Shown here: piece after piece, positions 1 through 55,239 of the stretch
How the letters are laid out: each line of letters opens with the position of its first letter
Position numbering within the stretch: the first letter of the stretch is position 1
Assembly (NCBI GenBank): GCA_035283845.1
Contig: DATESZ010000155.1
Span: 1 to 55,239 of the forward strand
DNA length: 55,239 nucleotides
Direction of reading: 5' to 3'
Source of the DNA: Syntrophales bacterium
Lineage (GTDB): Bacteria; Desulfobacterota; Syntrophia; Syntrophales; JACQWR01
Translations under genes and position numbers: made by a program
Notes under the pieces: model-generated
What the model saw: only the letters and a program-made list of their open reading frames with translations
Database searches by the model: none
Told to the model about the DNA's origin: nothing

Positions 1-1062
<1,062 letters not shown>

Positions 1063-1095
1063 ATTCCCATCCAATTGTTGCTTGAATTTTACCCA

Positions 1096-1674
1096 TTACC
1101 CGCACAGGTGTATTAACATCGGTCCTATATCACGCAAGGGCAGCACTGCCTGCGGCTCCGCCGCTTTAAGGGCGGCTTCGGGCATGGCAGCGGACTGGGC
1201 CTCCCTGGGGTCCTGAACGATGGCATACCCGCCCAGCAACTTGATCCGCGCCAGCCCCCGGCTGCCGTCGGCGCTGGCCCCGGTCATCACAACGCCGATT
1301 AATTCAGAACCATACGACTCGGCTGCCGTTTCGAAAGTCACATCCACGGACGGTCGGGAATAGTTGACCCGTTCATCCACGTTCAGGGAAAAGGTTCCAT
1401 CCAGCTCCAGCAGCAGATGATAATTTGGCGGCGCGAGATACGCCACACCTGGCTGCGGCCTGATCTTTTCGTCTGCCTCGCGAACGTCGATCGCGCATTT
1501 GCCTTTGAGAATCGTATGGAGGCGGCTCATCACACGGGGATTGATGTGCTGCACAATCACGAGCGGCGCGGGAAAGGCGGCCGGCAATGACGGTAACACC
1601 CTGGACAGGGCATCCAGGCCGCCTGCCGAGCAGCCGATCACCACCGCTCGATAGAACTCCGCCCCCGCCTTCAT
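1096..1674 (-). CDS. cheB: CheB-type protein-glutamate methylesterase, catalytic domain only
   Basis: VVIGCSAGGLDAL (Ser), LVIVQHI (His) and VVMTGASADG (Asp) match the CheB esterase domain. There is no receiver domain. 4-nt ATGA overlap with the upstream cheR-like gene. Confidence 0.8.
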   Translation of the reverse strand: MKAGAEFYRAVVIGCSAGGLDALSRVLPSLPAAFPAPLVIVQHINPRVMSRLHTILKGKCAIDVREADEKIRPQPGVAYLAPPNYHLLLELDGTFSLNVDERVNYSRPSVDVTFETAAESYGSELIGVVMTGASADGSRGLARIKLLGGYAIVQDPREAQSAAMPEAALKAAEPQAVLPLRDIGPMLIHLCG

Positions 1675-2534
1675 GATCCCCCTTCGCGTTTACGGTATAT
1701 CTTTTCCCGCTCGACCATCACTTCGAAATTGCCTTGGTGCGAAGAAAATGTAACCGATTCCTTTGATCCCAGGCAGAGAATCCCTCCCGGCGCCAGACTT
1801 TTCGCAAAGAGGTCCAGAACATGATTCTGAAGCTCCCTGTTGAAATAAATCAGGACGTTGCGGCAGACGATCATGTCCATCTCGCTGAAAACTCCGTCGC
1901 TGGTCAGATTGTGCTTTGCGAAAATTATGTCGTCCTTGAGCGATTTTGCGAGAATAGCGGAGTTATAGCGGGCATTATAGTAGTCTCCGAAGGAGCGTTC
2001 GCCGCCGGCTTTCTGGTAATTCGCCGTGTATTCCTTAATACGATCGACGGGATACATGCCATCCTGGGCGCTTTTGAGCACAACCTCATTCAGATCGGTC
2101 GCGTAGATGCGGTAACGTTTCTGTAACTCCGCTTCGTGGAGTAAAATGGCCATGGAATACACTTCCTCCCCGGTGGCACAGCCGGCGTGCCATATCCTGA
2201 TGAGGTCACGCGTTTTCAAATAAGGGATAACGGTTTGGCGCACGGCCAGAAAGAAGGTCGGGTCGCGAAACATTTCCGTAACATTGATGGAGAGGGTGAG
2301 CAGCATGGTATCGAAGACATCGCGGTCGCTGAGCACGGCATGGATCAGGTCCGTGATCCGGTCAATCCTGGTCTTATCCATCACCTTTAAAATACGGCGT
2401 TTAACGCTGGCACGGGAGTAGCTGCGAAAATCGTAACCGTATTTGCGTAATACCGCATCGAGCAGAAGATCGATCTCGAGGTTTTCGACCTCTATCTGAT
2501 TCATCTGTTCATTGTGGGGCGATACATTCGTCAT
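1671..2534 (-). CDS. cheR: CheR-type SAM-dependent protein-glutamate methyltransferase
   Basis: TEMFRDPTFF, IWHAGCATGEEVYSMAILL and IVCRNVLIYF are CheR-family patterns. ATGA overlap with the upstream kinase gene. Confidence 0.85.
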   Translation of the reverse strand: MTNVSPHNEQMNQIEVENLEIDLLLDAVLRKYGYDFRSYSRASVKRRILKVMDKTRIDRITDLIHAVLSDRDVFDTMLLTLSINVTEMFRDPTFFLAVRQTVIPYLKTRDLIRIWHAGCATGEEVYSMAILLHEAELQKRYRIYATDLNEVVLKSAQDGMYPVDRIKEYTANYQKAGGERSFGDYYNARYNSAILAKSLKDDIIFAKHNLTSDGVFSEMDMIVCRNVLIYFNRELQNHVLDLFAKSLAPGGILCLGSKESVTFSSHQGNFEVMVEREKIYRKREGGS

Positions 2535-5500
2535 TTATACAACCATACCCGCAGCATCGACTGCAGTTTTTCCATGTCCACCGGTTTGGACAGATAGTCG
2601 CTCGCTCCGGCCTCAATACAACTGGCCCGATCACCCTTCATGGCCTTGGCGGTCAGCGTGATAATGGGCAGGTTTTTAAAGCGCGGCTGTTCGCGAATCT
2701 GTCTTGTGGCCTCGTAACCGTCCATCACGGGCATCATGATATCCATCAAAACCAGATCAATGCCCGTATTCTCGGCCAGCATGTCCAGGCATTCCTGGCC
2801 GTTGGCGGCCGTGAATATTTTCAGTCCCTTTTCCTCCAGCGCGCTGATGAGCGCAAAGACATTGCGCATGTCGTCGTCAACAACTAAAATCTGGCGACCG
2901 TCGAAAATCGCATCCCTGTCATGCAGCATACGGATGACGCGCCGTTTTTCCTCAGGCAAATCCTTCTCGACACGGTGCATGAATAAAGCAGTTTCGTCCA
3001 GGAGCCTCTCCGGGGAGCGGACGTCTTTGATCGTTACGCGCTCGGCGTATTTATCCAGCATGACCCGCTCTTCTGGTGTCAACTCCTTGCCGGTGAAAAC
3101 AATGACGGGGACATAAGGCTCATGGTCGCTCAGTCGCATGTTTTCCAATAACTCAATTCCCGACATATCCGGCAGGCCGAGATCGAGGACAATGCAATCG
3201 AACCCGCCTTTTTTAATCGCCTGGAGCGCCTCCCGGGCGCAGGCGGCGGTCACGACCTCGACATTTTCGTCGGCCAGGAGTTCTTTGAGGCTGTCGCTTT
3301 CGGTTTCATTGTCCTCGACGACCAGGAGCCTCTTGACCTGTTTGCTAATTACGCTCTCTATACGGCCAAAGACCCCGTTGAGCTGATCCAGACTGACCGG
3401 TTTCCGCAGGAACCCCACGGCGCCCCTCCGCAGCGATTCCTGCTTTGTCTCATGGCCGGAGATGATATGGACCGGAATGTGGCGCGTGTTGAGGTTTTCT
3501 TTGAGCTTGGTCAATATGGTCAGGCCGTCCATACCGCCCGGCAGCCCCAAGTCGAGTATGATGGCGCTGGGGATATAGAAGTCCGCCAGGTGCAGCGCCG
3601 CTTTTCCTTCCCAGGCGACCAGAGCATTGAAGCCCTGTTCGCGCGCCATATCCATCAGCGTTCGCGCGAAGACCGGGTCGTCCTCGATTACAAGAATCGC
3701 CTTATCGCCCTTGGAGATTTTGCGCCGGTCGTCGCGGATATTTTCCACGTCCTGGGGCGATGTGACCGGCATCCCGTCGATGTCCCGGACCTGTGCCGGC
3801 TCACTCCGATCGGAATCTAAAGCCGCATCCGGTACATCCGTCGGCATCCGGGTTGCTTTTGTGGACTGCCCGGCATCGCTTAAAGAATCTTTTAATTTGT
3901 CGGCCTGAGCGACTATGGATATTACGGACGTAAACTTGCTTCCCTTGCCCAGCTCACTCTCCAGACGGATGCCGCCGCCAAGATGCCTGGACAGCTCTCT
4001 GCTGATGGAAAGTCCGAGGCCCGTCCCACCAAATTTGCGCCGGATGGAAGCGTCGGCCTGTTGGAAAGCCTCAAAAATCAGATTCTGCTTATCCGCCGGT
4101 ATCCCTATGCCGGTATCTGCAACGGAGCAGGCAATGTAACCATCGACGGCCTCGATCGGCATGCCGATGACCTGCATATCCTCTTTCGTTGGCTTGTGAA
4201 TGGTCAGGGCAACGTGGCCTTTTTCGGTGAATTTAATGGCATTGGAGAGCAGATTGTTAAGAATTTGGCTGAGAAACTGGGGATCGCTGACGATCCTCTC
4301 GGGGATCCGCTCGTCGATTTGATATTTGAGTTCCAGTCCCTTTTTCTGCACTATGGGTTCGAGCTTGGCCTTGATGTCCTCGATTATTCGCGAAAGCTTG
4401 ATATCTTCAGGGTGAATAACGATTTTGCCGGCTTCAATCTTCGAGAGGTCGAGAATATCGTTAATCAAATTAAGAAGATCGGCCCCCGCGCTGTTGATGG
4501 TGCTGCAGAATTTCACTTGCTTTTCAGTGAGATTTTTGTCCTTGTTTCCCATCAACAGAGAAGAGAGAATCATCAAGCTATTGAGCGGCGTGCGCAGCTC
4601 GTGAGACATGTTCGCCAGAAACTCGGACTTGTACTTGCTCGCGACTTCCAGCTCTTTGGCCTTGATCTCGATCAACTGCCTGGCTCTTTCAATATCCTGG
4701 TTCCTCTTGACGACTTCTTCCTTCTGCTGGCGAAGGTCCTCGGAACGCTCCTCGAGCTCCTGGTTGGTGACCTCCAGTTCCTCCTGTTGAACGCGAAGCT
4801 GCTCCTCGGATTCCTTGAGGGCCTTGTCCTGTTCTTCCAGCTCTTCATTTGTCCGGCGCAGCTCCTCTTCCTGAACCTTAAGCTCCTCATTCTGTTGCTG
4901 CGTCTGTTCCAACAGCGCTGCCGTCTTATTCCGGGTCTGTATGATTTCAATGACGATAGCAATATTAATAGAAGCCCGCTCAAGGAAATGGATATCCCAG
5001 TCCGAAAATTCATGAAGCGATCCCAATTCGACCACGCCCTTGACGGCGCCGTCTTTCATCAGGGGGTAGGCTATAATATTCTTTGGCGAAGCAGATCCAA
5101 TGCCTGATTGAATATGGACATAGTCGTCGGGGCAGTGCGTCATGATGATGTATTTTTTCTCAAGTGCCGCCTGGCCGATCAAACCTTCTCCAAAGGAAAA
5201 CTCATCACTCGACCCTTTCCTTTTTTCGTAGGCGTAACTGCCGACGAGCCTGAGACGATCATCGCCTTCAGCGATATATATGGCGCCGATATTGGCGCCG
5301 ATATATTCGCAAAGATGAGAGATGACACGGGGTGCAACGACCGAAAAATCCTGTTCGCCCTGCGTCATTTCATGCATGGCCGTCTGCCCGGCTTTCATCC
5401 GATTCAGATCCAGGAGTTCCTTACTGTAATTTTGCATTTTTTGAATGATTTTAACGATGAAAAGGAGCCCGCCCAGGCAAATGAATGCCGCCACCATGGC

Positions 5501-6163
5501 AAATATCAGCAGGATCGCTGATAAAAGACGCTTGGCCCACCTGGAGTTTTCGCCCATTGTGGCAGAGAATTCATTTGTAAAAATTTGTAATCTATCACAA
5601 AGAACCTCCAGTTTATACGTCATATCGCTTATCGTCTCCGGATTTGCTTCACCGGTTGTAATCATCTGCCGAATTTTAATTCCCAGTTCCGTCAATTCAG
5701 CGGCATACTTATCTGACCTTGCCCACAATTTGATGCCCTTATCCATATATTCAAAATTCCGAAATGTTTTAAAAAGGAAAATCATCCCCTCGATATCTTC
5801 CCGATGGCTGCCCCCCTTTTGAAAACCTTCGTGCACGACCGAAAGATCGGGGTGCAATTTTTCCAGTTCCATGCGAGCCATTTTGTAGCCAGTTATCCCT
5901 GCCATGTCCTCCAGAAATAGCTCGTATTTCTCTTCACTGCGTTTCATGGCGTATTCCAACAGATGCATAGCAGCGCTATTCACTCCTTTTGAATAGCTGG
6001 ATTCAGCGTTGATATACGCCCTTAAGGAAGAAAGGATGCCCAGCCCGAAGTTGCCAATAAGGAACATGCCGGCAATAGATGCCAGCACTACGAATATCGT
6101 AATGTACAGCTTGATCTTCAGGGAACGATCTGATGATTTTGTTTCAGTCGAAAAATTATTCAT
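2531..6163 (-). CDS. Hybrid sensor histidine kinase (TM, GAF, coiled coil, HisKA, HATPase_c, three receiver domains)
   Basis: GAF-like IGAIYIAEGDDRLRLVGSYA...GLIGQAA; long E/Q/K coiled coil; H-box [15 protein letters not shown]; DTGIGIP...GGTGLGLSISREL; three REC domains (ILVIEDDP, LLVVEDNE, ILVVDDDM...DIMMPVMDGYE). Confidence 0.85.
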   Translation of the reverse strand: MNNFSTETKSSDRSLKIKLYITIFVVLASIAGMFLIGNFGLGILSSLRAYINAESSYSKGVNSAAMHLLEYAMKRSEEKYELFLEDMAGITGYKMARMELEKLHPDLSVVHEGFQKGGSHREDIEGMIFLFKTFRNFEYMDKGIKLWARSDKYAAELTELGIKIRQMITTGEANPETISDMTYKLEVLCDRLQIFTNEFSATMGENSRWAKRLLSAILLIFAMVAAFICLGGLLFIVKIIQKMQNYSKELLDLNRMKAGQTAMHEMTQGEQDFSVVAPRVISHLCEYIGANIGAIYIAEGDDRLRLVGSYAYEKRKGSSDEFSFGEGLIGQAALEKKYIIMTHCPDDYVHIQSGIGSASPKNIIAYPLMKDGAVKGVVELGSLHEFSDWDIHFLERASINIAIVIEIIQTRNKTAALLEQTQQQNEELKVQEEELRRTNEELEEQDKALKESEEQLRVQQEELEVTNQELEERSEDLRQQKEEVVKRNQDIERARQLIEIKAKELEVASKYKSEFLANMSHELRTPLNSLMILSSLLMGNKDKNLTEKQVKFCSTINSAGADLLNLINDILDLSKIEAGKIVIHPEDIKLSRIIEDIKAKLEPIVQKKGLELKYQIDERIPERIVSDPQFLSQILNNLLSNAIKFTEKGHVALTIHKPTKEDMQVIGMPIEAVDGYIACSVADTGIGIPADKQNLIFEAFQQADASIRRKFGGTGLGLSISRELSRHLGGGIRLESELGKGSKFTSVISIVAQADKLKDSLSDAGQSTKATRMPTDVPDAALDSDRSEPAQVRDIDGMPVTSPQDVENIRDDRRKISKGDKAILVIEDDPVFARTLMDMAREQGFNALVAWEGKAALHLADFYIPSAIILDLGLPGGMDGLTILTKLKENLNTRHIPVHIISGHETKQESLRRGAVGFLRKPVSLDQLNGVFGRIESVISKQVKRLLVVEDNETESDSLKELLADENVEVVTAACAREALQAIKKGGFDCIVLDLGLPDMSGIELLENMRLSDHEPYVPVIVFTGKELTPEERVMLDKYAERVTIKDVRSPERLLDETALFMHRVEKDLPEEKRRVIRMLHDRDAIFDGRQILVVDDDMRNVFALISALEEKGLKIFTAANGQECLDMLAENTGIDLVLMDIMMPVMDGYEATRQIREQPRFKNLPIITLTAKAMKGDRASCIEAGASDYLSKPVDMEKLQSMLRVWLYK

Positions 6164-6181
6164 ACTTTGCCTTCCTTGCCG

Positions 6182-6294
6182 TTCACCTGAAAATACCTTT
6201 CACCCTCCCCCTCACCCCCTCCCCTTGAGGGAGGGGGAAGGGGGAGGGGTAATTTTCATTATCCTTTGTGACGGACACCGTCATGAGGGTTTCA
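6182..6294. repeat. 113-bp palindromic intergenic element, copy 1 of type A
   Basis: Identical except for one base to 19297..19409. Contains a C-tract/G-tract hairpin (ccctccccctcaccccctcccc ttga gggagggggaagggggagggg) and a tgacgg-aca-ccgtca hairpin. Its right end overlaps the stop codon of the MinD-like gene. Confidence 0.85.
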
Positions 6295-7518
6295 TTCGAA
6301 AAGATACCTTTTTTCTATCTGGTTCAGCCTGAAGGCCATCCTTTCCATTTCCCGGCTTTGCGGCAAGTCCGGAGTCAGGGCCACAAAAGGCGTGATCCGG
6401 TTGACGGAGTTGCTGATATCGTCGCTGGTGGCCATGGTTCCCAGCACCTGATTGTCAATATGCAGGTACTGCCTTACCACCTTCTGAAGGTTTTGAACGA
6501 TCTTCATATCCTGGCTGCTGTTAACCATGTTGCCGACAATCTGGAAGCGTTGGCGGGCCAGTACGGCGGCAGCGGTGCGGCGGGCCGGATGAGCCTCCTC
6601 CAGAGCGCCGATGAGGCCATGGAGCTTCTGAGGATCGGAGCCGGCCTGGTCCAGAAGGCAGGCGAATCCGCCGGAGCGTTTCAGGTCATGGAGGAATGCA
6701 GACTTGATAAAACCATAGGCATTCTGCAGCGAGGTCACCTGAGGCGTCACGACGATGATTTTATCGCCGGCCAGCCGGTACAGATCGAGCGTTTCATCGT
6801 TCATGCCGGCGCCCAGGTCGATCACCAGACAATCGGCATCGACCTGCCCGAGGTCGGAAAGCAGACGCGACATTTCCTTAGCCAGGAAGGCATCCACCTT
6901 GTTCTGGGCGCCGCAAATCAGGCGCAGACCATGAAAGGCGGTGGCAACCGTGATCTCGTCAAGGGAACGCTCTTTACGCAGGTAATCCTCTAAAGAGCTC
7001 TCAATCCTGGTTATGCCCAGCAGGGTATTGCAGTTGCAATTACCGAAATCGCCGTCCAGGAGGGCGACTTTGTGCTGCAGGTGCGATAAAGTAAGCGCCA
7101 GGTTCACCGCTACGATCGTTTTGCCGACGCCGCCCTTACCCCCGCCCACGGCAATCGTTTGACCGGCCTTATTGCGAACCACGTCAGGAGAAAGCGCCTC
7201 CCCATGTCCCTCAACTTCATCCAGGCCGACCTCCGGCCGGACAGGTCGAGGTCTGTTCTTTTCATTTTTAGTGACCCAGATCCTGACAACCCGGCCACCC
7301 TCCTCGGCGCTCTCATACCGTACGAGCGCACCGCTTAGCTCTATCTCGTTTCCTGTCGCAGGGTCCCGGAGAAAGAAAGCGAAATTGCCTGCACACAACC
7401 TCTGGATGGTCTCGTCAGAAAAACCTTCAGCACACTCAACTTGCAGACCGGCGGCCGATATGGACGCCACCTCATACTGGTGGCCGTCAAAGACAAACGT
7501 GGCCTTGATCAGATCCAT
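6292..7518 (-). CDS. MinD/ParA-family P-loop ATPase with an N-terminal beta-rich (PilZ-like?) extension
   Basis: Deviant Walker A GGGKGGVGKT, A' LLDGDFG, Walker B CLVIDLGAG. The ~110-aa N-terminal extension has SISAAGLQVE, which resembles the PilZ DxSxxG patch, but no RxxxR motif is present. It starts 1 nt after the stop of the mamK-like gene. Confidence 0.75.
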   Translation of the reverse strand: MDLIKATFVFDGHQYEVASISAAGLQVECAEGFSDETIQRLCAGNFAFFLRDPATGNEIELSGALVRYESAEEGGRVVRIWVTKNEKNRPRPVRPEVGLDEVEGHGEALSPDVVRNKAGQTIAVGGGKGGVGKTIVAVNLALTLSHLQHKVALLDGDFGNCNCNTLLGITRIESSLEDYLRKERSLDEITVATAFHGLRLICGAQNKVDAFLAKEMSRLLSDLGQVDADCLVIDLGAGMNDETLDLYRLAGDKIIVVTPQVTSLQNAYGFIKSAFLHDLKRSGGFACLLDQAGSDPQKLHGLIGALEEAHPARRTAAAVLARQRFQIVGNMVNSSQDMKIVQNLQKVVRQYLHIDNQVLGTMATSDDISNSVNRITPFVALTPDLPQSREMERMAFRLNQIEKRYLFE

Positions 7519-7519
7519 C

Positions 7520-8665
7520 CTACACCGAGGCGCTGATCAGCGCACCCATGGCGGTCGCCCGCAGCGGGTCGTGGGCCAGGCGCACCGACGATATTGCTAT
7601 TGGCATGGGGACCTCCTTCATGAGCTGCTCGAACTTAACCTTGAACCCATTCGGCAGGCATGTGCCGCCGGCCAGGACGATCGGTATGGCCTGATTGAGC
7701 CGGGGCAGTCTGTCGGACCGGGAGAGAATGCCTGACAATGTGGAAAGAAGGGTCATGATCAGGTCTTCATAGTAGATAATGAGCGCATTCTCCAGATTGC
7801 TCCTGGGGGTCCTGGCAAAGTCGAGGGATTCTTCCTTGATGATCCGCACGCGGTTTACCGTTTCGTGCATCATCCGGGCGACGGACGCGTCAACATCATC
7901 CCCGCCCCGGCTGATGCTGAAAACAAGTACCGGCACGGACAAGAAGGAGAAGCAGATATTGCACATGCCGGCGCCCATGCTGATACCGATGCCGGTGAAA
8001 TTGTCGCCGGCGAGCTCAGAAATCACAACCGCCATCCCTTCATTGACGCTTTTGGGCTTGTAACCCATCCCTGCCAGGTACTTCTTCAGTATGCCTTCGT
8101 GGAAAACCAGATCCGCCTCGAATCCCACCTCCGGGGCCGGCACGCTGAAGCACAGGGGCTGAGCCATTTCTGCCGCCTTGGGAAGCACCAGGTTGATAAT
8201 TTCCTTCATGGCCGGGATGGCGTAGATCTCCTCCGACGTAATAAGACCCTTTTTCATGGGGCGGCGGATTTCACTGTTAAAGATATTCGCAAACTGCAAT
8301 GCGTCATAGCCCAGGACCACGGTTTCATCTTTTATCTTGGTATGGGCCATCTGGCTCTTCACCAGCATATCCTTCAGGAACTGGGTTTCTGAAACGGCGA
8401 TAAAAGCGTTCATCTGATCGGCGCCGATCTGGTCGTCCTGTTTTATGCTGACGATCCGGCTGGTTCCGATATCGAGGCCGTACGCTTTTTTAGCCACGGA
8501 TCTGCTTTCCACATTCTTCCCCGATTCCTTCAGACCATCGACCTTGGTGATCAGCTTGTCCAGCGCAAGAGGATCAACCGTCTCACTGGCTCCCTGCAAC
8601 AGGTCATCCAAAACATTTTTATCATCCTTGTCGTCATCATTTTCTTCAACCATGTCACCCTCCAT
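7520..8665 (-). CDS. mamK: MamK-like actin-family filament protein
   Basis: Actin-fold motifs LDIGTSRIV (phosphate 1), GIGISMGAGMCNI (phosphate 2) and IVLAGGTCLP (adenosine). Size and magnetosome-gene context fit MamK. Confidence 0.7.
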   Translation of the reverse strand: MEGDMVEENDDDKDDKNVLDDLLQGASETVDPLALDKLITKVDGLKESGKNVESRSVAKKAYGLDIGTSRIVSIKQDDQIGADQMNAFIAVSETQFLKDMLVKSQMAHTKIKDETVVLGYDALQFANIFNSEIRRPMKKGLITSEEIYAIPAMKEIINLVLPKAAEMAQPLCFSVPAPEVGFEADLVFHEGILKKYLAGMGYKPKSVNEGMAVVISELAGDNFTGIGISMGAGMCNICFSFLSVPVLVFSISRGGDDVDASVARMMHETVNRVRIIKEESLDFARTPRSNLENALIIYYEDLIMTLLSTLSGILSRSDRLPRLNQAIPIVLAGGTCLPNGFKVKFEQLMKEVPMPIAISSVRLAHDPLRATAMGALISASV

Positions 8666-8681
8666 TCTTTATAAGTTTTAT

Positions 8682-8764
8682 ATGAAAATCCCCCCGCCCC
8701 CTTTACCAAAGGGGGGTAAGAGGGGATTTTCATGCGCCCTTGAGCCCGCTTCGAGCATGGGTGT
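8682..8764. repeat. Palindromic intergenic element, type B copy
   Basis: Perfect 12-bp outer arms atgaaaatcccc...ggggattttcat around a C-tract/G-tract core, followed by a second stem catgc...gcatg and a gggtgt tail. Same architecture as 26291..26389 and 33396..33490. Confidence 0.7.
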
Positions 8765-8792
8765 TATTTCATCGGTCGACATTGAAAAACTT

Positions 8793-9167
8793 TTACAATT
8801 TATATCTTGACAGGTCGATGATTGTCAAATTATCACTTTCGAGGCCGGATTTCATCATCTCCACCATGTCCCTGCCGAAGTGCATATAGAACTCCCTTTT
8901 GTCAGCCTCATCAATTAGGGCATCGCTTTTTACGAGGCTCATAATCGTAATTTTCCCCTCGGCGCCGCCTGCTTCGTACGGAGAGTCTTGGAGGCCCGAA
9001 CATATACTCCGAACGTAGGCGACGTATTTCCCGGCGTAGTACATCGTGTCGGCGAGGATATTGTTCAGATAGCCTCCAACCTTGCCTATGCCCTTAATGG
9101 CCTCATAGACGAAATCAGATGACTGCATCGAGGCAAACCCTTCCATTTCCGCTGCTGCTGTTTCCAT
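8793..9167 (-). CDS. Hypothetical 124-aa protein following the ParM-like gene
   Basis: ORF in the operon series with no recognisable motif. The Gly-rich N-terminal patch IKGIGKVGGYLNNIL resembles patches in other cluster proteins. Confidence 0.4.
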   Translation of the reverse strand: METAAAEMEGFASMQSSDFVYEAIKGIGKVGGYLNNILADTMYYAGKYVAYVRSICSGLQDSPYEAGGAEGKITIMSLVKSDALIDEADKREFYMHFGRDMVEMMKSGLESDNLTIIDLSRYKL

Positions 9168-9196
9168 CGTTTATCTCCCTTCATTAATTAGTTAGG

Positions 9197-10258
9197 TTAA
9201 CTCAACATGTAATCGGCCCCTTCCAGCACCGTATATATTGGCTGCTTCTCAATATGGACATCATAAAAGCGGTAACCGCCTTCCTCCAGGGATAAGCGTA
9301 GAATATCACCATTGAGGGATGCACCGCCGCCCGTTACCAGCAGCATGGCCGGCCACTCCACCCGGTTCGTATAATAAGAGGTCAGAGTATCCGTCGTGAA
9401 CCTGGTGAACTCCTTGTTCAAGTCCCAGCGCACATTTTCCATGACCAGTGAAATATCATATAAATAGCCCGCCATATCCCCTTCGTTGTCGCGACGGACT
9501 TCAACGTTCTCGCAACCGAGCTCAATCTGCTTCACGAGCCACAAAAAATGATTGTCGGCTATGTTCTCTTCCGCAAAGAGCCGCACGATCTTTTCGTAAT
9601 AAAAGGATACTCCACAATCTACAGTCTGGAACAACTCCACACCCTTATCGCCATCAACCACATAGAGCTTTGTTTTATTATAGCCCACATCGACGACCAG
9701 GGCCGTCGTAAAGTCCCTGATATTTTTTTCCAGGAATCCCGCTACCGCATCGCCGGAAGGCAGCAGCGAAAGACGGATCGTTGCCTCCTTCCTGAGGCGG
9801 CGTTTATCATAACCGCGAAACGCGGAGATGTCCACCTTCTTATTGATCAGCGCCGCCCCAATTTCCTTAAAAACCTGCGCCCTGTGGTAATTGTCGACAA
9901 CCACGCTGATTTCCAGGTCATCATTGTTGTCGGCATAATCAAAGATGATCTTTTTCAGAATCAGGAGGGCCCTGCCGGCGCCGAGCCCCTCGCCATCGAA
10001 GGCGCTCATGATCTGTTCCAATCTCAGAGAGCTGCTGCAGTCATAACCGACTGTATAAAGATCTCCCTCGTGCTCGTAATACATCCGGTCCTTATCAATA
10101 TCGCCGGCCCGACTGACCAGCGTGGGGAAAAAGCCTCTTCCGTAAAATTGATAGGGCTGATCATCCCGGTCTCCCCCTCCATTTTCAGAGGCTCGGCGCA
10201 TTACGTACACCTTGGTATAAAAACATCCCGCATCAACCAGTATTTTTTTCACATACAT
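9197..10258 (-). CDS. Actin-fold ATPase, ParM/Alp-like (second actin paralogue)
   Basis: ILVDAGCFYTKVYV (phosphate 1), ALVVDVGYNKTKLYVV (phosphate 2), MLLVTGGGASLNG (adenosine). Confidence 0.65.
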   Translation of the reverse strand: MYVKKILVDAGCFYTKVYVMRRASENGGGDRDDQPYQFYGRGFFPTLVSRAGDIDKDRMYYEHEGDLYTVGYDCSSSLRLEQIMSAFDGEGLGAGRALLILKKIIFDYADNNDDLEISVVVDNYHRAQVFKEIGAALINKKVDISAFRGYDKRRLRKEATIRLSLLPSGDAVAGFLEKNIRDFTTALVVDVGYNKTKLYVVDGDKGVELFQTVDCGVSFYYEKIVRLFAEENIADNHFLWLVKQIELGCENVEVRRDNEGDMAGYLYDISLVMENVRWDLNKEFTRFTTDTLTSYYTNRVEWPAMLLVTGGGASLNGDILRLSLEEGGYRFYDVHIEKQPIYTVLEGADYMLS

Positions 10259-10297
10259 CCTAATCCCGATAAACGGGATAAGTGCATCCGGACATGA

Positions 10298-10801
10298 TTA
10301 GAACTTGATTTCTTTCGGCGCGCTTGCTTTGCGCAATTCGTGATAGCTTTTTCTTTTCTTCTGAGAGACAGCGGTCTTATCCACTTCCAGAAGCTTGGCG
10401 GCATCCTTCGGGGAAAACTCCCTCAAGTCTCCGCCGGCTAAAGGCGCCGCCAGACCTCTGCTCTGAAGATCCCTGAGCATGCCCCGTATTTCCCTGATCT
10501 CCTGATGGAGGGCGGTAGATCCGTAATCACCAGGCGCGGCCTGTCGCTCCTCCAGGAGGCTGTCTAAATGGTCAATCCGGTCCTGGGTGGTTTCATAGAG
10601 CTTGCCCGTGACGATTCGTTCCACCAGGTTTTGAAAAATCAGGAGCGGATCACTGCCCTTGCGGCGGCTTTTATCCACGAGTTTTAAGTACAGTTTCAGA
10701 ACGAGCTTCAGCACTTCCTTGGCGCCCTCGGGATGACATTGGGAGAACTTCTCCATAAGAGTCCTCAAATCTTCATCCACTACCAGGTAATAAACTCCCA
10801 T
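10298..10801 (-). CDS. Hypothetical 167-aa protein following the larger actin-like gene
   Basis: ORF in the operon series. Helical, with a basic C-terminus (KTAVSQKKRKSYHELRK). No family recognised. Confidence 0.4.
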   Translation of the reverse strand: MGVYYLVVDEDLRTLMEKFSQCHPEGAKEVLKLVLKLYLKLVDKSRRKGSDPLLIFQNLVERIVTGKLYETTQDRIDHLDSLLEERQAAPGDYGSTALHQEIREIRGMLRDLQSRGLAAPLAGGDLREFSPKDAAKLLEVDKTAVSQKKRKSYHELRKASAPKEIKF

Positions 10802-10854
10802 AATTTCCTCCCTTTCATTGTCAGAACCATCCGATATTGACTGACCGGACCCGC

Positions 10855-12180
10855 CTAATCCGGCTTAGCCGTGGCCGGTGCATTGTCTTGCCCCGGTTTA
10901 CCCCGATCCGGACCTGTCTCTTCCGTATCCTTGAGAATCGTCCGGATTTGGAAGCGGGTCTCGACCTCCTTGCCCAGGGTCAGCGCAATATGGTCGCGCG
11001 CCAGCAGCATGAATCCCACGCAGTTGATATAGCGCGGGTCAATCCCAATCTTATTGGGATGGATGATGCGTTCGTCCAGAACAGTTTCGGGCCAGCCGAA
11101 AAAGGCGCCGATCTCGCTTTTGATGGTATCATAAAGCAGGTGCGCACCGCCGCCGATGATAGTAAAATACTCAATGGTCTGGCCTTTTTGCGACAGCGCC
11201 GTGATGTCACGGGCCACATGTTCCATGATGCGTCGGCCCATAAACAGCGATTCCTGCGCCAGCAACCGGCTGAAATCATAAACACCGATGCCGGGAATCT
11301 CGATTTTGAAATCCTTCAGGGGAAGCCGCTGCATGATCCGCTGCTCGGGGATCTTGAACTTCTGCTCACTGGACTCAAAAATGGTTTCACTGATATTTTT
11401 CGTAATGGTGTAGATGCCTTCTGTTAGGGAATCGGCCAGGTTGATTTCAGCCTCATTGTCGATTATGGGCAGCTTGATCCAGGTGCCGTGACCGATATCG
11501 ATGATGTAGGTGTTGTACACATCCATATTGTACTTGCTGAACAAGAGCGCCATGTAAGCGCCGTAGGCCTGGTACTGCATCACCGAAAAATCAAGCTGGA
11601 TGCTGATCTCTCGCACTTCACCCGTGGCCACGTTCTTGGCCTTGATGGCAACGAACTTTTTTTCGCCGTCGGCAGCGAGATGTTCTTTCATGTAGGCCAG
11701 GAATTTCTCCAGAATATTCTCGCCATGGCGCACGGTGATGCCAAAGCCGAAGCCTGCCTCTTCAATGGGCTTGCCTTTTTTTTCCATCTCCTGGCTAAGC
11801 AGAAACAGGCCGGCCTTGATGGCGAGAAAGGCGTCATCATAGTTCTGGATAAGCCCCTTGTGGGTGAACCAGCTCGTTTTCTCGGAACTTCTCGTCATGG
11901 CGCCCACATATCGCCAGGCGTTCCGACTGTCGTCAAAAATTGCCAGGTTCTTGATCCAGCGATTATCGGAAGACCTGTTCATCATGCGCCAGCTCTTTTC
12001 CATATTGGCCGAAAGGGCATCGCCGACCACGGACGTAAAAATGACTATCGTGTCGTCACAGCAAAACTTGCTTGCCGAGGTCCCCATTTCGCCTCCTATG
12101 GCAACGCATTTGCTTAAATCGGGCCCGGCAATCGCCTCCTTCCCATTTAATTCACTATTTAACTCTCCGCTCGTTGTCAT
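10855..12180 (-). CDS. Actin-fold ATPase, ParM/Alp-like (possibly mad28-type)
   Basis: VAIGGEMGTSASK (phosphate 1, degenerate), YIIDIGHGTWIKL (phosphate 2), FTIIGGGAHLLYD (adenosine). 441 aa. Confidence 0.6.
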   Translation of the reverse strand: MTTSGELNSELNGKEAIAGPDLSKCVAIGGEMGTSASKFCCDDTIVIFTSVVGDALSANMEKSWRMMNRSSDNRWIKNLAIFDDSRNAWRYVGAMTRSSEKTSWFTHKGLIQNYDDAFLAIKAGLFLLSQEMEKKGKPIEEAGFGFGITVRHGENILEKFLAYMKEHLAADGEKKFVAIKAKNVATGEVREISIQLDFSVMQYQAYGAYMALLFSKYNMDVYNTYIIDIGHGTWIKLPIIDNEAEINLADSLTEGIYTITKNISETIFESSEQKFKIPEQRIMQRLPLKDFKIEIPGIGVYDFSRLLAQESLFMGRRIMEHVARDITALSQKGQTIEYFTIIGGGAHLLYDTIKSEIGAFFGWPETVLDERIIHPNKIGIDPRYINCVGFMLLARDHIALTLGKEVETRFQIRTILKDTEETGPDRGKPGQDNAPATAKPD

Positions 12181-12217
12181 AAGGGTACTTTTCTCCTTCT
12201 TAGGTTCCGGGCGCAGA

Positions 12218-14524
12218 TCACTTCAACATATTGCGCAGTTCATCCATCTCTGTCACCAGCGCATCTCGGGATTGGATAGCCCAATTATAATCAGCCCGCA
12301 GGGATTCAAGCTCCTGCAAAACCAGATCCTTTTCATTTACTTTCTTTTCAACTTCAGACTCCAGTGCCTTAGTCCGGCCTTCCGCAAGCTTCAGTTGACC
12401 TTCTATTTCCCCGGCCTTCCTTATGGCCTGGGTCAGAGCCTCAGTCAATTCATGCTCCTTCTTCTGAGCCGCCGCCCTGATCCGGTCCGTCTCACCGGTT
12501 ACAGTGGCCCTCAGCTCTTCCACTTCGGCCTGTGCCGCCCTCTTCATCGCGGCAAGATTTACTTCCAGCGCCTCGGTGAGCTTCTTATGCTCCATAACTG
12601 CCGCTTCCTTGTAACGGCTCTTTTCCGCTTCGGCCTTCTCCCGCTGCTCCTGCACACTTTTTTCGAGCTGTACCTTCTCTTCCGTCATCTTTGCCCTGAT
12701 TGCGGCCAGTTCCAGCTCCCCGCGCTGGCGATCCCTTTCGACCTCAGCCAATTTCGCCTGGCGGTCTTTCTCAAGCTCGGCTTTGAGCTGTTCGATCTGA
12801 AACCAGGCGGCATGCTCCTGCTCTTCCTTAAAGGCGGCCTGCAGAGCTTGCAATTCGGCCTTGTTCCGCTCCTTTTGCAGTTCTATGCTGCGCTCGGCCT
12901 CATCCTTTTTCCGTGCCAGGTCTTCTTCCACCCGTTTACATTCGGCGTCGATTTCGGCCAGCTTTGCCTCCAGCCGTTTACGGTCGTCTTCGATTTCGGC
13001 CAGTTCTTTCTCCACGCGCTTACGGCCGGCGTCGATTTCGGCCAACTTTGACTCGCGGTCTTTTTCCAACTCGGCCTTGAGCCTCTCGATTTCCCGGGCG
13101 GCACTCTGCTTTTCCTCCTCGAAGGCATTCTGCAGAGTTTGCAATTCGACCCTGTTCCGCTCCTTCTGAACTTCCACGACCCGCTCGGCCTCATCCTTTT
13201 TCCGCGCCAGTTCTTCTTCCACCCGTTTGCGGTCCGCTTCAATTTTAGCCAGAGTCGCCTGGCGGTTCTCTTCAAACTCGGCCTTTAGCCTCTCGATTTC
13301 CCGGGCGGCATTCTGCTTTTCCTCCTCGAAGGCATTCTGCAGAGTTTGCAATTCGGCCTTGTTCCGTTCCTTTTGCACTTCTACGACCCGCTCGGCCTCA
13401 TCCTTTTTCCGCGCCAGCTCTTCTTCCACCCGTTTGCGGTCCGCTTCAATTTTGGCCAGCGTCGCCCGGCGGTTCTCTTCAAACTCGGCCTTGAGCCTCT
13501 CGATCTCGCGGGCGGTGCGCTGTTTTTCCTCCCCAAAGGCTTCCTGCAGCGCTTGCAATTCGGCCTTGTTCCGTTCCTTTTGCACTTCTATGACCCGTTC
13601 GGCCTCATCCTTTTTCCGCGCCAGTTCTTCTTCAGCGGCCCTGCGCTGCTGCGCCATCTCCTCTTGCATCGCCTCCCGTTCCCTGGGCACGGAAACCCGC
13701 AGATCACCGTTTTCTGCGCGCAGCTTCTCCATTTCCTGGTGCAACTTATCATAGTCTGACTTGATGCGGCTAAGCTCGGCTTTCTCCCGAACCAACTGGA
13801 TATTTTCATCCTGCGCACCCTTCAGTTCCTGCCGGAGTGTTTCCCGTTCCCGTTCCACCCGGTCGATGTCGCGTTTCTTGAGCTCCTCCAGCTCCTGGCT
13901 CTTGGTCTGCAGGGAGCCGATCAGAGCATCTTTGTCTGCCATCTTCTTCCGGATCCTGTCCACCTCGCCCAGGGCGTCCTTCATTTTGGTGAAGCTTTCC
14001 TCCTCCACGTCCCTGATCTTGGCCATCTGACCTTCCAACTGCTGCCGGAGATTCTCCACATCCTTCGCCTTTTCGACGATATTATGCAGCCGTGCGTAGG
14101 CAGGCCGGATGTCGGCGCTCTGCAGGATGCCCCGGCCCATTTGATAGCTTACCGTGCGGGCGTTGATGCTCTCGACAAGATCGAAGTAATTAAGCGGCTT
14201 TCTGAAATACTTGTGGATATGCCCGCTATCGATGGCCTGCACGACCTTTTCAATGGCGCTGTAGTCGTGCGATGTGGCGATCCGCAGCACTGATCCGTCA
14301 AGACCCTTCAGGTCATCCAGAAGGCCGGCAAAGGGCTTGTCCGATATTCCGGCGTCCACAATTACGACCTGGGGTCTCAACTGTGCAAATACCTTAAGGC
14401 CGTTATCCCCGGTGGCGCTGGTGAAAACAGTAAAGTGACGGGACAGCTCCGCGGCCGCTTCCGTCAAAAAGTCCGTGTCTTCATCGATGATCAGTACTTT
14501 CACGTGATATTCCATCATATTCAT
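12218..14524 (-). CDS. Receiver-domain protein fused to a ~600-aa repetitive coiled coil
   Basis: N-terminal REC-like domain (VLIIDEDTDF...VVIVDAGISD...HKYFRKPLN). The rest is E/K/R/A heptad-rich sequence containing 69-aa tandem repeats and 14-aa mini-repeats. Confidence 0.75.
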   Translation of the reverse strand: MNMMEYHVKVLIIDEDTDFLTEAAAELSRHFTVFTSATGDNGLKVFAQLRPQVVIVDAGISDKPFAGLLDDLKGLDGSVLRIATSHDYSAIEKVVQAIDSGHIHKYFRKPLNYFDLVESINARTVSYQMGRGILQSADIRPAYARLHNIVEKAKDVENLRQQLEGQMAKIRDVEEESFTKMKDALGEVDRIRKKMADKDALIGSLQTKSQELEELKKRDIDRVERERETLRQELKGAQDENIQLVREKAELSRIKSDYDKLHQEMEKLRAENGDLRVSVPREREAMQEEMAQQRRAAEEELARKKDEAERVIEVQKERNKAELQALQEAFGEEKQRTAREIERLKAEFEENRRATLAKIEADRKRVEEELARKKDEAERVVEVQKERNKAELQTLQNAFEEEKQNAAREIERLKAEFEENRQATLAKIEADRKRVEEELARKKDEAERVVEVQKERNRVELQTLQNAFEEEKQSAAREIERLKAELEKDRESKLAEIDAGRKRVEKELAEIEDDRKRLEAKLAEIDAECKRVEEDLARKKDEAERSIELQKERNKAELQALQAAFKEEQEHAAWFQIEQLKAELEKDRQAKLAEVERDRQRGELELAAIRAKMTEEKVQLEKSVQEQREKAEAEKSRYKEAAVMEHKKLTEALEVNLAAMKRAAQAEVEELRATVTGETDRIRAAAQKKEHELTEALTQAIRKAGEIEGQLKLAEGRTKALESEVEKKVNEKDLVLQELESLRADYNWAIQSRDALVTEMDELRNMLK
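12842..13640. repeat. In-frame tandem repeats inside the coiled-coil gene (207-bp unit plus 42-bp mini-units)
   Basis: The unit starting cagag/cagcg...ttgcaattcg recurs at 12842, 13133, 13340 and 13547. Spacings are 291 (207+84), 207 and 207 nt. The gtcgatttcggccag mini-repeat recurs every 42 nt in 12940-13050. Confidence 0.85.
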
Positions 14525-14543
14525 TCCCCTAATTGCGTTCTTA

Positions 14544-16550
14544 CTATAAACGGTTGAATTCCTCCGCTACGCTCTCCTCATTCACAGAATCTTTGCCGGC
14601 CAGGGTAGCCGACGCACAAACACCATCCAGCATGCGGATCGCCTTGCCGGGAAAACACTGCCCGGGCAGAAAACGGGCCGCCATTTCCACACAGGCTGCC
14701 AGTGCCTGTTCGGTAATCTTCAATCCGTAATGCTTTTCATAGACAGACTTAATGCCTCTCAGGATAGCGAGGCTCTGGGGTACGTCCGGTTCAGGAATGG
14801 TAACGGTCTGGAAGCGCCGCGCCAGCGCTCGGTCCGGTTCGATGTACTGCCGGTATTCCTCGGAGGTTGTTGCTCCGATGCAGGGAAACTCACCGCGCGC
14901 CAGGGAAGGTTTCAGGATGTTCTCCGCACCCGTCGAGCCTTCCGTCGCTCCCATCCCGAGCAGCGTATGAATCTCGTCGATGAAAACGATGATCCGATCG
15001 ACGTTGCTTTTTACCTCCTCCACCAGCCCCTCGATGCGGGTTTCAAACTCCCCACGATACTTGGTCCCGGAAAGCATGGCGTTCAGGTTCAATGCAATGA
15101 TCCGTTTATCCCTGAACATGACGGGCACTTCCTTTTTCACGATCAACTGGGCCAGCCCCTCCACCACCGCTGTTTTACCGACGCCCGCCTTACCTACCAG
15201 GATGGGATTATTGGCCTCCATCTGCGACAATACCTTAAGGCAGGAATATATCTCCCGGTCGCGGCCGACTATCGGCTTGATCCGGTTCTCCTCCACCTGC
15301 CCCGTGAGGTCCCGGCCAAACCGCTCCAGAAAGTGCAGACGCCGGCCGGCTGTTTCATCCCGGATAACACCGAAAATGGGCGCGACTTCAGGGGGCAGGT
15401 CCAGGGTAGGGGCCAGTATGACCACAAAACTATGCCTTTGTTTTAGCACCTCCGGCATGGATTTAATGATGGAAATCAGCTCCACGAATTCCTGGCCCGA
15501 CATATTTTCCCGCCGCAGGTAATAATGAAAATCCTCCAGCAGATAGAGGGTATTTTTCTGGCATTCGTTACGGATCACGCCGAGGGCTTCGAGGGGCGAT
15601 AGTTTGGCGTGGAGCAGATAATTATCGCTAAACATATATTTTCCCGCATACTTACCGCCGATATCCTGAAATCCTTCGGAAAAGGTCCACTGGAGAGGGA
15701 TTAAGCCCATCTGCGCGGAGACACGCGTAAACCTGTCGATCAGCTTGCGTGAATCAGTATAGGCCGCGATAAAGAGACTGATGTCCGAGGCAAATTGCTT
15801 CGCCAGGGCGCCATCCTCGGCAGATATCGGGGGTGCAATCAGCCTCCGCAGAGACCGTTCCCCGTCCCGGGCCCCATCCTGGCCGCTGTCCGGTGACGGG
15901 AGGCGGGCGGAATCACTGCTGTAATCCGCAGGCGGCGTAGCGGCTGCGCCTGCGTCATTGGCCAGGGCATAATCGCTGCCGGGCATTACCTCTTCCTTGA
16001 ATTCTTCAACAGGCCAGTCAGTAAAATCGCTGCGGACAGCCTTCTGGCGACCGCCGTCGCGGTCCGGCTGCGGCGGAAAAAAATCCGGGGCATTATGCTG
16101 CCCGGGCAAGCCCCCGGTAAAGTTGAACCACCTGAGATCGAAGCCCTTGATCAGTTGCGCCTGTTCGGCCTGGCTCATGGCCAGGAACCGGTCGGAAAAG
16201 TAAACATAAATGTCAAATTCAAAAGGCGTGGGCAGGGGGTGCTTTTTTATAAAGGGAAAAGTGCCCGCGCCATTTTTTCCTTTCATCAAGCGGTAACTCC
16301 TCTCCAGATAAGCCTTTTCCGAGTCCAGGGGATCATAAAAGGCGAGGCGGAACTCACCGGCAACGCCGCTGCCCACGAGCTGCTGTAAATCGTGCATCAG
16401 TCCTCCCATTAATGCTTCGGGAATAATGCCGTAGTAGCCGTTCAGCAGTTCAATATCGTAGCTCAGGGTCTTATAAAGGACAGCTTTGGTCGCCCGGACC
16501 GTTTCCGGTCGTATGGGGTATCTCTCTTTTTTGAATAGACCCTGAAACAC
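14544..16550 (-). CDS. AAA+ ATPase with a single ClpA/ClpB D1-like module and a novel ~390-aa N-terminal region
   Basis: Walker [16 protein letters not shown], Walker [36 protein letters not shown] (Clp D1 signature region). No second AAA module. GTG start overlaps the upstream stop by 1 nt. Confidence 0.8.
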
Positions 16551-17350
16551 TACTTTTCCTTTATCAGATCATCGATGCGCAACCTGGCATCCTCGATGTA
16601 ATCGCGCATCTCATCAATGGCGTCCTGGTACATGAGGAGCCGGTTGGCCAGTTTATCATTCCCCGCTGCATACTGGTTCTGCGCATTTTCCGTTTTCTTC
16701 AGCTTCGTGATCACCCGGGTCTTCTTTTTCAGCAGTTTGGGGAATTCCGCTTCAAGCCTTTCTATGCCCTGCATTATCTGCTGCTCCTTGCTCTTCATGT
16801 CTTTTCCAAGACCCAGAAGCTCCGAATTGGATTCCCACAGGGCATTGTAGTTCTGTCTGAGATTGGCCAGGTTAAGGTTTTGCTCCTCCAGCGATTTATT
16901 CAACTCGGGCAGTCGTTCCTGCAATTCGGAAATGGCCTTCTTCTTCTCCTTGAGGCGTTTGTTCAGGTAAAACTCCTCGCCCAGCAGGCGATTGCGCTCC
17001 GCCATCTGGAAATCAAAATTCTTTTTGAGTTCCAGATTATGCTTTTTCAGATATCCTAACCGCTCGGCATCATCGATGAAGCGGATGGCGCCCAGTTGGA
17101 GGAGATCGGAAAAGATCAGGTGCGCCTCGCTTGGCTCCAGCGTAAAATATGCCCCGATCTCTTCCGCGCTTTTTAAACCGTCGATTGTTTGCAGAAATTC
17201 CTCTTTGTCAGGATCTCCGCTGACCAGTTCCCTGCTCCGGACAACCGGGTACTTCTGCTTCATCTGATCCCAACTGTTCATCAGTTTTTTCTTAAGCTGC
17301 ACCTGCATGTTGCCTGTATTGTGCGTGCCTTCTGGGGTATTATCGCTCAT
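16550..17350 (-). CDS. Coiled-coil protein (mad24-26-type candidate)
   Basis: The C-terminal ~170 aa are heptad-rich (LKEKKKAISELQERLPELNKSLEEQNLNLANL...). Sits in the operon series after the HEAT-repeat gene. Confidence 0.5.
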   Translation of the reverse strand: MSDNTPEGTHNTGNMQVQLKKKLMNSWDQMKQKYPVVRSRELVSGDPDKEEFLQTIDGLKSAEEIGAYFTLEPSEAHLIFSDLLQLGAIRFIDDAERLGYLKKHNLELKKNFDFQMAERNRLLGEEFYLNKRLKEKKKAISELQERLPELNKSLEEQNLNLANLRQNYNALWESNSELLGLGKDMKSKEQQIMQGIERLEAEFPKLLKKKTRVITKLKKTENAQNQYAAGNDKLANRLLMYQDAIDEMRDYIEDARLRIDDLIKEK

Positions 17351-17415
17351 GGTGCGGTCCTTTTCTCTGCTTGATTGCCACGTAAAAGTCAGGATAACCT
17401 AATTTTACAGCTTCG

Positions 17416-18063
17416 TCATGGCTTGGCTTTGGTCATGGATTTCAGCTTATCTTCCATGACGACAATCTCTCGGTAAGCGTCATCGCGTTCTTCCCTGACC
17501 TTATCGATCTGTGCCGTCAGTGTCCTGTTAATGGCTTCCAGCTTCGCCAATTTTTCCTTTTCCAACTTGGAGAGGGAGCGGAACTTATCCACTTCCGCGA
17601 TCGTCAATTCCAGTTTCCTCTCCAGGTCCTGCATGAGCGGGAAATCCCGATCCAGGGCGTCGATTTTCTGCTTTACCGCCTCCTTTTCCCTCTGGAGTTC
17701 CTCTCTTACCTTTCTCCTGTCCCGCACTTCTTCCCTGAGGGAGGCATTCAGGGTGAGCACGTCGCGCAGGTGCCCCTCAAGCTCCTTGATAATGGAAAAC
17801 ATCTCCTTGACTGTGCTTTCAAATTTGGATCCCGAGATCTGGGTGAAATTATCAATTTTCAGCTCAGAGATCCTTTTCAGTTGCTCCAATATCCGGGGAA
17901 CTTCAATTCGGGATTTACTTTCCACCACAAAATCGTTAAATTCGATTTCCTTCGTCTGCCTTTGGGTAGCATCTAAATTTTCCACTGTCGCCCCTTTCTC
18001 CGTCTGGCCTGCGTTCTTTCCGTCATATATTGCGATAAAATTCCATTTTCCCTTTTTTAACAA
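17416..18063 (-). CDS. Coiled-coil protein (mad24-26-type candidate)
   Basis: E/K/R/L heptad-rich throughout (REEVRDRRKVREELQREKEAVKQKIDAL...). The track start overlaps the upstream gene by 41 nt, so the true start may be further downstream. Confidence 0.5.
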   Translation of the reverse strand: MLKKGKWNFIAIYDGKNAGQTEKGATVENLDATQRQTKEIEFNDFVVESKSRIEVPRILEQLKRISELKIDNFTQISGSKFESTVKEMFSIIKELEGHLRDVLTLNASLREEVRDRRKVREELQREKEAVKQKIDALDRDFPLMQDLERKLELTIAEVDKFRSLSKLEKEKLAKLEAINRTLTAQIDKVREERDDAYREIVVMEDKLKSMTKAKP

Positions 18064-19168
18064 TCGAGTTAAATGCGGAAAACAGCTTCTCCATCGATTC
18101 TTCTGACAAGGCGATCTTGTCGTGCAGCGATTTTTTCTGCTTCAAGGCTTTATTCAATAAGCCTTCCACGTTCATCATAATATCCTCGGCAAAGCCTGTT
18201 TCGCCGCTGACAAATTCGTAACTGGACCGGATGCTGTTGAAACGCCGGAATAGATCATCGAGCAACACATGCTTTTCCTCGACTATATCGAGCAGCTTCT
18301 GATGCTCATCACGGAGAAAGTTTATTTCCGTGGAGAGCCGGTTGGATTCTATGCGGGTGCTAATCACCCGGCTCTGGAGCGCTTTGAAATTACTGAGTTC
18401 CAGGTCATACTTTTCCGAAACGACGGGATACTGGTTTTTCAGATTTTTATTGCTCGCAAGCAGGGTGTTGTTCGCCGCGATCAGCCGGTCGCATTCCGCA
18501 CTCAATTGCTCATTGATTGTCGTAAGCTCGGCCACGCGGCGCGCCATATCCTGGCTGGCGCGCTGTTCCGCGTTGTTACGCAAAAGGTTTTTGATCTCGA
18601 AGGCCGTATTGGTGGAAATGCCTGTAATCCTGGCCAGTTCCAAGGCGTCGGTCTTGAGCAGACGCTCTGCGTCAAGGAGGCCGTGCTCCTGCAAAATCTG
18701 CACTTCCCGATCATCGATGGAAGGATGAGTTCGAAGGAGCTCTTCGCAGTAACCAGGCTGATAAGGCAGGATATCGACGGTTGCCGCTGTCCCCTGGCCG
18801 GTGATGATCCCCCTGGCGGCCGGTTTTGACGCCGCCGTCCAACCCTGCAACATCTTTTCCACCTGGTCAATCTGTCCTATCAGGAGGCCATTCTGCTCAG
18901 CCGTATGATCTCCAGTCTCCAGAATAGAAATAAGGCCATGCAGCCGCGCCAGCATATTGACATCCCGGCGCCGGCCGGCCAGTTTCACAAGCGAATCCAG
19001 GGGTGTTGCATAGGCCTGCCGGACGGCGCTGAAGGGGAGACCTCCTTCAACGTCCTTGATGATTTCATGAAGCGCGACAATACTGGCGGCGGCGATATCC
19101 ACCTCACGTCCGTTCAGGCCGGCGGCAATGTCCGGCGTCGCCCCGTCTCTTTTCCCCTCTACCTGCAT
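18023..19168 (-). CDS. Hypothetical protein with a helix-hairpin-helix-like segment and a C-terminal coiled coil
   Basis: LELARITGISTNTAFEIKNLL resembles an HhH motif, followed by a coiled-coil segment (RVAELTTINEQLSAECDRLIAANNTLL...). Confidence 0.45.
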   Translation of the reverse strand: MQVEGKRDGATPDIAAGLNGREVDIAAASIVALHEIIKDVEGGLPFSAVRQAYATPLDSLVKLAGRRRDVNMLARLHGLISILETGDHTAEQNGLLIGQIDQVEKMLQGWTAASKPAARGIITGQGTAATVDILPYQPGYCEELLRTHPSIDDREVQILQEHGLLDAERLLKTDALELARITGISTNTAFEIKNLLRNNAEQRASQDMARRVAELTTINEQLSAECDRLIAANNTLLASNKNLKNQYPVVSEKYDLELSNFKALQSRVISTRIESNRLSTEINFLRDEHQKLLDIVEEKHVLLDDLFRRFNSIRSSYEFVSGETGFAEDIMMNVEGLLNKALKQKKSLHDKIALSEESMEKLFSAFNSIVKKGKMEFYRNI

Positions 19169-19260
19169 ATAAGGCCCTCCTTATCCTCTCGATACTGACG
19201 TTTCACTCGAAAATGCGCATCTAAGTATTCGATTTCCTTATATTCACCTGTGTAGCCATT

Positions 19261-19409
19261 TTCATTCTCATTTGTGTCGGGTACCGTCATGAGGGTTTCA
19301 CCTGAAAATACCTTTCACCCTCCCCCTCACCCCCTCCCCTTGAGGGAGGGGGAAGGGGGAGGGGTAATTTTCATTCTCCTTTGTGACGGACACCGTCATG
19401 AGGGTTTCA
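19261..19409. repeat. Composite type A element: 40-bp direct repeats flanking the C/G-tract hairpin
   Basis: 19297..19409 equals 6182..6294 with 1 mismatch. 19261..19300 and 19370..19409 are direct repeats (36 of 40 identical). Lies immediately 3' of the HEAT-repeat gene stop codon. Confidence 0.85.
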
Positions 19410-19410
19410 C

Positions 19411-20724
19411 TTAATTGCCGGCGCCCTGCTCTTCAGGGACTGGCCCCGGCCCCTCAGCGTCTGCCACATTCGTGGGCATTTCCTGGCCGTTGGCGATTTC
19501 GTGCTTCTTCTTTATCCACCATGCCTTCAGGCGATTGACATCGGCGAGACGGTCTTTGGCATCGTCACTTTTACTGACCTCCAGTGTTTCACCGGTAATC
19601 CTTTCCAGAGTCACGAGCACCTTGTCACGGATGTCCTGTGCATCGTCATTCAGAAGCCGGATCAACGGCAGCACTGCATCCTGGTTCCGGATGTTTTCCA
19701 GAGCCTGGATGGCGCTTTTGCGGACGCGCAGGTCGCAATCGGCGGCCGCTACCTGCAATAACGACGAGATGGCCTCCTGGGATTCAATCCAGCCCAGAAA
19801 CATTGCCGAGGAATTGCGCACTTCCATATTTTCATCCTTAAGGGCCTCAATGAGCAGCGGCGCGGCTGAGGCTTGTCCCACCTTGTAAAGCCCCCGGACA
19901 CAAGCGTTGCGTACCCCGGCATATGGATGTTTGATATTGCGCTGGCAGACGGTTAAAACTTCGGCATCATCGATCTGAATAAGGGCATTGATAATCTCTG
20001 CCTGCAGCTCCTGGTCGTTGATGGCGAGGGCTTCCTTCAGAACGGGACCCGCATGCTTGTTGCCCAGCTTGCCAAGTTCGCTGACGGCCAGTCGCTTGAC
20101 ATCCGTTTCGGCTTCGATAAGATCGCGCAGCGCCTTTTCAAAAATAACGGCGTCGGACCGCAGGGTGAAAGTTGCCTTTTTGGTGCTGCTCTCGGCAACC
20201 GAGCTAATACGCTTGAAAAGCTGTCCCTCGATCGCGCCGCGGGGCTTGACGGAAAATTTCGCCAGGGGCAATCCCTGCCGCTCTGCGGTTTCAAGCTCCG
20301 CCAGATATTTGTTCAATGCGCTGCTCTCGGACTCCAGCATCTTGATTTTTTCGATAATCTCCTCGGCCTTGGCGGTTGCCAGCACGCCGTCAATATCATC
20401 AGTGCTTGATCCCATCTGGCCAATCTCCAGGTAGAGTTGGCGAATCCTGTTATCAATCATGGCCAGCTTGGCATGCACCTCGGCCTTGGTAAGACCGAAT
20501 TTTTTCCGTAGACCTCCCGTAAACATCCCGGCCGATTTTTTTGCACTATAGCCCATAAGCTGTTTCGTGGCACTGCCGACACCGCCCGCGACCCGCCCTG
20601 CATAACCGACGGATCTGCCCAAGGTCTTCACCGCAAACAACAGACCACTGCATAAAATATTGGCGACACCGCTCGACGCATTGCCTATAACGCCTCGTAA
20701 TTTATCGACATTATTATCCATCAT
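19411..20724 (-). CDS. HEAT/PBS-lyase-repeat protein (mad23-like)
   Basis: Repeats such as VRNACVRGLYKVGQASAAPLLIEALKDENMEVRNSSAMFLGWI and DLRVRKSAIQALENIRNQDAVLPLIRLLNDDAQDIRDKV. The track ORF runs to 20937 but overlaps the upstream gene by 224 nt. I chose the ATGATG at 20724 as start: it is preceded by AGAGGGAGAG and overlaps the upstream stop. Confidence 0.7.
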   Translation of the reverse strand: MMDNNVDKLRGVIGNASSGVANILCSGLLFAVKTLGRSVGYAGRVAGGVGSATKQLMGYSAKKSAGMFTGGLRKKFGLTKAEVHAKLAMIDNRIRQLYLEIGQMGSSTDDIDGVLATAKAEEIIEKIKMLESESSALNKYLAELETAERQGLPLAKFSVKPRGAIEGQLFKRISSVAESSTKKATFTLRSDAVIFEKALRDLIEAETDVKRLAVSELGKLGNKHAGPVLKEALAINDQELQAEIINALIQIDDAEVLTVCQRNIKHPYAGVRNACVRGLYKVGQASAAPLLIEALKDENMEVRNSSAMFLGWIESQEAISSLLQVAAADCDLRVRKSAIQALENIRNQDAVLPLIRLLNDDAQDIRDKVLVTLERITGETLEVSKSDDAKDRLADVNRLKAWWIKKKHEIANGQEMPTNVADAEGPGPVPEEQGAGN

Positions 20725-21766
20725 TGGCTCTCCCTCTTTCATCTTTTTTAAAAGACGCCCCGTCTTCTGTGGGAACAGATAAATCGGCCCCATCGGGGGC
20801 AACGTCAGGGGGATTTTCCTGCTGGGGCAATGCCCCCTCCCCCGGATGATCAACACTTGGCTGATCAAGATGATCAAATGGTTCTTCCGGTTTGGCGCCT
20901 GAGTCTCCGGCAGCAACGCGGATATCCTCTTGAGCAATTGGTGGCGGGGCCTCTTTTTTCACCATCTGCGGACTCCTGGCCGCCTCCTTGCTCGCCGCGG
21001 CAACCTCGGCCAGATGGGTCTGCAGTTTCTGGATTTCTTCCTCGCTCTTTTGCAACTCCTCGATAAATGTGGATATCCTTTCCGTTTCAACAGGACCGCT
21101 GACCCAAGCATTTACTACTTCAGCGCCGATATCGACATACAGGCTGTTGATTCTTTTCTCGCCCCGGCGGATTTTTTGCCTGACCCCGCTGACTTCGACG
21201 GCGGGCTTGACGACGGAAACCGCTTCGCGGATAAATCCCGCCGCTGATTCGCCGGCCTTGAACACTCTGTTCAGTATCGCCCTGCCGTCTGCCGACGCCC
21301 ACTTGGCCTTGGCCGCCGCCGGCCCTGCCTGCCGCCGCTCAACTCCTGCCCGCTGTTTCACCGATGCGGCGCCATCACGGTAGGCCTCGGCATATTTGTG
21401 CATCAGAGGCGGCGCTTTCTTTGCAAGTTGGACGAAGGCGCCCAGCACATCGGACACCTTGTCACCGACACCGGCCGCGGCAGATCCCACTCCCTGGATT
21501 ACCCTGTCCTGTGTTCCCGCTGCTTCCTGTCGATTTTTCTTGGCCGGCGGTGGCATCTCGACATCCTGGCGCTGATAATAATCCGGCCTGGCAGAGGCAA
21601 CACCCTCCCGGAAAACCTCGGCCAATCGCAGCGTTAGAGCTGGCTTCTTTTCATCCGCTTCCAGAGAATAAGCGCCTCCGGTCCCATCATCGGCGGGGGG
21701 AGAGCCGGGCGATGATGATATTGTCTCTGGATTTTCAATGTTACCTGATGAGTTTTGTTCTTCCAT
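20714..21766 (-). CDS. Ala/Gly-rich hypothetical protein carrying the RIxxLYx[DE]IG motif
   Basis: Motif GEKRINSLYVDIGAEVV followed by a coiled helix. Low-complexity N-terminus. Paralogous segments occur in 19411..20724, 25416..26270 and 37811..38116. Confidence 0.5.
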   Translation of the reverse strand: MEEQNSSGNIENPETISSSPGSPPADDGTGGAYSLEADEKKPALTLRLAEVFREGVASARPDYYQRQDVEMPPPAKKNRQEAAGTQDRVIQGVGSAAAGVGDKVSDVLGAFVQLAKKAPPLMHKYAEAYRDGAASVKQRAGVERRQAGPAAAKAKWASADGRAILNRVFKAGESAAGFIREAVSVVKPAVEVSGVRQKIRRGEKRINSLYVDIGAEVVNAWVSGPVETERISTFIEELQKSEEEIQKLQTHLAEVAAASKEAARSPQMVKKEAPPPIAQEDIRVAAGDSGAKPEEPFDHLDQPSVDHPGEGALPQQENPPDVAPDGADLSVPTEDGASFKKDERGRANDG

Positions 21767-21861
21767 AGGACCTGCCTTTCCGTAAAGAGATACTGCAAAA
21801 TTTTTAGGAAAGTTACATTATATATATGCAATGATTATTTGCAGTTACAACCTACACTGCC

Positions 21862-22650
21862 TCAGTTTTTCTGATTAAGAAAAACAATAGCAATAACCCC
21901 GGCGCTCCCCCCTGTGTCAAATGTCAAACTTAACTGCATGGTGACAAGAGAGCCGTCGCTCGTCTTTACATACACGTTATCGAAAAGCTGTTCACGGGCA
22001 GCATATTTTTCCCTGAAAAATGTTTTGATTGAGTCGGTTAATAAAAAAATCTCCTCGGCGTTCTTGCCCTTTATCTGGGCAAAATCGCTGCATTTTAAAA
22101 TTTCCAGCCCGGCCTTATTTACAAACTCAATCTTGTTGCTGGGCGAGACCAGGCACACGCCGTACAGGTAGGAATTAATAAAATTTTCACAAAATTTGAT
22201 GTTGTCCTTGACTTTTGTCACCGACTCCTTCATGCTCCTCGCGTCCTCGATCAGCTTCGCGAAGGACATTTCATTCTCGTAACGCCGGATGAGGTTTTCC
22301 GCCGTTTTGACCAGTTCGTCATCGTCCCAGGGCTTGCTGATATATTTATCCACTGCACCTTTGTTGATGGCGTCAATGGCAGCATTGACATCGGCATACC
22401 CGGTCAAGAGAATCTTTTTGCATTTAGGTTTTAATTCATTTATCTTTTTTAGAAGCTCAGTCCCCTCCATCTCCGGCATTCTCTGGTCAGAAATAACAAG
22501 CACGATGTCCTCTTCGGTAAAAATCCTCAACGCCTCAACACCGCTGGCGGCAGTTTTCACGTTATACACGTCCATAAAGGTATCATACAAAGAATTGAGA
22601 ATATCCTTCTCATCATCTACACATAAAATAGTCCGTTTTGCCGTGTTCAT
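21862..22650 (-). CDS. Response regulator: receiver + PAS-like domain
   Basis: ILCVDDEKDIL...VISDQRMPEMEGTELL...DKYISKPWDDDEL (REC). The C-terminal LVSPSNKIEFVNKAGLEIL...DGSLV is PAS-like. Confidence 0.75.
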   Translation of the reverse strand: MNTAKRTILCVDDEKDILNSLYDTFMDVYNVKTAASGVEALRIFTEEDIVLVISDQRMPEMEGTELLKKINELKPKCKKILLTGYADVNAAIDAINKGAVDKYISKPWDDDELVKTAENLIRRYENEMSFAKLIEDARSMKESVTKVKDNIKFCENFINSYLYGVCLVSPSNKIEFVNKAGLEILKCSDFAQIKGKNAEEIFLLTDSIKTFFREKYAAREQLFDNVYVKTSDGSLVTMQLSLTFDTGGSAGVIAIVFLNQKN

Positions 22651-22761
22651 AAATTGCTCCCCCTTGTTATCCTTAAGAGTTGGTCGTATACTTCCTTAAA
22701 GTATAGCACTAAAATAATGGGTTATTCAAGCATTATCTGCATGTTATTGTTAACTAAATTT

Positions 22762-24108
22762 TTATTTCAATACCAGCAAGCTGATTGTAACCATTGTGCC
22801 TTCACCTAATTTACTTACCAGATTGATCTTACCTCCATGACGTTGTACTATTCTTTCCGTTATGGTGAGTCCGATCCCGGTTCCCGAACCGACGGGCTTG
22901 GTCGTGAAGAAAGGGGTAAATGCCTGCTTTAATGTTTCTTCGGACATCCCCGTTCCATAGTCAATAATCTTGATGATGATTTTTTTCCCCTCTTCATTAT
23001 ATGAGGTGAGCAACCTTACTGTGCCGTTATTTTGAACTGCGTCGCGCGCATTACCGATTATATGCAAAAGACATTGGTTTATCTCGCTGGGATAGCACGC
23101 AAACATGGGCACCTCATTAAATTCTTTAATATAATTTACGTTTCTATCTCCTCCATCATTCGTGGCGCACAAAATTTCCAGTGCCTGTTCTATACTTTGA
23201 TTGATATCTAAAAGCCCCTTAGCTTCCATATCTATCCGGGAAAAGCTTTTCAGGTTGCCGACGATCTTTATTATTCTTTCGATGCCCCTGCTTATCGTAT
23301 CAAATTTATTTTCCAGAGAATTCGTTAAATAGTCATAGTTTATCCCGGCCAGATAATCTTGGAAATCTTTGAAAAGGGGTTCCGGGAGCGGCTTATCATT
23401 CCAATAGGTGATTGCCCCGCTCATTTTATCCACCCCTTTTTTTAAAAAACTGATCGAGCTCTTTACAAAGCTCATCGGATTATTTATTTCATGGGCTATG
23501 CCTGCCGCCAAGGCGCCAATCCCCGCAATCCTGTCCAGTTCCAGGAGTTGCAGATCTATTTGTCTGAGCTCTTCTGTTTTTTCCTGCACCTTTCTTTCCA
23601 GCTCCTGATTAAATCTGGAGAGTTCTGCCGTTTCCCTTATTAACTTTTCTACAAAATGCCTGTCTGTTTCTCTCAGTTTTGCATTGAGGCCCCTTAATAA
23701 ATTTTTCGCCATGCCCAGATTCTTGTGGAAATAGTTCCAGAATTCAATTCCATGGATTATCCCGATCACACAATCCGTAGATGCCCTGACCGTTGCCATG
23801 CGTACGGTATTATCTATCAAGGCCATCTCGCCAAAAAAGCTGTTTTCTTCCAGGGTAGCTATATTTACTTCATGATAATCTTCTTCTACTACGAATATAC
23901 CGACGCTACCTATCAATAAAAGGACAATGAAATCCCCCTTATCCCCTTGATTAAAGATAGTTTCGTTGGCGCTCATTTGCATGACCTGTATTTTTTGTAA
24001 GGCGATATCCAACTGGTCTGCATCAAGGTTATTGAATACCTCATCATACTTAAACAAATCATTATTCTTAATATGTTCAGTGACTTCCTGAGATGGCAAT
24101 ATTACCAT
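22762..24108 (-). CDS. cNMP-binding-domain histidine kinase
   Basis: FGEMALIDNTVRMATVRA (cNMP signature), H-box region GIAHEINNPMSF, HATPase DYGTGMS...GSGTGIGLTITERIV. Confidence 0.8.
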   Translation of the reverse strand: MVILPSQEVTEHIKNNDLFKYDEVFNNLDADQLDIALQKIQVMQMSANETIFNQGDKGDFIVLLLIGSVGIFVVEEDYHEVNIATLEENSFFGEMALIDNTVRMATVRASTDCVIGIIHGIEFWNYFHKNLGMAKNLLRGLNAKLRETDRHFVEKLIRETAELSRFNQELERKVQEKTEELRQIDLQLLELDRIAGIGALAAGIAHEINNPMSFVKSSISFLKKGVDKMSGAITYWNDKPLPEPLFKDFQDYLAGINYDYLTNSLENKFDTISRGIERIIKIVGNLKSFSRIDMEAKGLLDINQSIEQALEILCATNDGGDRNVNYIKEFNEVPMFACYPSEINQCLLHIIGNARDAVQNNGTVRLLTSYNEEGKKIIIKIIDYGTGMSEETLKQAFTPFFTTKPVGSGTGIGLTITERIVQRHGGKINLVSKLGEGTMVTISLLVLK

Positions 24109-24153
24109 AATCCCTTATCTCAACTGAACTGGTCGCCTTCTTAGTAAGCATAT

Positions 24154-25350
24154 TTATTCGGTTTGGTGTACAGGGAACATTATTGTAAAAGTTGTGCCTT
24201 CTCCTAATTTACTTTTTACAGATAATGTCCCCTTATGTTGTTCTATAATTCCGTGGCTTATTGATAGACCTAAACCGGTGCCGCTTCCGACAGGCTTAGT
24301 TGTAAAAAACGGGTCAAAGATTTTATCGATAATATCATCGGGGATACCGCTTCCTGTATCAGAAATCTCTATTTTTACCATGCCATCTTCCATACCGGTC
24401 TTTATTTTTACCTCCCCCTTATCTTTTATAGCATGTCCGGCATTTACTAAGAGATTCATGAATACCTGGTTTATTCTGTCAATATAGCATTCAATTAAAG
24501 GGATCTCCCCATATTCTTTTTTAACCACTATTCTGTCATTATATTCATGTGTCAGAATATTTAAGGTAATATCTATCGCCGAATGAATATCGCTTTCGGC
24601 AAATTCGGCGGCATCTAACCTGGAAAATGTTTTGATATCCATGATAATCTTTTTCATTCTATCACCGCCAATCAGGGATATCTCTATCATCTCTGTTATC
24701 CTGGACTTTAGATACTCGTAATTAATATCTTCTTTAGCTTTATTTATTTTTTCTTTGACGTCTGCAGAGATATCCAACTTATCGTATATTTCCACCAGGT
24801 CGAGCACCTTTTTAATGAACTTGCTCAGATTGCCGAGATTGGCATGAATGAATGAAAGGGGGTTATTGATCTCGTGAGCAATACCTGCAATCATCTCGCC
24901 TAAGGATGCCATTTTAGCACTCTGGACTAATTGCGCTTCAATTCTTTTTCTCTCCTCAATTGACTTTCGAAACTGAGAATTCAACACCTCAAGGACAATT
25001 TTAGTTATCTGATCATGTGACCAGGGTTTCGTAATGTATTTATCAACTGAACCCTGGTTAATCGCTTCCACTATTGCCTGTAGATCGGCGTATCCGGTTA
25101 GCAGCACCTTGCCTGCCCGAGGGTACAATTCATTAACCTGTGCAAAAAACTCAACACCTGTAGTTTCCGGCATACGCTGATCAGATATGATAAGATCTAT
25201 ATGATTTCCGGAAAGAATAGTTAGCGCGTCTTTAGCATTATTTGCCCTGAATACATTATAATTTTTGTAAAATGTATAATATAAGAGATTAAGGATATCT
25301 TCATCATCGTCTACCAATAATATTGATTGATTTTTTTTATCATTATCCAT
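24154..25350 (-). CDS. Receiver-domain histidine kinase
   Basis: ILLVDDDEDIL...IISDQRMPETTGVEF...DKYITKPW (REC), GIAHEINNPLSF (H-box), DTGSGIP...GSGTGLGLSISHGII. Confidence 0.85.
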   Translation of the reverse strand: MDNDKKNQSILLVDDDEDILNLLYYTFYKNYNVFRANNAKDALTILSGNHIDLIISDQRMPETTGVEFFAQVNELYPRAGKVLLTGYADLQAIVEAINQGSVDKYITKPWSHDQITKIVLEVLNSQFRKSIEERKRIEAQLVQSAKMASLGEMIAGIAHEINNPLSFIHANLGNLSKFIKKVLDLVEIYDKLDISADVKEKINKAKEDINYEYLKSRITEMIEISLIGGDRMKKIIMDIKTFSRLDAAEFAESDIHSAIDITLNILTHEYNDRIVVKKEYGEIPLIECYIDRINQVFMNLLVNAGHAIKDKGEVKIKTGMEDGMVKIEISDTGSGIPDDIIDKIFDPFFTTKPVGSGTGLGLSISHGIIEQHKGTLSVKSKLGEGTTFTIMFPVHQTE

Positions 25351-25415
25351 GCAAATATGCTCCTAAAAACAGTAAGTGGCAGGGAGGAGGGGGGCATTTC
25401 ATATAAAAATTGTCA

Positions 25416-26270
25416 TCAGCGTCGCGATATCAATTCGATTATCTCGGATTTCGTCATCCTTTTGTCAGCCTCAATTCCCTTTTCGCTGCATATTTGCAAC
25501 AGATCGTTCTTTGTCAAAGTTTCCAGCTCAACAGTGGCCGCTGCTTCAGTTTCGGCTGCCGTCAATGTTGCACTGGCAAAGGGCGCATCCGATTCAGCCA
25601 TCTCTTTTGGCGGCTCCTGCTCCGGCGTTTCGGCTGCCTCCACAAGAATAACAGCAGATTCATCCGACTTGTTGTCTGTCGGCGCTTCGGCTTCCGGCTC
25701 CGCAGGTTCGGGAGCATCCGATGCCTGCTCCGGCGTCGGCGTTGCGGCCTCTTCCACAGCGACAGCTATTGTTTCTTCCGTCGCAGCGGCCATTGACGCT
25801 GAGCTGTCCTTCGGTAATTCAGTCATGTGTGATTCCTCTGTGTCCGCAGCCTGTTGTGCAGTCCGTTCCGGCATCGTCTTCACTCCCGCGGCAACAAGTT
25901 CTTGAGCCGCTTCTTTCTTGGCCGCGGCCGCTGCCTTTTCCTCTGCCTCAATTTCCTGGAGACGCTGTCTGATGTTATCTATTTCCGCCTGATGCTCGGT
26001 AACACGTCTTACCCCTGTCTTCGCGGCTGCCGAAAGATTTGTCCTGTCTTCTGACGTATCTGCGCGAAGCGCAACTTCCTTGCCTATCTCGAAGTACAGC
26101 CGCTCTATCTTCCTTTCATATTCTCTCAGCCGAGAACGGAGTGTTCCCTTTTCTCCGGGTAAAACAATGGTTTTGATCGAAGACGCCGCATCGTAAAAAT
26201 TCAAAAGCGCGGAGCCGCCAGCATTTAAAACCCGTGCTATGCCTCTGAGCAATACACCTCGCTGTTCCAT
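25416..26270 (-). CDS. Hypothetical protein with the RIxxLYxEIG motif, an acidic Ala/Glu/Thr-rich linker and a C-terminal Rho_N/SAP-like helix pair
   Basis: YERKIERLYFEIGKEVAL motif. C-terminus KNDLLQICSEKGIEADKRMTKSEIIELISRR resembles the Rho N-terminal/SAP fold pattern. Confidence 0.5.
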   Translation of the reverse strand: MEQRGVLLRGIARVLNAGGSALLNFYDAASSIKTIVLPGEKGTLRSRLREYERKIERLYFEIGKEVALRADTSEDRTNLSAAAKTGVRRVTEHQAEIDNIRQRLQEIEAEEKAAAAAKKEAAQELVAAGVKTMPERTAQQAADTEESHMTELPKDSSASMAAATEETIAVAVEEAATPTPEQASDAPEPAEPEAEAPTDNKSDESAVILVEAAETPEQEPPKEMAESDAPFASATLTAAETEAAATVELETLTKNDLLQICSEKGIEADKRMTKSEIIELISRR

Positions 26271-26290
26271 TAAGTCCCCCTTTCCTTTAT

Positions 26291-26389
26291 ATGAAAATCT
26301 CCCCCTCCCTTTATCCCTCCCCCTCGACGGGGGAGGGAGGGGTGGGGGTGATTCTCATGCTTCGTTAATCCAACCCCAAGCATGGGTGT
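26291..26389. repeat. Palindromic intergenic element, type B copy
   Basis: atgaaaatct + ccccctccctttatccctccccctcgacgggggagggaggggtgggggt (49 bp, identical to 33404..33452) + attctcat + stem catgctt...aagcatg + ggtgt. Lies just 3' of the parB-like stop. Confidence 0.85.
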
Positions 26390-26391
26390 CG

Positions 26392-27036
26392 TTATATGAT
26401 AAGCTCATCGATGATGTTTAAAAGATTTTGCAATTCCAGCAAAAGCTGGGTTTTCAGGCATTGCCAGCCTGGGTCAAATTTATCATAATGCCGACATTCA
26501 TCCTGTGTCTTCTCAGGTAAACGATTAAGTTTTATTGCCGCGGAAATAGCCGGCTGCGCTTTGCCAATGGCAACAGCGAGTTTTTCCTCGGTATAGCCGT
26601 GCTGCTCCATCATACAGCCCAGGGCCGCGGCCTCTTCCACAGGTTTGAGGTTTTCACGCTGCAGGTTCTCAATCAGCGAGATTTCCAGGGGATTGCCCTC
26701 GGTAAAAATGGCCGGGATCTTCTCCAGACCCGCCATTTTTGCCGCTCGCAAACGCCTGTTGCCGGCCACTAAAATGATCTGACCAGTTTTGGCTTTACGG
26801 ACGATAACGGGCTGGTACAACCTGTTGTGTTTGATCGAGTTGGCCAGCCCTTCGAGAGCTACCGGGTCAAAATATTTTTCCGGCAGTTCCGGGTCGGTAA
26901 GAATCAGGTTAATGTCCAACAGGTAATAACTGCCCTCCCGGCAGTCGTTCAGAATGGCCGGATGATCTTCCTGCCTTGGTCTTTCCTGTGCCAGCTTGGT
27001 TGTTTTGCCGGCTAATTTACTTCTAATGTCTGTCAT
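26392..27036 (-). CDS. parB: ParB/Spo0J-family protein (ParB N-terminal domain + HTH)
   Basis: LVAGNRRLRAAKMAGLEKIPAI (arginine patch, GxRRxRA), ISLIENLQRENL, HTH YTEEKLAVAIGKAQPAISAAIKLNRLP. ATGA overlap with the upstream parA. Confidence 0.8.
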   Translation of the reverse strand: MTDIRSKLAGKTTKLAQERPRQEDHPAILNDCREGSYYLLDINLILTDPELPEKYFDPVALEGLANSIKHNRLYQPVIVRKAKTGQIILVAGNRRLRAAKMAGLEKIPAIFTEGNPLEISLIENLQRENLKPVEEAAALGCMMEQHGYTEEKLAVAIGKAQPAISAAIKLNRLPEKTQDECRHYDKFDPGWQCLKTQLLLELQNLLNIIDELII

Positions 27037-27788
27037 AGGCTTAGAAACTCACTAACAAGTTGTTCATAATCCTGTGAGCCGAGGCTATCGAGTTTGAAAT
27101 CGAAAATCGGCTCCTGGGCCATTTGGGATTGATTCAGGGCTTCATTGCGTCTGATATAGGTATTGAGGATCAAGTGCTTAAAAGGCTCTAACTGCTGGAA
27201 TACCCAGTCATTACTGATTTTGTTTCTGCTGTCGTACTTGGTCAGGAGGATCCGGATAAAATCGGTCTTGTTAAAGTCGCTGTTTTTTACATGTTCGATG
27301 GTTTCCATCAGATCGGCAAAACCGTCCAGGGCGTAGCGTCCCATTTCGCAAGGGACAATGATAAAATTGGCGGCATATAAGGAGTTGATCGTCAATGTTC
27401 CCAGGGTAGGCCGGCAGTCAATGACAATATAATCAAAATCAAGACCGTCAATGGCTTTTTTCAATAGGGTTTCTCTGAAAAGTTCCGGAGCTAATTGCTG
27501 CTCAATCTTATCGAGGTGGATATGTGAGGGGACAATAAACAGATTATCGGCTTTTGTCGGCAGAATCGCATCTCCGATAGGCTTTTTCCTGGCCAGGACG
27601 TCGATGATCGAGGCGGTAAAGCTCTCCGGCTCGATTCCTATGCCAATCGTTGAATGGGCCTGGGGGTCCATGTCAATTAACAAGGTCCTTTTGTCTTGCC
27701 GGGCCAGGCCTGCCGCAAAATTGATTGACGTAGTCGTCTTGCCCACTCCGCCTTTCTGATTGATGATGGCAATGATGTTTTTATTCAT
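27033..27788 (-). CDS. parA: ParA/Soj-type partition ATPase
   Basis: IIAIINQKGGVGKTTTSINFAAGLA (deviant Walker A with signature Lys), LLIDMDPQ, YIVIDCRPTLG (Walker B). Confidence 0.9.
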   Translation of the reverse strand: MNKNIIAIINQKGGVGKTTTSINFAAGLARQDKRTLLIDMDPQAHSTIGIGIEPESFTASIIDVLARKKPIGDAILPTKADNLFIVPSHIHLDKIEQQLAPELFRETLLKKAIDGLDFDYIVIDCRPTLGTLTINSLYAANFIIVPCEMGRYALDGFADLMETIEHVKNSDFNKTDFIRILLTKYDSRNKISNDWVFQQLEPFKHLILNTYIRRNEALNQSQMAQEPIFDFKLDSLGSQDYEQLVSEFLSL

Positions 27789-27791
27789 ATC

Positions 27792-28697
27792 CTACAGCAC
27801 ATCTATGAGAAGCCGCAAGGCCAGAACAAATATACCCAGGGCAATAATTTTTTTTATGACCGAGGGGTGCGTCTTGAGTGAGAGATGCGCCCCCCAACTG
27901 GCGCCCAGGATCGTACCGGTACCCAGAAGAACGGCATAATCCAAATCTATGTAGCCAAGTCCGACAAAAGCGATAAAGCCGAAAAAACTCGTGACGGCCA
28001 GGATAAAATGAGATGTCGCCGTGGCTATATGAACCGGTATTCCCAGCACGGAATACATGAGGGGAACATGAATGACTCCCCCTCCGATCCCGAAGAGGCC
28101 TGAAAATATACCGATTAAAATACTGGCGGAAAAACCTACGGCCATGTCCGGCGCATAAGAATATTCCTCGCCCGCGGCATCCTTTAGATATCTCGTTATC
28201 GGCGCTTGCGCGGCTTTCGTCCTGACCAAGTAAATTTCGTTTCCGGAAAACAGGTAATAGGACAAGACAATTAGCAACAAACTGAAAATTAGGGAGAAGC
28301 TGCTGACAGTGAAAAACTGTGACAATAATGCCCCGACAAGGACGCCGGGGCTTGCGGCGACGGCGTACTTGATGCCAATTTCAAAATCGATCCGTTTCTG
28401 GGCGATATAGGCAAAGGTGCCGGATATCGCATTCAGCATGACAACCGCCATGGACGTGCCAATGGCATGCTGGGGTGAAAACCCGTAGAAAATAATGAGC
28501 ACCGGCACGTGGATGAAACCTCCGCCGGCGCCAATGAGGGTGCCGACAATCCCAATCAGGACGCCGGTATGAAAAACGATAATGGCCCCCAGAATACCCA
28601 GCGTCGCGTGTTCCGCGGTAATGGGCTGCGCCGCCATGGCGCTGCCTGCCATGAGAAAGATCATCCATCCCAGTAAGGTCGATAGCAGAATTTTCAA
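27792..28697 (-). CDS. TauE/SafE-family membrane transporter (mamO C-terminal-domain-like)
   Basis: Polytopic membrane protein with duplicated Gly-rich helices: GTLIGAGGGFIHVPVLII and GLFGIGGGVIHVPLMY. The TauE-like domain is the C-terminal half of MamO and is a separate gene in deep-branching magnetotactic bacteria (established knowledge, recalled). ATGA overlap with the upstream gene. Confidence 0.7.
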   Translation of the reverse strand: MKILLSTLLGWMIFLMAGSAMAAQPITAEHATLGILGAIIVFHTGVLIGIVGTLIGAGGGFIHVPVLIIFYGFSPQHAIGTSMAVVMLNAISGTFAYIAQKRIDFEIGIKYAVAASPGVLVGALLSQFFTVSSFSLIFSLLLIVLSYYLFSGNEIYLVRTKAAQAPITRYLKDAAGEEYSYAPDMAVGFSASILIGIFSGLFGIGGGVIHVPLMYSVLGIPVHIATATSHFILAVTSFFGFIAFVGLGYIDLDYAVLLGTGTILGASWGAHLSLKTHPSVIKKIIALGIFVLALRLLIDVL

Positions 28698-29584
28698 TGG
28701 GTTGCCCTAAACCGTTCCTTGAAAGTGCTATAAGCCTGCACAGCCTCTTGAAAATGAATCTTTGCCTCTTCCTTCAGCCCCTCGGAAGAAAACCTGTCCG
28801 GATGAAACGCAACTTTCAGGAATTTATAGATCCGATCTATGCGAGAAGGATCGGTTTCAGCGTCAAACCAGGGAAAATTCCGGGGCTGTCGATGGTCGCG
28901 AAGGTTCTCCTCCTGCCCGCCGCCGGATTGAAGCATAATCAGCTTCAGGTCATAGGTATGCTCCTGCATATCGTTTATATTGAGAACCAGTTCATATAAG
29001 GACATTTTTTCCTTCTTTATCTCGTCATCCAGCAGCTCTGTTTGTCTTTTCAGCACCGCTGCTGCCCGTGCAATTTCCCGATCATTGACATTAACCAGTT
29101 CCTGCAGGTGGTTTCTCAATTCATGGGCAAGGAAGGCCAGGGATATCTTCCTTTCTTCCTCATCCATACGTATTTTTTTCCGCAAAGAACTGAGCTGCGC
29201 TTCCACGGCGCTGCTTTCAAAACTTTTCAGTCTATTCTTCAAAACCGACTCGCGCTCAGAGATCCGATCCCTTTCTTCTTTCATTTCTCGCAGAGTCTCT
29301 TCCAGTCGCTTGATAATGACGGCAAACGCCTCTTTCTCGGCGCGCACTTCCTGAATCGAGCGCAAATAGCCCTCCATGAGGACATATTTGGCAATCAGCA
29401 TCCCCGCCGCCAATGAGGCCGCAATAGTCGTATAAATATGCGCTGTTGCCTTTAACTGGCCGGGAAATATGGCCGGGTAACGGGCATGGATCAACCAGCA
29501 AAGCCCTCCGGCGATGGCGGAGAAGTAAGCCAGTTTATCGGTAAAAGACGATTTTAAGATGCGAAATAGCAATTTCATAGGCAT
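28694..29584 (-). CDS. Membrane-anchored coiled-coil protein with a C-terminal J domain
   Basis: Two N-terminal TM helices and a central coiled coil. The C-terminal IDRIYKFLKVAFHPDRFSSEGLKEEAKIHFQEAVQAYSTFKERF contains the HPD tripeptide. Confidence 0.65.
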   Translation of the reverse strand: MPMKLLFRILKSSFTDKLAYFSAIAGGLCWLIHARYPAIFPGQLKATAHIYTTIAASLAAGMLIAKYVLMEGYLRSIQEVRAEKEAFAVIIKRLEETLREMKEERDRISERESVLKNRLKSFESSAVEAQLSSLRKKIRMDEEERKISLAFLAHELRNHLQELVNVNDREIARAAAVLKRQTELLDDEIKKEKMSLYELVLNINDMQEHTYDLKLIMLQSGGGQEENLRDHRQPRNFPWFDAETDPSRIDRIYKFLKVAFHPDRFSSEGLKEEAKIHFQEAVQAYSTFKERFRATH

Positions 29585-29604
29585 TTAATAGACTCCCTAT
29601 CTGG

Positions 29605-30723
29605 TCAGCTCGCAGAATTTTTTGTCCAGGGCGCGTTTTTTGCCGCAGCGACCATTCCACTCCACATCTGCGTGAAAAATCGAGTTGTAAAAAATGTAGC
29701 ATTTCTGAAGATGTTTTCATTGCCGACGTCATATATTTCAATATTTCCCCCTCCGTACGCTAAAGAGGCGCTGGCGCCATCATGATCGATAAAAACGACA
29801 TCGGGACGGCGTTTAAGGCTAACGGTTTTAACGGTGAGCCCGGTCGTGCAATCGATCATGGTCATGGTTTTGTTTTCTTTTAAGAACAATCCCCATTTCC
29901 CGTCAGGCGCCAAATCAAATGCGTATATCCCCTGAGTATTGAAAGGGATGAATTCCCTTCTTCCGTAAGGAGATCGCAAAGTATGGAGTCCATTTACGGA
30001 CATCCAGGCGAAAAGGTTATCGTTTATCTTTTTTAAATCAACAGCGCCGATGTCATCCAGACTGGAGGCCTTTTTTCTGCTTTTCCAGTCATATAAAGAA
30101 AGGGTGTCCGTCTGAAGAACATAGCGGTCCTCAAGGAAAAAGACACCCCTCGCGCCGGCGCTGTTTTTGGAAAATATGGAAACGGCCTGGTTTTCTGCCA
30201 AATCCCACACCTTGATATTGCCTGTCCCGGTGAAAACAAGATATCTGCCGCTCTGATCCAAATCCATGGAGATGACTGGTTCTTGATTGTCTATCCGCAA
30301 GGTCAGATCTCCCGTCTCGATAGCGAATATCCTGATGCTTCCCTTGCCATCGGCCGTCAGACCGCATCCGGCGATGGTTCCTTTTCCCGGCATAAAGCGC
30401 AATTGCGAAACCTGGAATCCCTCGCCGGCGTCAATCTCTAAAAACGGCTGCTCATCGGGCAACTGCCATAATTTGATGCGCCCCTCTTCTCCCGTGGCCG
30501 TAAGATTTTTGCTGGAGCTGTAGTCTATCGCGCCGGTGCTGCGCAAGCCGGCAAGCACGTGCGAGGGCGAAAGCGCAAGCGACGGTATTTCGCCGGCCCG
30601 ATTTTTGGCCGTCTTTGCATGCCCAGGGAAGACATAGGCATAGGGGAGATCGGGTTTTACCGCCATCGTGACTGCGGCAACCAGAAAGACTATAAATATT
30701 ATATATTTGACGATCGCATTCAT
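29605..30723 (-). CDS. Signal-anchored WD40-like beta-propeller protein
   Basis: N-terminal TM/signal helix. Recurring strand motifs IKLWQL, IRIFAI, IKVWDL, LSLYDW and IEIYDV at about 40-50-aa spacing. ATGA overlap with mamQ. Confidence 0.55.
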   Translation of the reverse strand: MNAIVKYIIFIVFLVAAVTMAVKPDLPYAYVFPGHAKTAKNRAGEIPSLALSPSHVLAGLRSTGAIDYSSSKNLTATGEEGRIKLWQLPDEQPFLEIDAGEGFQVSQLRFMPGKGTIAGCGLTADGKGSIRIFAIETGDLTLRIDNQEPVISMDLDQSGRYLVFTGTGNIKVWDLAENQAVSIFSKNSAGARGVFFLEDRYVLQTDTLSLYDWKSRKKASSLDDIGAVDLKKINDNLFAWMSVNGLHTLRSPYGRREFIPFNTQGIYAFDLAPDGKWGLFLKENKTMTMIDCTTGLTVKTVSLKRRPDVVFIDHDGASASLAYGGGNIEIYDVGNENIFRNATFFTTRFFTQMWSGMVAAAKNAPWTKNSAS

Positions 30724-31397
30724 CGGACGTCGGGGACCTTTTTAGCCGATTTCTCGGATTCAAACGTCTTTTCCGGGCCAAACCTCATCACGAATCCGAA
30801 AATGATGCCCGGAAACATCCTTAACCGCGAATTATAGTAATTTGCCGCCATGTTGTACCTTATCCTCGCACTGGCAATCCTCGTCTCCGTATCGGACAGT
30901 TCCTTCATGAGGTTCTGATAGGTCGCAGAGGCCTTAAGGTCGGGATAGTTCTCGGCGACGGCCTGAAATTTGGAAAGAGAGTTCTGCATGCTCAAGGTCG
31001 AAGGCGATGCCTGGGGGATGCTTTTCAACGAATCCAAAGCGCTCCTTACATCGGCGGCGTGCTGAAAGATCTTATTTTCAAAAGCCATATAATCATTGAC
31101 GGCCTTCACGAGGTTAGGAATCAGATCATTTCTGCGCTGCAATTCCGCTTCGATCTGCGTCATCTCCAGGCGCGTCTTGTAGTACTCCACGGTAAAATAG
31201 TTGTAATAATAAACAGAGGCTGACAGAAGGGACAGAAACAAGGCCGTCATCGCTATCTTCATTGCCGCCGACTGACTGCTCCATACCCTGTGCTTGAGGC
31301 GCGCTACATGGTCCGCCCACTTTTCCTGGATCGTAGCAGGCATATCGGAAATAAGGCCTAATTCTTTGGCATACAATTTCTTGATGACTTCTTTCAT
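30720..31397 (-). CDS. mamQ: LemA-family protein, MamQ-like
   Basis: One TM helix, then LQRRNDLIPNLVKAVNDYMAFE and C-terminal YNMAANYYNSRLRMFPGIIFGFVMRF, both classic LemA patterns. Confidence 0.8.
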   Translation of the reverse strand: MKEVIKKLYAKELGLISDMPATIQEKWADHVARLKHRVWSSQSAAMKIAMTALFLSLLSASVYYYNYFTVEYYKTRLEMTQIEAELQRRNDLIPNLVKAVNDYMAFENKIFQHAADVRSALDSLKSIPQASPSTLSMQNSLSKFQAVAENYPDLKASATYQNLMKELSDTETRIASARIRYNMAANYYNSRLRMFPGIIFGFVMRFGPEKTFESEKSAKKVPDVR

Positions 31398-31406
31398 TGT
31401 CCGTTA

Positions 31407-33116
31407 TTAACCTTTTACCGTAATATACAGGGGATCGCCCAAACGAATAACGTCGAGGAGAAATCCTTTTTTAACGTCCACCTTCTTCGTCAGTTCAATG
31501 AATGAATTCATATCGGTCACCGGGGTATTATTCACACCCTTGATAATGTCTCCCGATTTGACGCCGGAGGCCGCCAGCAGGCCTTCCGCCTCGGCGATAT
31601 ATACGCCTGACTTATCGGGGGGCAAGGGGGTTATTTCCGCGCCCAGCCAACTGAACTCTTTCGGCTGTTTGATCGGAGTTCCTGCCGCCGCCTGTGCTGC
31701 CAACCCCTGCGTCGTTTTGACCTTGATGGTTTTTCTGGCGCCAAACCGCAAAACCACCAGATCAATGGCGGTCCCGCTTTTTGACTCCAGAAGCTTCGTG
31801 AAGTTATTGCTGTCCAGAATCTTCCTGCCGTCTATCCTGATAATGACATCGCCCCTCTGCATACCTGCCGCATCAGCAGGCATGCCCGGAATGACGTTGT
31901 TGACCAGGACGCCGCCGCGGTTTATCATATTGTTCTGATTGGCAATCACATCATCTACATCTAAAACGGTTATACCCAGGGGAAAATTATTGTACGGCGT
32001 TTTGGGACTGGCAACGTTCAACACCTGCCCCGGAGCAGAATTTTTCGACAAAAATCCCTGTGAACGCAACTGTGGATGACAGTCGCAACAGACCCCCCGG
32101 TACTGATGCGGCGGGGTAATGACCTGCCCGTCACGCAACCGGTAGGCGTTGCCTATCTGCCGGGCATTTATCCTCCAGGCGGCAAGCTGACCGTTGGCGA
32201 CAGGGGTGAGTTCGTTTCCGAAGTCGAGAACGCCGCCCATAAGCTCCAACGACCTGTTGATGGGAACGGCGAAACTTACGCCGGCGAATGCCCCGCTCGG
32301 CGAATAAATTGCCGTATTAATCGCGATGACATCGCCCTTAGCGTTGATCAGCGGTCCGCCACTGCTCCCCTTGTTAATGGCCGAATCGGTCTGGATCAGG
32401 TTCTCATAAACTATCCCGCCGACATTGAGGGTCCTGTTCCGGCTGCTGATGATGCCGGATGTGACAGACTGGTCAAAGCCAAAGGGGCTGCCCATGGAAA
32501 TAACGACATCGCCTGTTCTGATAGAATTGGAATCCCCCAGACTTGCATGGGGGAAAGGTCCGTCCCCTTGTATCCGCAAAAGGACGAGATCGGAAGTCCG
32601 GTCTCCCTTAACGATCTTGATCGGGTATTCAAGCGCTCCCGCGGGGCCGTAAACAGTGGCCTTAAGGGAAGACGCCCCGCCCACAACATGGAGGCTGCTC
32701 AGCGCATATCCCCTGGGATCAATGATCACGCCCGAACCTATTCTGGCATAATTGGCGATAGGCTCTCCGGCGTTGGCATTTTGATCCTGCATTACTGCGT
32801 CAATACTGATGACCGCAGGTCTAACACTTTCAATAATGCCATGGTAGGAAGTTTGAAGCGCTCTTGCGGACTCAGGCGCGGTAACGGTGTTCAATGCGGA
32901 CTGCTTACCGAATCCGCCTTTATCGTCCCATTTGTTTTCCGTAAAGAATCGCCCAAAATAACCCCCTCTTTTCTGCGCCTCGTAGACAGACCAGACGAGG
33001 GTAATTATGACCATTACCACCAGCGCCAATATCCAGGGCTTGAAGTTATTCGGACAACTCTCCAAAGGCTTTTGAGAGTTTTTTCCTATGTCATCAGATG
33101 TTTTTTCCGTCCCCAT
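31407..33116 (-). CDS. mamE: MamE-like HtrA protease: TM, trypsin-like domain, one magnetochrome motif, two PDZ domains
   Basis: Catalytic residues in SSLHVVGG (His), TSDLVLLRI (Asp) and NKGSSGGPLIN (Ser). PPHQYRGVCCDCHP (CXXCH). PDZ-like PGMPADAAGMQRGDVIIRIDG and AASGVKSGDIIKGVNN. Confidence 0.85.
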   Translation of the reverse strand: MGTEKTSDDIGKNSQKPLESCPNNFKPWILALVVMVIITLVWSVYEAQKRGGYFGRFFTENKWDDKGGFGKQSALNTVTAPESARALQTSYHGIIESVRPAVISIDAVMQDQNANAGEPIANYARIGSGVIIDPRGYALSSLHVVGGASSLKATVYGPAGALEYPIKIVKGDRTSDLVLLRIQGDGPFPHASLGDSNSIRTGDVVISMGSPFGFDQSVTSGIISSRNRTLNVGGIVYENLIQTDSAINKGSSGGPLINAKGDVIAINTAIYSPSGAFAGVSFAVPINRSLELMGGVLDFGNELTPVANGQLAAWRINARQIGNAYRLRDGQVITPPHQYRGVCCDCHPQLRSQGFLSKNSAPGQVLNVASPKTPYNNFPLGITVLDVDDVIANQNNMINRGGVLVNNVIPGMPADAAGMQRGDVIIRIDGRKILDSNNFTKLLESKSGTAIDLVVLRFGARKTIKVKTTQGLAAQAAAGTPIKQPKEFSWLGAEITPLPPDKSGVYIAEAEGLLAASGVKSGDIIKGVNNTPVTDMNSFIELTKKVDVKKGFLLDVIRLGDPLYITVKG

Positions 33117-33128
33117 AATAAACCGCTC

Positions 33129-33362
33129 CTACTCGTCTTTTTTCTTTGTTGTCGGCTCAGTTGCCTTTGGCTTGTTGTTTCTCTCCATGAGAGTTGCTCT
33201 CAGTCCCGTGTTTTTTATGCCCGCCAGCAGGGCTATGATCCCAAAAAACAGAAGCACCAGAGGAAATATCGCAATGATGACGTCCACGGTATACCACCAG
33301 TAGGTCACCAGTCCCCAGATCCCCAAGCATATCGCGACAAGAGCGAAAACGATGTTTATCAT
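33129..33362 (-). CDS. mamI: MamI-like small two-TM protein
   Basis: 77 aa. ALVAICLGIWGLVTYWWYTVDVIIAIFPLVLLFFGIIALLAGI matches my recollection of the MamI pattern (LGxWGL..WWW, then a second TM helix). Positioned between mamA and mamE. Confidence 0.6.
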   Translation of the reverse strand: MINIVFALVAICLGIWGLVTYWWYTVDVIIAIFPLVLLFFGIIALLAGIKNTGLRATLMERNNKPKATEPTTKKKDE

Positions 33363-33395
33363 AATAATCTCTCCTTCTTTCTTTATTGTCTTTAT

Positions 33396-33490
33396 TGAAA
33401 ATGCCCCCTCCCTTTATCCCTCCCCCTCGACGGGGGAGGGAGGGGTGGGGGTAGTGTTCATCCTTCGTTATACCCGACCCGGGCATGGGG
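33396..33490. repeat. Palindromic intergenic element, type B copy
   Basis: Shares a 49-bp identical core with 26301..26349 and has the same tail architecture (cat ccttcgtta...gggcatggggg). Lies between the mamA stop and the mamI start. Confidence 0.85.
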
Positions 33491-33545
33491 GCTACTGGTT
33501 GAATATTCTCTTCTTATCAATTTATCAATCGGCTTTTTTATACTG

Positions 33546-34193
33546 CTATTTGCCGCCACGCCTCTCTTCGATATCAATGGCCTTCTTGAAATACTTCACC
33601 GCCTCGTCCCGCATCCCCTTCGACTCGTAGGCAAAACCAAGACTCTGATAGGCCCTCACAAAATCGGGACTGAAGGAGATCGTCTTCAGATAGGCCTCAA
33701 TGGCCTGGTCATGTTCGGAACGGGCATCAAAGATGAGGCCCGTCTTGTAATACGCCTCGGCATAGCCGGGATTGAGTTCCACGGCTTTCTTGAGGGCATC
33801 CATCGCCTCCTTGTTTTCGTCGAGTGCAAAATGAGCGGAACCCAAAAGATAAAAGGCCTGCGCAATACTGTTGTCGAGCACCACGGCCTTTTTTAAGGCC
33901 TCGCTTGCTTCTTTGAACTGGCCGGCCTGAACGTACGCCTTGCCTAGCTTAAAAAGCGCATTAACGTTGTTCGGCTCTGAGGCGAGCATTTTCTTATAGA
34001 TATCCACCGCCCCTTTATAGTCTCCTTTTTCCTCCATTTCCTTGCTGATTTCCAGGAATACCTCCTTTGATTCCTCTGGATTGAGGGTAAACAGGCTGTT
34101 GTATTTATCGACCGACCGGTCCAGAAATTTCTTAAAGTTTATGGCTAACGCCTTGCCCAGGTACTTCAACTCGCTTGTGTTAATAACTTCCAT
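33546..34193 (-). CDS. mamA: TPR-repeat protein, MamA-like
   Basis: Five or more TPR units (GDYKGAVDIYKKMLASEPNNVNALFKLGKAYVQAGQFKEASEALKKAV...). I set the start at the ATG at 34193, preceded by GGGAGGGG, giving 215 aa. The track start at 34247 lacks an RBS. Confidence 0.75.
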   Translation of the reverse strand: MEVINTSELKYLGKALAINFKKFLDRSVDKYNSLFTLNPEESKEVFLEISKEMEEKGDYKGAVDIYKKMLASEPNNVNALFKLGKAYVQAGQFKEASEALKKAVVLDNSIAQAFYLLGSAHFALDENKEAMDALKKAVELNPGYAEAYYKTGLIFDARSEHDQAIEAYLKTISFSPDFVRAYQSLGFAYESKGMRDEAVKYFKKAIDIEERRGGK

Positions 34194-34290
34194 GTTGCCC
34201 CTCCCGTAAACTATTAGACTGTAGCCTGTTAAGCTGTGGACTGTCATGCTGTAGGCTATTATAGCCTTACAGCCTATCTACCTTAAGTAG

Positions 34291-35184
34291 TCAGTAGGTT
34301 CCGAACCTCGTCTTTTTGACAGGGAAGCAGCTTACCGATATACCACAGACTTTCTTCATCTTTTCAACGATTGCTTCCTTTACCTTTTCCCCGATCATAT
34401 GGGTTTCCAGGATAGATTTCTTCTCGGAAACATCAATAATCAAATCGATCCAATTCTTCTGACCCATACACCTGGTGTGGATAGATCTGACTCCTTCAAC
34501 CCCCTCCACGGTAAGGCTTGTCTTCACGGCCTGCTCAATTATCTCTTTATCGGCAGCGGAATCTATCAGGCCATGAATGCCCTGAAGAAACATTTCCATG
34601 CTCATGTGATAGATCAACAACGCCACAACAGCGGCTGCAATGGCATCGGCATAAATGAAACCCAGTTTGGTCCCGATAAGGCCAAGCAGCACGGCCGCCG
34701 ACGAAAAACTGTCCGCCTCGCTCTCATAAGCGTCCGCTATGATCGCCGGGCTGCCGAGTTGCGTACCGGCGCATACATTTGATCTGTACATGAGATAGCT
34801 GTAGCACAAGCACACCAAAGTGGCAAGTATGGCGGCATTATGAGGAATCTCATGAATACCGTATATTAGCGCCTTCAGGGTATCCAGCAGTATGAGCGAG
34901 GCGCAGACAAAAAGGATGGTGGCGGCAAAAAGGGTGCTGATGTATTCCACCTTGCCATGGCCGTAAGGGTGCTCCTCATCATGAGGCTTTTTCGCTATCC
35001 TCAGCGCTAGGAGGATAAAAGCGGAAGCGAAAGCATCGGCGACGGAATGCACTCCGTCTGCTACCAGCCCTTTGCTGACCGTCACCATTCCCACAAAAAT
35101 CTTAAAAAACGCCGCAATGATATTCCCTACCAGGCTCATCCGGGGAGACAACTTCCCGCATCTTGCGCATTCATTGTACTTCAT
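34291..35184 (-). CDS. mamB: Cation diffusion facilitator, MamB-like
   Basis: N-terminal CARCGK (CxxC), TM2 LVADGVHSVAD (DxxHxxxD), HPYGHGKVEY, TM5 ADAYESEADSFSS, C-terminal cytoplasmic domain. 297 aa. Confidence 0.75.
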   Translation of the reverse strand: MKYNECARCGKLSPRMSLVGNIIAAFFKIFVGMVTVSKGLVADGVHSVADAFASAFILLALRIAKKPHDEEHPYGHGKVEYISTLFAATILFVCASLILLDTLKALIYGIHEIPHNAAILATLVCLCYSYLMYRSNVCAGTQLGSPAIIADAYESEADSFSSAAVLLGLIGTKLGFIYADAIAAAVVALLIYHMSMEMFLQGIHGLIDSAADKEIIEQAVKTSLTVEGVEGVRSIHTRCMGQKNWIDLIIDVSEKKSILETHMIGEKVKEAIVEKMKKVCGISVSCFPVKKTRFGTY

Positions 35185-35253
35185 CGTAACGCCGCTCTTT
35201 GCAATATCGTTCTTCCTGAATCCTTCATCCTTCAGTTTACTTCCCTGCAGCCT

Positions 35254-35811
35254 TTAGTTATAATTCAGAGACGCGTAATTCAGAGGCCCCTGCAGGAAAG
35301 GCTGCTCCCTGAAACCGAACAATGTCGCCAGAATCTTGTGCGGAAAAAGGCGACACGTCACATTATAGTTGTATGTCCAATTATTATAATTTAGCCTCTC
35401 TGCGGTTACCTTAAACCCAGTTTCCTGTATAGTTTCCATCAATAACACATAGGGCCCTTTGGATTTCAAACCCGGATACTTTTCTATCAAAAGATCAAGC
35501 TCTCTGATCAGCCTGATAATATGCAAACCTTCGCTCTTTACGATTTGCGTCTCTGTACCATGCGTCTTGGTCAGTTTGTGCAGCGCAATCAGACGATCCT
35601 GGATTTTTTCCTCCAGGGTCGCGTACATCGCGACGACATTCCGGCATCTGGAAAGAACAACCTGCTTCCGCTGCATTTCAACCAGCAGCCTGCCGTGCGC
35701 TACCTGAACAAAGTGCTTCATATCTACCAGCTCATTGTAAGTGCGCAAGCCGAATACAAAAAATGCTATCAAGACAACAGCGGCTACCTTAACTGCATAC
35801 ATGCACTTCAT
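35254..35811 (-). CDS. Divergent LemA-family protein (second MamQ-like paralogue)
   Basis: N-terminal TM helix. The C-terminal YNNWTYNYNVTCRLFPHKILATLFGF is the LemA C-terminal pattern; the central region is diverged. ATGA overlap with the upstream CDF gene. Confidence 0.65.
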   Translation of the reverse strand: MKCMYAVKVAAVVLIAFFVFGLRTYNELVDMKHFVQVAHGRLLVEMQRKQVVLSRCRNVVAMYATLEEKIQDRLIALHKLTKTHGTETQIVKSEGLHIIRLIRELDLLIEKYPGLKSKGPYVLLMETIQETGFKVTAERLNYNNWTYNYNVTCRLFPHKILATLFGFREQPFLQGPLNYASLNYN

Positions 35812-36716
35812 GGCATATAGGGTTCGATGGAAACGGATACATTAGCAATATTTTCTAAGGTTTGCATAATGCTCCCCTTTACATGGAGGCCGATCATATA
35901 CCCTTCGCTGGCAGACTTGTTGTAATCTACCTTAATGGTTATATCAATCCATCGATCCTGACCCAACTGACGGACATCAACATTTTTCACCTTGCGGACA
36001 CCGGGGACAAGCTGGACGATCGATTCTATTTCGGATCTGATCTCGAAATTAACCGAGCGGTCCATCACTCCATTGAGACCATCTTTAAGCATCCCGCCGC
36101 TTAAACGCATCAGATCCAGCGTTTCGATAACCGCAACCAGCGGGTCAAGAAACAAGAGACCTATGTTGGATCCGATGATGGCCAGCACAACAAAAAACGA
36201 AGAAAAGGTGTCCGAATGATGATGCTTCGCATTTGCCAGAATTGCGGGGCTGTTTCGCCTCGTCCCGACGCAATGCAAATACCTGTAAAGCTTATAGTTT
36301 GCAATGACCGATATACACCCCGCCCAGAGGGCGGTCAGTTTCGGTACCTGAATCTGTCCGTACAGGCCCGCCCATACATCCCTGATGGAATGGACAAATA
36401 GGAACAGGGAGGCAATAAAAATGGCAACCCCGATAAACAGCATCGCCACGAATTCAATCTTGCCATGTCCATATGGATGCCTCACGTCAGCCGGTCTCTC
36501 TGAAACCCTGATGCCAATCACCACAACCAGCGATGTTACAAAATCCTTGAACGAATAAAGTGAATTGCCCAGGATTGCCTTGCTGCCGCTTACAAAACCA
36601 ATAAAGGCCATAAAGGCCGCGAGCATGAGATTGAGAAGAGTGGCCACCAGCAGGGCCTTTTTACCGCAACTGGCGCAATCATTATTATTCAAAAATTTTA
36701 AAGCACTACGTGACAT
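35808..36716 (-). CDS. mamM: Cation diffusion facilitator, MamM-like
   Basis: N-terminal CASCGK (CxxC), TM2 GNSLYSFKD (YxxxD), HPYGHGKIEF, TM5 ANAKHHHSDTFSS (HxxxD). I set the start at the ATG at 36716 (19-nt overlap with mamP). The track start at 36851 would overlap mamP by 154 nt. Confidence 0.75.
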   Translation of the reverse strand: MSRSALKFLNNNDCASCGKKALLVATLLNLMLAAFMAFIGFVSGSKAILGNSLYSFKDFVTSLVVVIGIRVSERPADVRHPYGHGKIEFVAMLFIGVAIFIASLFLFVHSIRDVWAGLYGQIQVPKLTALWAGCISVIANYKLYRYLHCVGTRRNSPAILANAKHHHSDTFSSFFVVLAIIGSNIGLLFLDPLVAVIETLDLMRLSGGMLKDGLNGVMDRSVNFEIRSEIESIVQLVPGVRKVKNVDVRQLGQDRWIDITIKVDYNKSASEGYMIGLHVKGSIMQTLENIANVSVSIEPYMP

Positions 36717-37585
36717 TTTGTGCAGGTTCCTCTGTTCCTGTGAGGGGGCGGCGTACCCATGCGGATATTCGGAGCAACCTTTGTCAGGGCATCGCCCTGG
36801 TCTTTCAGCAGTTGATTGGAATTCAGGGCCGTCCTGGAAATAGCATGGCATCTGTCACATGGCCCAAGGTAGCCGTGGGGGCTTTTTGCTGTGGCCAGGA
36901 TCATCGGCGCCGCCTCCATCTGAGCTATTCCCAAAGCCTCGGTACTGAAAACCAAAATGTTTATATATTTGCCGCCACGGTAAACTGATAGGTTTACCCG
37001 GTTTGACTGGGCCAAATCTTTGGTCGCCAGCCGGAACGACTTAAGGTCATTTATCTTCCTGTCGTTCACTGCCGTGATGACATCCCCCGCATAGAGCCCC
37101 GCTTCCGCCGAGAGCAGCGTCACTTCATCGATCAGGACCCCCGCCACGTCCGGCGGTATGAAATTTGCCTCAGCGATCGCCGGTGTTAAAGGAATGACCT
37201 CCATCCCGATCCAGTGTCCTTCCTGTAGCGTCTTATCCGGGAAGGCGATAGGCGGCAGAGGGACGTTCTGATCCGGCTGGACCGGAAGAATGATATCCCC
37301 ATTCCCCTGCGGCGGATCGAGCTGGTTCGGCTGCTGAACCGTATTCTCATGGTTTTGCTGTATACGCTGGTTGATGGGGTCCTGTTTCTGGACAACGGGT
37401 CCGGCCAAAGCAACAATATTGGGGTCTTTCGGAGTCACCTCGTCCCAGTCCTTTTCCTTTATTGCTGACGGCGCCATTGAGGAAAGGGGTGTGGCCCCTC
37501 TCAAATAAACGAAATAGACGTACAGGAACGCACAAACCAGCAGTATAACTACAACCGGATGGGCGATACGCGTAAGATGTTTCAT
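36698..37585 (-). CDS. mamP: MamP-like protein: TM, PDZ domain, two magnetochrome CXXCH motifs
   Basis: PDZ-like AEAGLYAGDVITAVNDRKINDL. SPHGYLGPCDRCHAI and PPHRNRGTCTKCHVV both fit PHxxxGxCxxCH. Confidence 0.85.
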   Translation of the reverse strand: MKHLTRIAHPVVVILLVCAFLYVYFVYLRGATPLSSMAPSAIKEKDWDEVTPKDPNIVALAGPVVQKQDPINQRIQQNHENTVQQPNQLDPPQGNGDIILPVQPDQNVPLPPIAFPDKTLQEGHWIGMEVIPLTPAIAEANFIPPDVAGVLIDEVTLLSAEAGLYAGDVITAVNDRKINDLKSFRLATKDLAQSNRVNLSVYRGGKYINILVFSTEALGIAQMEAAPMILATAKSPHGYLGPCDRCHAISRTALNSNQLLKDQGDALTKVAPNIRMGTPPPHRNRGTCTKCHVVL

Positions 37586-37588
37586 TTA

Positions 37589-37747
37589 TTAAGCTTTTTC
37601 CCCTGCTGGCATTAGCATGCTGTTTAGACCCTCGGCAAACTTAGCCTCGAATTTTTCTGTAAGTTCTGGTTTTGTTCTATTGAGTAGCTCATAAACAAGA
37701 GCCCCAACAAAAACCGCCATAAAAACCCCCACCAGTATCTTCGACAT
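37589..37747 (-). CDS. Small (52-aa) single-TM protein, not in the ORF track
   Basis: Own translation: MSKILVGVFMAVFVGALVYELLNRTKPELTEKFEAKFAEGLNSMLMPAGEKA. GGAGG lies about 7 nt upstream of the ATG. Its double TAA TAA stop abuts the mamP ATG. Confidence 0.45.
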   Translation of the reverse strand: MSKILVGVFMAVFVGALVYELLNRTKPELTEKFEAKFAEGLNSMLMPAGEKA

Positions 37748-37810
37748 AGCTCACCTCCCTGTTAGACCTGTTACTTACGACGCACTGCCGGCAAAAAATA
37801 TCTTATTTTC

Positions 37811-38116
37811 TCAGCCCCGCGCCGTCATCTTTTTCTCCTCAAAAGACGTAATGGATCTATCGATCTTTTCCGTAGCAGCAACCAGTTCCACTAACATATC
37901 ATCCCTTTTCAAGTCTGCCAGACCCGCTTTTTTCACCTGGATTATTCTTTTGCCGATCAGGCTTAAACACTCCCGCCTCTTCTTTTTGAGGCCCCGTATA
38001 TCGTATGTTAAAACAATGCCCTTGGCGCTTTTTTTTGCAGAAGCAACGGTGTATAACAAGGCATCCACAAATATATCCCCCAGGTGCTGCATCTTATACC
38101 TGACATCTCTGCTCAT
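37811..38116 (-). CDS. Hypothetical 101-aa basic protein with a degenerate RxxxLxxIG motif
   Basis: KKKRRECLSLIGKRIIQV resembles the RIxxLYxEIG segment of three larger cluster proteins. Confidence 0.4.
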   Translation of the reverse strand: MSRDVRYKMQHLGDIFVDALLYTVASAKKSAKGIVLTYDIRGLKKKRRECLSLIGKRIIQVKKAGLADLKRDDMLVELVAATEKIDRSITSFEEKKMTARG

Positions 38117-38134
38117 ACAGATATCCTCCTTACT

Positions 38135-38341
38135 TCATTTTTTCCTGTTCATAAGATAAAAGATGCCAATCGCGCTTATCACTCCGACCACCATACTTAT
38201 AACTATGATAAGGCTGAGTTCCAATTGAAATGGATTCCCGATGAGTATTTTAATGGGCACGGCCGTCCGATTCTGGTCGAGAAAAACAACCACCAGAAAC
38301 AAAAACATCAACGTTACAAGGTAGCTTGATTTTAATTTCAT
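38135..38341 (-). CDS. Small two-TM membrane protein (LapA/DUF1049-like pattern)
   Basis: 68 aa with two hydrophobic helices and a C-terminal basic tail (YLMNRKK). Confidence 0.45.
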   Translation of the reverse strand: MKLKSSYLVTLMFLFLVVVFLDQNRTAVPIKILIGNPFQLELSLIIVISMVVGVISAIGIFYLMNRKK

Positions 38342-38355
38342 GCTCTCGGCGCCTT

Positions 38356-38586
38356 TTATTTTAAGTCTTTTGCGCCGTACAAGAATCCCAGCGCGCCGCC
38401 TGTCAGACCGAGCGCCTTGAAGGTCAAAATTGCCGGAATAGCGACTTCAGCCATTGCTGCTACCGCGAGAGCTCCTATCCCCAGGCTAATCCCCACACCG
38501 AGACCCACGGCGGTTTTACCTGCCAGCATGGCAACTTTATAAACAGAATCTCCACCTTTTTCATCATAATCGCGCGCCATATTCAT
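38356..38586 (-). CDS. Small Gly/Leu/Ala-repeat membrane protein
   Basis: GLGVGISLGIGALAVAAMAEVAIPAILTFKALGLTGGALGFLYG. This GL-dipeptide-rich hydrophobic segment is reminiscent of the LG-repeat magnetosome proteins (Mms6/MamG/MamD class), by pattern only. Confidence 0.45.
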   Translation of the reverse strand: MNMARDYDEKGGDSVYKVAMLAGKTAVGLGVGISLGIGALAVAAMAEVAIPAILTFKALGLTGGALGFLYGAKDLK

Positions 38587-38666
38587 CTCTCCCTACTATC
38601 ATGATCATATCCCGGTAAGCCCTTCCCCGCATGAGACAGTGCAATGAGAGGGGGAGCATTACCGCT

Positions 38667-39473
38667 TCACTGCGGTTTGACCGTTGCCCCATCGTTCAGT
38701 TGCAATAAAAGCAGCTTTTTGGACAAAGGCACCTTATCCCCATACTCGAGCAATTTCTTTTCAAAATAGGGCAATTTCCCTGTTTCCTTCAAACAAATGC
38801 CGATCAAAAGATCGCTCAGGTCGGAGATTTCTTGCAGGTAAAAGAAGGATCCGCCTGTTTCATTCGCCATCCAGCGAAAGTTACCCTCCGTCTCGGATAT
38901 ATTGTTGCATAAAATTGGATAGATTTTGATCCCCTTGAGCTTGAGCGCCTTCACCTCTTCACGGTAATCGCGCATTTTTGTGCACTCTTTGATCCCGTCC
39001 AACACCCCGTGGGGCGGTTTGTCGCCAATCAGAATGATCACTTTGGGCGCCGCTTTATCCCAGGTAAATGCCACCGCTTCGCGCAAAGCGCACTCCACCG
39101 CTTCCGGTCCGCCTCCGCCCTCTCCGATATACAGTCCGGGTGAACGCATAAAGCCGATGATTTCTTTTCTATTGAACGTCAGCGGCAGGATCTTGGTCAG
39201 ATAATATTCATCTTCCCCTTCATCACCATGATCCTTGTAAGCGACGCAACCCATCCTGATCTTTGGCGAATACTCCAGGACGTTTTCTATGATCCTTATG
39301 ATATTTTGTTTTACCTCATCGATGTAAGGGTCCATACTGCCAGTCGTGTCAATCATGAATAGGACATCGAGGGACGAATCGGCGTAGAAGCGGCCTTCCT
39401 TCAGCAGCTTCTCTTTTTCAGCTATCTTCTGAAGAATTTTCTCTTTTCTGTCAGTCAACCCATCAGTGCTCAT
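38667..39473 (-). CDS. von Willebrand factor type A (vWA) domain protein, first gene of the minus-strand series
   Basis: MIDAS-like VLFMIDTTGSMDPYI, later VIILIGDKPPHG. About 235 bp of non-coding DNA lies upstream, before a divergent plus-strand gene. Confidence 0.7.
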   Translation of the reverse strand: MSTDGLTDRKEKILQKIAEKEKLLKEGRFYADSSLDVLFMIDTTGSMDPYIDEVKQNIIRIIENVLEYSPKIRMGCVAYKDHGDEGEDEYYLTKILPLTFNRKEIIGFMRSPGLYIGEGGGGPEAVECALREAVAFTWDKAAPKVIILIGDKPPHGVLDGIKECTKMRDYREEVKALKLKGIKIYPILCNNISETEGNFRWMANETGGSFFYLQEISDLSDLLIGICLKETGKLPYFEKKLLEYGDKVPLSKKLLLLQLNDGATVKPQ

Positions 39474-39709
39474 TAGATTATAGAAACCCCCATCTTTTAC
39501 CGCGAAGCAGCCCCGTCATATCGAAACCCCGGCAAAAGCAGATCAAGTTTGTCTGATGGCCTAATTCATTATTTTACTGTGGAGTTTTTTAGCACCGCCC
39601 CTCCCCCCTGTCAAGGGGGAAAAAGGGGAAAGCAATAAAAATTTTGTTGATCTTTTACATGAAATACGCTACCCATCTTACCACATTTCGGAAATGTTGT
39701 GTGACTTAA

Positions 39710-40069
39710 ATGAAATCATACCTCCTGTCATCCATGTTGTTATGCTGCAGTAATGTCTTCATGACTTTTGCCTGGTATGGGCACCTCAAGAACTTTTCCG
39801 GGAGACCCTGGCTTTTTGCCGCGCTATTCAGTTGGGGCATTGCCCTTTTTGAATACCTGCTTCAGGTGCCGGCAAACCGCATCGGCCATCAGGTGATGAA
39901 TATCGGGCAATTGAAAATTCTTCAGGAGATTATAACATTATCGGTATTTGTTCCTTTTTCCTTTTTGTATTTGAAAGAAGATGTTGATCTCGACTACCTT
40001 TGGGCAGGGATCTGTTTATTAGGCGCAGTCTTCTTCATTTTTCGGCGCAAGCTATTTGACGCCCTATGA
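39710..40069 (+). CDS. Small DMT-superfamily membrane protein (DUF486-like)
   Basis: 119 aa, four hydrophobic helices. NVFMTFAWYGHLK...IGQLKILQEIITL matches my memory of this family. Confidence 0.6.
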   Translation: MKSYLLSSMLLCCSNVFMTFAWYGHLKNFSGRPWLFAALFSWGIALFEYLLQVPANRIGHQVMNIGQLKILQEIITLSVFVPFSFLYLKEDVDLDYLWAGICLLGAVFFIFRRKLFDAL

Positions 40070-40428
40070 AACAGCCCCTGTGGCATAGGATTGCGAAAAT
40101 TGTCCGGTGCGCCGACAGCGCCACAGGCAACAATCTGCTGCTTTCCCTATTGAATAACTGGCTAAAGGAGTTTGGCATGATGACATCAATCTTAATTGAC
40201 TCAAAAAGCAAATCAATGGCAATCGAAGTTGAATTAAAAGGCGAAGACAGGCCGATCAGTATCAAAATCAATGATTATGTGATTGAGCCGGATGGGAACG
40301 GCAGCATCGTTACAATTGGCGACATCTCCTTTTCCAGAGAATGGATGGATGTCCTCGCCAAGAAATTTCTTGCCAAGGGAAAGCTTTCCCTCCCCCTGTC
40401 TCCTGATTTGCTCGAACAAATACTTTAA
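40066..40428 (+). CDS. Hypothetical protein
   Basis: ORF with an ATGA overlap to the upstream gene. No motif recognised. An internal MMTSIL start is also possible. Confidence 0.3.
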   Translation: MKQPLWHRIAKIVRCADSATGNNLLLSLLNNWLKEFGMMTSILIDSKSKSMAIEVELKGEDRPISIKINDYVIEPDGNGSIVTIGDISFSREWMDVLAKKFLAKGKLSLPLSPDLLEQIL

Positions 40429-40504
40429 ATGATAGATTTGGGCGATTTTAATGGCGGGAATGCTGATCTATTCATTGGAACGGATAGTTCAGGAAGGTAA
40501 AATC

Positions 40505-41326
40505 TCACAATTCAATCATGTTGTTTTCGATAAGCCATCTTTCCTGAAAAGCGCGCCTTGCCGCCCAACCAACATCATTAATGAACCAGGCGTTAACGGA
40601 CCCCCCGACAGCGGCGCCGATGGCCGGGATAGCCTGCATGACCTTTCGCTCGGTGATATTGACTCCCAGTTGTCTTCCTAAACTTTTCATGCCAATAAGC
40701 ACAGATTCTTTAACTAATTGCTGTTGCGCAGCCTTCTCTGCTACCGTCTTCAGCGTCTGTTTGGCGATCATCACATCTATCGCCCGCAGTATTTTGACCG
40801 CATCGGCTTTTTCACTTGCCGTGTTGGCGCCGGCGGCGGATAAAAGCGCTAAAACAAAGTACCTGCCTTTTTCATCTTTGTTCTTGTATCCATAACAGAG
40901 GCCTATTTTGTGAATTGTCCTCAAGGCGAAAGTAATGATGAAAGGAATATCCAGCACCAATCCGTAGATCCCCCACATGCCTGAACCAACGCCTTCTGCA
41001 GATGCCACGCCGATTGCCCAGTTGTGAATTTCATTGGCTAATTTATCTGACAGCATAAGGTCTTTTTTTTTCAATTCATAAATTTCCGACACCCCTCCTT
41101 TTCTCGTGACATCGCCTTCGTCGGCCAACCATTCCGCCACCGAACTTGTACCGCCGATGGCATCCCGGATGGCCGACTGAGGTACGACAGCTTGAATGAG
41201 CATGGATATCGGAAACATCACGCAACCTAACGCGGTGCCGACAACGCTCGGTTTTTCCTTACGCCATTCTTCTATCGCGCGTATCTGCTCCTTTTCATAT
41301 TCACCGGGGTTGCTCGTGATTGCCAT
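40505..41326 (-). CDS. EcsC-like family protein (tentative)
   Basis: GMWGIYGLVLDIPFIITFALRTIHKIGLCYGY and the surrounding helical layout resemble the EcsC-family core. Called by pattern recall only. Confidence 0.4.
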   Translation of the reverse strand: MAITSNPGEYEKEQIRAIEEWRKEKPSVVGTALGCVMFPISMLIQAVVPQSAIRDAIGGTSSVAEWLADEGDVTRKGGVSEIYELKKKDLMLSDKLANEIHNWAIGVASAEGVGSGMWGIYGLVLDIPFIITFALRTIHKIGLCYGYKNKDEKGRYFVLALLSAAGANTASEKADAVKILRAIDVMIAKQTLKTVAEKAAQQQLVKESVLIGMKSLGRQLGVNITERKVMQAIPAIGAAVGGSVNAWFINDVGWAARRAFQERWLIENNMIEL

Positions 41327-41372
41327 GGTACTCGCAAAGCTCCTCGAGAGACAGGCGGGATTGCCTACCCCT

Positions 41373-42035
41373 TTATATCTTCAATCCATAGATGCCCATG
41401 GCAATATCCTGTTCCAGGGCTATCTGGGTATTCTCAATCTGAATGACATAAGCGGGAAATTTTTGGCGGATTTTTATCTTTTTCCCGGGAGACACGCCAA
41501 AAGAAACCAGTTTGCCGATCAAGACCGGGTCAGCTTTTCTGATAAAGGATATTCTGACCTCATCGCCTATATCCAGGGAATCGAGAGATTTAACAAACGT
41601 TTTTACAGAATCTTCAGCCCTCTTGCAGCAATCCCCTTCCGGTATCGGGAAACCGTGGGGACATTCCCGCGGGTGGCCAAGCAAGGTGCAGATCGCCTCG
41701 GTAAGACCGGGCGCCAGTGTATGCTCATACTCGCAGGCCGACTCCTCCATTTCCCCAAACATCATCCCCAGGACATCGACAAGCAGCCTTTCGGCCAGTC
41801 TGTGCCTGCGTATGATAGGCTGCGCCTGCTCTTTTCCCTGGGCTGTGAGAGTGATCTCCGTGCCGCTTATTTTCACGAGGCCGCTTTTTTCCAGCTCCGA
41901 TAAGATTTCGTCATCCACAATATATCCATAGGCGCCCTCATGTTCCTTCAATACGTTTTCTACCGTGCATCTTCCCTTTTCCTCCAACGTCCAGACAGTC
42001 TCGATCGTTTCAGCCGTTACATCTACAATTTTCAT
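41373..42035 (-). CDS. DtxR-family metal-dependent regulator fused to a FeoA-like C-terminal domain
   Basis: Winged-helix N-terminus, dimerisation/metal region RRHRLAERLLVDVLGM...ESACEYEH, and a C-terminal SH3-like segment GDEVRISFIRKADPVLIGKLVSFGVSPGKKIKIRQ (FeoA pattern). Confidence 0.75.
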   Translation of the reverse strand: MKIVDVTAETIETVWTLEEKGRCTVENVLKEHEGAYGYIVDDEILSELEKSGLVKISGTEITLTAQGKEQAQPIIRRHRLAERLLVDVLGMMFGEMEESACEYEHTLAPGLTEAICTLLGHPRECPHGFPIPEGDCCKRAEDSVKTFVKSLDSLDIGDEVRISFIRKADPVLIGKLVSFGVSPGKKIKIRQKFPAYVIQIENTQIALEQDIAMGIYGLKI

Positions 42036-42045
42036 ATGCCACCCC

Positions 42046-43992
42046 TTAAAAAGAGAAATTATTCCACTGGAAAAAATAGTTCATGATTCCCCCGGTCATA
42101 ATGGCGCAGGCGGTAACGGAAAGAATAATGGCCAGTGCCTTCTTCGCTCCCTGTTCCTTGATAATGAGCAAGAAGTTTGCTACACAGGGGATAAAAAGTA
42201 TCGTGACAATCATCGCTACCACCAGTTGCCGATTATCCATGACGCCGGTGTCCACCAATTTTTTGAGCACTGCTATGCCTGCCTCTCCCCTGATGAAGCC
42301 CATAATCAGGGATTCGGCAAACTGCGGCGGCAGCCCCATAAAGCCTTTGACGACAGGCGCAAAGAAGTTCTCCAGATAAACCAAAAGACCGATCTTTTCT
42401 ACCAGAAAAAGTCCCAGCGCGCCGATGACGAACAGCGGCAGCGCCTCCCGGAGAAACAGCAGCGACCGGTAGGAAGTCTTTTTTATAATATTTTGCATGC
42501 TCGGAATGCGTATCGGAGGAATTTCCATGATAAAATAGGAAGGATCTACCGTCATCAGCCTGCTCAGGATAAAACCTGCGGCAATAGTAAGAGAAAAGAC
42601 AACCCCGAACACCACGAAAAAGGCAGCGAAAGAAACCTGCGCCAGAATAACCAAAATCATACTCAATTTTGCTGAACAGGGAATGCCCAGCGAAAGCAGA
42701 AAGATGGCGATAAACCGTTCTCTTTTGCTGTCCAGCACCCTGGTGGATAGTGTAGCCATGGTGACACAGGAAAAGCCGAGCACCATCGGCAGCACGGCCT
42801 TGCCGTTTAGACCTATTTTACTGAACAATCTGTTGAGCAGGATGGATAGCCGGGTAAAGTATCCCGAATCCTCAATAAAACCAAAGGTAAAGAAGAAAAC
42901 AACAATCACCGGTAAAACCAGGCCGAGAAGTGGAACAATCGCCATGGCGTAGAGACCGTACTCTCCCATAATAAGCTCCCTCGCCGGGGCGTATGGTATC
43001 ATTACCACGATATTATTAAGAAATGAGGCCACGACGAGGCCAAAAAAATCTTTCACTAAAAAGTCAACTAAATAACCTGCGGCAAATTTTCCCACAATAA
43101 AATACAGCACTACCAGCATGATAAAGAGGATCAGAAAACCGGCAATCGGAGTCAAGGCCATATTGCCTATCCTGTCTAATAACAGCGTGGAGGAAATTGG
43201 TGTGAAATAGATTGACTCGGTGAATACTGCTTCTGCCCAGGCATTGTTAGCCCGGTAAATAATCAGATCAAGTGGCTGGTACAGTGATTTCTTGGCCTCA
43301 GCCATGCCGCTCCGGGCGGCATCGTTATTATTGAGCGCGCTTATCTGCTGGGCCCAGCGTGCGGTCTCCTGCTCATCGGCAAGAGAGAAAAGCGACAAGG
43401 CCCGTTTTTTCCATTCCGGTTGCCTCTCGTCAGGCATAAGCGCCGTCAGACGCTGCATCGCATCTGTCAGAACGAAAGGCAACCGGGAGGGAAAGGATGG
43501 TATCCGGGCCGTGCCTAAGGCCGTAATAAGCGCGGCGATGCCAGCGCCTTCCGATGCCACCGTTTCGATTACGGAGGCGCCCAGCATATCTTCCAGTTTA
43601 TGCCGCTTGACCTTAATCCCCTTCTGGGCGGCTTCGTCAACCATATTCAAAACAAGCACCAGGGGAAGGCGAAATTCTGCCAACAATGCAGTAAGCGCCA
43701 ATGATCGTTTGATATTTTTTGCATCAGCGACTTGCACAACCAGGTCAGGCGTCTCGTCAATCAGGATATTCCGCGCCACCTTTTCATTATCAGCGTTGGA
43801 AAGCAGATTATACACGCCTGGAATATCAATTATTTCGATATTGTCCCCTTCGACCTTGAGGGCGCCTCTTTTGATCTCCACGACGGTGCCGGGGTGGGTG
43901 GAGATACTGACTCTGTCGTTGATCAAGCGGCTGAATACGGTGCTTTTACCGACATTCGGCAGGCCTAATAGCAAAACTCTCTTCAATATCAA
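42046..43992 (-). CDS. feoB: Ferrous iron transporter FeoB
   Basis: G1 LLGLPNVGKSTVF, G3 DIPGVY, G4 NMVD, followed by about 10 TM helices. Confidence 0.9.
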   Translation of the reverse strand: MILKRVLLLGLPNVGKSTVFSRLINDRVSISTHPGTVVEIKRGALKVEGDNIEIIDIPGVYNLLSNADNEKVARNILIDETPDLVVQVADAKNIKRSLALTALLAEFRLPLVLVLNMVDEAAQKGIKVKRHKLEDMLGASVIETVASEGAGIAALITALGTARIPSFPSRLPFVLTDAMQRLTALMPDERQPEWKKRALSLFSLADEQETARWAQQISALNNNDAARSGMAEAKKSLYQPLDLIIYRANNAWAEAVFTESIYFTPISSTLLLDRIGNMALTPIAGFLILFIMLVVLYFIVGKFAAGYLVDFLVKDFFGLVVASFLNNIVVMIPYAPARELIMGEYGLYAMAIVPLLGLVLPVIVVFFFTFGFIEDSGYFTRLSILLNRLFSKIGLNGKAVLPMVLGFSCVTMATLSTRVLDSKRERFIAIFLLSLGIPCSAKLSMILVILAQVSFAAFFVVFGVVFSLTIAAGFILSRLMTVDPSYFIMEIPPIRIPSMQNIIKKTSYRSLLFLREALPLFVIGALGLFLVEKIGLLVYLENFFAPVVKGFMGLPPQFAESLIMGFIRGEAGIAVLKKLVDTGVMDNRQLVVAMIVTILFIPCVANFLLIIKEQGAKKALAIILSVTACAIMTGGIMNYFFQWNNFSF

Positions 43993-44019
43993 TCCCTTTC
44001 CATGCAGGTTGAGTGCTTT

Positions 44020-45348
44020 TTACATAGCAGTTAAGCTTTTTTTAATACGCGCGGCCAGTTCCTTGACCTTTGTTATAATCTCCCTTTCGTCTAAGGTGAT
44101 GAGCCGACGATTTTTCATAACCAGTTGACCGTTGATTATCACCGTATCAACGTCGGCGCCGCCTGCGGCATAAACAAGGTGTGAATATTCGTTGTACATG
44201 GGGGTAAGATGGGGTTTGAATAAATCTATAGTGATGATGTCAGCTTTCTTTCCCCTAGCGAGGGAACCGATAATATGTCCCAGGCGCAGAGACTTTGCTC
44301 CTTCAGTGGTTGCCATATGAATTACCGTTCGGGCGTCCATAACCGTAGGGTCGAGGCCGGCAACTTTATGGAGCTTTGCCGCTGTGTCCATTTCCTGAAA
44401 CATATCGAGGTTGTTGTTGCTGGCACAGCCGTCAGTGCCGAGCCCAACGGTAATTCCGGAAAGCAGCATGGAAGGGACGGGGGCAACGCCGGAGGATAGT
44501 TTCATATTGCTCTCCGGATTATGCACCACCTTGCAGCCATGTTCGGCAAAAAGGCGCATATCCTCATCATCCATGTAAACGCAATGGTAGGCGAGAAATC
44601 GATCCGTCAGATAGCCTATGTCGCGCAAATATTCCGTCGGCCTTTTAGCGAACCCTTGTTGCAACTGCGATAGTTCTGCCTGTGTTTCCAGGAAATGAAC
44701 TGCATAAGTAAGGTTGTATTCATCGGCTATTTTTTTCGCTTCAGCAAGCAGGGGAGGTGAGCAGGTGTAAAGCGAGTGGGGTTCCACAATGATATTTATC
44801 AGGGGATCGCCTTGCCATTTCTCAATCAGTTCTCGCGCGTAGGCAAATCCTTCTGCCGGTGTTTTTGCATTGGGCGAGGGGAAATCAAACAATCCCTCGC
44901 CGAGAAGACAGCGCAATCCCGCCTGTTTTGCCGCCCTGGCCGTTTCGTCCTCAAAGATATACATGTCGCAGAAGGTCGTAGTGCCTGATTTAATCATTTC
45001 CGCACAGGCAAGCAGACTCCCCCAGTAGGCGAGCTCGGGATTGAAGTTTTTTACTTCTGCCGGCAATATATATTTATTGAGCCAGGTCATCAGTTCCAGA
45101 TCATCGGCTATCCCCCTGAAACATGTCATCGCGGCGTGGGTATGGCAGTTTATCAGACCAGGCATGATGAGAGAATTCTCCGCTTCTATGAGCGTTTTAC
45201 CCACAAACTGATTCAGGATTTCTTCAGATTTGCCGACCCCAACTATGGTATCGCCGGCTATTGCCACTGCTCCATCATCAATCTTTCTATCATTGTCATC
45301 GAGGGTAAGTACCGTTCCGCCAGTGATTATGCTGTCCACTTCCCTCAC
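44020..45348 (-). CDS. Amidohydrolase, MTA/SAH deaminase-like (MtaD family)
   Basis: MPGLINCHTHAAMT metal-binding HxH, VHFLET, GTDGCASNN. 442 aa. Confidence 0.75.
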   Translation of the reverse strand: MREVDSIITGGTVLTLDDNDRKIDDGAVAIAGDTIVGVGKSEEILNQFVGKTLIEAENSLIMPGLINCHTHAAMTCFRGIADDLELMTWLNKYILPAEVKNFNPELAYWGSLLACAEMIKSGTTTFCDMYIFEDETARAAKQAGLRCLLGEGLFDFPSPNAKTPAEGFAYARELIEKWQGDPLINIIVEPHSLYTCSPPLLAEAKKIADEYNLTYAVHFLETQAELSQLQQGFAKRPTEYLRDIGYLTDRFLAYHCVYMDDEDMRLFAEHGCKVVHNPESNMKLSSGVAPVPSMLLSGITVGLGTDGCASNNNLDMFQEMDTAAKLHKVAGLDPTVMDARTVIHMATTEGAKSLRLGHIIGSLARGKKADIITIDLFKPHLTPMYNEYSHLVYAAGGADVDTVIINGQLVMKNRRLITLDEREIITKVKELAARIKKSLTAM

Positions 45349-46325
45349 TTTTGACCCTCTGTTTTTTTTATCGTCTCCGGCTCTGTCCTATCTTTGTTTG
45401 CTTCCAAGATAGATTTCAGGGCTTTAATTATGCCAGGTCCTCCTACTAAATGCTCCTTGCCTTTTATACTGGATATTATACAGCTTGGCGTAGCATTTAT
45501 GCCGTCTTCCTTAATAAAGCTCTCCAGAGCCTTAAAGATAGGCGTAACGTCGTCAATTGGTTTGAATTTAATACCTTTTTTTGTAAGAAAAGACTCCATC
45601 GCCGGAGGCGCGACGATTTTTTGTTCTGCCGCTTCAAAGAGCGCGGATCTGATGGCAAGGGCGCGCAAGAAGCTGCGATCGCTCTGAAGGGCATAGAGAA
45701 AATATTTTGCGTAGAAGATGGTTTCTTTATGTACGGGGGTGTCGATAAAGGTAAGACAGATGGCATTTTTATTGACAAGCGCCGCCAGAAGAGCTTCAAC
45801 TTCCGGCTCTGCGGCTTTGCACGGTCTACAGAGATAGTCCGTATAAAGACGGACATTTGTGGGTCCGGAACCGAAAGAAGTAACAAGGTTTTCCTCGCCA
45901 TATGCAGGGGTTAGGGAGCCCGTAAAGGAAAAGAAAAAAAAGAAAAATCCCGCCACAATGCCGATGGCAGAGGGTGCAATTTTGGTCCTGTCAAAGTTTA
46001 CAAAACACATGATAATCAAGACGGCGCCGAAGGCTAAGCAAAATGGACAATAGGTGGCATTTATCGCCTGATATCCTACAAGGAAAATCTCACCGCCAAG
46101 ACCAAAAGACAGGAGAATCAGGCATAGGGTGTCTTTCTTGAGAAAACTCAGAAGCAGCACAACGGCAAGGAAAAAAAGGCCCAGATACTTGAGATCGATG
46201 CCCCAAAGCGAGCCCTTCAGGTAGCGGCAGGAATCTTCGCATGAGATATAAAACAGGATTATGCCTGCTCCCAGCAGGGCAAGAATTCCTGTTAACAAAC
46301 CTTTTCTTTCAAACACGTATTCCAC
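45345..46325 (-). CDS. Membrane thiol-disulfide oxidoreductase (VKOR-like TM domain + DsbA/thioredoxin-like domain), tentative
   Basis: TM region with YCPFC, and a soluble C-terminal region with LCRPC (CxxC). ATGA overlap with the downstream gene. Confidence 0.5.
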   Translation of the reverse strand: MEYVFERKGLLTGILALLGAGIILFYISCEDSCRYLKGSLWGIDLKYLGLFFLAVVLLLSFLKKDTLCLILLSFGLGGEIFLVGYQAINATYCPFCLAFGAVLIIMCFVNFDRTKIAPSAIGIVAGFFFFFFSFTGSLTPAYGEENLVTSFGSGPTNVRLYTDYLCRPCKAAEPEVEALLAALVNKNAICLTFIDTPVHKETIFYAKYFLYALQSDRSFLRALAIRSALFEAAEQKIVAPPAMESFLTKKGIKFKPIDDVTPIFKALESFIKEDGINATPSCIISSIKGKEHLVGGPGIIKALKSILEANKDRTEPETIKKTEGQK

Positions 46326-46356
46326 TTGACTATCTTTCCCCTTTACAATCTCCCTG

Positions 46357-47889
46357 TTATCTTATCCCGCTGTTCAGCAGGTCCCCAATAAGCTCTTTCC
46401 TGAATTCAGTGACGCGACCATCCCTAATGGTTAAAATACCCTCCTTGCCCAGCCACTCAAATATCTCGTTTATTTCTGCCGTTGTCTTTCCTGTAATGCC
46501 TGCCAGTTCCGTTAAGGGGTCTTTATTCTCAGGGACCGGCCATTCTTTCAGAAAATATAGACCAACAAGAAGTTTCATCCATGCCTGAGCCAACTCATCA
46601 AGTTTTTCATTTGTATGCTTGATCCTGTGAGAGAATTCCTGAAGCATGAAAAGGGACACGCCGTCGCTATCCCTGAGGACATCCTGGAAGATACCGCTGC
46701 CGATGACTGCCACATAACTGTCTTCCATCGCGTAGGCGGAAGCTGTCCTTGGGGCATTTATCAAGGCCGCCATTTCACCGATGTATGATCCGGAGCCGAT
46801 TTCCGCAAGCACTTTGCTTACCTGGCCCGCATTCTTTTCGATGCAAACCCTGCCGTTAAGTATTAAAAACATATCATTCCCCGAATCATCTTCCCGGAAG
46901 AGATAACTGCCGGCAGGATAAAAATGACCGAATTTGCGGAACAGGCGTTCATTTGTTTTTAGCACCTTGCTTTTTGGCAGCAGAAATGCGTCTTCCAGAA
47001 GAATCAGGTCTCTTCTTTCGTAGGAAGAAATAATTTCGGCGCAAAACAAAAAAATGATGGAGACATAGAATACCCAGATAACAAGAAGCACCACTGTTTC
47101 CATAGAGCCGAAGATTAGATTGTAACTTGCAGAGCCGCCTATGTACCAGGTAAAGAAGTATTTGGCTGCCTCCAGCAGGGTCGTGAAGACAAAGGCGCCT
47201 CCCAGGGCGCCCCATAGGGTTACCTTGCCTTTAGGGATAATCATATAAATAAGGGCTATGAAGGCTACGGTAAGAAGATATGGCAGAAGATTGCGGGAGA
47301 TAAAAGCGTAACCATAGTATAAACCGCTGCTCCCTGTCTGCAGGGTTTGTTTTTCCGCAGCTGTTGCCGCATAGGTGATCCCCATGCCTGTTACACCGAC
47401 AATCCATCCGAAGGGGATCATCGCAAAGGCCAGTAGCTTTGATTCGATAATGTTTCTTAGAGTTTTTGCCCTGAAGATTATGTTCAAAGCATTTTCCAGC
47501 GCTCCGAAAATAATAGTGGAAGACCAGATCAAAGTGATAATGCCTATCACCCCGAGGAGATGCCTCTTTTTTTCTATTTGAACTATCTGAATTAATTGGG
47601 CAAAAATATCTTCTGAAAAGAAAGGGTGGATCCTTTTTATGTTTTCTGAAATATCTTTCTGCACATCCGTATAGGCGCCAAAAAAATAACTTGCGGCCAA
47701 AACCGTGAGGAGAAAAAAAGGGATGAGATACAGAATGGCATAGAAGGAGATTGCCGCGGCCTGATTAACGTCACTGTTGCGGCTGTAATTTTTAAAGGCG
47801 TCGCGCAGGATATCCCATGCACTTCTAACGCCAAGTTCGAAGTCTTTTTTGATCTCTGCTGGAAAGTTACGGTGATTTTTATTAGTCAT
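46357..47889 (-). CDS. YihY/BrkB-family membrane protein fused to a cNMP-binding domain
   Basis: QAAAISFYAILYLIPFFLL (YihY pattern), six TM helices, and C-terminal GSYIGEMALINAPRTASAYA (cNMP signature). Confidence 0.7.
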   Translation of the reverse strand: MTNKNHRNFPAEIKKDFELGVRSAWDILRDAFKNYSRNSDVNQAAAISFYAILYLIPFFLLTVLAASYFFGAYTDVQKDISENIKRIHPFFSEDIFAQLIQIVQIEKKRHLLGVIGIITLIWSSTIIFGALENALNIIFRAKTLRNIIESKLLAFAMIPFGWIVGVTGMGITYAATAAEKQTLQTGSSGLYYGYAFISRNLLPYLLTVAFIALIYMIIPKGKVTLWGALGGAFVFTTLLEAAKYFFTWYIGGSASYNLIFGSMETVVLLVIWVFYVSIIFLFCAEIISSYERRDLILLEDAFLLPKSKVLKTNERLFRKFGHFYPAGSYLFREDDSGNDMFLILNGRVCIEKNAGQVSKVLAEIGSGSYIGEMAALINAPRTASAYAMEDSYVAVIGSGIFQDVLRDSDGVSLFMLQEFSHRIKHTNEKLDELAQAWMKLLVGLYFLKEWPVPENKDPLTELAGITGKTTAEINEIFEWLGKEGILTIRDGRVTEFRKELIGDLLNSGIR

Positions 47890-47918
47890 GCATTAAAATA
47901 CCACAAATAATTATCTTA

Positions 47919-49607
47919 TTGCAAAAAAAAGCGCTGTTGTCTAAAATGAACCGCGTCATGTTAATAAAATCCCGATCCTCAGCTAATTTAATTTTATTTC
48001 CGCTTATTATTGCCCTCGGCTTTTATATTTATGGTTGTGGGAAAAAGGAAGAAGAGGCGAGGATAAAATCTGATACAGGCCCCGCTTACGGAGACATCAT
48101 TGTTGAGGGCTCGATTGGAGACGCCAGTAATCTCATACCCCTCCTCTCATCGGACAGCGCTTCCCATGGGATAGCATCCCTGATCTATAATGGACTGGTA
48201 AAATATGATAAAAATCTTAATATTACTGGAGATTTGGCTGAGTCATGGGACATTTCCCCTGACGGGCTGGTCATCACCTTCCATCTGAGAAAAAATGTGA
48301 AGTGGCACGATGGCTCGCCCTTTACGGCCGATGATGTGCTATATACCTATCAGGTTACCATTGATCCCAAAACGCCTACGGCCTACGCGGGTGATTTTCT
48401 CAAGGTCAAAAAGGCAGAAGTGATTGACCCTTATACTTTCCGGGTAACCTACGGCAAACCTTTTGCGCCTTCTCTGATGAGTTGGAGCAATGCTATTCTT
48501 CCCCGTCATCTTCTCATCGGCAAAGACATTTCCGCAAGCCCGCTGGCAAGACGGCCGGTAGGAACCGGACCATACATGCTTAAGGAATGGGCGGGCGGCC
48601 AGAAAATATTGCTTCTATCCAATCCCGGCTACTTTGAGGGACGTCCTTACATTGATGGGTATATCATGCGGATCATTCCGGATATGGCGACCATGTTTCT
48701 CGAATTGCGCGCCGGCGGCATAGACAGGATGGGATTGACCCCCCTCCAGTTCACAAGGCAGACGGAAAATAATCTGTTGAGGAAAAATTTTAATAAGTAC
48801 CGGTACCTTTCTTTTTCCTATACCTACCTGGGATATAATCTGAAAAATCCCATGTTCGCAGACAAAAGAGTGCGCCAGGCGATAAGTTACATGATTAACA
48901 GGAATGAGATAATTGAAGGGGTGTTGTTAGGTTTAGGTCAGAAGGCAACGGGTCCTTACAAGCCCGGCGCCTGGGCCTATAATTCAAAGGTAAAAAGCTA
49001 TCCCTATAGCCCCCAAAAGGCCCGCGAACTTCTGGCGGAAGCGGGCTGGCGGGACACCGACGGTGACGGCACTCTTGACAACCATGGACAGCCTTTTGCC
49101 TTTGAAATTATTACCAACCAGGGGAATGAGATGCGCAGCAAGTGCGCCGAGATTATCCAGCGACGACTTGCTGAAGTAGGGATAAAGGTGAAGATAAGGA
49201 TCATCGAATGGGCTGCGTTTGTGAATGATTTTATCAACAAACGAAAATTTGACGCTACAATCTTGGGTTGGACAATACCCTTAGATCCCGATATTTATGA
49301 CGTCTGGCATTCCAGTAAAACTGCTCCTCAAGAACTTAATTTTATCTCTTACAAAAACAGTGAAGTGGATGAGCTGCTGGAAAAAGGGCGCAGCACCTTC
49401 GACCAGAAGGAAAGAAAAGGGTGTTATGACAGGATCCAGGAGATTTTGGCCGAAGAACAGCCTTACGCCTTTCTTTATGTACCCGATGCCCTGCCCATAA
49501 TCAATTCCCGATTTCGTGGCGTAGAACCTGCGCCGCTGGGAATCGGCCATAATTTCATAAAATGGTATGTTCCCAGGGAGGAGCAAAAACTGGTTATGAC
49601 GAGGTAG
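47919..49607 (+). CDS. ABC transporter substrate-binding protein, family 5 (peptide/nickel type), probable lipoprotein
   Basis: Signal sequence plus FYIYGCG lipobox-like site. Family-5 patterns: LVKYDKNLNITGDLAESW, VKWHDGSPFTADDV, GTGPYMLKEW. Confidence 0.85.
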   Translation: MQKKALLSKMNRVMLIKSRSSANLILFPLIIALGFYIYGCGKKEEEARIKSDTGPAYGDIIVEGSIGDASNLIPLLSSDSASHGIASLIYNGLVKYDKNLNITGDLAESWDISPDGLVITFHLRKNVKWHDGSPFTADDVLYTYQVTIDPKTPTAYAGDFLKVKKAEVIDPYTFRVTYGKPFAPSLMSWSNAILPRHLLIGKDISASPLARRPVGTGPYMLKEWAGGQKILLLSNPGYFEGRPYIDGYIMRIIPDMATMFLELRAGGIDRMGLTPLQFTRQTENNLLRKNFNKYRYLSFSYTYLGYNLKNPMFADKRVRQAISYMINRNEIIEGVLLGLGQKATGPYKPGAWAYNSKVKSYPYSPQKARELLAEAGWRDTDGDGTLDNHGQPFAFEIITNQGNEMRSKCAEIIQRRLAEVGIKVKIRIIEWAAFVNDFINKRKFDATILGWTIPLDPDIYDVWHSSKTAPQELNFISYKNSEVDELLEKGRSTFDQKERKGCYDRIQEILAEEQPYAFLYVPDALPIINSRFRGVEPAPLGIGHNFIKWYVPREEQKLVMTR

Positions 49608-49658
49608 CATGCCTTGTCTTGGCAGGAAACTATTAACTATACTTCATAGGGGAGAGAT

Positions 49659-50072
49659 ATGAACAAGAGCAGTTTATTAAAAATCCATGATGTTGTAAAA
49701 TTTGTCGAGGATGTGTTCGGGAAAAGGCAATCTCTCGAAATAGAGGGATGGGATGCGATTATACGAAATGAGGGGCGCCGGGCGGAAGACGTCGTTTCCG
49801 TACGCACCTTTTTGGAGCCAAGTTCTTCCGATATTGTCTTTGCCGTCACCATTTTTGACGACGTCTCCGATTCCTTTAAGAAGCTGCCCGAAGTATTCAG
49901 CAACCCTGACTATCTCAAGGTTTTACGTAACAGGTACCGGGAACTTAACCGCACGGAAATTTCCTACTGGAAGATAGATTATTTTTTTTCGCGCCTTATG
50001 GAGGGCTCTGAAAAGGGGAGGCATAAGATCACCTTCCGTTTTACTGTCCGCTACGGGAACGAACATGACTGA
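49659..50072 (+). CDS. Hypothetical protein
   Basis: 137-aa ORF preceded by GGGGAGAG. No motif recognised. Confidence 0.35.
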   Translation: MNKSSLLKIHDVVKFVEDVFGKRQSLEIEGWDAIIRNEGRRAEDVVSVRTFLEPSSSDIVFAVTIFDDVSDSFKKLPEVFSNPDYLKVLRNRYRELNRTEISYWKIDYFFSRLMEGSEKGRHKITFRFTVRYGNEHD

Positions 50073-50102
50073 CGAATATTTACAGCCCGTAAGAATGACG
50101 AC

Positions 50103-50243
50103 CTCGTAAAAAGTCCGAAATCCCCTCCCCATTGACGGGGGAGGGTTAGGGTTGGGGTGATAAGTGGCCGTATTCTTGAATGTTATTTTCCCCCTCCATT
50201 TTATTCCCTCCCGCCAGGGGAGGGAAAAGCGACTTTTTACGAG
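50103..50243. repeat. MITE-like composite element with 13-bp perfect terminal inverted repeats
   Basis: ctcgtaaaaagtc (50103..50115) is the exact reverse complement of gactttttacgag (50231..50243). The interior holds two C-tract/G-tract hairpins (cccctcccc attgac gggggaggg; ttccctccc gccag gggagggaa). Confidence 0.75.
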
Positions 50244-50369
50244 TTCGTCAAGAATGGCGCCTTGAATTTATTGACAGGGGTAGAAAAAATATATAAAACA
50301 GGCGCACCCAGAAGTGGCTGCCTGCAGGTTGCGGCGGCTCGTCGCGGATCATAAAAAATTTGCTGTGGG

Positions 50370-50446
50370 GGCGATTAGCTCAGTTGGATAGAGCGCTGGT
50401 CTCCGGAACCAGAGGCCGTGGGTTCAAATCCCACATCGCCTACCAA
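50370..50446 (+). tRNA. tRNA-Arg (anticodon CCG), CCA encoded
   Basis: Hand-folded cloverleaf. Acceptor GGGCGAT/ATCGCCT (one G-U pair); D arm GCTC-AGTTGGATA-GAGC; anticodon arm CTGGT-CTCCGGA-ACCAG; variable loop AGGCC; T arm GTGGG-TTCAAAT-CCCAC; discriminator A; CCA. Confidence 0.9.
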
Positions 50447-50517
50447 TAAAATCAGATGGTTAAGACGTGGGAACGGGAATGCCGCCATGTTGAGAGCAGG
50501 GCGATCAACAATGCCGT

Positions 50518-51114
50518 TTGTTATTGCACAGTAATTTGAAGAGTGAAACCACATCACCTTCTCCTCTGGCAAAGGAAAAACAGCCGGTCCCTGCCGTTCA
50601 CTCGTCTGCCGTCCAATCCGCACCGAGTGCCTTTCCCGCTCCAGGCACTGCGCCGCCTCCTCATACTGCAAGTCCTGTTGAAGCGACGCATGACGTCGTC
50701 TTGCTCATAGACAGCTCCGGAAGAATGAAGCGAGCTGATCCAGGAAATTACCGGACTGAGGCAGCAAAGCTTTTCACATCATTGCTGGACAAGGATGACC
50801 GCGTCGGGATCATCGGCTTTGGCGATTCAGCGACCGTATTGATGCCGCTTACTCAGAATAGGCGGCAAAACCGAACGGAACTCATACATGCGGTCAACCG
50901 GATCACTTCCCGGGAATTGACCACGGACATCACGGAGGCCGCGCGTAAAGCGTTCAACGCCCTGAAGACCGACCAGTCCAGGCAGGGAATCATCATCATG
51001 CTTTCCGACGGCAAGATCGATCCCGGATCAAAGGAAAAGGATGATGCGTCCTTAGCAGATCTCAATCTGCTCATATCGGAACTGGCGCGATCTACAGACG
51101 GGAAAAGATCATGA
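50518..51114 (+). CDS. vWA-domain protein, apparently C-terminally truncated
   Basis: DVVLLIDSSGRM (MIDAS with the last Ser replaced), RVGIIGFGDSATVL, IIIMLSDGK. The ORF ends before the final beta strands expected in a vWA fold. Confidence 0.5.
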   Translation: MLLHSNLKSETTSPSPLAKEKQPVPAVHSSAVQSAPSAFPAPGTAPPPHTASPVEATHDVVLLIDSSGRMKRADPGNYRTEAAKLFTSLLDKDDRVGIIGFGDSATVLMPLTQNRRQNRTELIHAVNRITSRELTTDITEAARKAFNALKTDQSRQGIIIMLSDGKIDPGSKEKDDASLADLNLLISELARSTDGKRS

Positions 51115-51290
51115 CGTTCAGGGCCGTGGAGACTTCAGCAACCGTACGGACTACGGAAAAGAAAGAGCAGTTGCCTGCCAAGCCGAGTCTTCGCGAGAAC
51201 AAAGATGTCTCCTGGATCGTGATCCTGATGCAGTTCTTTGCCGTGAACGCGCTGATCATAGCCCACGTTGTGCTTGGGCTGTTCATCTGA
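51111..51290 (+). CDS. 59-aa ORF with a C-terminal TM helix, ATGA-coupled to the vWA ORF (not in the track)
   Basis: Own translation: MTFRAVETSATVRTTEKKEQLPAKPSLRENKDVSWIVILMQFFAVNALIIAHVVLGLFI. It could instead be the displaced C-terminal anchor of a once longer vWA gene. Confidence 0.3.
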   Translation: MTFRAVETSATVRTTEKKEQLPAKPSLRENKDVSWIVILMQFFAVNALIIAHVVLGLFI

Positions 51291-51485
51291 AAAAAGGTTG
51301 GTACGATGAGGAAAACGAAATGATAAAGATCTACGGCCTCTATTTCTTGCTGCTCACTGAGCTGCTTGCGGTCCTCGCGGCAGCAGCGCTTCTTTTCGTA
51401 CGAATGCGGAAATACCGCTCAATCAATATAATTTAATCGCATCGCCAACCCCTGATTTTCGATGCAACACGATGCAAAATATCCC

Positions 51486-51514
51486 TTGACAGCCAAAAAC
51501 AGCCCCCCTATACT
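51486..51514 (+). promoter_or_regulatory. Near-consensus sigma70-type promoter upstream of the Kelch gene
   Basis: TTGACA (51486..51491), a 17-nt spacer, then TATACT (51509..51514), 49 nt upstream of the ATG at 51563. Confidence 0.45.
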
Positions 51515-51562
51515 TCCGCCACGAAAAAGGAAGTTCTTATCAATCAATCAATTACTTCCACT

Positions 51563-53791
51563 ATGAAAAAACGATGCGTTATCAATCGTCTGCTTGCTTT
51601 GCGCATGGGGAGCCTCTGCTGGCTCCTGATCCTCCTCATCGCGTGCAGCGGCGACACCCAACCTCCCGGCACGGTCACCGAGGGGACCTGGGCTCCCACC
51701 GGGAGCATGACGGCAGCCCGAGACCACTTCACCGCGACCCTCCTTCCGAGCGGGAAGGTCCTCATAGTAGGCGGCAACGGAGCGGGCGGAGCCATTCTCC
51801 CCTGGTCCGAGCTCTTTAATCCTTCCTCAGCAACCTGGACCCCCACCGGCTCCCTGACCAATGCACGGAGCAGTCACACCGCAACGCTGCTCCCGAACGG
51901 CAAGGTGCTGGTAGCCGGCGGCTCCGGGACTGGCGGCCGGCTGGCCACCGCGGAATTGTACGATCCCGCCAACGGCGCCTGGGCCCCGACCGGCAGTATG
52001 GCGACTGCCAGGATCGGACATACGGCGACGCTGCTGCCCAACGGCAAGGTGCTGGTAGCCGGTGGCTCCGGCGGCCTGCTGACGTTGTCATCCGCAGAGT
52101 TGTATGACCCCGCCACCGGCGCCTGGTCGCCGACGAGCACCTTGCTGTCCGGCCGCACCAATCACAGCGCCACCCTTCTGCCAACCGGACTCGTGCTGGT
52201 TACCGGCGGAGTGAAGGCGGGAGCCTTTGAACCGTTATCCTCATCGGAGACGTACGACCCCTCTACCGGAGCCTGGACGACGACCGGGGACTTGCACGAC
52301 GCCCGGCAGATGCACACGGCCACGCTCCTGGCCACCGGTACGGTGCTGGTCGTCGGGGGCTTCGGCGGCCCGGCCGGCACCCTTGCATCGGCAGAGCTCT
52401 ACGATCCGACGTCCGGCATCTGGACCGCCACCGGCTCGTTGTACGCTGCCCGCAACAGCCACACTGCCACTCTCCTGCCGAACGGCAAGGCCCTGATCGC
52501 GGGCGGCCTGAGCGGAGAGACCATCCTGGCCTCAGCAGAACTTTTCGATCCAGCTTCAGGCCTGTGGATCAGCGCCGGGTCGCTGGCAGCCGCGCGAGCT
52601 GGTCACACCGCCGTCCTCCTTCCGACGGGAAAGACCTTGGTGTCTGGAGGCTTCGACGCCGGCGGTGTCTTGGCCTCGGCCGAGCTGTACCGGACGGTGT
52701 TGCCCGGCACGGAGGGCCTGTGGACGGCAACCGGGAGCCTTAGCAAGGCGCGGCGGTTTCCTCGCACCCTTCTGCTCACCTTTGGTCCCCATGCCGGGAA
52801 ACTACTCGTCGAGGGAGGCTTGGACCAGACGGGCGCCCCCCTCGCGTCGGCGGAACTGTATGCCTCAACCACAGGGGCCTGGAGCGGGACAGGCTCCTTG
52901 AACATTGCGCGGGGGAACCACACGGCAACATTGCTGCCGGACGGCAAGACAGTAGTGGCGGGAGGCATTGACGGCAACGCGGTTTCCCTTACCTCGTCCG
53001 AACGCTATGATCCGCTAACAGGCCAGTGGACGACAACAGGCAGTCTCAAGACCGGCAGGGCCAATCACACGGCCACCCTGTTGACCTCCGGCCCCCACGC
53101 CGGCAAGGTACTGGTCGCCGGCGGCTTTGGCGACGCAGGTCCCCTGAATTCCGCGGAACTGTACGATCCGGCTATCGGGCTGTGGTCGCCCACCGGTAAC
53201 ATGAGCGCTCCCAGGACCGGACATCAGGCCGTCATGCTGACGGCCGGCCCGAAGGCCGGTCAAGTGCTCGTAATGGGAGGCTCTGACGACCAGGGCATTC
53301 TCGCCTCCGCCGAGCTCTACGACCCGGCGACCGGGCTGTGGACGCAGACGGGCAGCCTGGAGACGGCGCGCGTCAACTTCACCGCGACCGTGCTGACGGT
53401 CGGAAAGAGTGCGAGCCAGGTACTGGCCGTCGGCGGCGCCGCAGGGTTCCAAACCTTCGCGTCGGCGGAGTTATATGACCCAGTCGCCGGGACGTGGGCG
53501 CCGACGGGCAGTTCAATCGACGGTCGTCAGCTCCATACCGCCACGCTGCTACCCAACGGCAGCGTCATGATCGCCGGCGGCATCAGATCCGGCGCCTTCC
53601 TCCCGCTCCCCTCTGCCGAGATTTATGATCCGGTTGCGGGCACCTGGGCTGCCACCGGGAACCTGATCGCCGGGCGGAGCAGCCAGACGGCTGTTCTGCT
53701 GCCCATTGGCCAGGCGCTGATCTCGGGCGGATTCGGCGGACCGGCCGGAACACTGGAATCATCCGAACTCTATTCCACCTCCATTCCCTAA
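51563..53791 (+). CDS. Kelch-repeat lipoprotein (about 14 repeats)
   Basis: Lipobox LLIACSG. There are 14 recurrences of the HTATLLPxGKVLVxGG...SAELYDPxxGxW motif. G+C is very high relative to the rest of the window (40 of 60 in the line 52081..52140). Confidence 0.85.
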   Translation: MKKRCVINRLLALRMGSLCWLLILLIACSGDTQPPGTVTEGTWAPTGSMTAARDHFTATLLPSGKVLIVGGNGAGGAILPWSELFNPSSATWTPTGSLTNARSSHTATLLPNGKVLVAGGSGTGGRLATAELYDPANGAWAPTGSMATARIGHTATLLPNGKVLVAGGSGGLLTLSSAELYDPATGAWSPTSTLLSGRTNHSATLLPTGLVLVTGGVKAGAFEPLSSSETYDPSTGAWTTTGDLHDARQMHTATLLATGTVLVVGGFGGPAGTLASAELYDPTSGIWTATGSLYAARNSHTATLLPNGKALIAGGLSGETILASAELFDPASGLWISAGSLAAARAGHTAVLLPTGKTLVSGGFDAGGVLASAELYRTVLPGTEGLWTATGSLSKARRFPRTLLLTFGPHAGKLLVEGGLDQTGAPLASAELYASTTGAWSGTGSLNIARGNHTATLLPDGKTVVAGGIDGNAVSLTSSERYDPLTGQWTTTGSLKTGRANHTATLLTSGPHAGKVLVAGGFGDAGPLNSAELYDPAIGLWSPTGNMSAPRTGHQAVMLTAGPKAGQVLVMGGSDDQGILASAELYDPATGLWTQTGSLETARVNFTATVLTVGKSASQVLAVGGAAGFQTFASAELYDPVAGTWAPTGSSIDGRQLHTATLLPNGSVMIAGGIRSGAFLPLPSAEIYDPVAGTWAATGNLIAGRSSQTAVLLPIGQALISGGFGGPAGTLESSELYSTSIP

Positions 53792-53843
53792 GGAACCTTC
53801 CCGCCAGCTCTATTCCTCTGCCAGCAGTCTATAAAAAAAAGGG

Positions 53844-54349
53844 GTAGCCCTCGTCGTTGATGAGCTGAAGATGCAGACTAAAACGATCGGCGATAAGAAG
53901 GAAATCGCTCAGATCGGCACCATCTCGGCGAATAATGACAAGACAATCGGGGAGATAATCTCTGAGTCAATGGAGAAGGTTGGCAAGGATGGGGTGATCA
54001 CGGTGGAAGAGGCCAAGGGGATGGAGACCACCTTATTATACATCGCGCCCTGGAGGAACCGCTCCGTCAGATCGCCGCTAACGCAGGCTTTGAAGGCTCC
54101 ATTGTAGTGGAAAAGGTGAAGGAAGAAAACGGCGCTTACGGATTCGACGCTGAAACTGCCCAATATGGCGATATGCTGAAAGCAGGAATCATCGATCCGA
54201 CAAAAGTGGCCCGCTTTGCCCTCCAGAACGCCGCCTCGGTCGCCTCGCTGATGCCGACCACTGAGGCGATGGTCGCGGAGAAACCCAAGAAGAAGACCCC
54301 ACCGCCCGCCATGCCGCCGGCATGGGGAATTACGACTAACCATTCCTGA
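53844..54349 (+). pseudogene. groEL: groEL remnant: 5'-truncated, large internal deletion, frameshifted
   Basis: [47 protein letters not shown] matches GroEL around residues 150-200. After METTL the reading jumps, in another frame, to [24 protein letters not shown]...[23 protein letters not shown], which matches GroEL around residues 445-520. The C-terminal GM-tail is also out of frame. Confidence 0.8.
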
Positions 54350-54416
54350 AGCCGCCTGCCCGCATCCCAGGGAAACCGGGTCGGGGGGGCGGCTCCCTCC
54401 CGAAATTCGTGAAAAC

Positions 54417-55010
54417 GTGACACATCTTACACCGATATCGACGGCCTCCGGAGGTAAGGCGGCTGTCAAGAAACTCCTGACGCTGTCCGGCGGAGCCCTT
54501 CACAAGCGCATCCTGGGCGATGGCAGGCCGGAAACGTATATCCGTCGCCTACCCGGAGAGGATTTCTTCTGGATCGTCAAACGGATCGGCGAGAAGGATT
54601 GTCTCCACCTCTTGCAACTTGCGGCGGAGAAGAAGTGGGAATATCTACTTGATCTAGAGACCTGGGATAGGGACAGACTCGACACAGACAAGACTCTGGC
54701 CTGGTTCAAGCGTCTGTGTGATGCCGATCCGGAGCGGCTCTCCGTCGGGTTGTTCGCCTGGAACAACGCCCTGCTCTCCCTGCTCCTTAGCAGAACAACG
54801 GAAAGGGTGCTATTCGCAATATATCATGATCATGTAAGGAACAGGGATCGTATCCGCGCTGGCCTGGTGATATATAAACAGGCGGATTTCCGTTGGTACT
54901 CAGCTCTTCCGACTGGTCTTGGTCGTAAAGACGGAGATGCTCTGCTTCACCTTTTACTTTTACACTTCGGACAGGAAGCTTTGGTCTTGCCATGCTCGGT
55001 AATGCTCTGA
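54417..55010 (+). CDS. Hypothetical protein, probably an N-terminal fragment only
   Basis: The first ~130 aa look protein-like (LPGEDFFWIVKRIGEKDCLHLLQLAAEKKWEYLLDLETWDRDRLD). The last ~60 aa are low quality and overlap a convergent zinc-ribbon gene. Confidence 0.3.
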   Translation: MTHLTPISTASGGKAAVKKLLTLSGGALHKRILGDGRPETYIRRLPGEDFFWIVKRIGEKDCLHLLQLAAEKKWEYLLDLETWDRDRLDTDKTLAWFKRLCDADPERLSVGLFAWNNALLSLLLSRTTERVLFAIYHDHVRNRDRIRAGLVIYKQADFRWYSALPTGLGRKDGDALLHLLLLHFGQEALVLPCSVML

Positions 55011-55063
55011 ATGAGTGTAAATTTCTTTTTACAACCCTGACATTCATATTCTTATGTGGGCAT
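54947..55063 (-). pseudogene. FmdB-type zinc-ribbon gene with an in-frame TAA at codon 4
   Basis: Own translation: MPT*EYECQGCKKKFTLIQSITEHGKTKASCPKCKSKR. AAGGAGAAGG lies upstream of the ATG. The family N-terminus is normally MPxYEYxC, so TAA replaces the expected Tyr codon. Confidence 0.5.
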
Positions 55064-55157
55064 ATCCTTCTCCTTTCCATGTAATGAGTTTTCAGGTGCT
55101 AATTCCACTTTGCATTCAAGTTGACACTGTGATATATACTCGCCATGGAGGTTGGCC

Positions 55158-55239
55158 ATGGCGAGACAAACTCAAATCGGTATTGGAGAGATACAAAGAG
55201 CCAAGCAGTTGCGTGATCAAGCCACGACAGTAGCAGAGT
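55158..55239 (+). CDS. Hypothetical protein, 5' part only (runs off the window)
   Basis: GGAGG lies 8 nt upstream of the ATG. MARQTQIGIGEIQRAKQLRDQATTVAE is open to the window end. Confidence 0.25.
   Translation, partial: MARQTQIGIGEIQRAKQLRDQATTVAE

Follow-up and report, generated by a model that had tools for sequence, protein, structure and literature searches.

We found that positions 6292-43992 of the window, the 55,239-nucleotide stretch of DNA analysed here, very likely hold a functional magnetosome gene cluster, complete or nearly so, of the deep-branching, man-containing kind from a Syntrophales bacterium. Seven adjacent genes have seven magnetosome-specific NCBIfam models as their top matches, and the magnetosome identity is therefore far beyond chance. 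Furthermore, dN/dS ranges from 0.06 to 0.36 across 19 cluster genes, indicating purifying selection. A preliminary description had proposed that mam and mad-type genes, all co-directional, fill this interval; the models, the gene order and the selection bear this out, with every gene on the minus strand. Clusters of this kind are known, but this one has no MamK within the window and three other actin-like proteins in its place.

Core mam genes and the head of the operon

The mam operon runs in the order VWA, Gly-rich TM protein, Man2, Mad10, Man3, MamP, M, Q, B, A, I, E and Q-II, and is preceded in cluster order by FeoB, DtxR/FeoA and EcsC. A profile-HMM check of the open reading frames, suggested by the preliminary description, gave magnetosome-specific NCBIfam models as best matches for MamP, M, Q, B, A, I, E and Q-II.

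36698-37585 (-), MamP, PDZ and two magnetochrome haem-binding motifs (NCBIfam MamP NF040965, 1.5e-63)
35808-36716 (-), MamM, CDF transporter (NF033615, 351 bits against a curated cut-off of 350)
35254-35811 (-), MamQ-I, LemA family (NF040966, 9e-17; Pfam LemA, 1e-17)
34291-35184 (-), MamB, CDF transporter (NF033616 MamB, 222 bits; NF033615 MamM, 224 bits)
33546-34193 (-), MamA, TPR protein, 215 aa (NF040959, 4e-44)
33129-33362 (-), MamI, 77 aa, two TM segments, LGIWGLVTYWWY (NF040963, 3e-18)
31407-33116 (-), MamE, HtrA protease (NF040960, 4e-74; Trypsin_2 and PDZ)
30720-31397 (-), MamQ-II, LemA family (NF040966, 4e-28; LemA, 1e-40)
27792-28697 (-), MamO-Cter, stand-alone TauE-type transporter (Pfam TauE, 2e-47; NF040961 MamO C-terminus, 1e-8)

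Every sequence feature of the preliminary description was recovered where it had been placed, and most proteins that it had picked out by their motifs could be named in this way. Its PDZ protein with two CXXCH motifs is MamP (CDRCH at residue 243, CTKCH at 288; Pfam magnetochrome PF18509, 1e-13, two stretches), and its HtrA protease is MamE, with a trypsin domain, one magnetochrome CXXCH (CCDCH at 343) and two PDZ domains. The 77-aa two-TM protein, the 215-aa TPR protein and the two LemA proteins are MamI, MamA, MamQ-I and MamQ-II, and the stand-alone TauE-type transporter is MamO-Cter, 49-78% identical across related clusters. Both CDF transporters have the N-terminal CxxC it had noted (CARC at 6, CASC at 59); with the MamB and MamM models at 222 and 224 bits, MamB was named by its place between MamQ and MamA. 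The MamM and MamA reading frames extend to 36851 and 34247, with likely starts at 36716 and 34193; the gene calls of an independent assembly, L023, are 302 aa for MamM and also 215 aa for MamA. A protein of L023 identical to MamI matches PF26391 MamI.

38667-39473 (-), cytoplasmic VWA-domain protein, heading the mam operon in this clade (Pfam VWA, 6e-11)
38356-38586 (-), clade-specific Gly-rich membrane protein, 76 aa (tblastn matches in L001-L004 and most metagenome loci)
38135-38341 (-), Man2, two TM segments (44% identical to L010:8505-8765, E 2e-13)
37811-38116 (-), Mad10-like protein (residues 1-69 45% identical to L010:8788-9408, E 7e-18)
37589-37747 (-), Man3-position protein, 52 aa, single TM segment (called as a gene in L023)

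The VWA protein, in which no TM segment was found, is 73-90% identical in L001-L003 and 33 metagenome loci, where its gene invariably adjoins the small genes and mamP on the upstream side as far as sequence continues; a 34th locus (L063) has only a distant relative (32%). Its dN/dS is 0.105, and in Nitrospirota mamK occupies the position that it takes here. The 76-aa protein has no family match, and its gene is tandemly doubled in L031, L034, L040 and L044. Man2, termed MamL-like in the literature, is also kept in Nitrospirota loci, and its L010 match is the reading frame adjoining mamK in LBB02. The Mad10-like protein consists of the N-terminal domain only, the acidic/His-rich tail being missing. 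The names Man2, Man3, Mad10 and Mad24-27 reflect position and similarity to unannotated reading frames of annotated genomes rather than named reference sequences, those of Man2, with the gene order of PMC9376291, and of Mad10 being assigned by position. Man1, Man4-6, Mad2 and, in its usual place, Mad31 were not found in the cluster.

The conserved 52-aa gene directly upstream of mamP had been overlooked in the preliminary description; tblastn matches it at this place in about 40 loci, including Nitrospirota, at 42-100% identity.

42046-43992 (-), FeoB ferrous-iron transporter, mad17-type position (TIGR00437 feoB, 374 bits against a cut-off of 316)
41373-42035 (-), DtxR-type metal-binding domain fused to FeoA, mad30-type position (Pfam Fe_dep_repr_C, 1e-24; FeoA, 7e-15)
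40505-41326 (-), EcsC-family membrane protein (Pfam EcsC, 7e-41)

The FeoB and DtxR/FeoA pair reported earlier was recovered, FeoB with its FeoB_N, Gate and FeoB_C Pfam domains and the DtxR-FeoA fusion at 83-89% identity in L024 and L026. In the relatives L024-L026 feoB directly follows Mad29, and in L025 and L026 the EcsC gene comes after DtxR/FeoA. The EcsC protein weakly matches the mad31-position protein of LBB02 (24% identity, E 2e-5) and is possibly a relocated Mad31 relative.

Genes between MamQ-II and Mad23

MamQ-II is followed by a WD40-like protein, a J-domain-like protein and MamO-Cter, and then by ParA, ParB and three two-component genes.

29605-30723 (-), WD40-like beta-propeller, N-terminal TM segment, man4-6 position (weak WD40-family Pfam matches, best 9e-9)
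28694-29584 (-), coiled-coil protein, C-terminal J-domain-like stretch with HPD motif (Pfam DnaJ, 0.009)
27033-27788 (-), ParA (AAA_31, 2e-53)
26392-27036 (-), short ParB, 214 aa (TIGR00180 parB, 124 bits against a cut-off of 58)
25416-26270 (-), acidic protein, N-terminus resembling the Mad23 N-terminal module (residues 4-109 matching residues 14-138)
24154-25350 (-), REC-histidine kinase (Pfam, NCBIfam)
22762-24108 (-), cNMP-binding histidine kinase (Pfam, NCBIfam)
21862-22650 (-), REC-PAS (Pfam, NCBIfam)
20714-21766 (-), 350-aa protein with Mad23-N-like module (residues 151-266 matching the N-terminus of the L005 Mad23-position protein)

The WD40-like protein is 54-68% identical in L001, L003 and L043 and has no similarity to the man4-6 reading frames of LBB02. 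Homologues of the J-domain-like protein occur in L001, L003, L006 and L043, and a PDB Hsp40 match (0.043) over residues 248-291 weakly suggests a C-terminal J-domain. The ParA start overlaps the 3′ end of the TauE gene, embedding ParAB in the operon in an arrangement that L023 shares; L047 instead has its ParA and ParB (88% and 72% identical) ahead of the VWA gene, about 5.4 kb away from it. The three signalling genes (21862-25350), at 41-42% GC against about 50% in adjacent DNA, are also present in L023, and homologues (48-53% identity) flank the L011 cluster. ParA/ParB and these genes are inserted behind MamO-Cter in this genome in particular. The acidic protein matches the proteins at the Mad23 position in L005 and L007 (Nitrospirota), with homologues in L001 and L047, and the 350-aa gene directly follows MamO-Cter in L003.

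The mad block and its actin-like proteins

19411-20724 (-), Mad23, HEAT-repeat protein (HEAT_2, 4e-26)
18023-19168 (-), coiled coil, mad24 position (weak SMC/Rad50-type matches)
17416-18063 (-), coiled coil, mad25 position (weak SMC/Rad50-type matches)
16550-17350 (-), coiled coil, mad26 position (weak SMC/Rad50-type matches)
14544-16550 (-), AAA+ protein, single Clp/Hsp100 NBD1 ring domain and unique 400-aa N-terminus (ClpB, 3e-94, residues 397-650)
12218-14524 (-), receiver domain and long repetitive coiled coil (Response_reg, 1e-4)
10855-12180 (-), ParM-like actin-fold ATPase, 441 aa (AF2 pLDDT 84.8)
10298-10801 (-), partner gene behind the first ParM-like gene, 167 aa (position kept in L024-L027, 49-81% identity)
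9197-10258 (-), second ParM-like actin-fold ATPase, 353 aa (AF2 pLDDT 86.2)
8793-9167 (-), partner gene behind the second ParM-like gene, 124 aa (kept in L024-L027)
7520-8665 (-), Mad28, actin-like, 381 aa (Pfam Volactin, 5e-77; NCBIfam MamK, 4e-5)
6292-7518 (-), Mad29, MinD/ParA-type ATPase, extra N-terminal domain (MinD, 2e-22; Pfam ParA, 9e-18)

This block follows the two-component genes and opens, as described earlier, with a HEAT-repeat protein and coiled-coil proteins. The Mad23 reading frame extends to 20937, with a likely start at 20724; Mad23 is 33% identical (E 1e-44) to the gene adjoining MamO-Cter in L005 and 44% to the HEAT gene of the Oligoflexia MAG L027, such HEAT genes adjoining MamO-Cter or Mad29. 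In L027 the HEAT gene is followed by three genes to which the three coiled-coil proteins are 29%, 34% and 48% identical; in L024 and L026 the identity is 73-84%. The Clp-type AAA+ protein (PDB ClpB match, 1e-76; 54% identical in L027) is probably Mad27, an ATPase-containing protein that comes next after mad26 (PMC9840458, PMC9145555). The receiver coiled-coil gene holds a 207-bp repeat (13064-13633, 2.8 copies, 91% matches), and its orthologues vary in length (654 and 956 aa).

The preliminary description had seen a MamK-like actin with further paralogues. Three actin-fold proteins are indeed present; the MamK label did not hold. MamK is the usual chain-building actin, and neither the window nor any of 41 related contig stretches encodes one. 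We rejected it for the 381-aa protein, whose Volactin match (5e-77) compares with 4e-5 for MamK and whose phosphate-2 motif, ISMGAG, has the SxGxG form that is a Mad28 signature (PMC10653835). An hhalign comparison of Mad28 with MamK gave a probability of 95.6% (E 1e-8), and Mad28 is 45-54% identical to partial reading frames cut at the ends of the Nitrospirota loci L014 and L017. In L017 a ParA-type reading frame that follows the mad28 fragment at a distance of about 0.6 kb is 31% identical to Mad29, and in L027 a ParA-type gene two genes beyond mad28 reaches 41%.

The other two actins are ParM-like, and the structure models of both are confident. Foldseek placed the 441-aa model, with DxGxGT and GGGA motifs, closest to Ta0583, ParM, Alp7A and CorM (E 1e-16 to 1e-13), and the protein has counterparts of 64-70% identity in MTB MAGs of Oligoflexia and Bdellovibrionota; the 353-aa model matched Ta0583 and R1 ParM best (E 3e-15), with 75 homologues only, all from this contig type. 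Neither the 167-aa nor the 124-aa partner protein has a family match (dN/dS 0.23 and 0.22), and we hypothesize that they are candidate filament-to-cargo adaptors.

Source, integrity and proposed function

MamP and the flanking amidohydrolase both have matches of 90% identity or more that carry the name 'Syntrophales bacterium', which points to an uncultured Syntrophales (Thermodesulfobacteriota) bacterium, represented by a MAG, as the owner. A contig chimera of two organisms is unlikely because in the independent ENA assembly L023 the genes stand in identical order, starting at the small gene ahead of mamP and ending with 20714-21766, ParAB and kinases included. What counts against a magnetosome cluster is the lack of MamK, counted among eight universal core genes (PMC9840458), throughout the window and all 41 related stretches, and the lack in the cluster of Man1, Man4-6, Mad2 and a Mad31 in its usual place. 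The seven specific models and the gene order nevertheless favour the magnetosome cluster.

The mam operon resembles Nitrospirota man-type clusters: MamP, M, Q, B, A, I, E, Q-II and MamO-Cter stand in the order typical of them, and man3, mad10 and man2 lie upstream as in LBB01/LBB02 (PMC9376291) and loci L004-L017. The mad block resembles MamK-less Oligoflexia/Bdellovibrionota clusters; it is 63-87% identical in L024-L026, recognisable in L027, and mostly common to public Oligoflexia and Syntrophales MAGs. By gene content the cluster is man-containing and deep-branching: the mad genes of the preliminary description stand, whereas a mad-only affiliation does not, man-type genes also being present. 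A described magnetotactic Syntrophales species, Ca. Belliniella magnetica LBB04, has man2/man3/mad10 without mad2/mad31 and bullet-shaped magnetite magnetosomes by FISH-TEM (PMC9376291).

On the established family roles in Magnetospirillum and Solidesulfovibrio magneticus RS-1, MamI, Man2 (MamL-like), MamQ and MamB would shape the magnetosome membrane, and protein sorting and processing would fall to MamA and the MamE protease. Fe(II) would be supplied by FeoB together with FeoA and by the MamB/MamM CDF pair, the magnetochrome haems in MamP and MamE may adjust the balance of Fe(II) and Fe(III) for magnetite, and the TauE-type MamO-Cter may help transport or nucleation. Mad10, Mad23-26 and Mad28 would arrange the crystals in the cell.

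The accessory content is, as had been remarked, rich (ParA/ParB, three two-component genes, VWA, Clp-type AAA+, ParM-like pairs). Compared with the textbook cluster, MamK is not in the window, a VWA protein stands at the operon head, and the organisation module consists of Mad28, two ParM-like actins with small genes, a Clp-type AAA+ protein, a receiver coiled coil and the ParA-like Mad29. The cluster thus adds a member to a known kind, and its cytoskeletal module is of moderate interest. Collectively, the organism apparently carries a working gene set for intracellular magnetic iron crystals; judged from these genes, it would produce magnetosomes, probably with crystals of bullet-shaped magnetite.

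Core mam genes and the type of the cluster

From 1096 to 47889 every long reading frame is on the minus strand. When the ORFs at 27.8-37.6 kb were compared with NCBIfam and Pfam, magnetosome-specific models came out as the best matches for a run of adjacent genes, with NCBIfam Mam models as the top match for seven of them, the core mamA, B, E, I, M, P and Q being clustered. With the exception of MamM, the scores of the Mam models fell under the equivalog cut-offs, as expected for a distant lineage. The preliminary description had recognised a mam cluster by CXXCH motifs in a PDZ protein and an HtrA protease, a CxxC in each of two CDF transporters, a motif in a 77-aa protein, a nearby FeoB and DtxR/FeoA pair and a HEAT protein followed by coiled-coil proteins, and we found each of these elements in place.

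Genes of the cluster recognised by family models and motifs (minus strand; mam genes at 27.8-37.6 kb)
MamP: NCBIfam NF040965, 1.5e-63; two Pfam magnetochrome stretches (PF18509, 1e-13); CXXCH at residues 243 and 288
MamM: NCBIfam NF033615, 351 bits against a curated cut-off of 350
MamA: NCBIfam, 4e-44
MamI (77 aa): NCBIfam, 3e-18; carries the motif LGIWGLVTYWWY
MamE: NCBIfam, 4e-74; trypsin and PDZ domains; CXXCH at residue 343
MamQ, MamB and a second MamQ: magnetosome-specific NCBIfam or Pfam models as best matches
Both CDF proteins (MamB, MamM): CxxC close to the N-terminus
27792-28697: stand-alone TauE transporter, which matches the MamO C-terminus as well (MamO-Cter)
41.4-44.0 kb: FeoB and a DtxR-FeoA fusion
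16.5-20.9 kb: HEAT protein and the coiled-coil proteins after it

Of the features that define a magnetosome gene cluster, those that can be read from the sequence are all here except mamK, and of those that define the man-containing type all but man1, man4-6, mad2 and mad31. Its category is unchanged: it belongs to a deep-branching type of magnetosome gene cluster that is already known.

The small genes were named by the gene order of Ca. Magnetominusculus LBB02 (L010), which runs ...mamP, man3, mad10, man2, mamK, man1 (PMC9376291). The names Man2, Man3, Mad10 and Mad24-27 are positional. The ORFs at the man2, mad10 and man3 positions, directly upstream of mamP, are 44-52% identical to their LBB02 counterparts.

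Further genes of the mam region (minus strand)
40505-41326: EcsC protein, beside DtxR/FeoA
38667-39473: cytoplasmic VWA-domain protein
38135-38341: man2 position; 44% identical to the two-TM ORF adjoining mamK in LBB02
37811-38116: mad10 position; 45% identical to the N-terminal 69 residues of the LBB02 ORF, whose protein has a long acidic, His-rich tail besides this shared part
37589-37747: man3 position; 52-aa single-TM ORF
29605-30723: WD40-like protein
28694-29584: coiled-coil protein with a J-domain-like C-terminal stretch

The 52-aa ORF is probably man3: some 40 loci, including ones from Nitrospirota, have it immediately before mamP, at 42-100% identity. It is shorter than the usual ORF-length cut-offs and had been missed in the preliminary description. 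Further upstream of these three genes are those for a Gly-rich 76-aa membrane protein and the VWA protein, both limited to the window's clade except for one Gly-rich homologue in a Nitrospirales locus (L004). LBB02 ORFs from the positions of man1, man4-6, mad2 and mad31 found no match in the window. The only exception is a weak match (24%, E 2e-5) between the LBB02 ORF at the mad31 position and the EcsC protein, and Mad31 may be an EcsC-family member that was relocated in the window's clade.

The WD40-like gene and the gene after it were considered as Man4-6 and rejected, since no similarity between either of them and the Man4-6-position ORFs of LBB02 could be detected. The second of them, between the WD40-like gene and MamO-Cter, carries an HPD motif ('AFHPDRF') in its J-domain-like stretch, which scores weakly (Pfam DnaJ, 0.009; PDB Hsp40, 0.043). 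Together with a Clp-type AAA+ protein encoded in the mad block, this protein hints at a chaperone theme. A PDB sequence search with the VWA protein and the J-domain-like protein returned no useful match.

Compared with the Nitrospirota clusters of the man type (Ca. Magnetomonas LBB01, Ca. Magnetominusculus LBB02, Ca. Magnetobacterium), the window shares the order man2-mad10-man3-mamP-M-Q-B-A-I-E-Q-II ... mamO-Cter-mad23, at protein identities of 41-60%. Unlike them, it is without mamK, man1, man4-6, mad2 and a mad31 in the usual place, it has VWA, Gly-rich TM, WD40-like and J-domain-like genes, ParAB and kinases as extras, and its mad28 and mad29 are linked to the cluster, whereas in the Nitrospirota they are far away.

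Actin-like proteins and the mad block

Downstream of Mad23 the order is coiled coils (mad24-26), AAA+, receiver-coiled coil, two ParM-like pairs, Mad28 and Mad29.

Genes of the mad block (minus strand)
Mad23: the HEAT protein, named from its resemblance to HEAT genes in L005 and in the Oligoflexia MAG GCA_015232355.1 (L027)
Mad24-26: positional, with coiled-coil matches; 29-48% identical to the trio that follows the HEAT gene in L027
AAA+ (probable Mad27): a single Clp/Hsp100 NBD1 with a unique 400-residue N-terminus; ClpB, 3e-94; PDB ClpB, 1e-76
12218-14524: receiver-coiled-coil protein
10855-12180: ParM-like actin, 441 aa
10298-10801: small conserved gene, 167 aa
9197-10258: ParM-like actin, 353 aa
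8793-9167: small conserved gene, 124 aa
7520-8665: Mad28, 381 aa
Mad29: MinD/ParA-type protein

The preliminary description had reported a MamK-like actin with further actin-like paralogues. The paralogues are real, being the two ParM-like proteins, but MamK itself is absent from the window: the supposed MamK-like actin at 7520-8665 is Mad28, with a Pfam Volactin match of 5e-77 against only 4e-5 for NCBIfam MamK. Its score with the MamK model NF040964 is 22.8 bits, under a cut-off of 400, and the products of 9197-10258 and 10855-12180 have no match to the NCBIfam MamK model. In hhalign comparisons with MamK, the family of the 441-aa protein reached a probability of 29% and the Mad28 family one of 95.6% (E 1e-8); judged from these profiles, the Mad28 family is only a distant relative of MamK. 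NCBIfam, tblastn with Nitrospirota MamK proteins and hhalign rule out any of the three actins as MamK.

In Mad28 the phosphate-2 motif reads 'GISMGAG' (residues 227-233), and in the alignment of the Mad28 family S229 is nearly invariant and G231 and G233 are invariant. The replacement of DxGxG by SxGxG in this motif sets Mad28 apart from MamK (PMC10653835). Partial ORFs truncated at the ends of two Nitrospirota loci (L014, L017) are 45-54% identical to the window's Mad28.

As a PDB sequence search gave no useful match for the three actins, fold prediction was needed. The AlphaFold models of the 441-aa and 353-aa actins have pLDDT values of 84.8 and 86.2, and the best structural matches of both (Foldseek, E 1e-16 to 1e-12) are Ta0583, several ParM, Alp7A and CorM. 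With the motifs DxGxGT/GGGA and DAGxxxTK/DVGxxxT/GGGA read from the sequences, both proteins are predicted to have a ParM-type actin fold with intact nucleotide-binding motifs. Each ParM-like gene is followed by a small conserved gene without a family match, as parR follows parM in the ParMRC systems (R1 ParM/ParR, Alp7A/R, CorM/R), and by this analogy we hypothesize that the small genes might encode filament-to-cargo adaptors. Unlike those systems, the window's pairs have no sequence similarity to known ParM or ParR, and they sit in a magnetosome cluster, not on a plasmid. The 441-aa family has 210 members; those in Oligoflexia and Bdellovibrionota MAGs from magnetotactic bacteria are 64-70% identical, and those in other phyla, at about 50% identity, lie outside magnetosome clusters (L028, L029). 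The 353-aa family has just 75 members, all on contigs of the window's type. In the literature searched there was no record of paired ParM-like actins with partner genes inside magnetosome clusters.

The mad block is present in three other Syntrophales-type contigs (L024-L026) at 63-87% identity, and it is recognisable gene for gene in L027 at 29-69% identity, comprising the AAA+ protein, a ParM-like protein (405 aa there, 441 aa here), a small gene, a second ParM-like protein (355 and 353 aa), another small gene, Mad28, Mad29 and Mad23-26. The Bdellovibrionota and Oligoflexia clusters (PMC13200544; L027) also resemble the window in keeping mad28 without mamK and in having FeoB and DtxR/FeoA nearby. 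By contrast, the mam genes of L027 are arranged otherwise and only 27-34% identical (MamQ, MamA, MamI), against 41-64% for the Nitrospirota and Nitrospinota counterparts, and L027 has no man genes, VWA or ParAB. Mad23 is nearer to L027 (44%) than to Nitrospirota (33%), and so is Mad29 (41% against 31%). Because the mam genes point to one side and Mad23 and Mad29 to the other, the cluster looks like a mosaic, by pairwise identities rather than trees, in which a mam operon of Nitrospirota type is combined with an organisation block of Oligoflexia/Bdellovibrionota type.

Within the receiver-coiled-coil gene, a 207-bp (69-aa) tandem repeat at 13064-13633 (-) spans 2.8 copies with 91% matches; orthologues of 654 and 956 aa indicate that the coiled-coil length varies among close relatives. 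In each of two further genes, 25416-26270 and 20714-21766 (-), a stretch of ~110-130 residues matches the module at the N-terminus of the Mad23-position proteins of Nitrospirota, giving three carriers of this module in the window. Directly after mad29, 1096-6163 (-) encodes a 1210-aa hybrid histidine kinase (GAF, coiled coil, receivers), CheR and a CheB without receiver domain; towards that end of the cluster, an MCP-like gene or a 1333-aa PAS-rich hybrid kinase is found in L024-L026.

Insertions, relatives and the integrity of the cluster

Five extra genes lie between MamO-Cter and the Mad23-like genes, encoding ParA, a 214-aa ParB, a REC-histidine kinase, a cNMP-binding kinase and a REC-PAS protein. 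The start of ParA overlaps the end of the TauE gene. The same interval holds an acidic protein with an N-terminus like that of Mad23 and homologues in the relatives L001 and L047. The kinase genes (21862-25350, -) have a GC content of 41-42% compared with ~50% nearby. A Thermodesulfovibrionia MAG (L011, 3632-5347) has homologues of these kinases, 48-53% identical, on the flank of its magnetosome cluster, and the same signalling module may have been linked to magnetosome clusters repeatedly. Such an insertion is missing from L003, where a homologue of the Mad23-N-like gene 20714-21766 comes directly after MamO-Cter, and in L005 and L006 the Mad23-type gene itself does.

In L047, ParA and ParB (88 and 72% identical) are next to an ABC transporter some 5.4 kb upstream of VWA, a position outside the operon that weakens the idea of ParAB as a designed part of the cluster. 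The window's ParB has 214 aa against 283 aa in L047; ParA and the N-terminal and HTH domains of ParB are present, and no canonical parS site with up to three mismatches was found in the 55 kb. FeoB, DtxR/FeoA and EcsC also differ in position between relatives, and we read these differing places, like those of ParAB, as probable local rearrangements. About 6 kb beyond the cluster is a tRNA-Arg(CCG) (50369-50445, +), the sole match of the Rfam and tRNA scans in the window, and after it 51563-53791 (+) encodes a 742-aa repeat protein in a region of ~65% GC, against a window mean of roughly 50%. This region may be an island boundary or foreign DNA.

A scan with MamP over one genome per species found no identical match. 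The best matches were at 68% in a SPRUCE Syntrophales MAG, at 63% in an uncultured deltaproteobacterium and at 55% in a MAG with the label Acidobacteriota; those in Nitrospirota and Nitrospinota were at 44-61%. In NCBI, the proteins with 90% or more identity to MamP and to the amidohydrolase encoded beside the cluster bear the name 'Syntrophales bacterium'. A 123-kb contig of 'Acidobacteriota bacterium ELA516' (L003, JBAXOX010000004.1) carries a VWA-type magnetosome cluster of 46-73% protein identity; its mam genes are 55-73% identical to the window's, and ParM-like genes are also indicated on it (P0190, P0335). We know of no described magnetotactic Acidobacteriota, and the ELA516 cluster could be either a real transfer or a mislabelled bin.

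The fall of GC to 41-42% at 22-26 kb and the variable positions of FeoB/DtxR/EcsC and ParAB among relatives could suggest an assembly or binning artefact in which parts of different organisms (mam operon, partition locus and mad block) were joined. We give this hardly any credence. In L023, an independent assembly of 37.8 kb from a different ENA sample, the genes are in identical order between the small gene ahead of mamP and 20714-21766, with ParA, ParB and the three signalling genes included, hence across the MamO-Cter/ParA/ParB/kinase junctions; this rules out a chimera. In addition, the mad-block gene 9197-10258 has homologues (P0290, P0335) whose longest contigs, of 26,990 and 123,396 bp, match the contigs of L001 and L003, so that linkage of the mam and mad blocks is very probable there too. 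It is also very unlikely that the genes are inherited or transferred remnants in an organism that no longer makes magnetosomes, even with a core gene, mamK, missing, ParB ~70 residues shorter than in L047 and unrelated-looking low-GC kinase genes inserted in the operon. Every reading frame is intact, the same genes are kept in dozens of distinct environmental variants, and pairwise comparison with orthologues in L043, L024 and L047 gave dN/dS values of 0.06-0.36 for the 19 genes tested, accessory ones included (VWA 0.105, ParM-like genes and partners 0.15-0.23, AAA+ 0.21, ParA 0.06), which argues for functional genes. Moreover, one member of the order is magnetotactic by FISH-TEM (PMC9376291). 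As to the mineral, greigite instead of magnetite as the product of this cluster seems highly improbable. The mam operon is nearest (41-64% identity) to clusters of Nitrospirota and Nitrospinota, the former known, to our knowledge, for bullet-shaped magnetite only, and a single set of mam genes is present. The Syntrophales bacterium LBB04 is described with magnetite (PMC9376291), although some Desulfobacterota make greigite and mad23-27 sets are known with both minerals (PMC9145555).

MamK and the positioning of magnetosomes

We found no MamK in the 55-kb window, either by tblastn with four Nitrospirota MamK queries (E <= 1) or by NCBIfam, and none in 41 related stretches (L001-L003 and L023-L063, excluding L028 and L029; tblastn E <= 1 or blastp E <= 1e-3), several of which were searched with 10-kb flanks. 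MamK is thus absent from L001-L003, from L023-L026 and from all 34 metagenome loci recovered with the VWA protein. In the Nitrospirota loci with enough upstream DNA, mamK is right beside man2 in all but L014 (Ca. Magnetocorallium paracelense XS-1), where 15-3221 holds a mad28 fragment, man1, man2 and mad10 with no mamK between man1 and man2. mamK has been described as a core actin-like gene in all magnetotactic bacteria analysed (PMC9840458). It is nonetheless not universal, since the described magnetotactic Bdellovibrionota all lack mamK and keep mad28 (PMC13200544). Over the window and the related stretches searched, MamK therefore appears to be lacking in a lineage of Thermodesulfobacteriota; this is uncertain, because mamK has been reported in a Syntrophales bin (10.1101/682252) and the search covered contig stretches.

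An ordinary MamK encoded elsewhere in the genome, with the MamK-less look arising from the view of a single contig, has in our estimate an even chance of being the explanation. The Syntrophales bin MAG_21602_syn32 (IMG metagenome 3300021602) has mamK next to 'man2' (bioRxiv 10.1101/682252), and L034, whose VWA protein is 90% identical to the window's, bears the Ga0194060 scaffold prefix of the 16S rRNA sequence of that bin. Furthermore, in many Desulfobacterota mamK and mad genes are scattered, mamK is described as being located outside the conserved cluster in this phylum (PMC9840458), and L041 demonstrates that relatives can have a second partial mam locus. Against a split cluster stand the searches of the window and the 41 stretches, the adjacency of mamK and man2 in Nitrospirota, L014 excepted, and the MamK-less, mad28-retaining clusters of all magnetotactic Bdellovibrionota (PMC13200544), whose mad block that of the window resembles. 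The second locus of L041 (4579-8663) is inverted and adjoins the main one; it consists of a Gly-rich gene, a mad10-like fragment, MamI, MamE with two CXXCH and a Mad2-like gene.

LBB04 (Ca. Belliniella magnetica) is the sole Syntrophales magnetotactic bacterium in the literature (PMC9376291; bioRxiv 10.1101/682252), with a GC content of 50.4%, bullet-shaped, disorganised magnetosomes by FISH-TEM, man2, man3 and mad10 present and mad2 and mad31 absent (PMC9376291; 10.1101/682252). The window fits this published description: it is from the same order, has ~50% GC, has man2, man3 and mad10, has no mad2 or mad31 between the mam genes, has mad23-26 not adjoining mamO-Cter and has mam genes of the Nitrospirota type. 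It differs in having the VWA gene at the place beside man2 and no mamK found, whereas the mamK OTU MamK_LBB_04 from LBB04's lake was assigned to Syntrophales via a related bin with mamK beside 'man2' (10.1101/682252). The LBB04 description lists part of the genes, and the window holds a contiguous 38-kb cluster including mad23-29.

By family roles, MamI, MamL/Man2, MamQ and MamB would form the membrane, MamA and MamE would sort proteins, MamB/MamM with FeoAB would supply iron and the magnetochrome proteins would control redox state. In Solidesulfovibrio magneticus RS-1 the chain-organisation module comprises Mad10, Mad20, Mad23, Mad25, Mad26, MamK and Mad28 (PMC12748827, PMC12713370), where chains are initiated with Mad10, subchains are assembled with Mad23/25/26, and placement according to curvature involves Mad28 (PMC9840458, PMC12748827, PMC12713370). 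Subchain assembly and positioning at the cell curvature are likewise the expected roles here, but RS-1 uses MamK together with Mad28, and the RS-1 accounts (PMC12748827, PMC12713370) leave ParM-like pairs, a long-N-terminus Clp-type AAA+ and VWA unmentioned. We hypothesize that filaments of the two ParM-like actins, coupled to cargo via the small partners and remodelled by the AAA+ protein, may assume part of the role of MamK.

Our furthest-reaching interpretation, which we put forward as possible though on balance doubtful, is that magnetosomes are positioned and segregated with no MamK in a Syntrophales clade that is represented by dozens of environmental contigs. The clade would use a distinct cytomotive machine made of Mad28, two ParM-like actins with one small adaptor apiece, a Clp-type AAA+ protein as remodeller, a coiled coil of variable length under the control of a receiver, ParA-type ATPases (Mad29 and here also ParA/ParB co-transcribed with MamO-Cter) and a cytoplasmic VWA protein in MamK's place, and the cluster would combine a Nitrospirota-type biomineralisation operon with a Bdellovibrionota/Oligoflexia-type organisation block.

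Magnetosome clusters are a model for the building and positioning of bacterial organelles, and MamK is treated as a universal part and a marker gene of magnetotactic bacteria. A Syntrophales cluster of the man-containing type has already been published; a VWA-headed operon and an apparent lack of MamK in a Thermodesulfobacteriota lineage were not recorded in the literature searched. The present sequence provides a contiguous 38-kb cluster for Syntrophales, where previously there was one partly described cluster, and its architecture is common in the metagenome assemblies searched, with 34 VWA-gene loci and hundreds of Mad28 variants. It also highlights conserved, unstudied cytoskeletal parts, namely the two ParM-like actins with their partner genes, the Clp-type AAA+ and the VWA protein. 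If whole genomes confirm the absence of MamK, this would be a second lineage in which MamK is dispensable. The comparisons support a modular exchange of cluster parts between phyla, and, if the furthest-reaching interpretation is true, the two functional halves of magnetosome clusters would have been exchanged independently between phyla.

Follow-up and report, generated by a model that had tools for sequence, protein, structure and literature searches.

Two ParM-type actin genes, each followed by a putative adaptor gene, precede mad28 in a magnetosome gene cluster that holds no mamK

What do three consecutive actin-fold genes, two of them each followed by a small gene, do in a magnetosome gene cluster? 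The arrangement was found in a 55,239-nt stretch of a Syntrophales bacterium genome (contig DATESZ010000155.1), which is called the window here. A sequence-only reading had described two parM–parR-like pairs, in which each filament would have its own adaptor, followed by a MamK-like protein and a MinD/ParA-type ATPase. The coordinates and strand that it gave for the six open reading frames are exact, and each lies on the minus strand, in the following order:

10855..12180, minus strand: A441, 441 aa, a ParM/Ta0583-type actin (AlphaFold2 model, Foldseek, homologue family)
10298..10801, minus strand: s167, 167 aa, putative adaptor of A441 (synteny, family alignment)
9197..10258, minus strand: A353, 353 aa, a second ParM-type actin (AlphaFold2, Foldseek, homologues)
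8793..9167, minus strand: s124, 124 aa, putative adaptor of A353 (HMM matches after A353, C-terminal motif)
7520..8665, minus strand: Mad28-type actin, 381 aa (Pfam Volactin, position before mad29)
6292..7518, minus strand: Mad29-type ATPase, 408 aa (Pfam ParA, CbiA and AAA_31)

All six are conserved genes rather than chance reading frames, with conservation that spans phyla. The entire block recurs in the same order at locus L004, and most of it is found in about 18 further genomes. The window also encodes core magnetosome proteins (MamP with magnetochrome, MamM/B, two MamQ, MamA, MamE and a TauE/MamO-like protein) as well as mad-type genes, and no MreB/MamK-type protein is encoded within the 55 kb. 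This region closes the last operon of a complete magnetosome gene cluster, from which mamK is missing, in an uncultured relative of the Syntrophales. Mad28 and Mad29 are already known; we found no published description of the A441 and A353 actin genes.

The window does hold three actin-fold genes in series, as had been proposed, with AlphaFold2 and Foldseek supporting A441 and A353 and Pfam Volactin supporting the 381-aa protein. Structure prediction, suggested earlier as a check, gave confident models of A441 (pLDDT 81.8, pTM 0.81) and A353 (pLDDT 85.7, pTM 0.85) and placed both in the ParM superfamily, not among sugar-kinase/Hsp70-type proteins. The leading Foldseek matches of the two actins are Ta0583, the ParMs of R1, pSK41, pCBH and B. 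thuringiensis, Alp7A, Alp12 and CorM (E 1e-15 to 1e-12), with Hsp70, actin and MreB ranking below the ParM-type structures. Against the PDB, the A441 list is headed by Ta0583, B. thuringiensis ParM, pCBH ParM, Alp7A, Dh-cParM1, pSK41 ParM and CorM (E 1e-15 to 1e-12), and that of A353 by R1 ParM, Ta0583, Cbc-ParM, pCBH ParM, Alp12 and pSK41 ParM. By these models A441 and A353 are ParM-superfamily actins that are predicted to polymerise.

A441 has 210 homologues in several phyla that are 47-88% identical to the window protein, and the mean column identity of the family across phyla is 60%. Only 26 matches at E<=1e-3 were found among 1.84 billion cluster representatives. Judged from these sequences, the family is tight, unusually constrained and isolated in sequence space, and the window protein is its founding member here. 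No other protein of the block is conserved as well as A441: identities between the window and L004 are 80% for A441, 71% for Mad28 and 59% for A353, and the corresponding values for locus L009 are 69%, 51% and 34%. The motifs GGE(L/M)GTSxSK, DIGHGTW and IIGGGA are conserved across the A441 family. Retention of the phosphate 1, phosphate 2 and adenosine motifs, claimed from the window alone, is borne out for A441 and A353 by the family alignments. The phosphate 1 motif of A441 had been called degenerate, but it is instead a variant shared by the whole family, in which Glu or Asp stands one position beyond the Asp that is usual; G29, G33, T34, S35 and K38 do not vary among 15 sequences. Conservation is very high over the whole surface of A441 and includes a loop that is disordered in the monomer model:

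11854..11895, minus strand: A441 loop, residues 96-109 (pLDDT below 50, five invariant residues)

Within this loop R97, S99, W104, T106 and G109 never vary among 15 sequences drawn from several phyla, making it a candidate for a D-loop-like contact between subunits.

The A353 family comprises 75 homologues and conserves the motifs DxGxFYTK, DVGYNxTK and TGGGA. Profile comparison with hhalign gives E 3.4e-4 between the A353 and A441 families and E 0.05 between the A353 and Mad28 families. A353 evolves faster than A441 and is a remote relative only. Its partner s124 is acidic (pI 4.6) and carries a conserved C-terminal motif:

8796-8834, minus strand: C-terminal motif of s124, …DNLTIIDLSRYKL

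HMM matches to s124 lie directly after A353 at L004, L007, L008, L009, L011, L016, L018 and L039, and the C-terminal motif is also visible at L013 and L019.

One or both of these proteins, most likely A353, could be non-polymerising ASKHA ATPases that regulate, nucleate or cap another filament, an explanation to which we give very little credence. It would fit with the evolutionary rate of A353, about twice that of A441, with the Hsp70 nucleotide-binding domains among the Foldseek matches, and with the poor conservation across the family of an A353 segment that aligns, by eye only, with the catalytic-Glu stretch of ParM. Among the structural matches, however, the first 15-20 are without exception ParM, Alp or Ta0583 proteins that form filaments, and no sugar kinase occurs in the Foldseek top 50 (PDB) of either protein. 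A353 also conserves both phosphate motifs and the adenosine motif, and has its own conserved partner ORF.

The small ORFs are conserved beside the actins, a point on which the sequence-only reading had staked its pairing: s167 lies directly downstream of an A441 orthologue in 18 loci, and an s124-type ORF follows A353 in at least 10. In s167 a variable linker connects a conserved N-terminal domain (about 85 aa) to a basic tail at the C-terminus:

10301..10360, minus strand: C-terminal tail of s167, …KKRKSYHELRKASAPKEIKF (matches the family-wide tail motif)

The tail was described by the pattern Y-x3-R-[KR]-x(n)-K-[ILVM]-x-[FL]-COOH and scanned over 3,951 ORFs from 40 loci. It matches 27 of them, each the gene that immediately follows an A441-type actin, with none elsewhere. 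These tail-bearing proteins range from 162 to 727 aa and come from at least four lineages; the tail is common to all, and their N-terminal parts are otherwise unrelated. Myxococcota adaptors, for instance, have weak MshEN matches in the N-terminal part. s167 itself has no Pfam, NCBIfam or PDB-profile assignment. By eye, s167 and its Wallbacteria counterparts show a strand-helix-helix-like pattern at the N-terminus. Taken together, s167 and its tail have a ParR-like architecture, with the tail as the putative actin-docking element.

The resemblance to parM–parR raises the question of whether the locus segregates DNA. A true type II ParMRC system, perhaps duplicated, could partition the chromosome, a magnetosome island or an unrecognised replicon, with s167 as a ribbon-helix-helix (RHH) ParR acting alongside a ParAB pair in the same magnetosome cluster:

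26392-27788: ParA and ParB

The ParM fold of both actins, the order of actin gene then small gene, the ParR-like tail and the N-terminal pattern seen by eye would all suit this explanation. Against it, no parC-like repeat array or iteron occurs within 6000-12600, where the gaps around the actin genes measure 29-127 nt, and neither Pfam (E<=10) nor a profile search of the PDB yields an RHH or ParR match for s167. Tblastn found no match for A441 or A353 among 72,556 plasmids and none for A441 among 50,697 phages, and contigs that host A441 homologues reach 0.55 Mb. The unrelated N-terminal domains of the adaptors in other lineages, such as the weakly MshEN-like ones, also argue against it. Conservation as strong as that of A441 is atypical of plasmid ParMs. 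DNA segregation is a quite improbable function. Of the proposal that each filament has a parM–parR-like adaptor of its own, the adjacency and the conserved C-terminal peptides stand, whereas parC and plasmid homologues are missing. Because it has no centromere and is not plasmid-like, we read the locus as a ParMR-derived machine that has been repurposed, like CorMR.

The third actin differs from the first two. It had been read as MamK-like, and MamK is ruled out: the protein scores 22.8 bits against the NCBIfam MamK model (NF040964), whose cut-off is 400, and has no Pfam MreB_Mbl match at E<=0.1. A phmmer search of the PDB sequence set, which is expected to hold MamK entries, gave no match at E<=1. 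The protein belongs instead to Pfam Volactin (PF25216, 5e-77, residues 61-379). It is 56% identical to WDW37_15050 (P0288) of FG-1, which is encoded on a 44,397-bp contig together with the A441 homologue P0053. We identify it as Mad28 by Pfam family, cluster position and this FG-1 homologue. In the FG-1 study these clusters are reported to have mad28 and to lack mamK (PMC13200544), and the adjacency of mad28 and mad29 has already been named and described (PMC9376291, PMC7951924). Of the earlier interpretation as a whole, the ParM-type actins and their small partners are retained, and the MamK identity and the analogy to DNA partition are not.

A single nucleotide (7519) separates the stop codon of the 381-aa gene from the start of the 408-aa gene, as had been reported. 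The product of the latter was described as a MinD/ParA ATPase with a beta-rich N-terminal extension; the ATPase assignment is upheld, and the extension can be refined to a degenerate PilZ-like domain:

about 7189-7518, minus strand: PilZ-like N-terminal domain of Mad29 (PilZ matches in orthologues)
about 6391-7161, minus strand: MinD/ParA-type P-loop domain of Mad29 (deviant Walker A GKGGVGKT)

The orthologues at L018 and L039 match Pfam PilZ with 25.9 and 22.2 bits (cut-off 22.5), and the window copy has no Pfam PilZ match. Mad29 scores 71-79 bits against NCBIfam MinD models, below their equivalog cut-offs of 201-213, and is therefore a member of the superfamily rather than MinD proper. In Desulfovibrio FSS-1, mad29 is the last gene of the cluster (PMC7951924), and Mad29 holds the same position here.

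Two further genes lie upstream of A441 in the same transcription unit, and three DNA elements lie within or around the block:

12218..14524, minus strand: REC-domain protein with a long repetitive coiled coil (Pfam Response_reg, weak SMC-like coiled coil)
14544..16550, minus strand: single-ring AAA+ ATPase, like the D1 domain of ClpB/ClpV (syntenic in 15 loci)
8682..8733, no strand: perfect 12-nt inverted repeat within the 127 nt that separate s124 from mad28
6182..6294, no strand: 113-nt double-hairpin element directly adjoining the stop codon of mad29 (family D6)
19297..19409, no strand: second copy of this 113-nt element, immediately next to the stop of a HEAT-repeat (Mad23-like) gene

The REC protein is encoded 37 nt upstream of A441 and is syntenic in 12 loci; its Response_reg match covers residues 10-120 at 22.9 bits, under the gathering cut-off of 30.2. 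The AAA+ ATPase is probably the equivalent of Mad27. The two copies of the 113-nt element are 99% identical and flank a transcription unit of 13 kb in which all three actins are encoded.

In Syntrophales-like and Bdellovibrionota MAGs, FG-1 and FG-2 included, the mad operon contains the A441–s167–A353 trio in conserved synteny; its gene order is fixed, with mad27/24-like genes on one side and mad28 on the other, and the A441 sequences associated with magnetosome gene clusters (MGCs) in these two groups cluster together. In a Polyangiaceae MAG (Myxococcota), A441 relatives adjoin magnetochrome, LemA and TauE genes. The genes lie inside or directly beside magnetosome genes in three phyla. The pair of A441 and its adaptor also occurs in Wallbacteria-like MAGs and in Planctomycetota KatS3mg102 with no visible mam genes, the full trio adjoins housekeeping genes in Ca. 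Anammoxibacter, and an Elusimicrobiota SAG contig carries the module with core mam genes absent from that contig. Because it is also present where no mam genes are visible, the module is not magnetosome-specific. Genes for histidine kinases, response regulators, REC or DUF4388 proteins are recurring direct neighbours.

These occurrences outside MGCs and the neighbouring signalling genes would be expected of a general-purpose chromosomal ParMR-like cytoskeleton that serves shape, polarity, division or motility-linked functions under two-component or c-di-GMP control and is merely near, or has hitch-hiked into, magnetosome clusters. PilZ in Mad29 orthologues and the weak MshEN matches in Myxococcota adaptors, both c-di-GMP receptor folds, point in the same direction, and CorMR offers a precedent for a cell-shape function. 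The placement of the genes within or directly beside magnetosome genes in three phyla, their fixed order before mad28 and the grouping of the MGC-associated A441 sequences weigh against this explanation, which we regard as unlikely.

We favour, with a probability of roughly 55%, the reading that ParMR-derived filament–adaptor pairs have been recruited to the magnetoskeleton. It joins what was observed directly (predicted folds, family boundaries, synteny, conserved tails, no parC and no plasmid relatives) to polymerisation, tail binding and a magnetosome role that we infer. s167 and s124 would be the private adaptors of A441 and A353, as ParR is for ParM, with the C-terminal peptide docking on the filament and the N-terminal part binding cargo or scaffold. 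A441 and A353 filaments would build or distribute the chain, the role of MamK elsewhere, Mad28 would position it, and Mad29 and the adjacent REC-domain protein may regulate the system.

mamK is absent from all 21 of 21 magnetotactic Bdellovibrionota MAGs (PMC13200544). Magnetotactic bacteria without MamK seem to have no filaments that build the chain, and the A441/A353 pairs are candidates for this part. A bolder proposal, which we put forward only tentatively, is that the A441–adaptor and A353–partner pairs are the missing chain-forming cytoskeleton of these bacteria and that the family is a widespread chromosomal actin for other cargo elsewhere. If so, its carriers would be Bdellovibrionota, the Syntrophales-like lineage, Myxococcota and possibly Elusimicrobiota. 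They would possess a ParMR-derived organelle-positioning machine, controlled through REC or c-di-GMP and in a MinD-type manner, whose interchangeable cargo-binding adaptors have one actin-docking tail in common. The A441 family would then represent a so far undescribed, widely distributed bacterial actin of chromosomes, moving other cargo outside magnetotactic bacteria.

Among known systems, type II ParMRC (R1, pSK41, pCBH and B. thuringiensis ParM; Alp7AR, AlfAB) resembles A441 and A353 in fold and in the order of actin gene then small gene, and, as in s167 and s124, a linker joins the folded N-terminal part of its adaptors to a conserved C-terminal peptide. Unlike ParMRC, the genes described here lack parC iterons, are not found on plasmids or phages and encode no ParR or RHH domain that is detectable by sequence; plasmid ParMs are usually far less conserved than A441, and two unrelated pairs stand in tandem inside an organelle gene cluster. 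Ta0583 of Thermoplasma (PF21522, MreB-like_C) is the best or near-best structural match of both actins at 17-19% identity, and A441 and A353 match PF21522 weakly, at 19.9 and 16.8 bits, under the gathering threshold of 27.8.

CorMR of Anabaena is a chromosomal ParMR system without parC that was repurposed as a cell-shape cytoskeleton under Min control (bioRxiv 10.1101/2025.06.27.661541), and in its adaptor the linker is disordered and a free C-terminus is essential (bioRxiv 10.1101/2025.06.27.661541; PDB 9rmi). The present locus shares with it the chromosomal location, the lack of parC and a Min-family partner, and CorM is among the Foldseek matches of A441 and A353. It differs in sequence family, in its magnetosome context rather than one of cell-wall/division genes, in having a PilZ–MinD fusion in the same operon as the Min-like partner, and in combining two actin–adaptor pairs with Mad28.

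MamK with MamJ or McaAB in Alphaproteobacteria shares the proposed role, in which actin filaments and adaptors align or distribute magnetosomes, and is likewise encoded in the magnetosome cluster. MamK is MreB-like, whereas none of the three actins here reaches the MamK/MreB models, and MamJ is not related to the adaptors of this locus. In deep-branching magnetotactic bacteria, Mad28 and Mad29 correspond to the 381- and 408-aa pair in Pfam family, adjacency and position at the cluster end. In RS-1, Mad28 acts beside MamK, whereas in this cluster and in Bdellovibrionota there is no MamK and two ParM-type actins precede Mad28.

The window holds a complete magnetosome gene cluster (MGC). Its mam-type content comprises MamP with magnetochrome domains, two CDF transporters (MamM/B), two LemA proteins (MamQ), MamA and MamE, accompanied by a TauE/MamO-like gene and FeoB, and its mad-type content comprises a HEAT-repeat gene, coiled-coil proteins and an AAA+ ATPase. 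The 55-kb window as a whole lacks a gene for any MreB/MamK-type protein. ParA and ParB are also encoded within the cluster (26392-27788). Past the cluster end are genes for CheR, CheB and a hybrid kinase, and a 742-aa Kelch-repeat beta-propeller protein is found at 51563-53791, in a stretch with a G+C content of 0.59-0.65 versus ~0.50 for the cluster. The sequence-only reading had described three actin-fold genes, two small ORFs and an ATPase gene in series, and all six ORFs are present where it placed them:

10855-12180, minus strand, A441, actin-fold protein of 441 aa
10298-10801, minus strand, s167, small ORF of 167 aa
9197-10258, minus strand, A353, actin-fold protein of 353 aa
8793-9167, minus strand, s124, small ORF of 124 aa
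7520-8665, minus strand, Mad28-type actin of 381 aa
6292-7518, minus strand, Mad29-type ATPase of 408 aa

From A441 to Mad29, the intergenic gaps are 53, 39, 29, 127 and 1 nt. The sole sizeable gap, between s124 and mad28, contains a perfect 12-nt inverted repeat (8682-8733; ATGAAAATCCCC / GGGGATTTTCAT). Directly upstream of A441 lies a gene (12218-14524) for a protein with an N-terminal receiver (REC) domain and a coiled coil of 207-nt (69-aa) tandem repeats; A441 relatives likewise have a REC or REC-like gene before them, of 277 aa in Ca. Anammoxibacter (L041) and of DUF4388 type in Polyangiaceae (L040).

The last two genes of the block are Mad28 and Mad29, not MamK and MinD, because mad28–mad29 adjacency is known in Nitrospirota (PMC9376291) and mad29 is the final gene of the cluster in Desulfovibrio FSS-1 (PMC7951924). 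The 381-aa protein, previously read as MamK-like, scores 22.8 bits on the NCBIfam MamK model against a cut-off of 400 and matches Pfam PF25216 (Volactin) at 5e-77, which rules out a MamK identity; by phmmer, it has no match at E<=1 among PDB sequences. PF25216 is present in all of its relatives, one of which, at 56% identity, lies on a 44-kb contig of the magnetotactic Bdellovibrionota FG-1 that also bears the FG-1 homologue of A441. According to the FG-1 study, every magnetotactic Bdellovibrionota cluster has mad28 and none has mamK (PMC13200544). The name Mad28 is absent among the best 120 matches of the 381-aa protein. The family sits squarely in PF25216, which is named for the Haloferax volcanii actin, a relationship seemingly undiscussed in the literature. 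In RS-1, Mad28 positions the chain at the cell curvature (PMC12748827). Deltaproteobacteria nXXbin1 (L007) encodes two Mad28 paralogues, P0310 and P0311 (50% and 47% identical to the window protein), both on the 21-kb contig that carries its A441 homologue.

The 408-aa ATPase gene begins one base past the 381-aa gene and is the last in the cluster. Its product carries the deviant Walker A sequence GKGGVGKT, has Pfam matches of ParA/MinD type and falls under the NCBIfam MinD equivalog cut-offs. The N-terminal extension (7189-7518) is PilZ-like: the corresponding regions of two Bdellovibrionota orthologues (L018:14829-15188 and L039:14993-15352) score 25.9 and 22.2 bits on Pfam PilZ (cut-off 22.5). 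Mad29 is a PilZ–MinD/ParA fusion. In the window copy, the domain is so degenerate that Pfam PilZ gives it no score, and an N-terminal RxxxR motif is missing. Together these findings hint at c-di-GMP control of Mad29, lost or altered here.

A441 and A353 have sub-threshold matches to PF21522 (Ta0583-type C-terminal domain), nothing else by Pfam, and no match in NCBIfam. In phmmer searches of the PDB, A441 matches nothing and A353 gives chance-level matches alone (E 0.79 and 1.2). AlphaFold2 with family alignments yields confident models for both (A441, pLDDT 81.8 and pTM 0.81; A353, pLDDT 85.7 and pTM 0.85), and Foldseek places filament-forming ParM-type actins first in the PDB at E 1e-15 to 1e-12. 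The leading matches are Ta0583, the R1, pSK41, pCBH and B. thuringiensis ParM proteins, Alp7A, Alp12, the chromosomal Dh-cParM1 and CorM. Hsp70 nucleotide-binding domains appear at lower ranks, together with eukaryotic actin, MreB and FtsA, and sugar kinases are absent from the top 50 matches of either protein. The possibility raised earlier, that these proteins are sugar-kinase/Hsp70-type members of the fold, is therefore set aside. A role as non-polymerising regulators is among the less likely readings. By hhalign, the A441 and A353 families share a weak link (E 3.4e-4 over 156 columns) and neither is linked to Mad28 (E 0.2 for A441, 0.05 for A353). This rules out recent duplication as the origin of A441 and A353, and the three actins belong to three separate families.

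The A441 family is tight and isolated. Searches detect 210 homologues that are 47-88% identical, drawn from Syntrophales-like Desulfobacterota, Bdellovibrionota, an Elusimicrobiota SAG, Wallbacteria-like MAGs, Planctomycetota and Myxococcota, and an exhaustive profile search over 1.84 billion cluster representatives recovers just 26 proteins at E<=1e-3, of which six reach E<=1e-30. In a cross-phylum alignment of 15 sequences, column identity averages 60%, and the phosphate-1 motif, thought degenerate on first inspection, proves to be a family-invariant variant, GG(E/D)(L/M)GTSxSK. Residues 96-109, disordered in the monomer model, include five invariant residues, as would be expected of a D-loop-like inter-subunit contact, for which this stretch is a candidate. 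A441 is the best-conserved protein of the block: its identities to the related loci L004, L009 and L018 are 80, 69 and 67%, compared with 71, 51 and 42% for Mad28 and 59, 34 and 32% for A353. In a neighbour-joining tree of the family, the Syntrophales-like, Bdellovibrionota and Elusimicrobiota sequences fall into one group, with the Wallbacteria-like, Planctomycetota and Myxococcota clades apart.

The decisive finding is that the genes directly after A441-type actins share one C-terminal tail, irrespective of their size or phylum:

Window adaptor, 167 aa, C-terminal tail …SYHELRKASAPKEIKF
Wallbacteria-like MAG adaptors, 195-251 aa, C-terminal tail …SYKDKRKKLHKLKF
Myxococcota adaptors, 523-727 aa, C-terminal tail …TYRSRRSKTKRVKL
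Planctomycetota adaptor, 408 aa, tail …AYTEHRVKLPKITF, a near-match by eye that falls outside the regex

A regular expression for this tail hits 27 of the 3,951 ORFs in 40 loci, and all 27 lie directly downstream of an A441-type actin; the s167 homologues that it misses differ solely in having Phe for Tyr. In 18 loci, the A441 orthologue is directly followed by an s167 homologue and then by A353. The ORF after A353 carries its own C-terminal motif, (D/E)NL(T/L)II(D)xS(R/K)(Y/F), in at least 10 loci, an Elusimicrobiota one included. The small ORFs are therefore conserved beside their actins in related clusters, as the suggestion of a dedicated partner for each actin supposed. ParR and CorR dock on their actins through a free C-terminal peptide (PDB 4a62; bioRxiv 10.1101/2025.06.27.661541), and the putative adaptors described here share this layout, with a conserved C-terminal peptide that would dock on the actin.

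Neither s167 nor s124 could be assigned to a known family, with noise alone in Pfam (E up to 10), NCBIfam and a PDB profile search. No RHH or ParR signal was found for s167 in Pfam or the PDB profile search, and an RHH fold for this protein would be a guess. The Myxococcota adaptors have a weak MshEN-like N-terminus (c-di-GMP-binding type). In Myxococcota-like MAGs, long adaptors with the common tail (L035:11192-12763, L036:4923-6599 and L037:11207-13390) are followed by an A353-like second actin. In the Bdellovibrionota subclade with FG-1, a histidine kinase or response-regulator gene replaces the s124-type gene after A353 (L010:12723-14255, L014:10905-12200 and L017:12812-14173).

ParM-type actins paired with tailed partners could also constitute a true DNA-partition system, which is less likely. 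Iteron arrays and parC-like or tandem repeats were not found around the actin genes, and no intergenic gap is long enough to hold a centromere. By tblastn, neither A441 nor A353 has a relative in 72,556 plasmids, nor has A441 in 50,697 phages, ruling out a plasmid or phage origin on these searches; host contigs reach 0.55 Mb. ParA homologues recur near the actin module in several loci (L019:6207-7067; L007:9854-10597), the Elusimicrobiota one (L019) being 42% identical to the window ParA.

A 113-nt double-hairpin direct repeat is present in two copies:

19297-19409, abutting the stop of the minus-strand HEAT/Mad23-like gene
6182-6294, abutting the stop of minus-strand mad29

The copies are 99% identical, with a partial third at 19258-19308, and flank a 13-kb unit that holds all three actins. 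Each contains a C-rich/G-rich stem of ~21 bp and a second hairpin, CCTTTGTGACGGACACCGTCATGAGGG; the element could be a reused terminator, a REP-like element or a recombination trace. A related 97-nt pair (26290-26386 and 33393-33489; 82% identical, with a similar C-rich/G-rich hairpin) follows the parB and mamA stops. Such hairpin elements seem to divide the cluster into units; in the final one, from 19168 down to 6292, lie all three actins and their partners, along with the AAA+ ATPase and the REC–coiled-coil protein.

The 185,579 species genomes that were scanned yielded 37 loci. The gene order HEAT (Mad23-like), coiled-coil genes, AAA+, REC–coiled-coil, A441, s167, A353, (s124), Mad28, Mad29 is kept in three Syntrophales-like MAGs (L004 to L006, with L005 and L006 truncated after A441 and A353) and, for the most part, in 14 Bdellovibrionota/Oligoflexia MAGs, FG-1 and FG-2 among them. 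In L009 and L011, mamA and mamQ lie within 5 kb, and in a Polyangiaceae MAG the A441 relative is just downstream of LemA, magnetochrome, TauE and DUF4388 (REC-like) genes and upstream of a HEAT-repeat gene. A crude regex found no MreB/MamK-type D-x-G-G-G-T actin within ±10 kb in 40 related loci.

The main rival to a magnetosome role is that of a general cytoskeletal module that merely neighbours mam genes, and the module does also occur outside magnetosome clusters. Wallbacteria-like MAGs have the actin and adaptor alone among unrelated genes, a Ca. Anammoxibacter contig has the full A441–s167–A353 trio adjoining housekeeping genes, and an Elusimicrobiota SAG contig (L019) has the four genes amid ParA and two-component genes. 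L019 was rejected as a magnetosome cluster, as Pfam annotation shows no core mam gene on its 17.8-kb contig. In Ca. Anammoxibacter, a MazEF toxin-antitoxin pair lies just upstream of the A441-like gene (L041:8822-9426), and a '23S rRNA intervening sequence protein' gene separates the adaptor from the A353-like gene (L041:11349-11708).

The best reading of the observed fold, family limits, synteny and tails is that this MamK-less cluster has drawn two actin–adaptor pairs of ParMR descent into its magnetoskeleton, where the actins would polymerise, the adaptors would dock on them, and both would serve the magnetosomes. The pairs may work together with Mad28, under the control of Mad29, as a MinD-type ATPase, and of the REC-domain protein encoded nearby.

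How chains are built without MamK is a question left unanswered in two recent papers. In one study, mamK is missing from all 21 magnetotactic Bdellovibrionota MAGs, with Mad28 offered as the sole candidate replacement (PMC13200544); in those clusters, the ParM-type actins and their partners are annotated as hypothetical proteins. Magnetotactic Elusimicrobiota are stated to have no chain determinants, and the same work lists unnamed genes, mae4 and mae5, common to Elusimicrobiota, Bdellovibrionota and Planctomycetota magnetotactic bacteria (bioRxiv 10.1101/2022.07.08.499144), which may be A441/A353-type genes. We found no paper on ParM-type actins in magnetosome clusters. If magnetoskeletal, the pairs would provide a concrete answer to this question, testable because heterologous assays in M. 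gryphiswaldense ΔmamK are already established (PMC10653835), and would make mamK less reliable as a universal marker of magnetotaxis. A docking tail common to adaptors with different N-terminal domains would offer a simple rule, general in scope, by which the cargo of these actins could be sought in other phyla. A magnetoskeletal role would also make the pairs the second case, after CorMR, of a plasmid-partition machine turned cellular cytoskeleton, here for an organelle. CorMR, a chromosomal ParMR that lacks parC, recruits through its adaptor and is under Min control, is a direct precedent.

Follow-up and report, generated by a model that had tools for sequence, protein, structure and literature searches.

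We analyzed a 55,239-nt stretch of DNA containing a magnetosome gene cluster (the window), and found that a parA-parB gene pair located in this cluster descends from a plasmid partition system, that homologous pairs are linked to magnetosome clusters in related bacteria, that ParA is under very strong purifying selection, and that ParB has lost conserved catalytic residues together with half of its DNA-binding domain. The explanation that we favour, although we put its probability somewhat short of even, is that a domesticated ParA and a DNA-independent, ParB-derived partner act on a putative magnetosome-related cargo. An initial inspection based on the sequence alone (hereafter, the sequence-only reading) had suggested that such a module may be new, and in the literature searched we found no paper on a ParA-ParB pair in a magnetosome cluster.

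The parAB genes have the same orientation as the mam genes and are tightly packed. The pair and the neighbouring genes considered below are:

6292..7518, minus strand, mad29-like gene for a MinD/ParA-like ATPase of 408 aa
7520..8665, mad28-like gene for a Volactin-type actin, adjoining that of the 408-aa ATPase
25416..26270, minus strand, X284, a conserved neighbour downstream of the pair in the clade in which the pair is embedded
26271..26391, minus strand, 121-nt spacer between parB and the next gene, with a C/G-rich hairpin
26392..27036, minus strand, ParB derivative, 214 aa (ParB_N, 9e-20; HTH_ParB, 5e-11)
27033..27788, minus strand, ParA, 251 aa (AAA_31, 2e-53; CbiA, 1e-21; 8RAY, 1e-45; Soj, 1e-33)
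27792..28697, minus strand, mamO-Cter (TauE family), directly upstream of parA
28694..29584, minus strand, cc296, encoding a coiled-coil protein with a J-domain-like HPD motif

The junctions described in the sequence-only reading are correct: the TAG stop codon of the TauE gene is followed by 3 nt and the ATG of parA, and the parA stop and parB start codons overlap in ATGA. The product of the TauE gene matches Pfam TauE (2e-47) and the C-terminal part of MamO, and mamO-Cter and parA are probably co-transcribed. A scan for promoters and terminators around parAB gave counts at or below the shuffled expectation. Because the identical 214-aa ParB and the same gene order are present in at least six independent assemblies, an assembly artefact is ruled out.

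ParA is a Soj-type ATPase with a deviant Walker A motif, NQKGGVGKTTT, in which the signature lysine is present (KGGVGKT, residues 12-18, is encoded at 27735..27755, minus strand); LIDMDPQ and VIDCRP, containing the Walker A' and Walker B aspartates, are also present. Its similarity to Soj (1e-33 to 1e-45) is much greater than that to McdA (2e-15), and a single clade-specific substitution, A238S, distinguishes it from plasmid ParAs. In the alignment with the Myxococcus xanthus ParA structure, residue R214 (within IRRNEAL) occupies the position of the PRN arginine, and its column is invariant among 46 relatives; by this alignment, R214 would be the arginine responsible for non-specific DNA binding. 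The dN/dS values of ParA versus its relatives (0.045-0.08) are the lowest in the cluster, those of the Mam proteins being 0.13-0.39, and they remain at 0.05-0.06 when lineages with a ParB devoid of the HTH core are compared. All dN/dS values given here are pairwise NG86 estimates, and several of the comparisons with plasmids are saturated. An internally deleted ParA is found in one sister lineage (L080/L081; L numbers denote related loci), from which it follows that the system can be lost.

The ParB derivative contains the following elements:

26983..27036, minus strand, residues 1-18, MTDIRSKLAGKTTKLAQE, presumed ParA-binding and ATPase-stimulating peptide
26878..26886, minus strand, Box I, L51-P-E53 (canonical Q-P-R)
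26752..26763, minus strand, Box II, G92-N93-R94-R95 (canonical GERR)
26656..26931, minus strand, residues 36-127, ParB/Srx nucleotide-binding domain
26479..26655, minus strand, residues 128-186, remnant of the HTH DNA-binding domain, four helices
26398..26469, minus strand, residues 190-213, KTQLLLELQNLLNIIDELI, C-terminal helix kept in all short and long members of the family

The arginine patch GxRRxRA that had been read from the sequence is present as GNRRLRA; R94 and R95 are kept, and Box III (ENLQR) is intact. The basic N-terminus, MTDIRKKLAGKTTKLA, is strongly conserved and common to the plasmid relatives, with R5, K7, K11, K14 and L15 invariant or nearly so throughout the family, and it is unlike the usual LG(R/K)GL consensus. 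From what is known of other ParB proteins (PMC12462528), this peptide would bind ParA and stimulate its ATPase. The C-terminal helix is probably the dimerisation element.

The ParB_N match covers residues 40-126, and the HTH_ParB match (residues 128-182) extends over profile positions 1-55 of 102 only. Compared with its relatives of 283 aa, the window ParB is missing about 70 internal residues, deleted in frame at the K186/F187 junction (nt 26478|26479), and with them three of the seven helices of the DNA-binding domain; the structural model accordingly has four helices followed by the C-terminal helix. The sequence-only reading had described an HTH with a short C-terminus: part of the HTH is indeed there, but the protein is not truncated at its C-terminus, since the deletion is internal and the C-terminal helix is kept. 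A simple C-terminal truncation or a pseudogene is ruled out by this helix being in frame and constrained. Similarly, the pair described as complete is real and looks intact, but the word does not fit a ParB that has lost CTPase residues and half of its DNA-binding domain. At least four different in-frame deletion boundaries are found among the lineages, the C-terminal helix being preserved in each, and sister ParBs of 199 aa and 179 aa are without the HTH core.

The loss of motif residues extends to the whole clade of magnetosome-linked pairs. The QPR/GERR catalytic residues are described as highly conserved in ParB proteins, and all rep-linked ParBs related to the one studied here contain QPR[KQ] and GERR. 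In contrast, all ParBs of the magnetosome clade have QP[E/K/D/I/S] or LPE, together with G[K/R/N]RR, and hence the arginine of QPR and the glutamate of GERR are gone in every one of them. In M. xanthus ParB, Q52 and E93 have catalytic roles; mutants of these residues close even when parS is absent, and the R54A protein does not close (bioRxiv 10.1101/2021.05.05.442810). As a counterpoint to the explanation that we favour, a ParB in which the equivalent of R54 is substituted may be unable to close its gate, the step that normally makes ParB a good activator of ParA; juxtaposed N-terminal peptides are required for ParA activation (PMC12462528).

The regions of ParB differ in the selection acting on them. 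Within the group of 199-aa ParBs, dN/dS is 0.15-0.23 for the N-domain, 0.09 for the C-terminal helix and 0.45-0.6 for the HTH remnant; after the deletion, then, constraint persists in the N-domain and the C-terminal helix but is relaxed in the HTH remnant. Among magnetosome-linked ParBs of full length, the second half of the DNA-binding domain has a median dN/dS of 0.39, versus 0.14 in plasmid ParBs, and residues 1-35 of the magnetosome-linked proteins have a median of 0.11.

The nearest relatives of the pair outside magnetosome clusters (ParA 66-86% and ParB 48-64% identical) are located in parA-parB-iterons-rep backbones together with T4SS, TraG and relaxase genes. These backbones contain four to five 22-bp iterons, an RPA-like rep gene of about 380 aa, VirB4/VirB11/SLT, TraG, Replic_Relax, ArdC and IS21. 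In a neighbour-joining tree, built without bootstrap support, the magnetosome-linked pairs form one clade that is nested within the rep-linked relatives. This grouping with systems flanked by rep, iteron, T4SS, TraG and relaxase sequences places the origin of the pair in a mobile element. Named plasmids are uninformative on this point, since a protein search of PLSDB with ParA gave a best identity of at most 42%. The sequence-only reading had counted against its own proposal the combination of absence from orthologous clusters and a grouping with plasmid partition systems flanked by mobile genes: the grouping is what we find, the absence from other clusters is not. Its statement that no replication, plasmid or origin genes are nearby holds for the window, in which we detected no such homologue and no oriC/gidAB context; rsmG/mnmG/dnaA-type neighbours are likewise missing among the annotated genes.

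Homologous parAB genes accompany magnetosome genes in many related clusters, so the co-occurrence that had been proposed as a check is found. The pair adjoins mam/mad/man or feo genes in at least five gene orders:

cc296/TauE-parAB-X (the window, L008, L027, L029 and L031)
FeoB-parAB-DtxR/FeoA (L002 and L009)
Mad29-parAB-GAF-HK-CheR-CheB (L001)
Mad28/29-two-component genes-parAB-FeoB fragment-DtxR/FeoA (L087)
parAB-ABC transporter-VWA-MamP-MamM (L035/L088)

In L035/L088, parAB is outside the cluster, 5.4 kb from its first gene, and the L088 pair is on the chromosome beside rpoN-hpf-ptsN-hprK-rapZ. We considered the possibility that the cluster is plasmid-borne in this lineage, which is disfavoured because parAB adjoins the chromosomal rpoN operon. 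In a Syntrophus sp. MAG, parAB and the mam genes are on separate contigs. A scan of contigs of species-representative genomes, a set that does not include the genome of the window, gave seven loci. The hosts of the clade are uncultured sulfate-reducer-like bacteria. Clusters of the same type have been described in Nitrospirota without parAB, mamO-Cter then being directly followed by mad23, and therefore the pair is dispensable for magnetosome formation in general.

According to the main rival explanation, the pair came with the mobile element that brought in the cluster, as part of the backbone of that element, and would still serve DNA maintenance and have no magnetosome-specific function. 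It could be a stabiliser of an excised or extrachromosomal island or a selfish retention module, the copy in the window being in late decay. Besides the nesting among parAB-rep backbones of conjugative plasmids, this explanation is consistent with the position of the pair at the cluster edge beside core chromosomal genes in L001 and L035/L088, the expected place for an island backbone, with the IS fragments near L002, with the progressive degeneration of ParB and the deleted ParA of one lineage, and with the interphylum transfer that has been proposed for such clusters (PMC9376291). On the other hand, rep, iterons, integrase, T4SS and relaxase genes are absent within 10-27 kb in every magnetosome-linked locus; tblastn searches with Rep, VirB4, VirB11, TraG, relaxase and ArdC gave no match in the window or in any of these loci, and no tandem repeats or iterons follow their parB genes. 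Decay predicts frameshifts, but what ParB shows is at least four in-frame deletions and an N-domain and C-terminal helix under purifying selection, and no gene of the cluster is under stronger constraint than parA, even in lineages in which ParB has no HTH. Moreover, a partition system whose centromere-binding domain has been deleted is unable to partition DNA. We regard the backbone explanation as rather unlikely.

The search for a centromere also argues against DNA maintenance, since no parS candidate was found. The window has no site within three mismatches of canonical parS, TGTTTCACGTGAAACA, in agreement with the sequence-only reading, which saw no convincing parS and listed best matches of 12/16 and 11/16. 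The palindrome TGTCGGCRYGCCGACA is found only in distant non-magnetosome relatives, and no site within two mismatches of it is present in the window or the fetched loci. In scans that extended to 20 loci besides the window and covered canonical parS with up to three mismatches as well as exact and approximate palindromes, nothing was found in the magnetosome clade, and no near-palindromes are shared. The 121-nt spacer 3' of the window parB contains no iterons and no parS-like palindrome, and an alignment of the spacers downstream of parB in L001, L002 and L009 showed no conservation.

Another alternative is that the pair has a regulatory function, the ParB-derived protein (like KorB, VirB or Noc) and ParA modulating transcription of the cluster or interfering with the host ParABS/DnaA. 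Proteins with the ParB fold, often originating from mobile elements, have repeatedly taken on functions other than segregation (PMC12704722), the core HTH helices are still present in the window ParB with a dN/dS of about 0.15 versus full-length relatives, and two-component regulators are inserted beside the pair in several lineages. However, ParA and the N-terminal peptide are strongly constrained also where the 199-aa and 179-aa ParBs are without the HTH core, and the flanking spacers are without operator-like repeats, making a regulatory function quite improbable. Finally, that the pair is the chromosomal soj-spo0J of the host, lying near the magnetosome cluster by chance, fits the Soj/Spo0J-like sequence and fold of the proteins and the chromosomal location of the L088 pair, but is hardly credible for a pair nested among rep-linked plasmid pairs, with no canonical parS or oriC-type neighbours, with the catalytic QPR/GERR residues lost throughout the clade and with the DNA-binding domain deleted in the window and its sisters.

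The conservation of ParA, while ParB loses its enzymatic and DNA-binding parts, suggests a new job that does not involve the movement of DNA. According to the domestication explanation that we favour, a plasmid-derived partition cassette would have lost rep and the iterons and become fixed beside or inside the magnetosome cluster in a clade of Syntrophus-like Desulfobacterota. ParA would have stayed unchanged, as a Soj ATPase of the nucleoid-binding type on which purifying selection is very strong. In ParB, the residues needed for the CTP switch would have gone first (the arginine of Box I and the glutamate of GERR), followed later, in the sub-clade of the window, by the glutamine of Box I. 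The constraint on the DNA-binding domain of ParB would then have relaxed, and finally independent in-frame deletions would have removed part or all of this domain in the window and several sisters. Throughout, ParB would have retained its ParA-activating N-terminal peptide, its ParB/Srx domain and its C-terminal helix. ParA-ATP dimers would bind the nucleoid, and the dimeric ParB derivative, acting independently of parS, would present two N-terminal peptides that bind ParA and trigger its ATPase, much as PadC or the partners in ParA-type positioning systems for cargo other than DNA do their work. The pair would in this way position or distribute the product of the cluster (the chain, actin-like filaments or an assembly site) and not DNA. 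In this scheme, we infer that ParB acts without DNA, that it interacts with ParA and what the cargo is. The role in magnetosome positioning put forward by the sequence-only reading may be correct, and the selection pattern and the loss of DNA-binding parts of ParB speak in its favour; the idea of that reading that ParB tethers magnetosomes to the nucleoid becomes less likely, precisely because the DNA-binding domain has been lost. It is conceivable, though doubtful, that a magnetosome-dedicated ParA system is evolving from a plasmid ParABS, in which the ParB derivative, without CTPase or DNA-binding domain, is an adaptor coupling chains (or MamK/Mad28 filaments) to nucleoid ParA gradients.

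A candidate for the link to the cargo is X284, which combines three long helices with a disordered, acidic linker and, at its C-terminus, a HeH/Rho_N-like motif. Its family is small and unnamed. The candidacy is weighed down by the occurrence of members away from parAB and by the fold search, which gave no match with E < 0.2. The other flanking gene, cc296, is located directly upstream of parA in relatives such as L008, L027 and L029.

Magnetosome clusters of this kind are already known to encode a ParA/MinD-type ATPase: Mad29, a P-loop ATPase of the same ParA/MinD superfamily as the window ParA, which has been speculated to power chain assembly. The two are different proteins: the mad29-like ORF encodes a MinD-like protein of 408 aa, adjoins the mad28-like actin gene and is without a ParB partner, whereas the ParA described here has 251 aa. 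In the relatives L001 and L087, parAB is located just downstream of the mad29/mad28-like pair.

The window pair shares its gene order, the 4-nt overlap, the N-terminal peptide of ParB and the C-terminal helix with type-I cassettes, with Soj/Spo0J-like ParA and ParB, of plasmids of uncultured Desulfobacterota, such as that on the Desulfatiglans anilini contig AULM01000044. It differs from them by the absence of rep, iterons and conjugation genes, by having mam/mad/man neighbours, and by the loss from ParB of the Box I glutamine and arginine, the Box II glutamate and three DNA-binding helices. The predicted ParB model matches PadC of M. xanthus (6RYK, E = 4e-5), whose ParB/Srx domain, according to the literature, recruits ParA to a bactofilin scaffold without parS-dependent clamping. 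PadC is encoded by an orphan gene, has a bactofilin-binding domain and serves the chromosomal ParABS; the window protein, unlike PadC, is a direct and recent derivative of a canonical ParB, is encoded in a parAB operon and has kept the N-terminal peptide. McdA/McdB position carboxysomes, and PpfA/TlpT and ParC/ParP position chemoreceptor arrays. In these systems, as in the window pair with its putative cargo, the genes for the cargo are accompanied by one for a ParA-family ATPase. The partner proteins have an N-terminal ATPase-stimulating peptide and no centromere, in which the window ParB would resemble them; they are unrelated to ParB, unlike the window protein.

Current explanations of how magnetosome chains are positioned and inherited rely on the actin-like MamK with its partners; a ParA module conserved in a large uncultured magnetotactic group would add a second, nucleoid-based principle of positioning. 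The adaptor considered above, if real, would give the organelle even spacing or inheritance and would be the first one derived from ParB for a membrane-bounded organelle. The plasmid ancestry of the pair is a clue to the vehicle of the horizontal transfers proposed for man/mad-type clusters. Whatever the cargo, the family offers graded natural ParB variants beside a near-invariant ParA (canonical proteins, those with the E/R loss, those with the additional loss of the Box I glutamine, and those with deletions in the DNA-binding domain), with which the features of ParB needed for ParA activation and the origin of non-DNA partners can be tested. If the explanation is true, the stepwise series from full-length protein through motif loss to domain loss would show DNA partition turning into the positioning of cargo.

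The ParA-ParB pair is embedded in a man/mad-type magnetosome cluster that lies on the minus strand nearly throughout. The cluster reads FeoB, DtxR-FeoA, EcsC, VWA, MamP, MamM, MamQ-II, MamB, MamA, MamE and MamQ-I, followed by WD40-like, coiled-coil, MamO-Cter, ParA, ParB, X284 and three two-component genes, then by a mad23-like HEAT-repeat gene, some other genes and a Volactin-type actin with a MinD-like 408-aa ATPase (a mad28/mad29-like pair), and ends with GAF-HK, CheR and CheB. The relevant features are:

14544..16550, minus strand: 668-aa protein among mad-type genes
21862..25350, minus strand: RR-HK, cNMP-binding HK and RR-PAS block, GC 0.39-0.42 versus ~0.49 around
25416..26270, minus strand: X284, an acidic 284-aa product
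26392..27036, minus strand: ParB, 214 aa (ORF list)
27033..27788, minus strand: ParA, 251 aa (ORF list)
27792..28697, minus strand: TauE-family gene (MamO-Cter), stop 3 nt ahead of the ParA start
28694..29584, minus strand: coiled-coil gene cc296, upstream of mamO-Cter
50500..55239: VWA protein, 742-aa Kelch-repeat protein and DUF6178 fragment

The ParB start overlaps the ParA stop in the sequence ATGA. ParA matches the AAA_31 (2e-53) and CbiA profiles, and ParB matches ParB_N (9e-20) and HTH_ParB (5e-11), the latter over the first 55 of 102 profile positions only. The closest solved structures for both are chromosomal-type proteins: 8RAY, a ParA structure (1e-45), and Soj of H. pylori and T. 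thermophilus (1e-33) for ParA, and Spo0J, ParB and Noc for ParB, aligned over residues ~40-180 only. The same ParB, unchanged and with the same gene order, is present in at least six independent assemblies.

Elsewhere in the window, the C-terminal half of the 668-aa protein is a ClpB/ClpV/ClpA-type AAA+ module (TIGR03346, 3e-94, residues 397-650). GC jumps to 0.60-0.65 at 50500..55239; this stretch may be of foreign origin or reflect a junction in the assembly. The RR-HK, cNMP-binding HK and RR-PAS block is missing from the corresponding position in L029, where X leads straight into h350 and the HEAT gene, and it appears to have been inserted into the cluster later. The product of cc296, which directly precedes ParA in relatives such as L008, L027 and L029, ends in a J-domain-like stretch that contains HPD (AFHPDRF); its Pfam DnaJ match (E = 0.009) falls short of the threshold. 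It may be a membrane-anchored co-chaperone within the cluster.

Window proteins were mapped onto 88 fetched loci (handles with L, such as L001). Metagenomes are rich in close ParA homologues (82-93% identical). The sequence-only reading would be refuted if orthologous clusters never contained the pair, which is clearly not the case: in the clade nearest the window, parAB adjoins cluster genes in at least five arrangements:

cc296/TauE - parAB - X284: window, L008, L027, L029, L031, short contigs
FeoB - parAB - DtxR-FeoA: L002, L009
mad29-like - parAB - GAF-HK-CheR-CheB: L001
mad28/29 - ten two-component genes - parAB - FeoB fragment - DtxR-FeoA: L087
rpoN-hpf-ptsN-hprK-rapZ...nfeD-band7-parA-parB-(ABC transporter, opposite strand)-VWA-MamP-MamM, at the cluster edge: L035/L088

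In the L035/L088 lineage parAB is chromosomal, since rpoN-hpf-ptsN-hprK-rapZ lie on the same locus. Both the mad29|GAF-HK junction, which holds parAB in L001, and the FeoB|DtxR-FeoA junction, which holds it in L002 and L009, are closed in the window (6163..6292, 129-nt gap, and 42035..42046, gap of about 10 nt), documenting that the pair has relocated within the cluster. A possible exception to the linkage is the Syntrophus sp. MAG GCA_037138695.1, with mam genes and parAB on separate contigs.

The other ground for refutation in that reading, that the pair groups with plasmid partition systems, was borne out as regards origin, because ParA nests among relatives linked to rep, T4SS and relaxase genes. 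The next relatives outward (ParA 66-86% identical) are without magnetosome genes, and in at least 14 of their loci parA-parB leads into four or five 22-bp iterons and then the gene of a ~380-aa protein that weakly matches Replication-initiator-A. They also carry VirB4, VirB11, a lytic transglycosylase and a TraF-like peptidase, and TraG-like coupling proteins, Replic_Relax relaxases, ArdC and IS21 are among their genes; the Desulfatiglans anilini homologue (67%) lies beside Rep3, TraG-like, relaxase and toxin-antitoxin genes. In an NJ tree of ParA (no bootstrap values), the magnetosome-linked pairs fall into a single clade inside this set of plasmid relatives, and ParB motif states mark the same clade independently. 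The window and all the magnetosome-linked loci yielded neither these plasmid genes nor iterons, and PLSDB held nothing nearer than 42% identity to ParA. The iterons, with TAAATAACGTT repeats, lie between parB and the RPA-like gene (L044 9437..9588; L041 5051..5159; L050 11629..11791; four or five copies of 22 bp each), and these loci define a family of iteron-type replicons, apparently undescribed, on conjugative plasmids of uncultured Desulfobacterota.

A scan allowing up to three mismatches detected no canonical parS, either in the window or at any of the loci. A 16-bp palindrome, TGTCGGCRYGCCGACA, recurs inside or close to parB of distant non-magnetosome relatives (L010 3324; L011 11287 and 13076; L012 7154; L013 2427; L018 11305), in some of which it codes for the ParB motif CRRAD. 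That branch may use it as a non-canonical parS; the magnetosome clade lacks it (up to two mismatches). The spacers held no common near-palindromes or repeats. The 121-nt ParB-X284 spacer contains a C/G-rich hairpin (26318..26340, CCCTCCCCC-GTCGA-GGGGGAGGG) without a U-tract.

X284 is a conserved neighbour downstream of ParB and a cluster protein that is also found apart from parAB. Its family counts only 66 proteins, two of which (P0305 and P0306) have fused HEAT repeats. The protein has three long helices (residues 2-131) and an acidic, disordered linker, its C-terminus forms a confident HeH/Rho_N-like motif, and no PDB structure matched its fold with E < 0.2.

In this clade, ParA is frozen while ParB is dismantled in ordered steps. 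By pairwise NG86 (dS 0.5-0.9), ParA has the lowest dN/dS in the cluster (0.045-0.08; Mam proteins 0.13-0.39, ParB 0.16-0.40), differs from plasmid ParAs by just one clade-specific substitution, and stays at 0.05-0.06 in lineages with a 199-aa ParB. In one lineage (L080 5343..5795; L081 8..460) an internal deletion has cut ParA to a 150-aa ORF, and ParB is still 283 aa with magnetosome-clade motifs.

All rep-linked ParBs carry Box I QPR[K/Q] and Box II GERR, whereas all magnetosome-clade ParBs have lost the arginine of Box I and the glutamate of Box II (Box II is G[K/R/N]RR), and the window's sub-clade the glutamine of Box I as well. The window ParB reads L51-P-E53 and G92-N93-R94-R95, with ENLQR retained. 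In M. xanthus ParB, Q52 and E93 are catalytic; mutated at these positions, the protein binds CTP and closes in the absence of parS, and R54A binds nucleotide but fails to close (bioRxiv 10.1101/2021.05.05.442810); residues were mapped through the conserved boxes and an alignment with B. subtilis Spo0J.

The 214-aa length is accounted for by a ~70-residue in-frame deletion after K186, which takes out the linker along with the second half of the DNA-binding domain but spares the conserved C-terminal helix. The AlphaFold model contains a Srx-type domain, four DNA-binding-domain helices and a 24-residue C-terminal helix, and ~146 residues align to ParB and Noc structures in Foldseek. Other in-frame deletions gave 199-aa forms (HTH core also gone) and 179-, 208- and 228-aa forms; since full-length ParBs (284-285 aa) are embedded at the same place in L027, L028, L029 and L033, these deletions are derived and recurrent. 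Within the 199-aa group, where comparisons capture evolution after deletion, dN/dS is 0.15-0.23 for the N-domain, 0.09 for the C-terminal helix and 0.45-0.6 for the HTH remnant. Even in magnetosome-clade ParBs of full length, constraint is relaxed on the second half of the DNA-binding domain (median 0.39 versus 0.14 in plasmid ParBs), and the N-peptide and Srx domain of the clade are as constrained as in plasmid ParBs; several plasmid pairs in this comparison are saturated.

ParA would retain all it needs for ATP-dependent nucleoid binding, and the ParB derivative would keep its dimerisation parts and present two ParA-activating peptides, having lost parS-dependent control and DNA binding. Two presented peptides are what makes closed ParB clamps good activators (PMC12462528). 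By analogy, this architecture would suit a DNA-independent ParA partner, as in PadC, whose ParB/Srx domain recruits ParA to a scaffold (PMC12704722). Partners of the McdB, TlpT and ParP class are further precedents.

A less probable reading is that the pair is backbone or a selfish relic that keeps some residual role on DNA. A regulatory role is improbable. That parAB is the host's chromosomal pair, as the nearest solved structures might suggest, is very improbable given its place among plasmid relatives.

Full-text literature searches found no description of a ParA-ParB pair in a magnetosome cluster; in published man/mad clusters mad23 directly follows mamO-Cter (PMC9376291), and the literature describes mad29 as an ATPase-domain protein, nothing more. 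Recruitment of ParB-fold proteins from mobile elements to other roles is a recognised theme (PMC12704722), so this is not a new category. A plasmid parAB has lost its own replicon, has become fixed inside or beside the magnetosome cluster in a clade of Syntrophus-like Desulfobacterota, and is kept under selection while shedding its DNA-related parts. Because the linkage persists, a magnetosome-related cargo is the most economical guess, and we tentatively favour, at somewhat under even odds, a DNA-independent ParA partner that would act on it.

Follow-up and report, generated by a model that had tools for sequence, protein, structure and literature searches.

Putative mamP and mamE genes with three magnetochrome-type motifs in a Nitrospirota-style magnetosome gene cluster of a Syntrophales bacterium

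The DNA analysed here, a stretch of 55,239 nucleotides from a Syntrophales bacterium (55 kb, hereafter the window), raises the question of whether the CXXCH motifs of two of its genes are magnetochrome (MCR) units, and in particular whether the lone motif of an HtrA-type protease belongs to the same family as the pair in a PDZ protein. An earlier note on this DNA had placed two such motifs in the PDZ protein and one in the protease, with Pro-His, Gly and CXXCH in common, and had read them as magnetochromes and not as generic cytochrome c sites. In fact all three are found at these places on the minus strand (Table 1), one in the protease, below called MamE, and two in the PDZ protein, below called MamP, and they share the core PH-x3-G-x-C-x2-CH. 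All three also satisfy, as PH-x5-CXXCH, the minimal MCR unit of Arnoux 2014, in which a [P/T/H]-His, the sixth haem ligand, is located 5-9 residues upstream of CX2CH. The full pattern, P-x(0,6)-[IVMLQA]-x6-[PTH]-x(0,2)-H-x(1,3)-[GN]-x(1,5)-C-x2-C-H-x-[IVMLFY], where psi1 and psi2 are the closing hydrophobics, is said by its authors to find 'almost all' MCRs (PMC3971196), and it is matched by both MamP units.

Table 1. Coordinates of the assigned genes and predicted elements in the window, ordered along the minus strand
Feature	Position	Strand	Remarks
mamP	36698..37585	(-)	295 aa; membrane anchor, PDZ, two magnetochrome units
MamP N-terminal hydrophobic anchor, ~residues 8-28	37502..37564	(-)	IAHPVVVILLVCAFLYVYFVYL
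MamP PDZ domain, ~residues 120-215	36941..37228	(-)	Pfam PDZ_2 1.3e-09, residues 126-209
MamP magnetochrome unit 1, residues 227-250	36836..36907	(-)	PMILATAKSPHGYLGPCDRCHAI; Pfam MCR stretch 227-249
MamP first CXXCH, C243..H247	36845..36859	(-)	SPHGYLGPCDRCH
MamP magnetochrome unit 2, residues 272-295	36701..36772	(-)	PNIRMGTPPPHRNRGTCTKCHVVL; second Pfam MCR stretch; C-terminus
MamP second CXXCH, C288..H292	36710..36724	(-)	PPHRNRGTCTKCH
Surrounding core of magnetosome cluster	27792..36716	(-)	
mamM	35808-36716	(-)	NCBIfam MamM 351 bits, above cut-off
mamQ-II	35254-35811	(-)	MamQ best NCBIfam match
mamB	34291-35184	(-)	MamB best NCBIfam match
mamA	33546-34247	(-)	MamA best NCBIfam match
mamI	33129-33362	(-)	MamI best NCBIfam match
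mamE	31407..33116	(-)	569 aa; HtrA/DegP-family protease; Pfam Trypsin_2 and PDZ domains
MamE N-terminal hydrophobic anchor, ~residues 27-47	32976..33038	(-)	PWILALVVMVIITLVWSVYEA; segment conserved among homologues
MamE trypsin-like protease domain, ~residues 123-300	32217..32750	(-)	Aligned to DegP-like 22kg, MucD 8k2y
MamE triad codons	His143 32688-32690; Asp176 32589-32591; Ser252 32361-32363	(-)	DegP-like/MucD alignment
MamE extended magnetochrome unit 'MCR0', residues 305-356	32049..32204	(-)	Profile homology, conservation
MamE unit core	32070-32120	(-)	ITPPHQYRGVCCDCHPQ
MamE sole CXXCH, C343..H347	32076..32090	(-)	TPPHQYRGVCCDCH
MamE PDZ1, ~residues 376-468	31713..31991	(-)	Pfam PDZ_2, PDZ_6, PDZ; aligned to DegP PDZ1
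MamE PDZ2, ~residues 498-568	31413..31625	(-)	Pfam PDZ_1 504-546; aligned to DegP PDZ2
mamQ-I	30720-31397	(-)	MamQ best NCBIfam match; mamE between mamI and mamQ-I
WD40-like gene	29605-30723	(-)	
Coiled-coil gene	28694-29584	(-)	
Stand-alone TauE / MamO-Cter-like gene	27792-28697	(-)	

Homology and domain order identify the PDZ protein as a MamP whose two magnetochrome units are both genuine. The Pfam family PF18509 (MCR) scores 51 bits in two stretches of the whole protein and 56 bits on its C-terminal segment alone, against a gathering threshold of 30.4, and residues 114-294 align with PDB 4JJ0, the MamP of the magnetotactic ovoid bacterium MO-1 (4JJ0/4JJ3; Siponen et al. 2013), at E=2.4e-38 and about 39% identity, with unit 1 in register with MCR1 and unit 2 with MCR2. 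Moreover, 4JJ0 ranks top when the AF2 model is searched with Foldseek (E=2.5e-14). The earlier note's reading of the two motifs as magnetochromes is supported. Like the MO-1 protein it has two magnetochrome units after its PDZ domain, and the acidic and aromatic PDZ residues E122, H124, W125, E129, D153, E154 and D168, invariant in 66 homologues, are identical in 4JJ0; unlike it, a long Pro/Gln-rich linker of low confidence (about residues 37-100) separates the anchor from the PDZ domain. The shared PDZ residues lend indirect support to a dimeric acidic crucible with Fe(II) oxidase activity. Two CXXCH are kept in 112 of 120 homologues, and the PH of the magnetochrome units is invariant across the 66. 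In the AF2 model, which contains no haem, the anchor helix (10-28) has a pLDDT of 81-91, the PDZ domain more than 90 and the MCR region less than 50. The best-scoring NCBIfam family is MamP (NF040965), at 215 bits over model positions 38-289 of 290; the equivalog cut-off is 300 bits, and we attribute the shortfall to this lineage having diverged from the sequences on which the model was built. An anchor, one PDZ domain and tandem C-terminal MCRs, the architecture by which the family is defined, are all present here.

As far as profile matches tell, both genes are part of a collinear magnetosome gene cluster of Nitrospirota style ("man-type"), which holds mamP-M-Q-B-A-I-E-Q, the TauE gene and feoB, with the Pfam domains LemA, Cation_efflux, TPR and TauE, and whose order agrees with that of published Nitrospirota clusters (PMC8353452; PMC9376291). 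The protease gene has mamI and mamQ as its neighbours in the mam operon, in the order mamA-mamI-mamE-mamQ. The host is an uncultured bacterium, and its closest relatives are MAGs with the labels Syntrophales or Deltaproteobacteria.

The protease itself is, from its alignments, a MamE-type HtrA protease with an intact triad. The contexts SSLHVVGG (His143), TSDLVLL (Asp176) and GSSGGP (Ser252) coincide with the catalytic His, Asp and Ser of the DegP-like and MucD structures, and among homologues His is kept in 119 of 120, Asp in all 120 and Ser in 119, in agreement with the retained trypsin triad claimed earlier. Its protease domain and two PDZ domains align with DegP/DegQ/MucD at E of about 1e-46 to 1e-40; unlike these, it has an insertion of about 80 residues with the CXXCH unit between the protease domain and PDZ1, an uncleaved N-terminal anchor, and a location in a magnetosome cluster. 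The NCBIfam MamE model (NF040960) gives 250 bits over residues 123-374, below its equivalog cut-off of 800, the generic Do-family model gives 275 bits, likewise under its own cut-off, and the PDZ stretch of the MamP model also matches residues 498-560. A trypsin-like domain with the His-Asp-Ser triad and then PDZ domains, with a c-type haem unit between them, is what defines MamE, and this is the arrangement found here.

For the MamE unit, the check with a magnetochrome HMM that the earlier note had proposed for both proteins went only half way: MamP is recognised, as given above, whereas PF18509 has no match on MamE, either on the whole protein at E<=0.01 or on the isolated segment at E<=10, and is recorded in precomputed annotation for 0 of 120 MamE homologues; the lack of a significant profile match had been named in the earlier note as a refuting outcome. 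The alignment to MamP units proposed alongside it turned out favourably for both proteins. In fact the assignment of the MamE unit to MCR is supported, at the level of sequence profiles, by three independent tests which link the two specifically. A profile of the unit run by hmmsearch over the 177,635 sequences of the PDB retrieved only 4JJ0 MamP, at E=0.0018 and on both MCR1 and MCR2; hhalign matched the unit to the MamP units with 97.1% probability and E=6e-11; and the 52-column profile run over 1.84e9 proteins retrieved short multi-unit proteins, where all ten of the library-wide matches tested carry Pfam MCR above the cut-off. Moreover, every one of the 120 homologues has the CXXCH unit; its distal PH, Gly, two Cys and His do not vary, the PH-x3-G-x-C-x2-CH spacing stays constant down to about 40% identity, and 48 units without exception share N, P, H, G, C, C and H.

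It is conceivable, though improbable, that this segment is no haem site, being instead a Cys/His metal-binding, thiol-disulfide or vestigial element which resembles MCR by chance. The silence of Pfam MCR would fit such a reading, as would the failure of the unit on the full Arnoux 2014 pattern, where neither the leading Pro/psi1 nor CH-x-psi2 is present, the loss of the second Cys in one homologue (P0052, CADWH), the lack of any structural neighbour in a Foldseek search with the haem-less AF2 model (pLDDT 70-82 over the unit), and the extra Cys beside the first Cys of the motif. This extra Cys, the C-C-D-C-H arrangement which had been thought unusual, is however unconserved; it occupies the variable X1 position, where the 120 homologues have T in 38, L in 30, I in 20, V in 16 and C in 8. 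The exact spacing does not vary over these homologues, the distal His is conserved and would be needless for a disulfide or zinc site, the profile picks out MamP alone from a PDB rich in CXXCH cytochromes and zinc sites, and its library-wide matches are Pfam-MCR proteins. The equivalent unit in the MamE of M. bavaricum is still counted as an MCR (PMC3971196).

Slightly less probable again is a convergent origin, in which the MamE unit would be a separate mini-cytochrome family with only the PH...CXXCH haem-ligation core in common with the MamP-type MCR. The hhalign similarity is indeed confined to 17 columns, and the two types are unlike outside the core, where the MamE unit has a conserved N-terminal extension of 25 residues, GQLAAW..GRQ.GN.YRLP.GQ, and PQL on its C-terminal side in place of AP.I...CH-V-I; it has also been argued that MCRs group by host protein (Arnoux 2014; PMC3971196). 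However, the in-register match covers the Gly, which is no ligand, and positions with frequent Arg/Tyr, the NCBIfam MamE model, which represents two-MCR MamEs, aligns unbroken through the unit to residue 374, a full-unit relative (P0241) scores 26 bits on Pfam MCR, and both unit types occur in one organelle system. That the motifs are chance or generic cytochrome c sites with no tie to magnetosomes has a negligible probability, since nothing but their shortness speaks for it and it is refuted by the 4JJ0 homology, the PDB profile search and a shuffle test (in the six-frame translation the core is seen 3 times, in each of 200 composition-preserving shuffles 0 times), while no other CXXCH exists in the long open frames of the window and both proteins lie within the collinear mam cluster.

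The number of units in MamE deserves attention too. The earlier note gave two for Magnetospirillum and implied that one is unusual; in AMB-1, two MCRs are present in MamE and four in its paralogue amb0410 (PMC3971196); a MamE with a single MCR, however, was already published in 2014, as trypsin-MCR0-PDZ in Ca. Magnetobacterium bavaricum and also for RS-1, BW-1 and SS-5 MamE' (PMC3971196), and it is the rule in this lineage, with a single unit in 104 of 120 homologues and two units in 16. As the single-motif MamE has been known since 2014, the MamE and MamP here would be ordinary members of a known system. The MamE unit is an extended MCR subtype of roughly 45 residues, and it seems that two or more independent duplications of the whole unit gave rise to the 16 two-unit homologues, which is consistent with a further reading that we put forward tentatively and hold to be rather doubtful, namely that the unit is a distinct extended (~45-residue) MCR subclass, the ancestral 'lone' MCR, with tandems arising by repeated whole-unit duplication. 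Such a subclass would consist of a beta-hairpin-like N-terminal extension and a haem core ending in CHPQL, and would be missed by current domain models. On this reading the lone haem of a single-unit MamE could be a redox sensor gating the active protease, and not part of a two-electron relay.

Altogether we consider it likely, with a probability of roughly 0.85, that a Nitrospirota-style magnetosome cluster is present and that the two genes are its mamP and mamE, with a haem-bearing MamP and a competent MamE protease. The order of domains, the conserved motifs, the homology and the synteny were observed as described above; beyond these, we infer haem attachment, lumenal topology, both enzyme activities (ferroxidase and protease) and redox coupling, if there is any. 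MamP would be held by one N-terminal helix, with the PDZ domain and then the two magnetochrome units, probably mono-haem c magnetochromes of about 23 residues, facing the magnetosome lumen, and from its homology with the MO-1 protein it may dimerise and oxidise Fe(II), thus setting the Fe(II)/Fe(III) ratio for magnetite. MamE would be a membrane-anchored, catalytically competent HtrA protease with one divergent magnetochrome placed after the protease domain and ahead of the two PDZ domains, where Cys343 and Cys346 are predicted to bind haem covalently with His347 and His337 as the axial ligands; by homology it may process magnetosome proteins, while its haem may supply an accessory redox or electron-relay input. 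In published work MamP has ferroxidase activity and MamE haem-site mutants have small crystals (PMC3971196), and the proteolysis of MamE, MamO and MamP depends on MamE (PMC4794232).

Among the known systems, the AMB-1 MamE (amb0963) of Magnetospirillum magneticum likewise has an active HtrA triad, haem units before the PDZ domains and an anchor (PMC3971196, PMC4794232), but its partner there is the pseudoprotease MamO, whereas no second trypsin-like gene was found in the window, only the stand-alone TauE gene. The MamE of Ca. Magnetobacterium bavaricum has an identical architecture, with its single magnetochrome between the protease and PDZ domains, and shares the gene order; in contrast, the CXXCH here has Cys at X1, and the host is apparently Syntrophales-like and not Nitrospirota, as indicated by the labels of the nearest homologues. 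In Nitrospirota MamE homologues (for example P0076, P0115 and P0117), which are 47-48% identical overall, the same PPH..RG.C..CHPQL unit is found. Another known system is that of Candidatus Belliniella magnetica LBB04 (Syntrophales), reported as a Nitrospirota-like cluster in a Thermodesulfobacteriota host (Uzun et al. 2022, PMC9376291), whose MamE (P0057) shows 66% identity across the 85% of the query that it covers and carries the same VCCDCH variant, and whose MamP (P0129) is 68% identical. LBB04 represents a different species-level lineage, and the cluster described here is far longer and contiguous in comparison with the fragmented LBB04 assembly (PMC9376291).

The two proteins of the window which the earlier note read as a magnetochrome-bearing MamP and MamE keep this interpretation, as it is supported by domain, profile and conservation evidence. 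The three PHxxxGxCxxCH motifs described there, two in the PDZ protein and one in the protease, were all located by the ORF listing and motif scan: in the MamP-like ORF the first CXXCH lies within SPHGYLGPCDRCH (C243 to H247) and the second within PPHRNRGTCTKCH (C288 to H292), and the MamE-like ORF carries a single one within TPPHQYRGVCCDCH (C343 to H347, nt 32076..32090). Besides these three, the scan found no CXXCH in open frames of more than 70 codons elsewhere in the 55-kb window. The six-frame translation contains three copies of the core common to all of them, PH-x3-G-x-C-x2-CH, against none in any of 200 block-wise shuffles, and the pattern is therefore real and far above chance expectation.

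By homology the PDZ protein is identified as MamP. Pfam assigns to it a PDZ_2 domain and the magnetochrome (MCR) family PF18509, the latter in two stretches with 51 bits (gathering score 30.4), and its best NCBIfam model is MamP, which is covered nearly entirely with 215 bits but falls short of the equivalog cut-off of 300 bits. Moreover, in a phmmer search against PDB it retrieved MamP of strain MO-1 (crystal structures 4JJ0 and 4JJ3, E=2.4e-38), which resembles it in having one PDZ domain and two haem units, all aligned in register, so that both units fall on the MCRs of 4JJ0. In an AF2 model, of the kind which the earlier note proposed, the PDZ domain is confident (pLDDT above 90), and the structures closest to the model are the chains of 4JJ0 and 4JJ3 (E=2.5e-14), followed by HtrA PDZ domains. 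The magnetochrome tail stays unmodelled, its pLDDT being under 50, as would be anticipated for a fold existing only around haem.

The MamE unit merits a closer consideration, as the Pfam MCR family is silent on it, an outcome which under the refuting condition of the earlier note would at first speak against a magnetochrome. No match was obtained with the whole protein, nor with the isolated 69-residue segment, for which no Pfam family at all was reported at E<=10, and therefore the Pfam route is unable to confirm the unit; PF18509 is likewise recorded in none of the 120 best MamE homologues. Arnoux et al. 2014 (PMC3971196) give a full PROSITE-style pattern, which both MamP units match; the MamE unit does not, its leading Pro/psi1 being missing and CH-P-Q-L standing in place of CH-x-psi2. 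Three other profile tests nevertheless tie the unit to the magnetochromes. A 29-column profile of the unit found MamP 4JJ0 as its sole match among 177,635 distinct PDB sequences (E=0.0018), on both MCRs; compared by hhalign with a profile of MamP MCR1/MCR2, the unit profile gave a probability of 97.1% over 17 in-register columns; and when a 52-column profile was run against 1.84 billion representative proteins, the full-length matches were MamE-type proteins and short proteins were matched by the core only, in multiple stretches, with MCR above threshold in all ten of those scanned by Pfam. In addition, 48 diverse units show no variation at the distal Pro-His, the Gly, the two Cys or the proximal His, and the unit is present in 120/120 homologues (one of them with a CADWH variant), which is how a bis-His haem c site should be conserved. 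Given these three independent profile tests and the conservation, our conclusion is that the MamE unit belongs to the magnetochromes as a divergent member, which would bind haem covalently.

The 52-column profile also matched long multi-repeat proteins of 1,000-2,400 aa, at profile positions ~10-36 only; as relatives of the MamE unit these were rejected, for Pfam finds no MCR in the four that were scanned, but CHU_C, myosin or miscellaneous domains, and their similarity to the hairpin-like extension of the unit is attributed to repeats or composition. A Foldseek search of PDB with the AF2 model of the 52-residue unit gave no match below E=4, which for a haem-dependent mini-fold carries no information. 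The silence of PF18509 on the MamE haem unit extends throughout the lineage, so magnetochromes will be under-counted by automated annotation. To our knowledge, magnetochromes are the only redox proteins dedicated to magnetosome biomineralisation, and their correct identification thus matters for annotating clusters in uncultured lineages.

In fact the conserved unit of MamE exceeds the 20-28 residues of a canonical MCR, since about 25 residues upstream of the core (GQLAAW..GRQ.GN.YRLP.GQ) are conserved along with it; in the AF2 prediction this extension forms a small beta-hairpin, after which comes a short helix at CXXCH, with pLDDT of 70-82. Two units are borne by 16/120 homologues (P0006, P0060, P0064, P0065 and others in the range P0084-P0119), and what is duplicated in these is the entire unit of about 44 residues. 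The two units within one protein are 63-85% identical in one group (P0006, P0060, P0064 and P0065) and 37-46% identical in a Desulfuromonadales-type group, and a comparison of second units across the groups gives an identity of only 44%. Judged by these identities, within and between proteins, a lone unit would have been duplicated independently at least twice, which fits the published proposal that lone MCRs gave rise to tandem MCRs repeatedly.

As for the protease, its Pfam architecture (Trypsin_2, then two PDZ domains) and an unbroken alignment of residues 123-374 to the NCBIfam MamE model (250 bits, under the cut-off) identify it as a MamE-type HtrA. DegP differs in having no counterpart of the ~80-residue insertion which here separates the protease from PDZ1 and bears the CXXCH. 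The retention of all three trypsin catalytic residues, as claimed earlier, is borne out: in the alignment to DegP-like and MucD structures, His143, Asp176 and Ser252 fall on the catalytic residues, and they are kept in 119, 120 and 119 of the 120 homologues, respectively. Arg replaces the catalytic His in homologue P0055, Cys the catalytic Ser in P0030, and CADWH the CXXCH in P0052; such isolated degenerate variants may stem from sequencing errors or from copies in decay. In a scan of ORFs over the whole window (1-55239), mamE was the single gene for a trypsin-like protease, and no pseudoprotease partner is visible. In proteobacterial magnetosome islands, an active protease is reported to be paired with an inactive one (Hershey et al. 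2016). MamO-like function is represented only by the stand-alone TauE protein.

Two features that had been taken as unusual turn out to be ordinary. For classical Magnetospirillum MamE two MCRs, as given in the earlier note, are confirmed by Arnoux et al. 2014, who also published a single one for MamE of Ca. Magnetobacterium bavaricum ("Trypsin-MCR0-PDZ"; Table 1 and Discussion, PMC3971196), as well as for RS-1, BW-1 and MamE' of SS-5, and one unit is the rule in this lineage (104/120 homologues). The extra Cys of C-C-D-C-H occupies the first X of CXXCH, where the homologues have T (38), L (30), I (20), V (16), C (8) and also E, F, Y, A or G, and close relatives with 75-81% identity alternate CCDCH, CLDCH and CFDCH. 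A special haem-attachment chemistry was rejected on this variability, and the Cys is a tolerated substitution rather than a motif.

In the published picture, MamP uses two exposed haems, placed above a crucible formed by the PDZ dimer, to oxidise Fe(II) within the magnetosome lumen (PMC3971196), and the MamE protease of Magnetospirillum is active, processing MamE, MamO and MamP in dependence on the MamO TauE domain (PMC4794232); haem-site mutants of MamE complement partially and protease-dead MamE does not complement (Quinlan 2011, as summarised in PMC3971196). Because of these roles, the same division of labour is proposed for the locus, which leaves this picture unchanged: by homology MamP would be the iron oxidase and MamE the processing protease, the single accessory haem of MamE may act as a redox input or relay, and the stand-alone TauE protein would likely be the MamE activator.

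The magnetosome cluster is collinear on the minus strand, with the core order mamP, mamM, mamQ, mamB, mamA, mamI, mamE, mamQ, after which come a WD40-like, a coiled-coil and the stand-alone TauE (MamO-Cter-like) gene. From mamP to mamO-Cter this order equals that of published Nitrospirota clusters (PMC8353452; PMC9376291). The nearest MamE and MamP homologues are metagenomic, and those with a label belong to MAGs of Deltaproteobacteria or Syntrophales, among them Syntrophales bacterium LBB04, that is Ca. Belliniella magnetica, whose Nitrospirota-like cluster in Thermodesulfobacteriota has been described (PMC9376291). The locus is a further Nitrospirota-style cluster in a Syntrophales-like background, and bears on the debate about interphylum transfer of magnetosome genes.

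Coordinates of the genes and features discussed
Feature	Position (nt)	Strand	Remark
CheB, CheR, large hybrid GAF histidine kinase	1096-6163	-	kinase with three receiver domains; flank cluster
ParA-like gene	6292-7518	-	beside actin-like gene
Actin-like protein	7520-8665	-	Pfam Volactin 260 bits (strong); MamK model 22.8 bits (weak)
768-aa protein	12218-14524	-	receiver-like N-terminus, long Glu/Lys/Arg-rich coiled coil
ParA/ParB pair, two sensor histidine kinases, response regulator	21862-27788	-	one kinase with cNMP-binding domain
Stand-alone TauE gene	27792-28697		MamO-Cter-like
mamE (by homology)	31407-33116	-	569 aa
mamP (by homology)	36698-37585	-	295 aa
feoB, DtxR-type repressor fused to FeoA, EcsC-family gene	40505-43992	-	directly upstream of cluster
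tRNA-Arg(ccg)	50369-50445	+	just ahead of GC rise to 0.65
Kelch-repeat protein gene	51563-53791	+	site of GC rise

The longest mamM ORF overlaps the mamP 3' end by 154 nt (36698-36851); since residue 57 is where its family match begins, and a near-identical contig in ENA assembly ERZ27254836 has the gene called with a 302-aa product, which puts the start at 36716, the overlap is probably only ~19 nt. Upstream of the core, where a vWA gene also lies, the feoB, DtxR/FeoA and EcsC-family genes resemble the mad17/mad30 iron-uptake module, which in some lineages is compact with the main cluster. Farther along, the ParA/ParB and sensor kinase genes separate the TauE gene from that of a HEAT-repeat (mad23-like) protein, these two being adjacent in published Nitrospirota clusters, and the 22-26 kb stretch has a lower GC of 0.42. 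Canonical mamK is absent from the window, and the actin-like protein may be a Mad28-like magnetosome actin. The coiled coil of the 768-aa protein, on which Pfam has no match, consists of tandem repeats of ~70 residues, and its gene accounts for the extreme AT skew of -0.38 at 12-14 kb. On the other side, the tRNA-Arg and the GC rise may mark the edge of a genomic island bearing the cluster, and the CheB/CheR/kinase flank is a possible link to chemotaxis or signalling.
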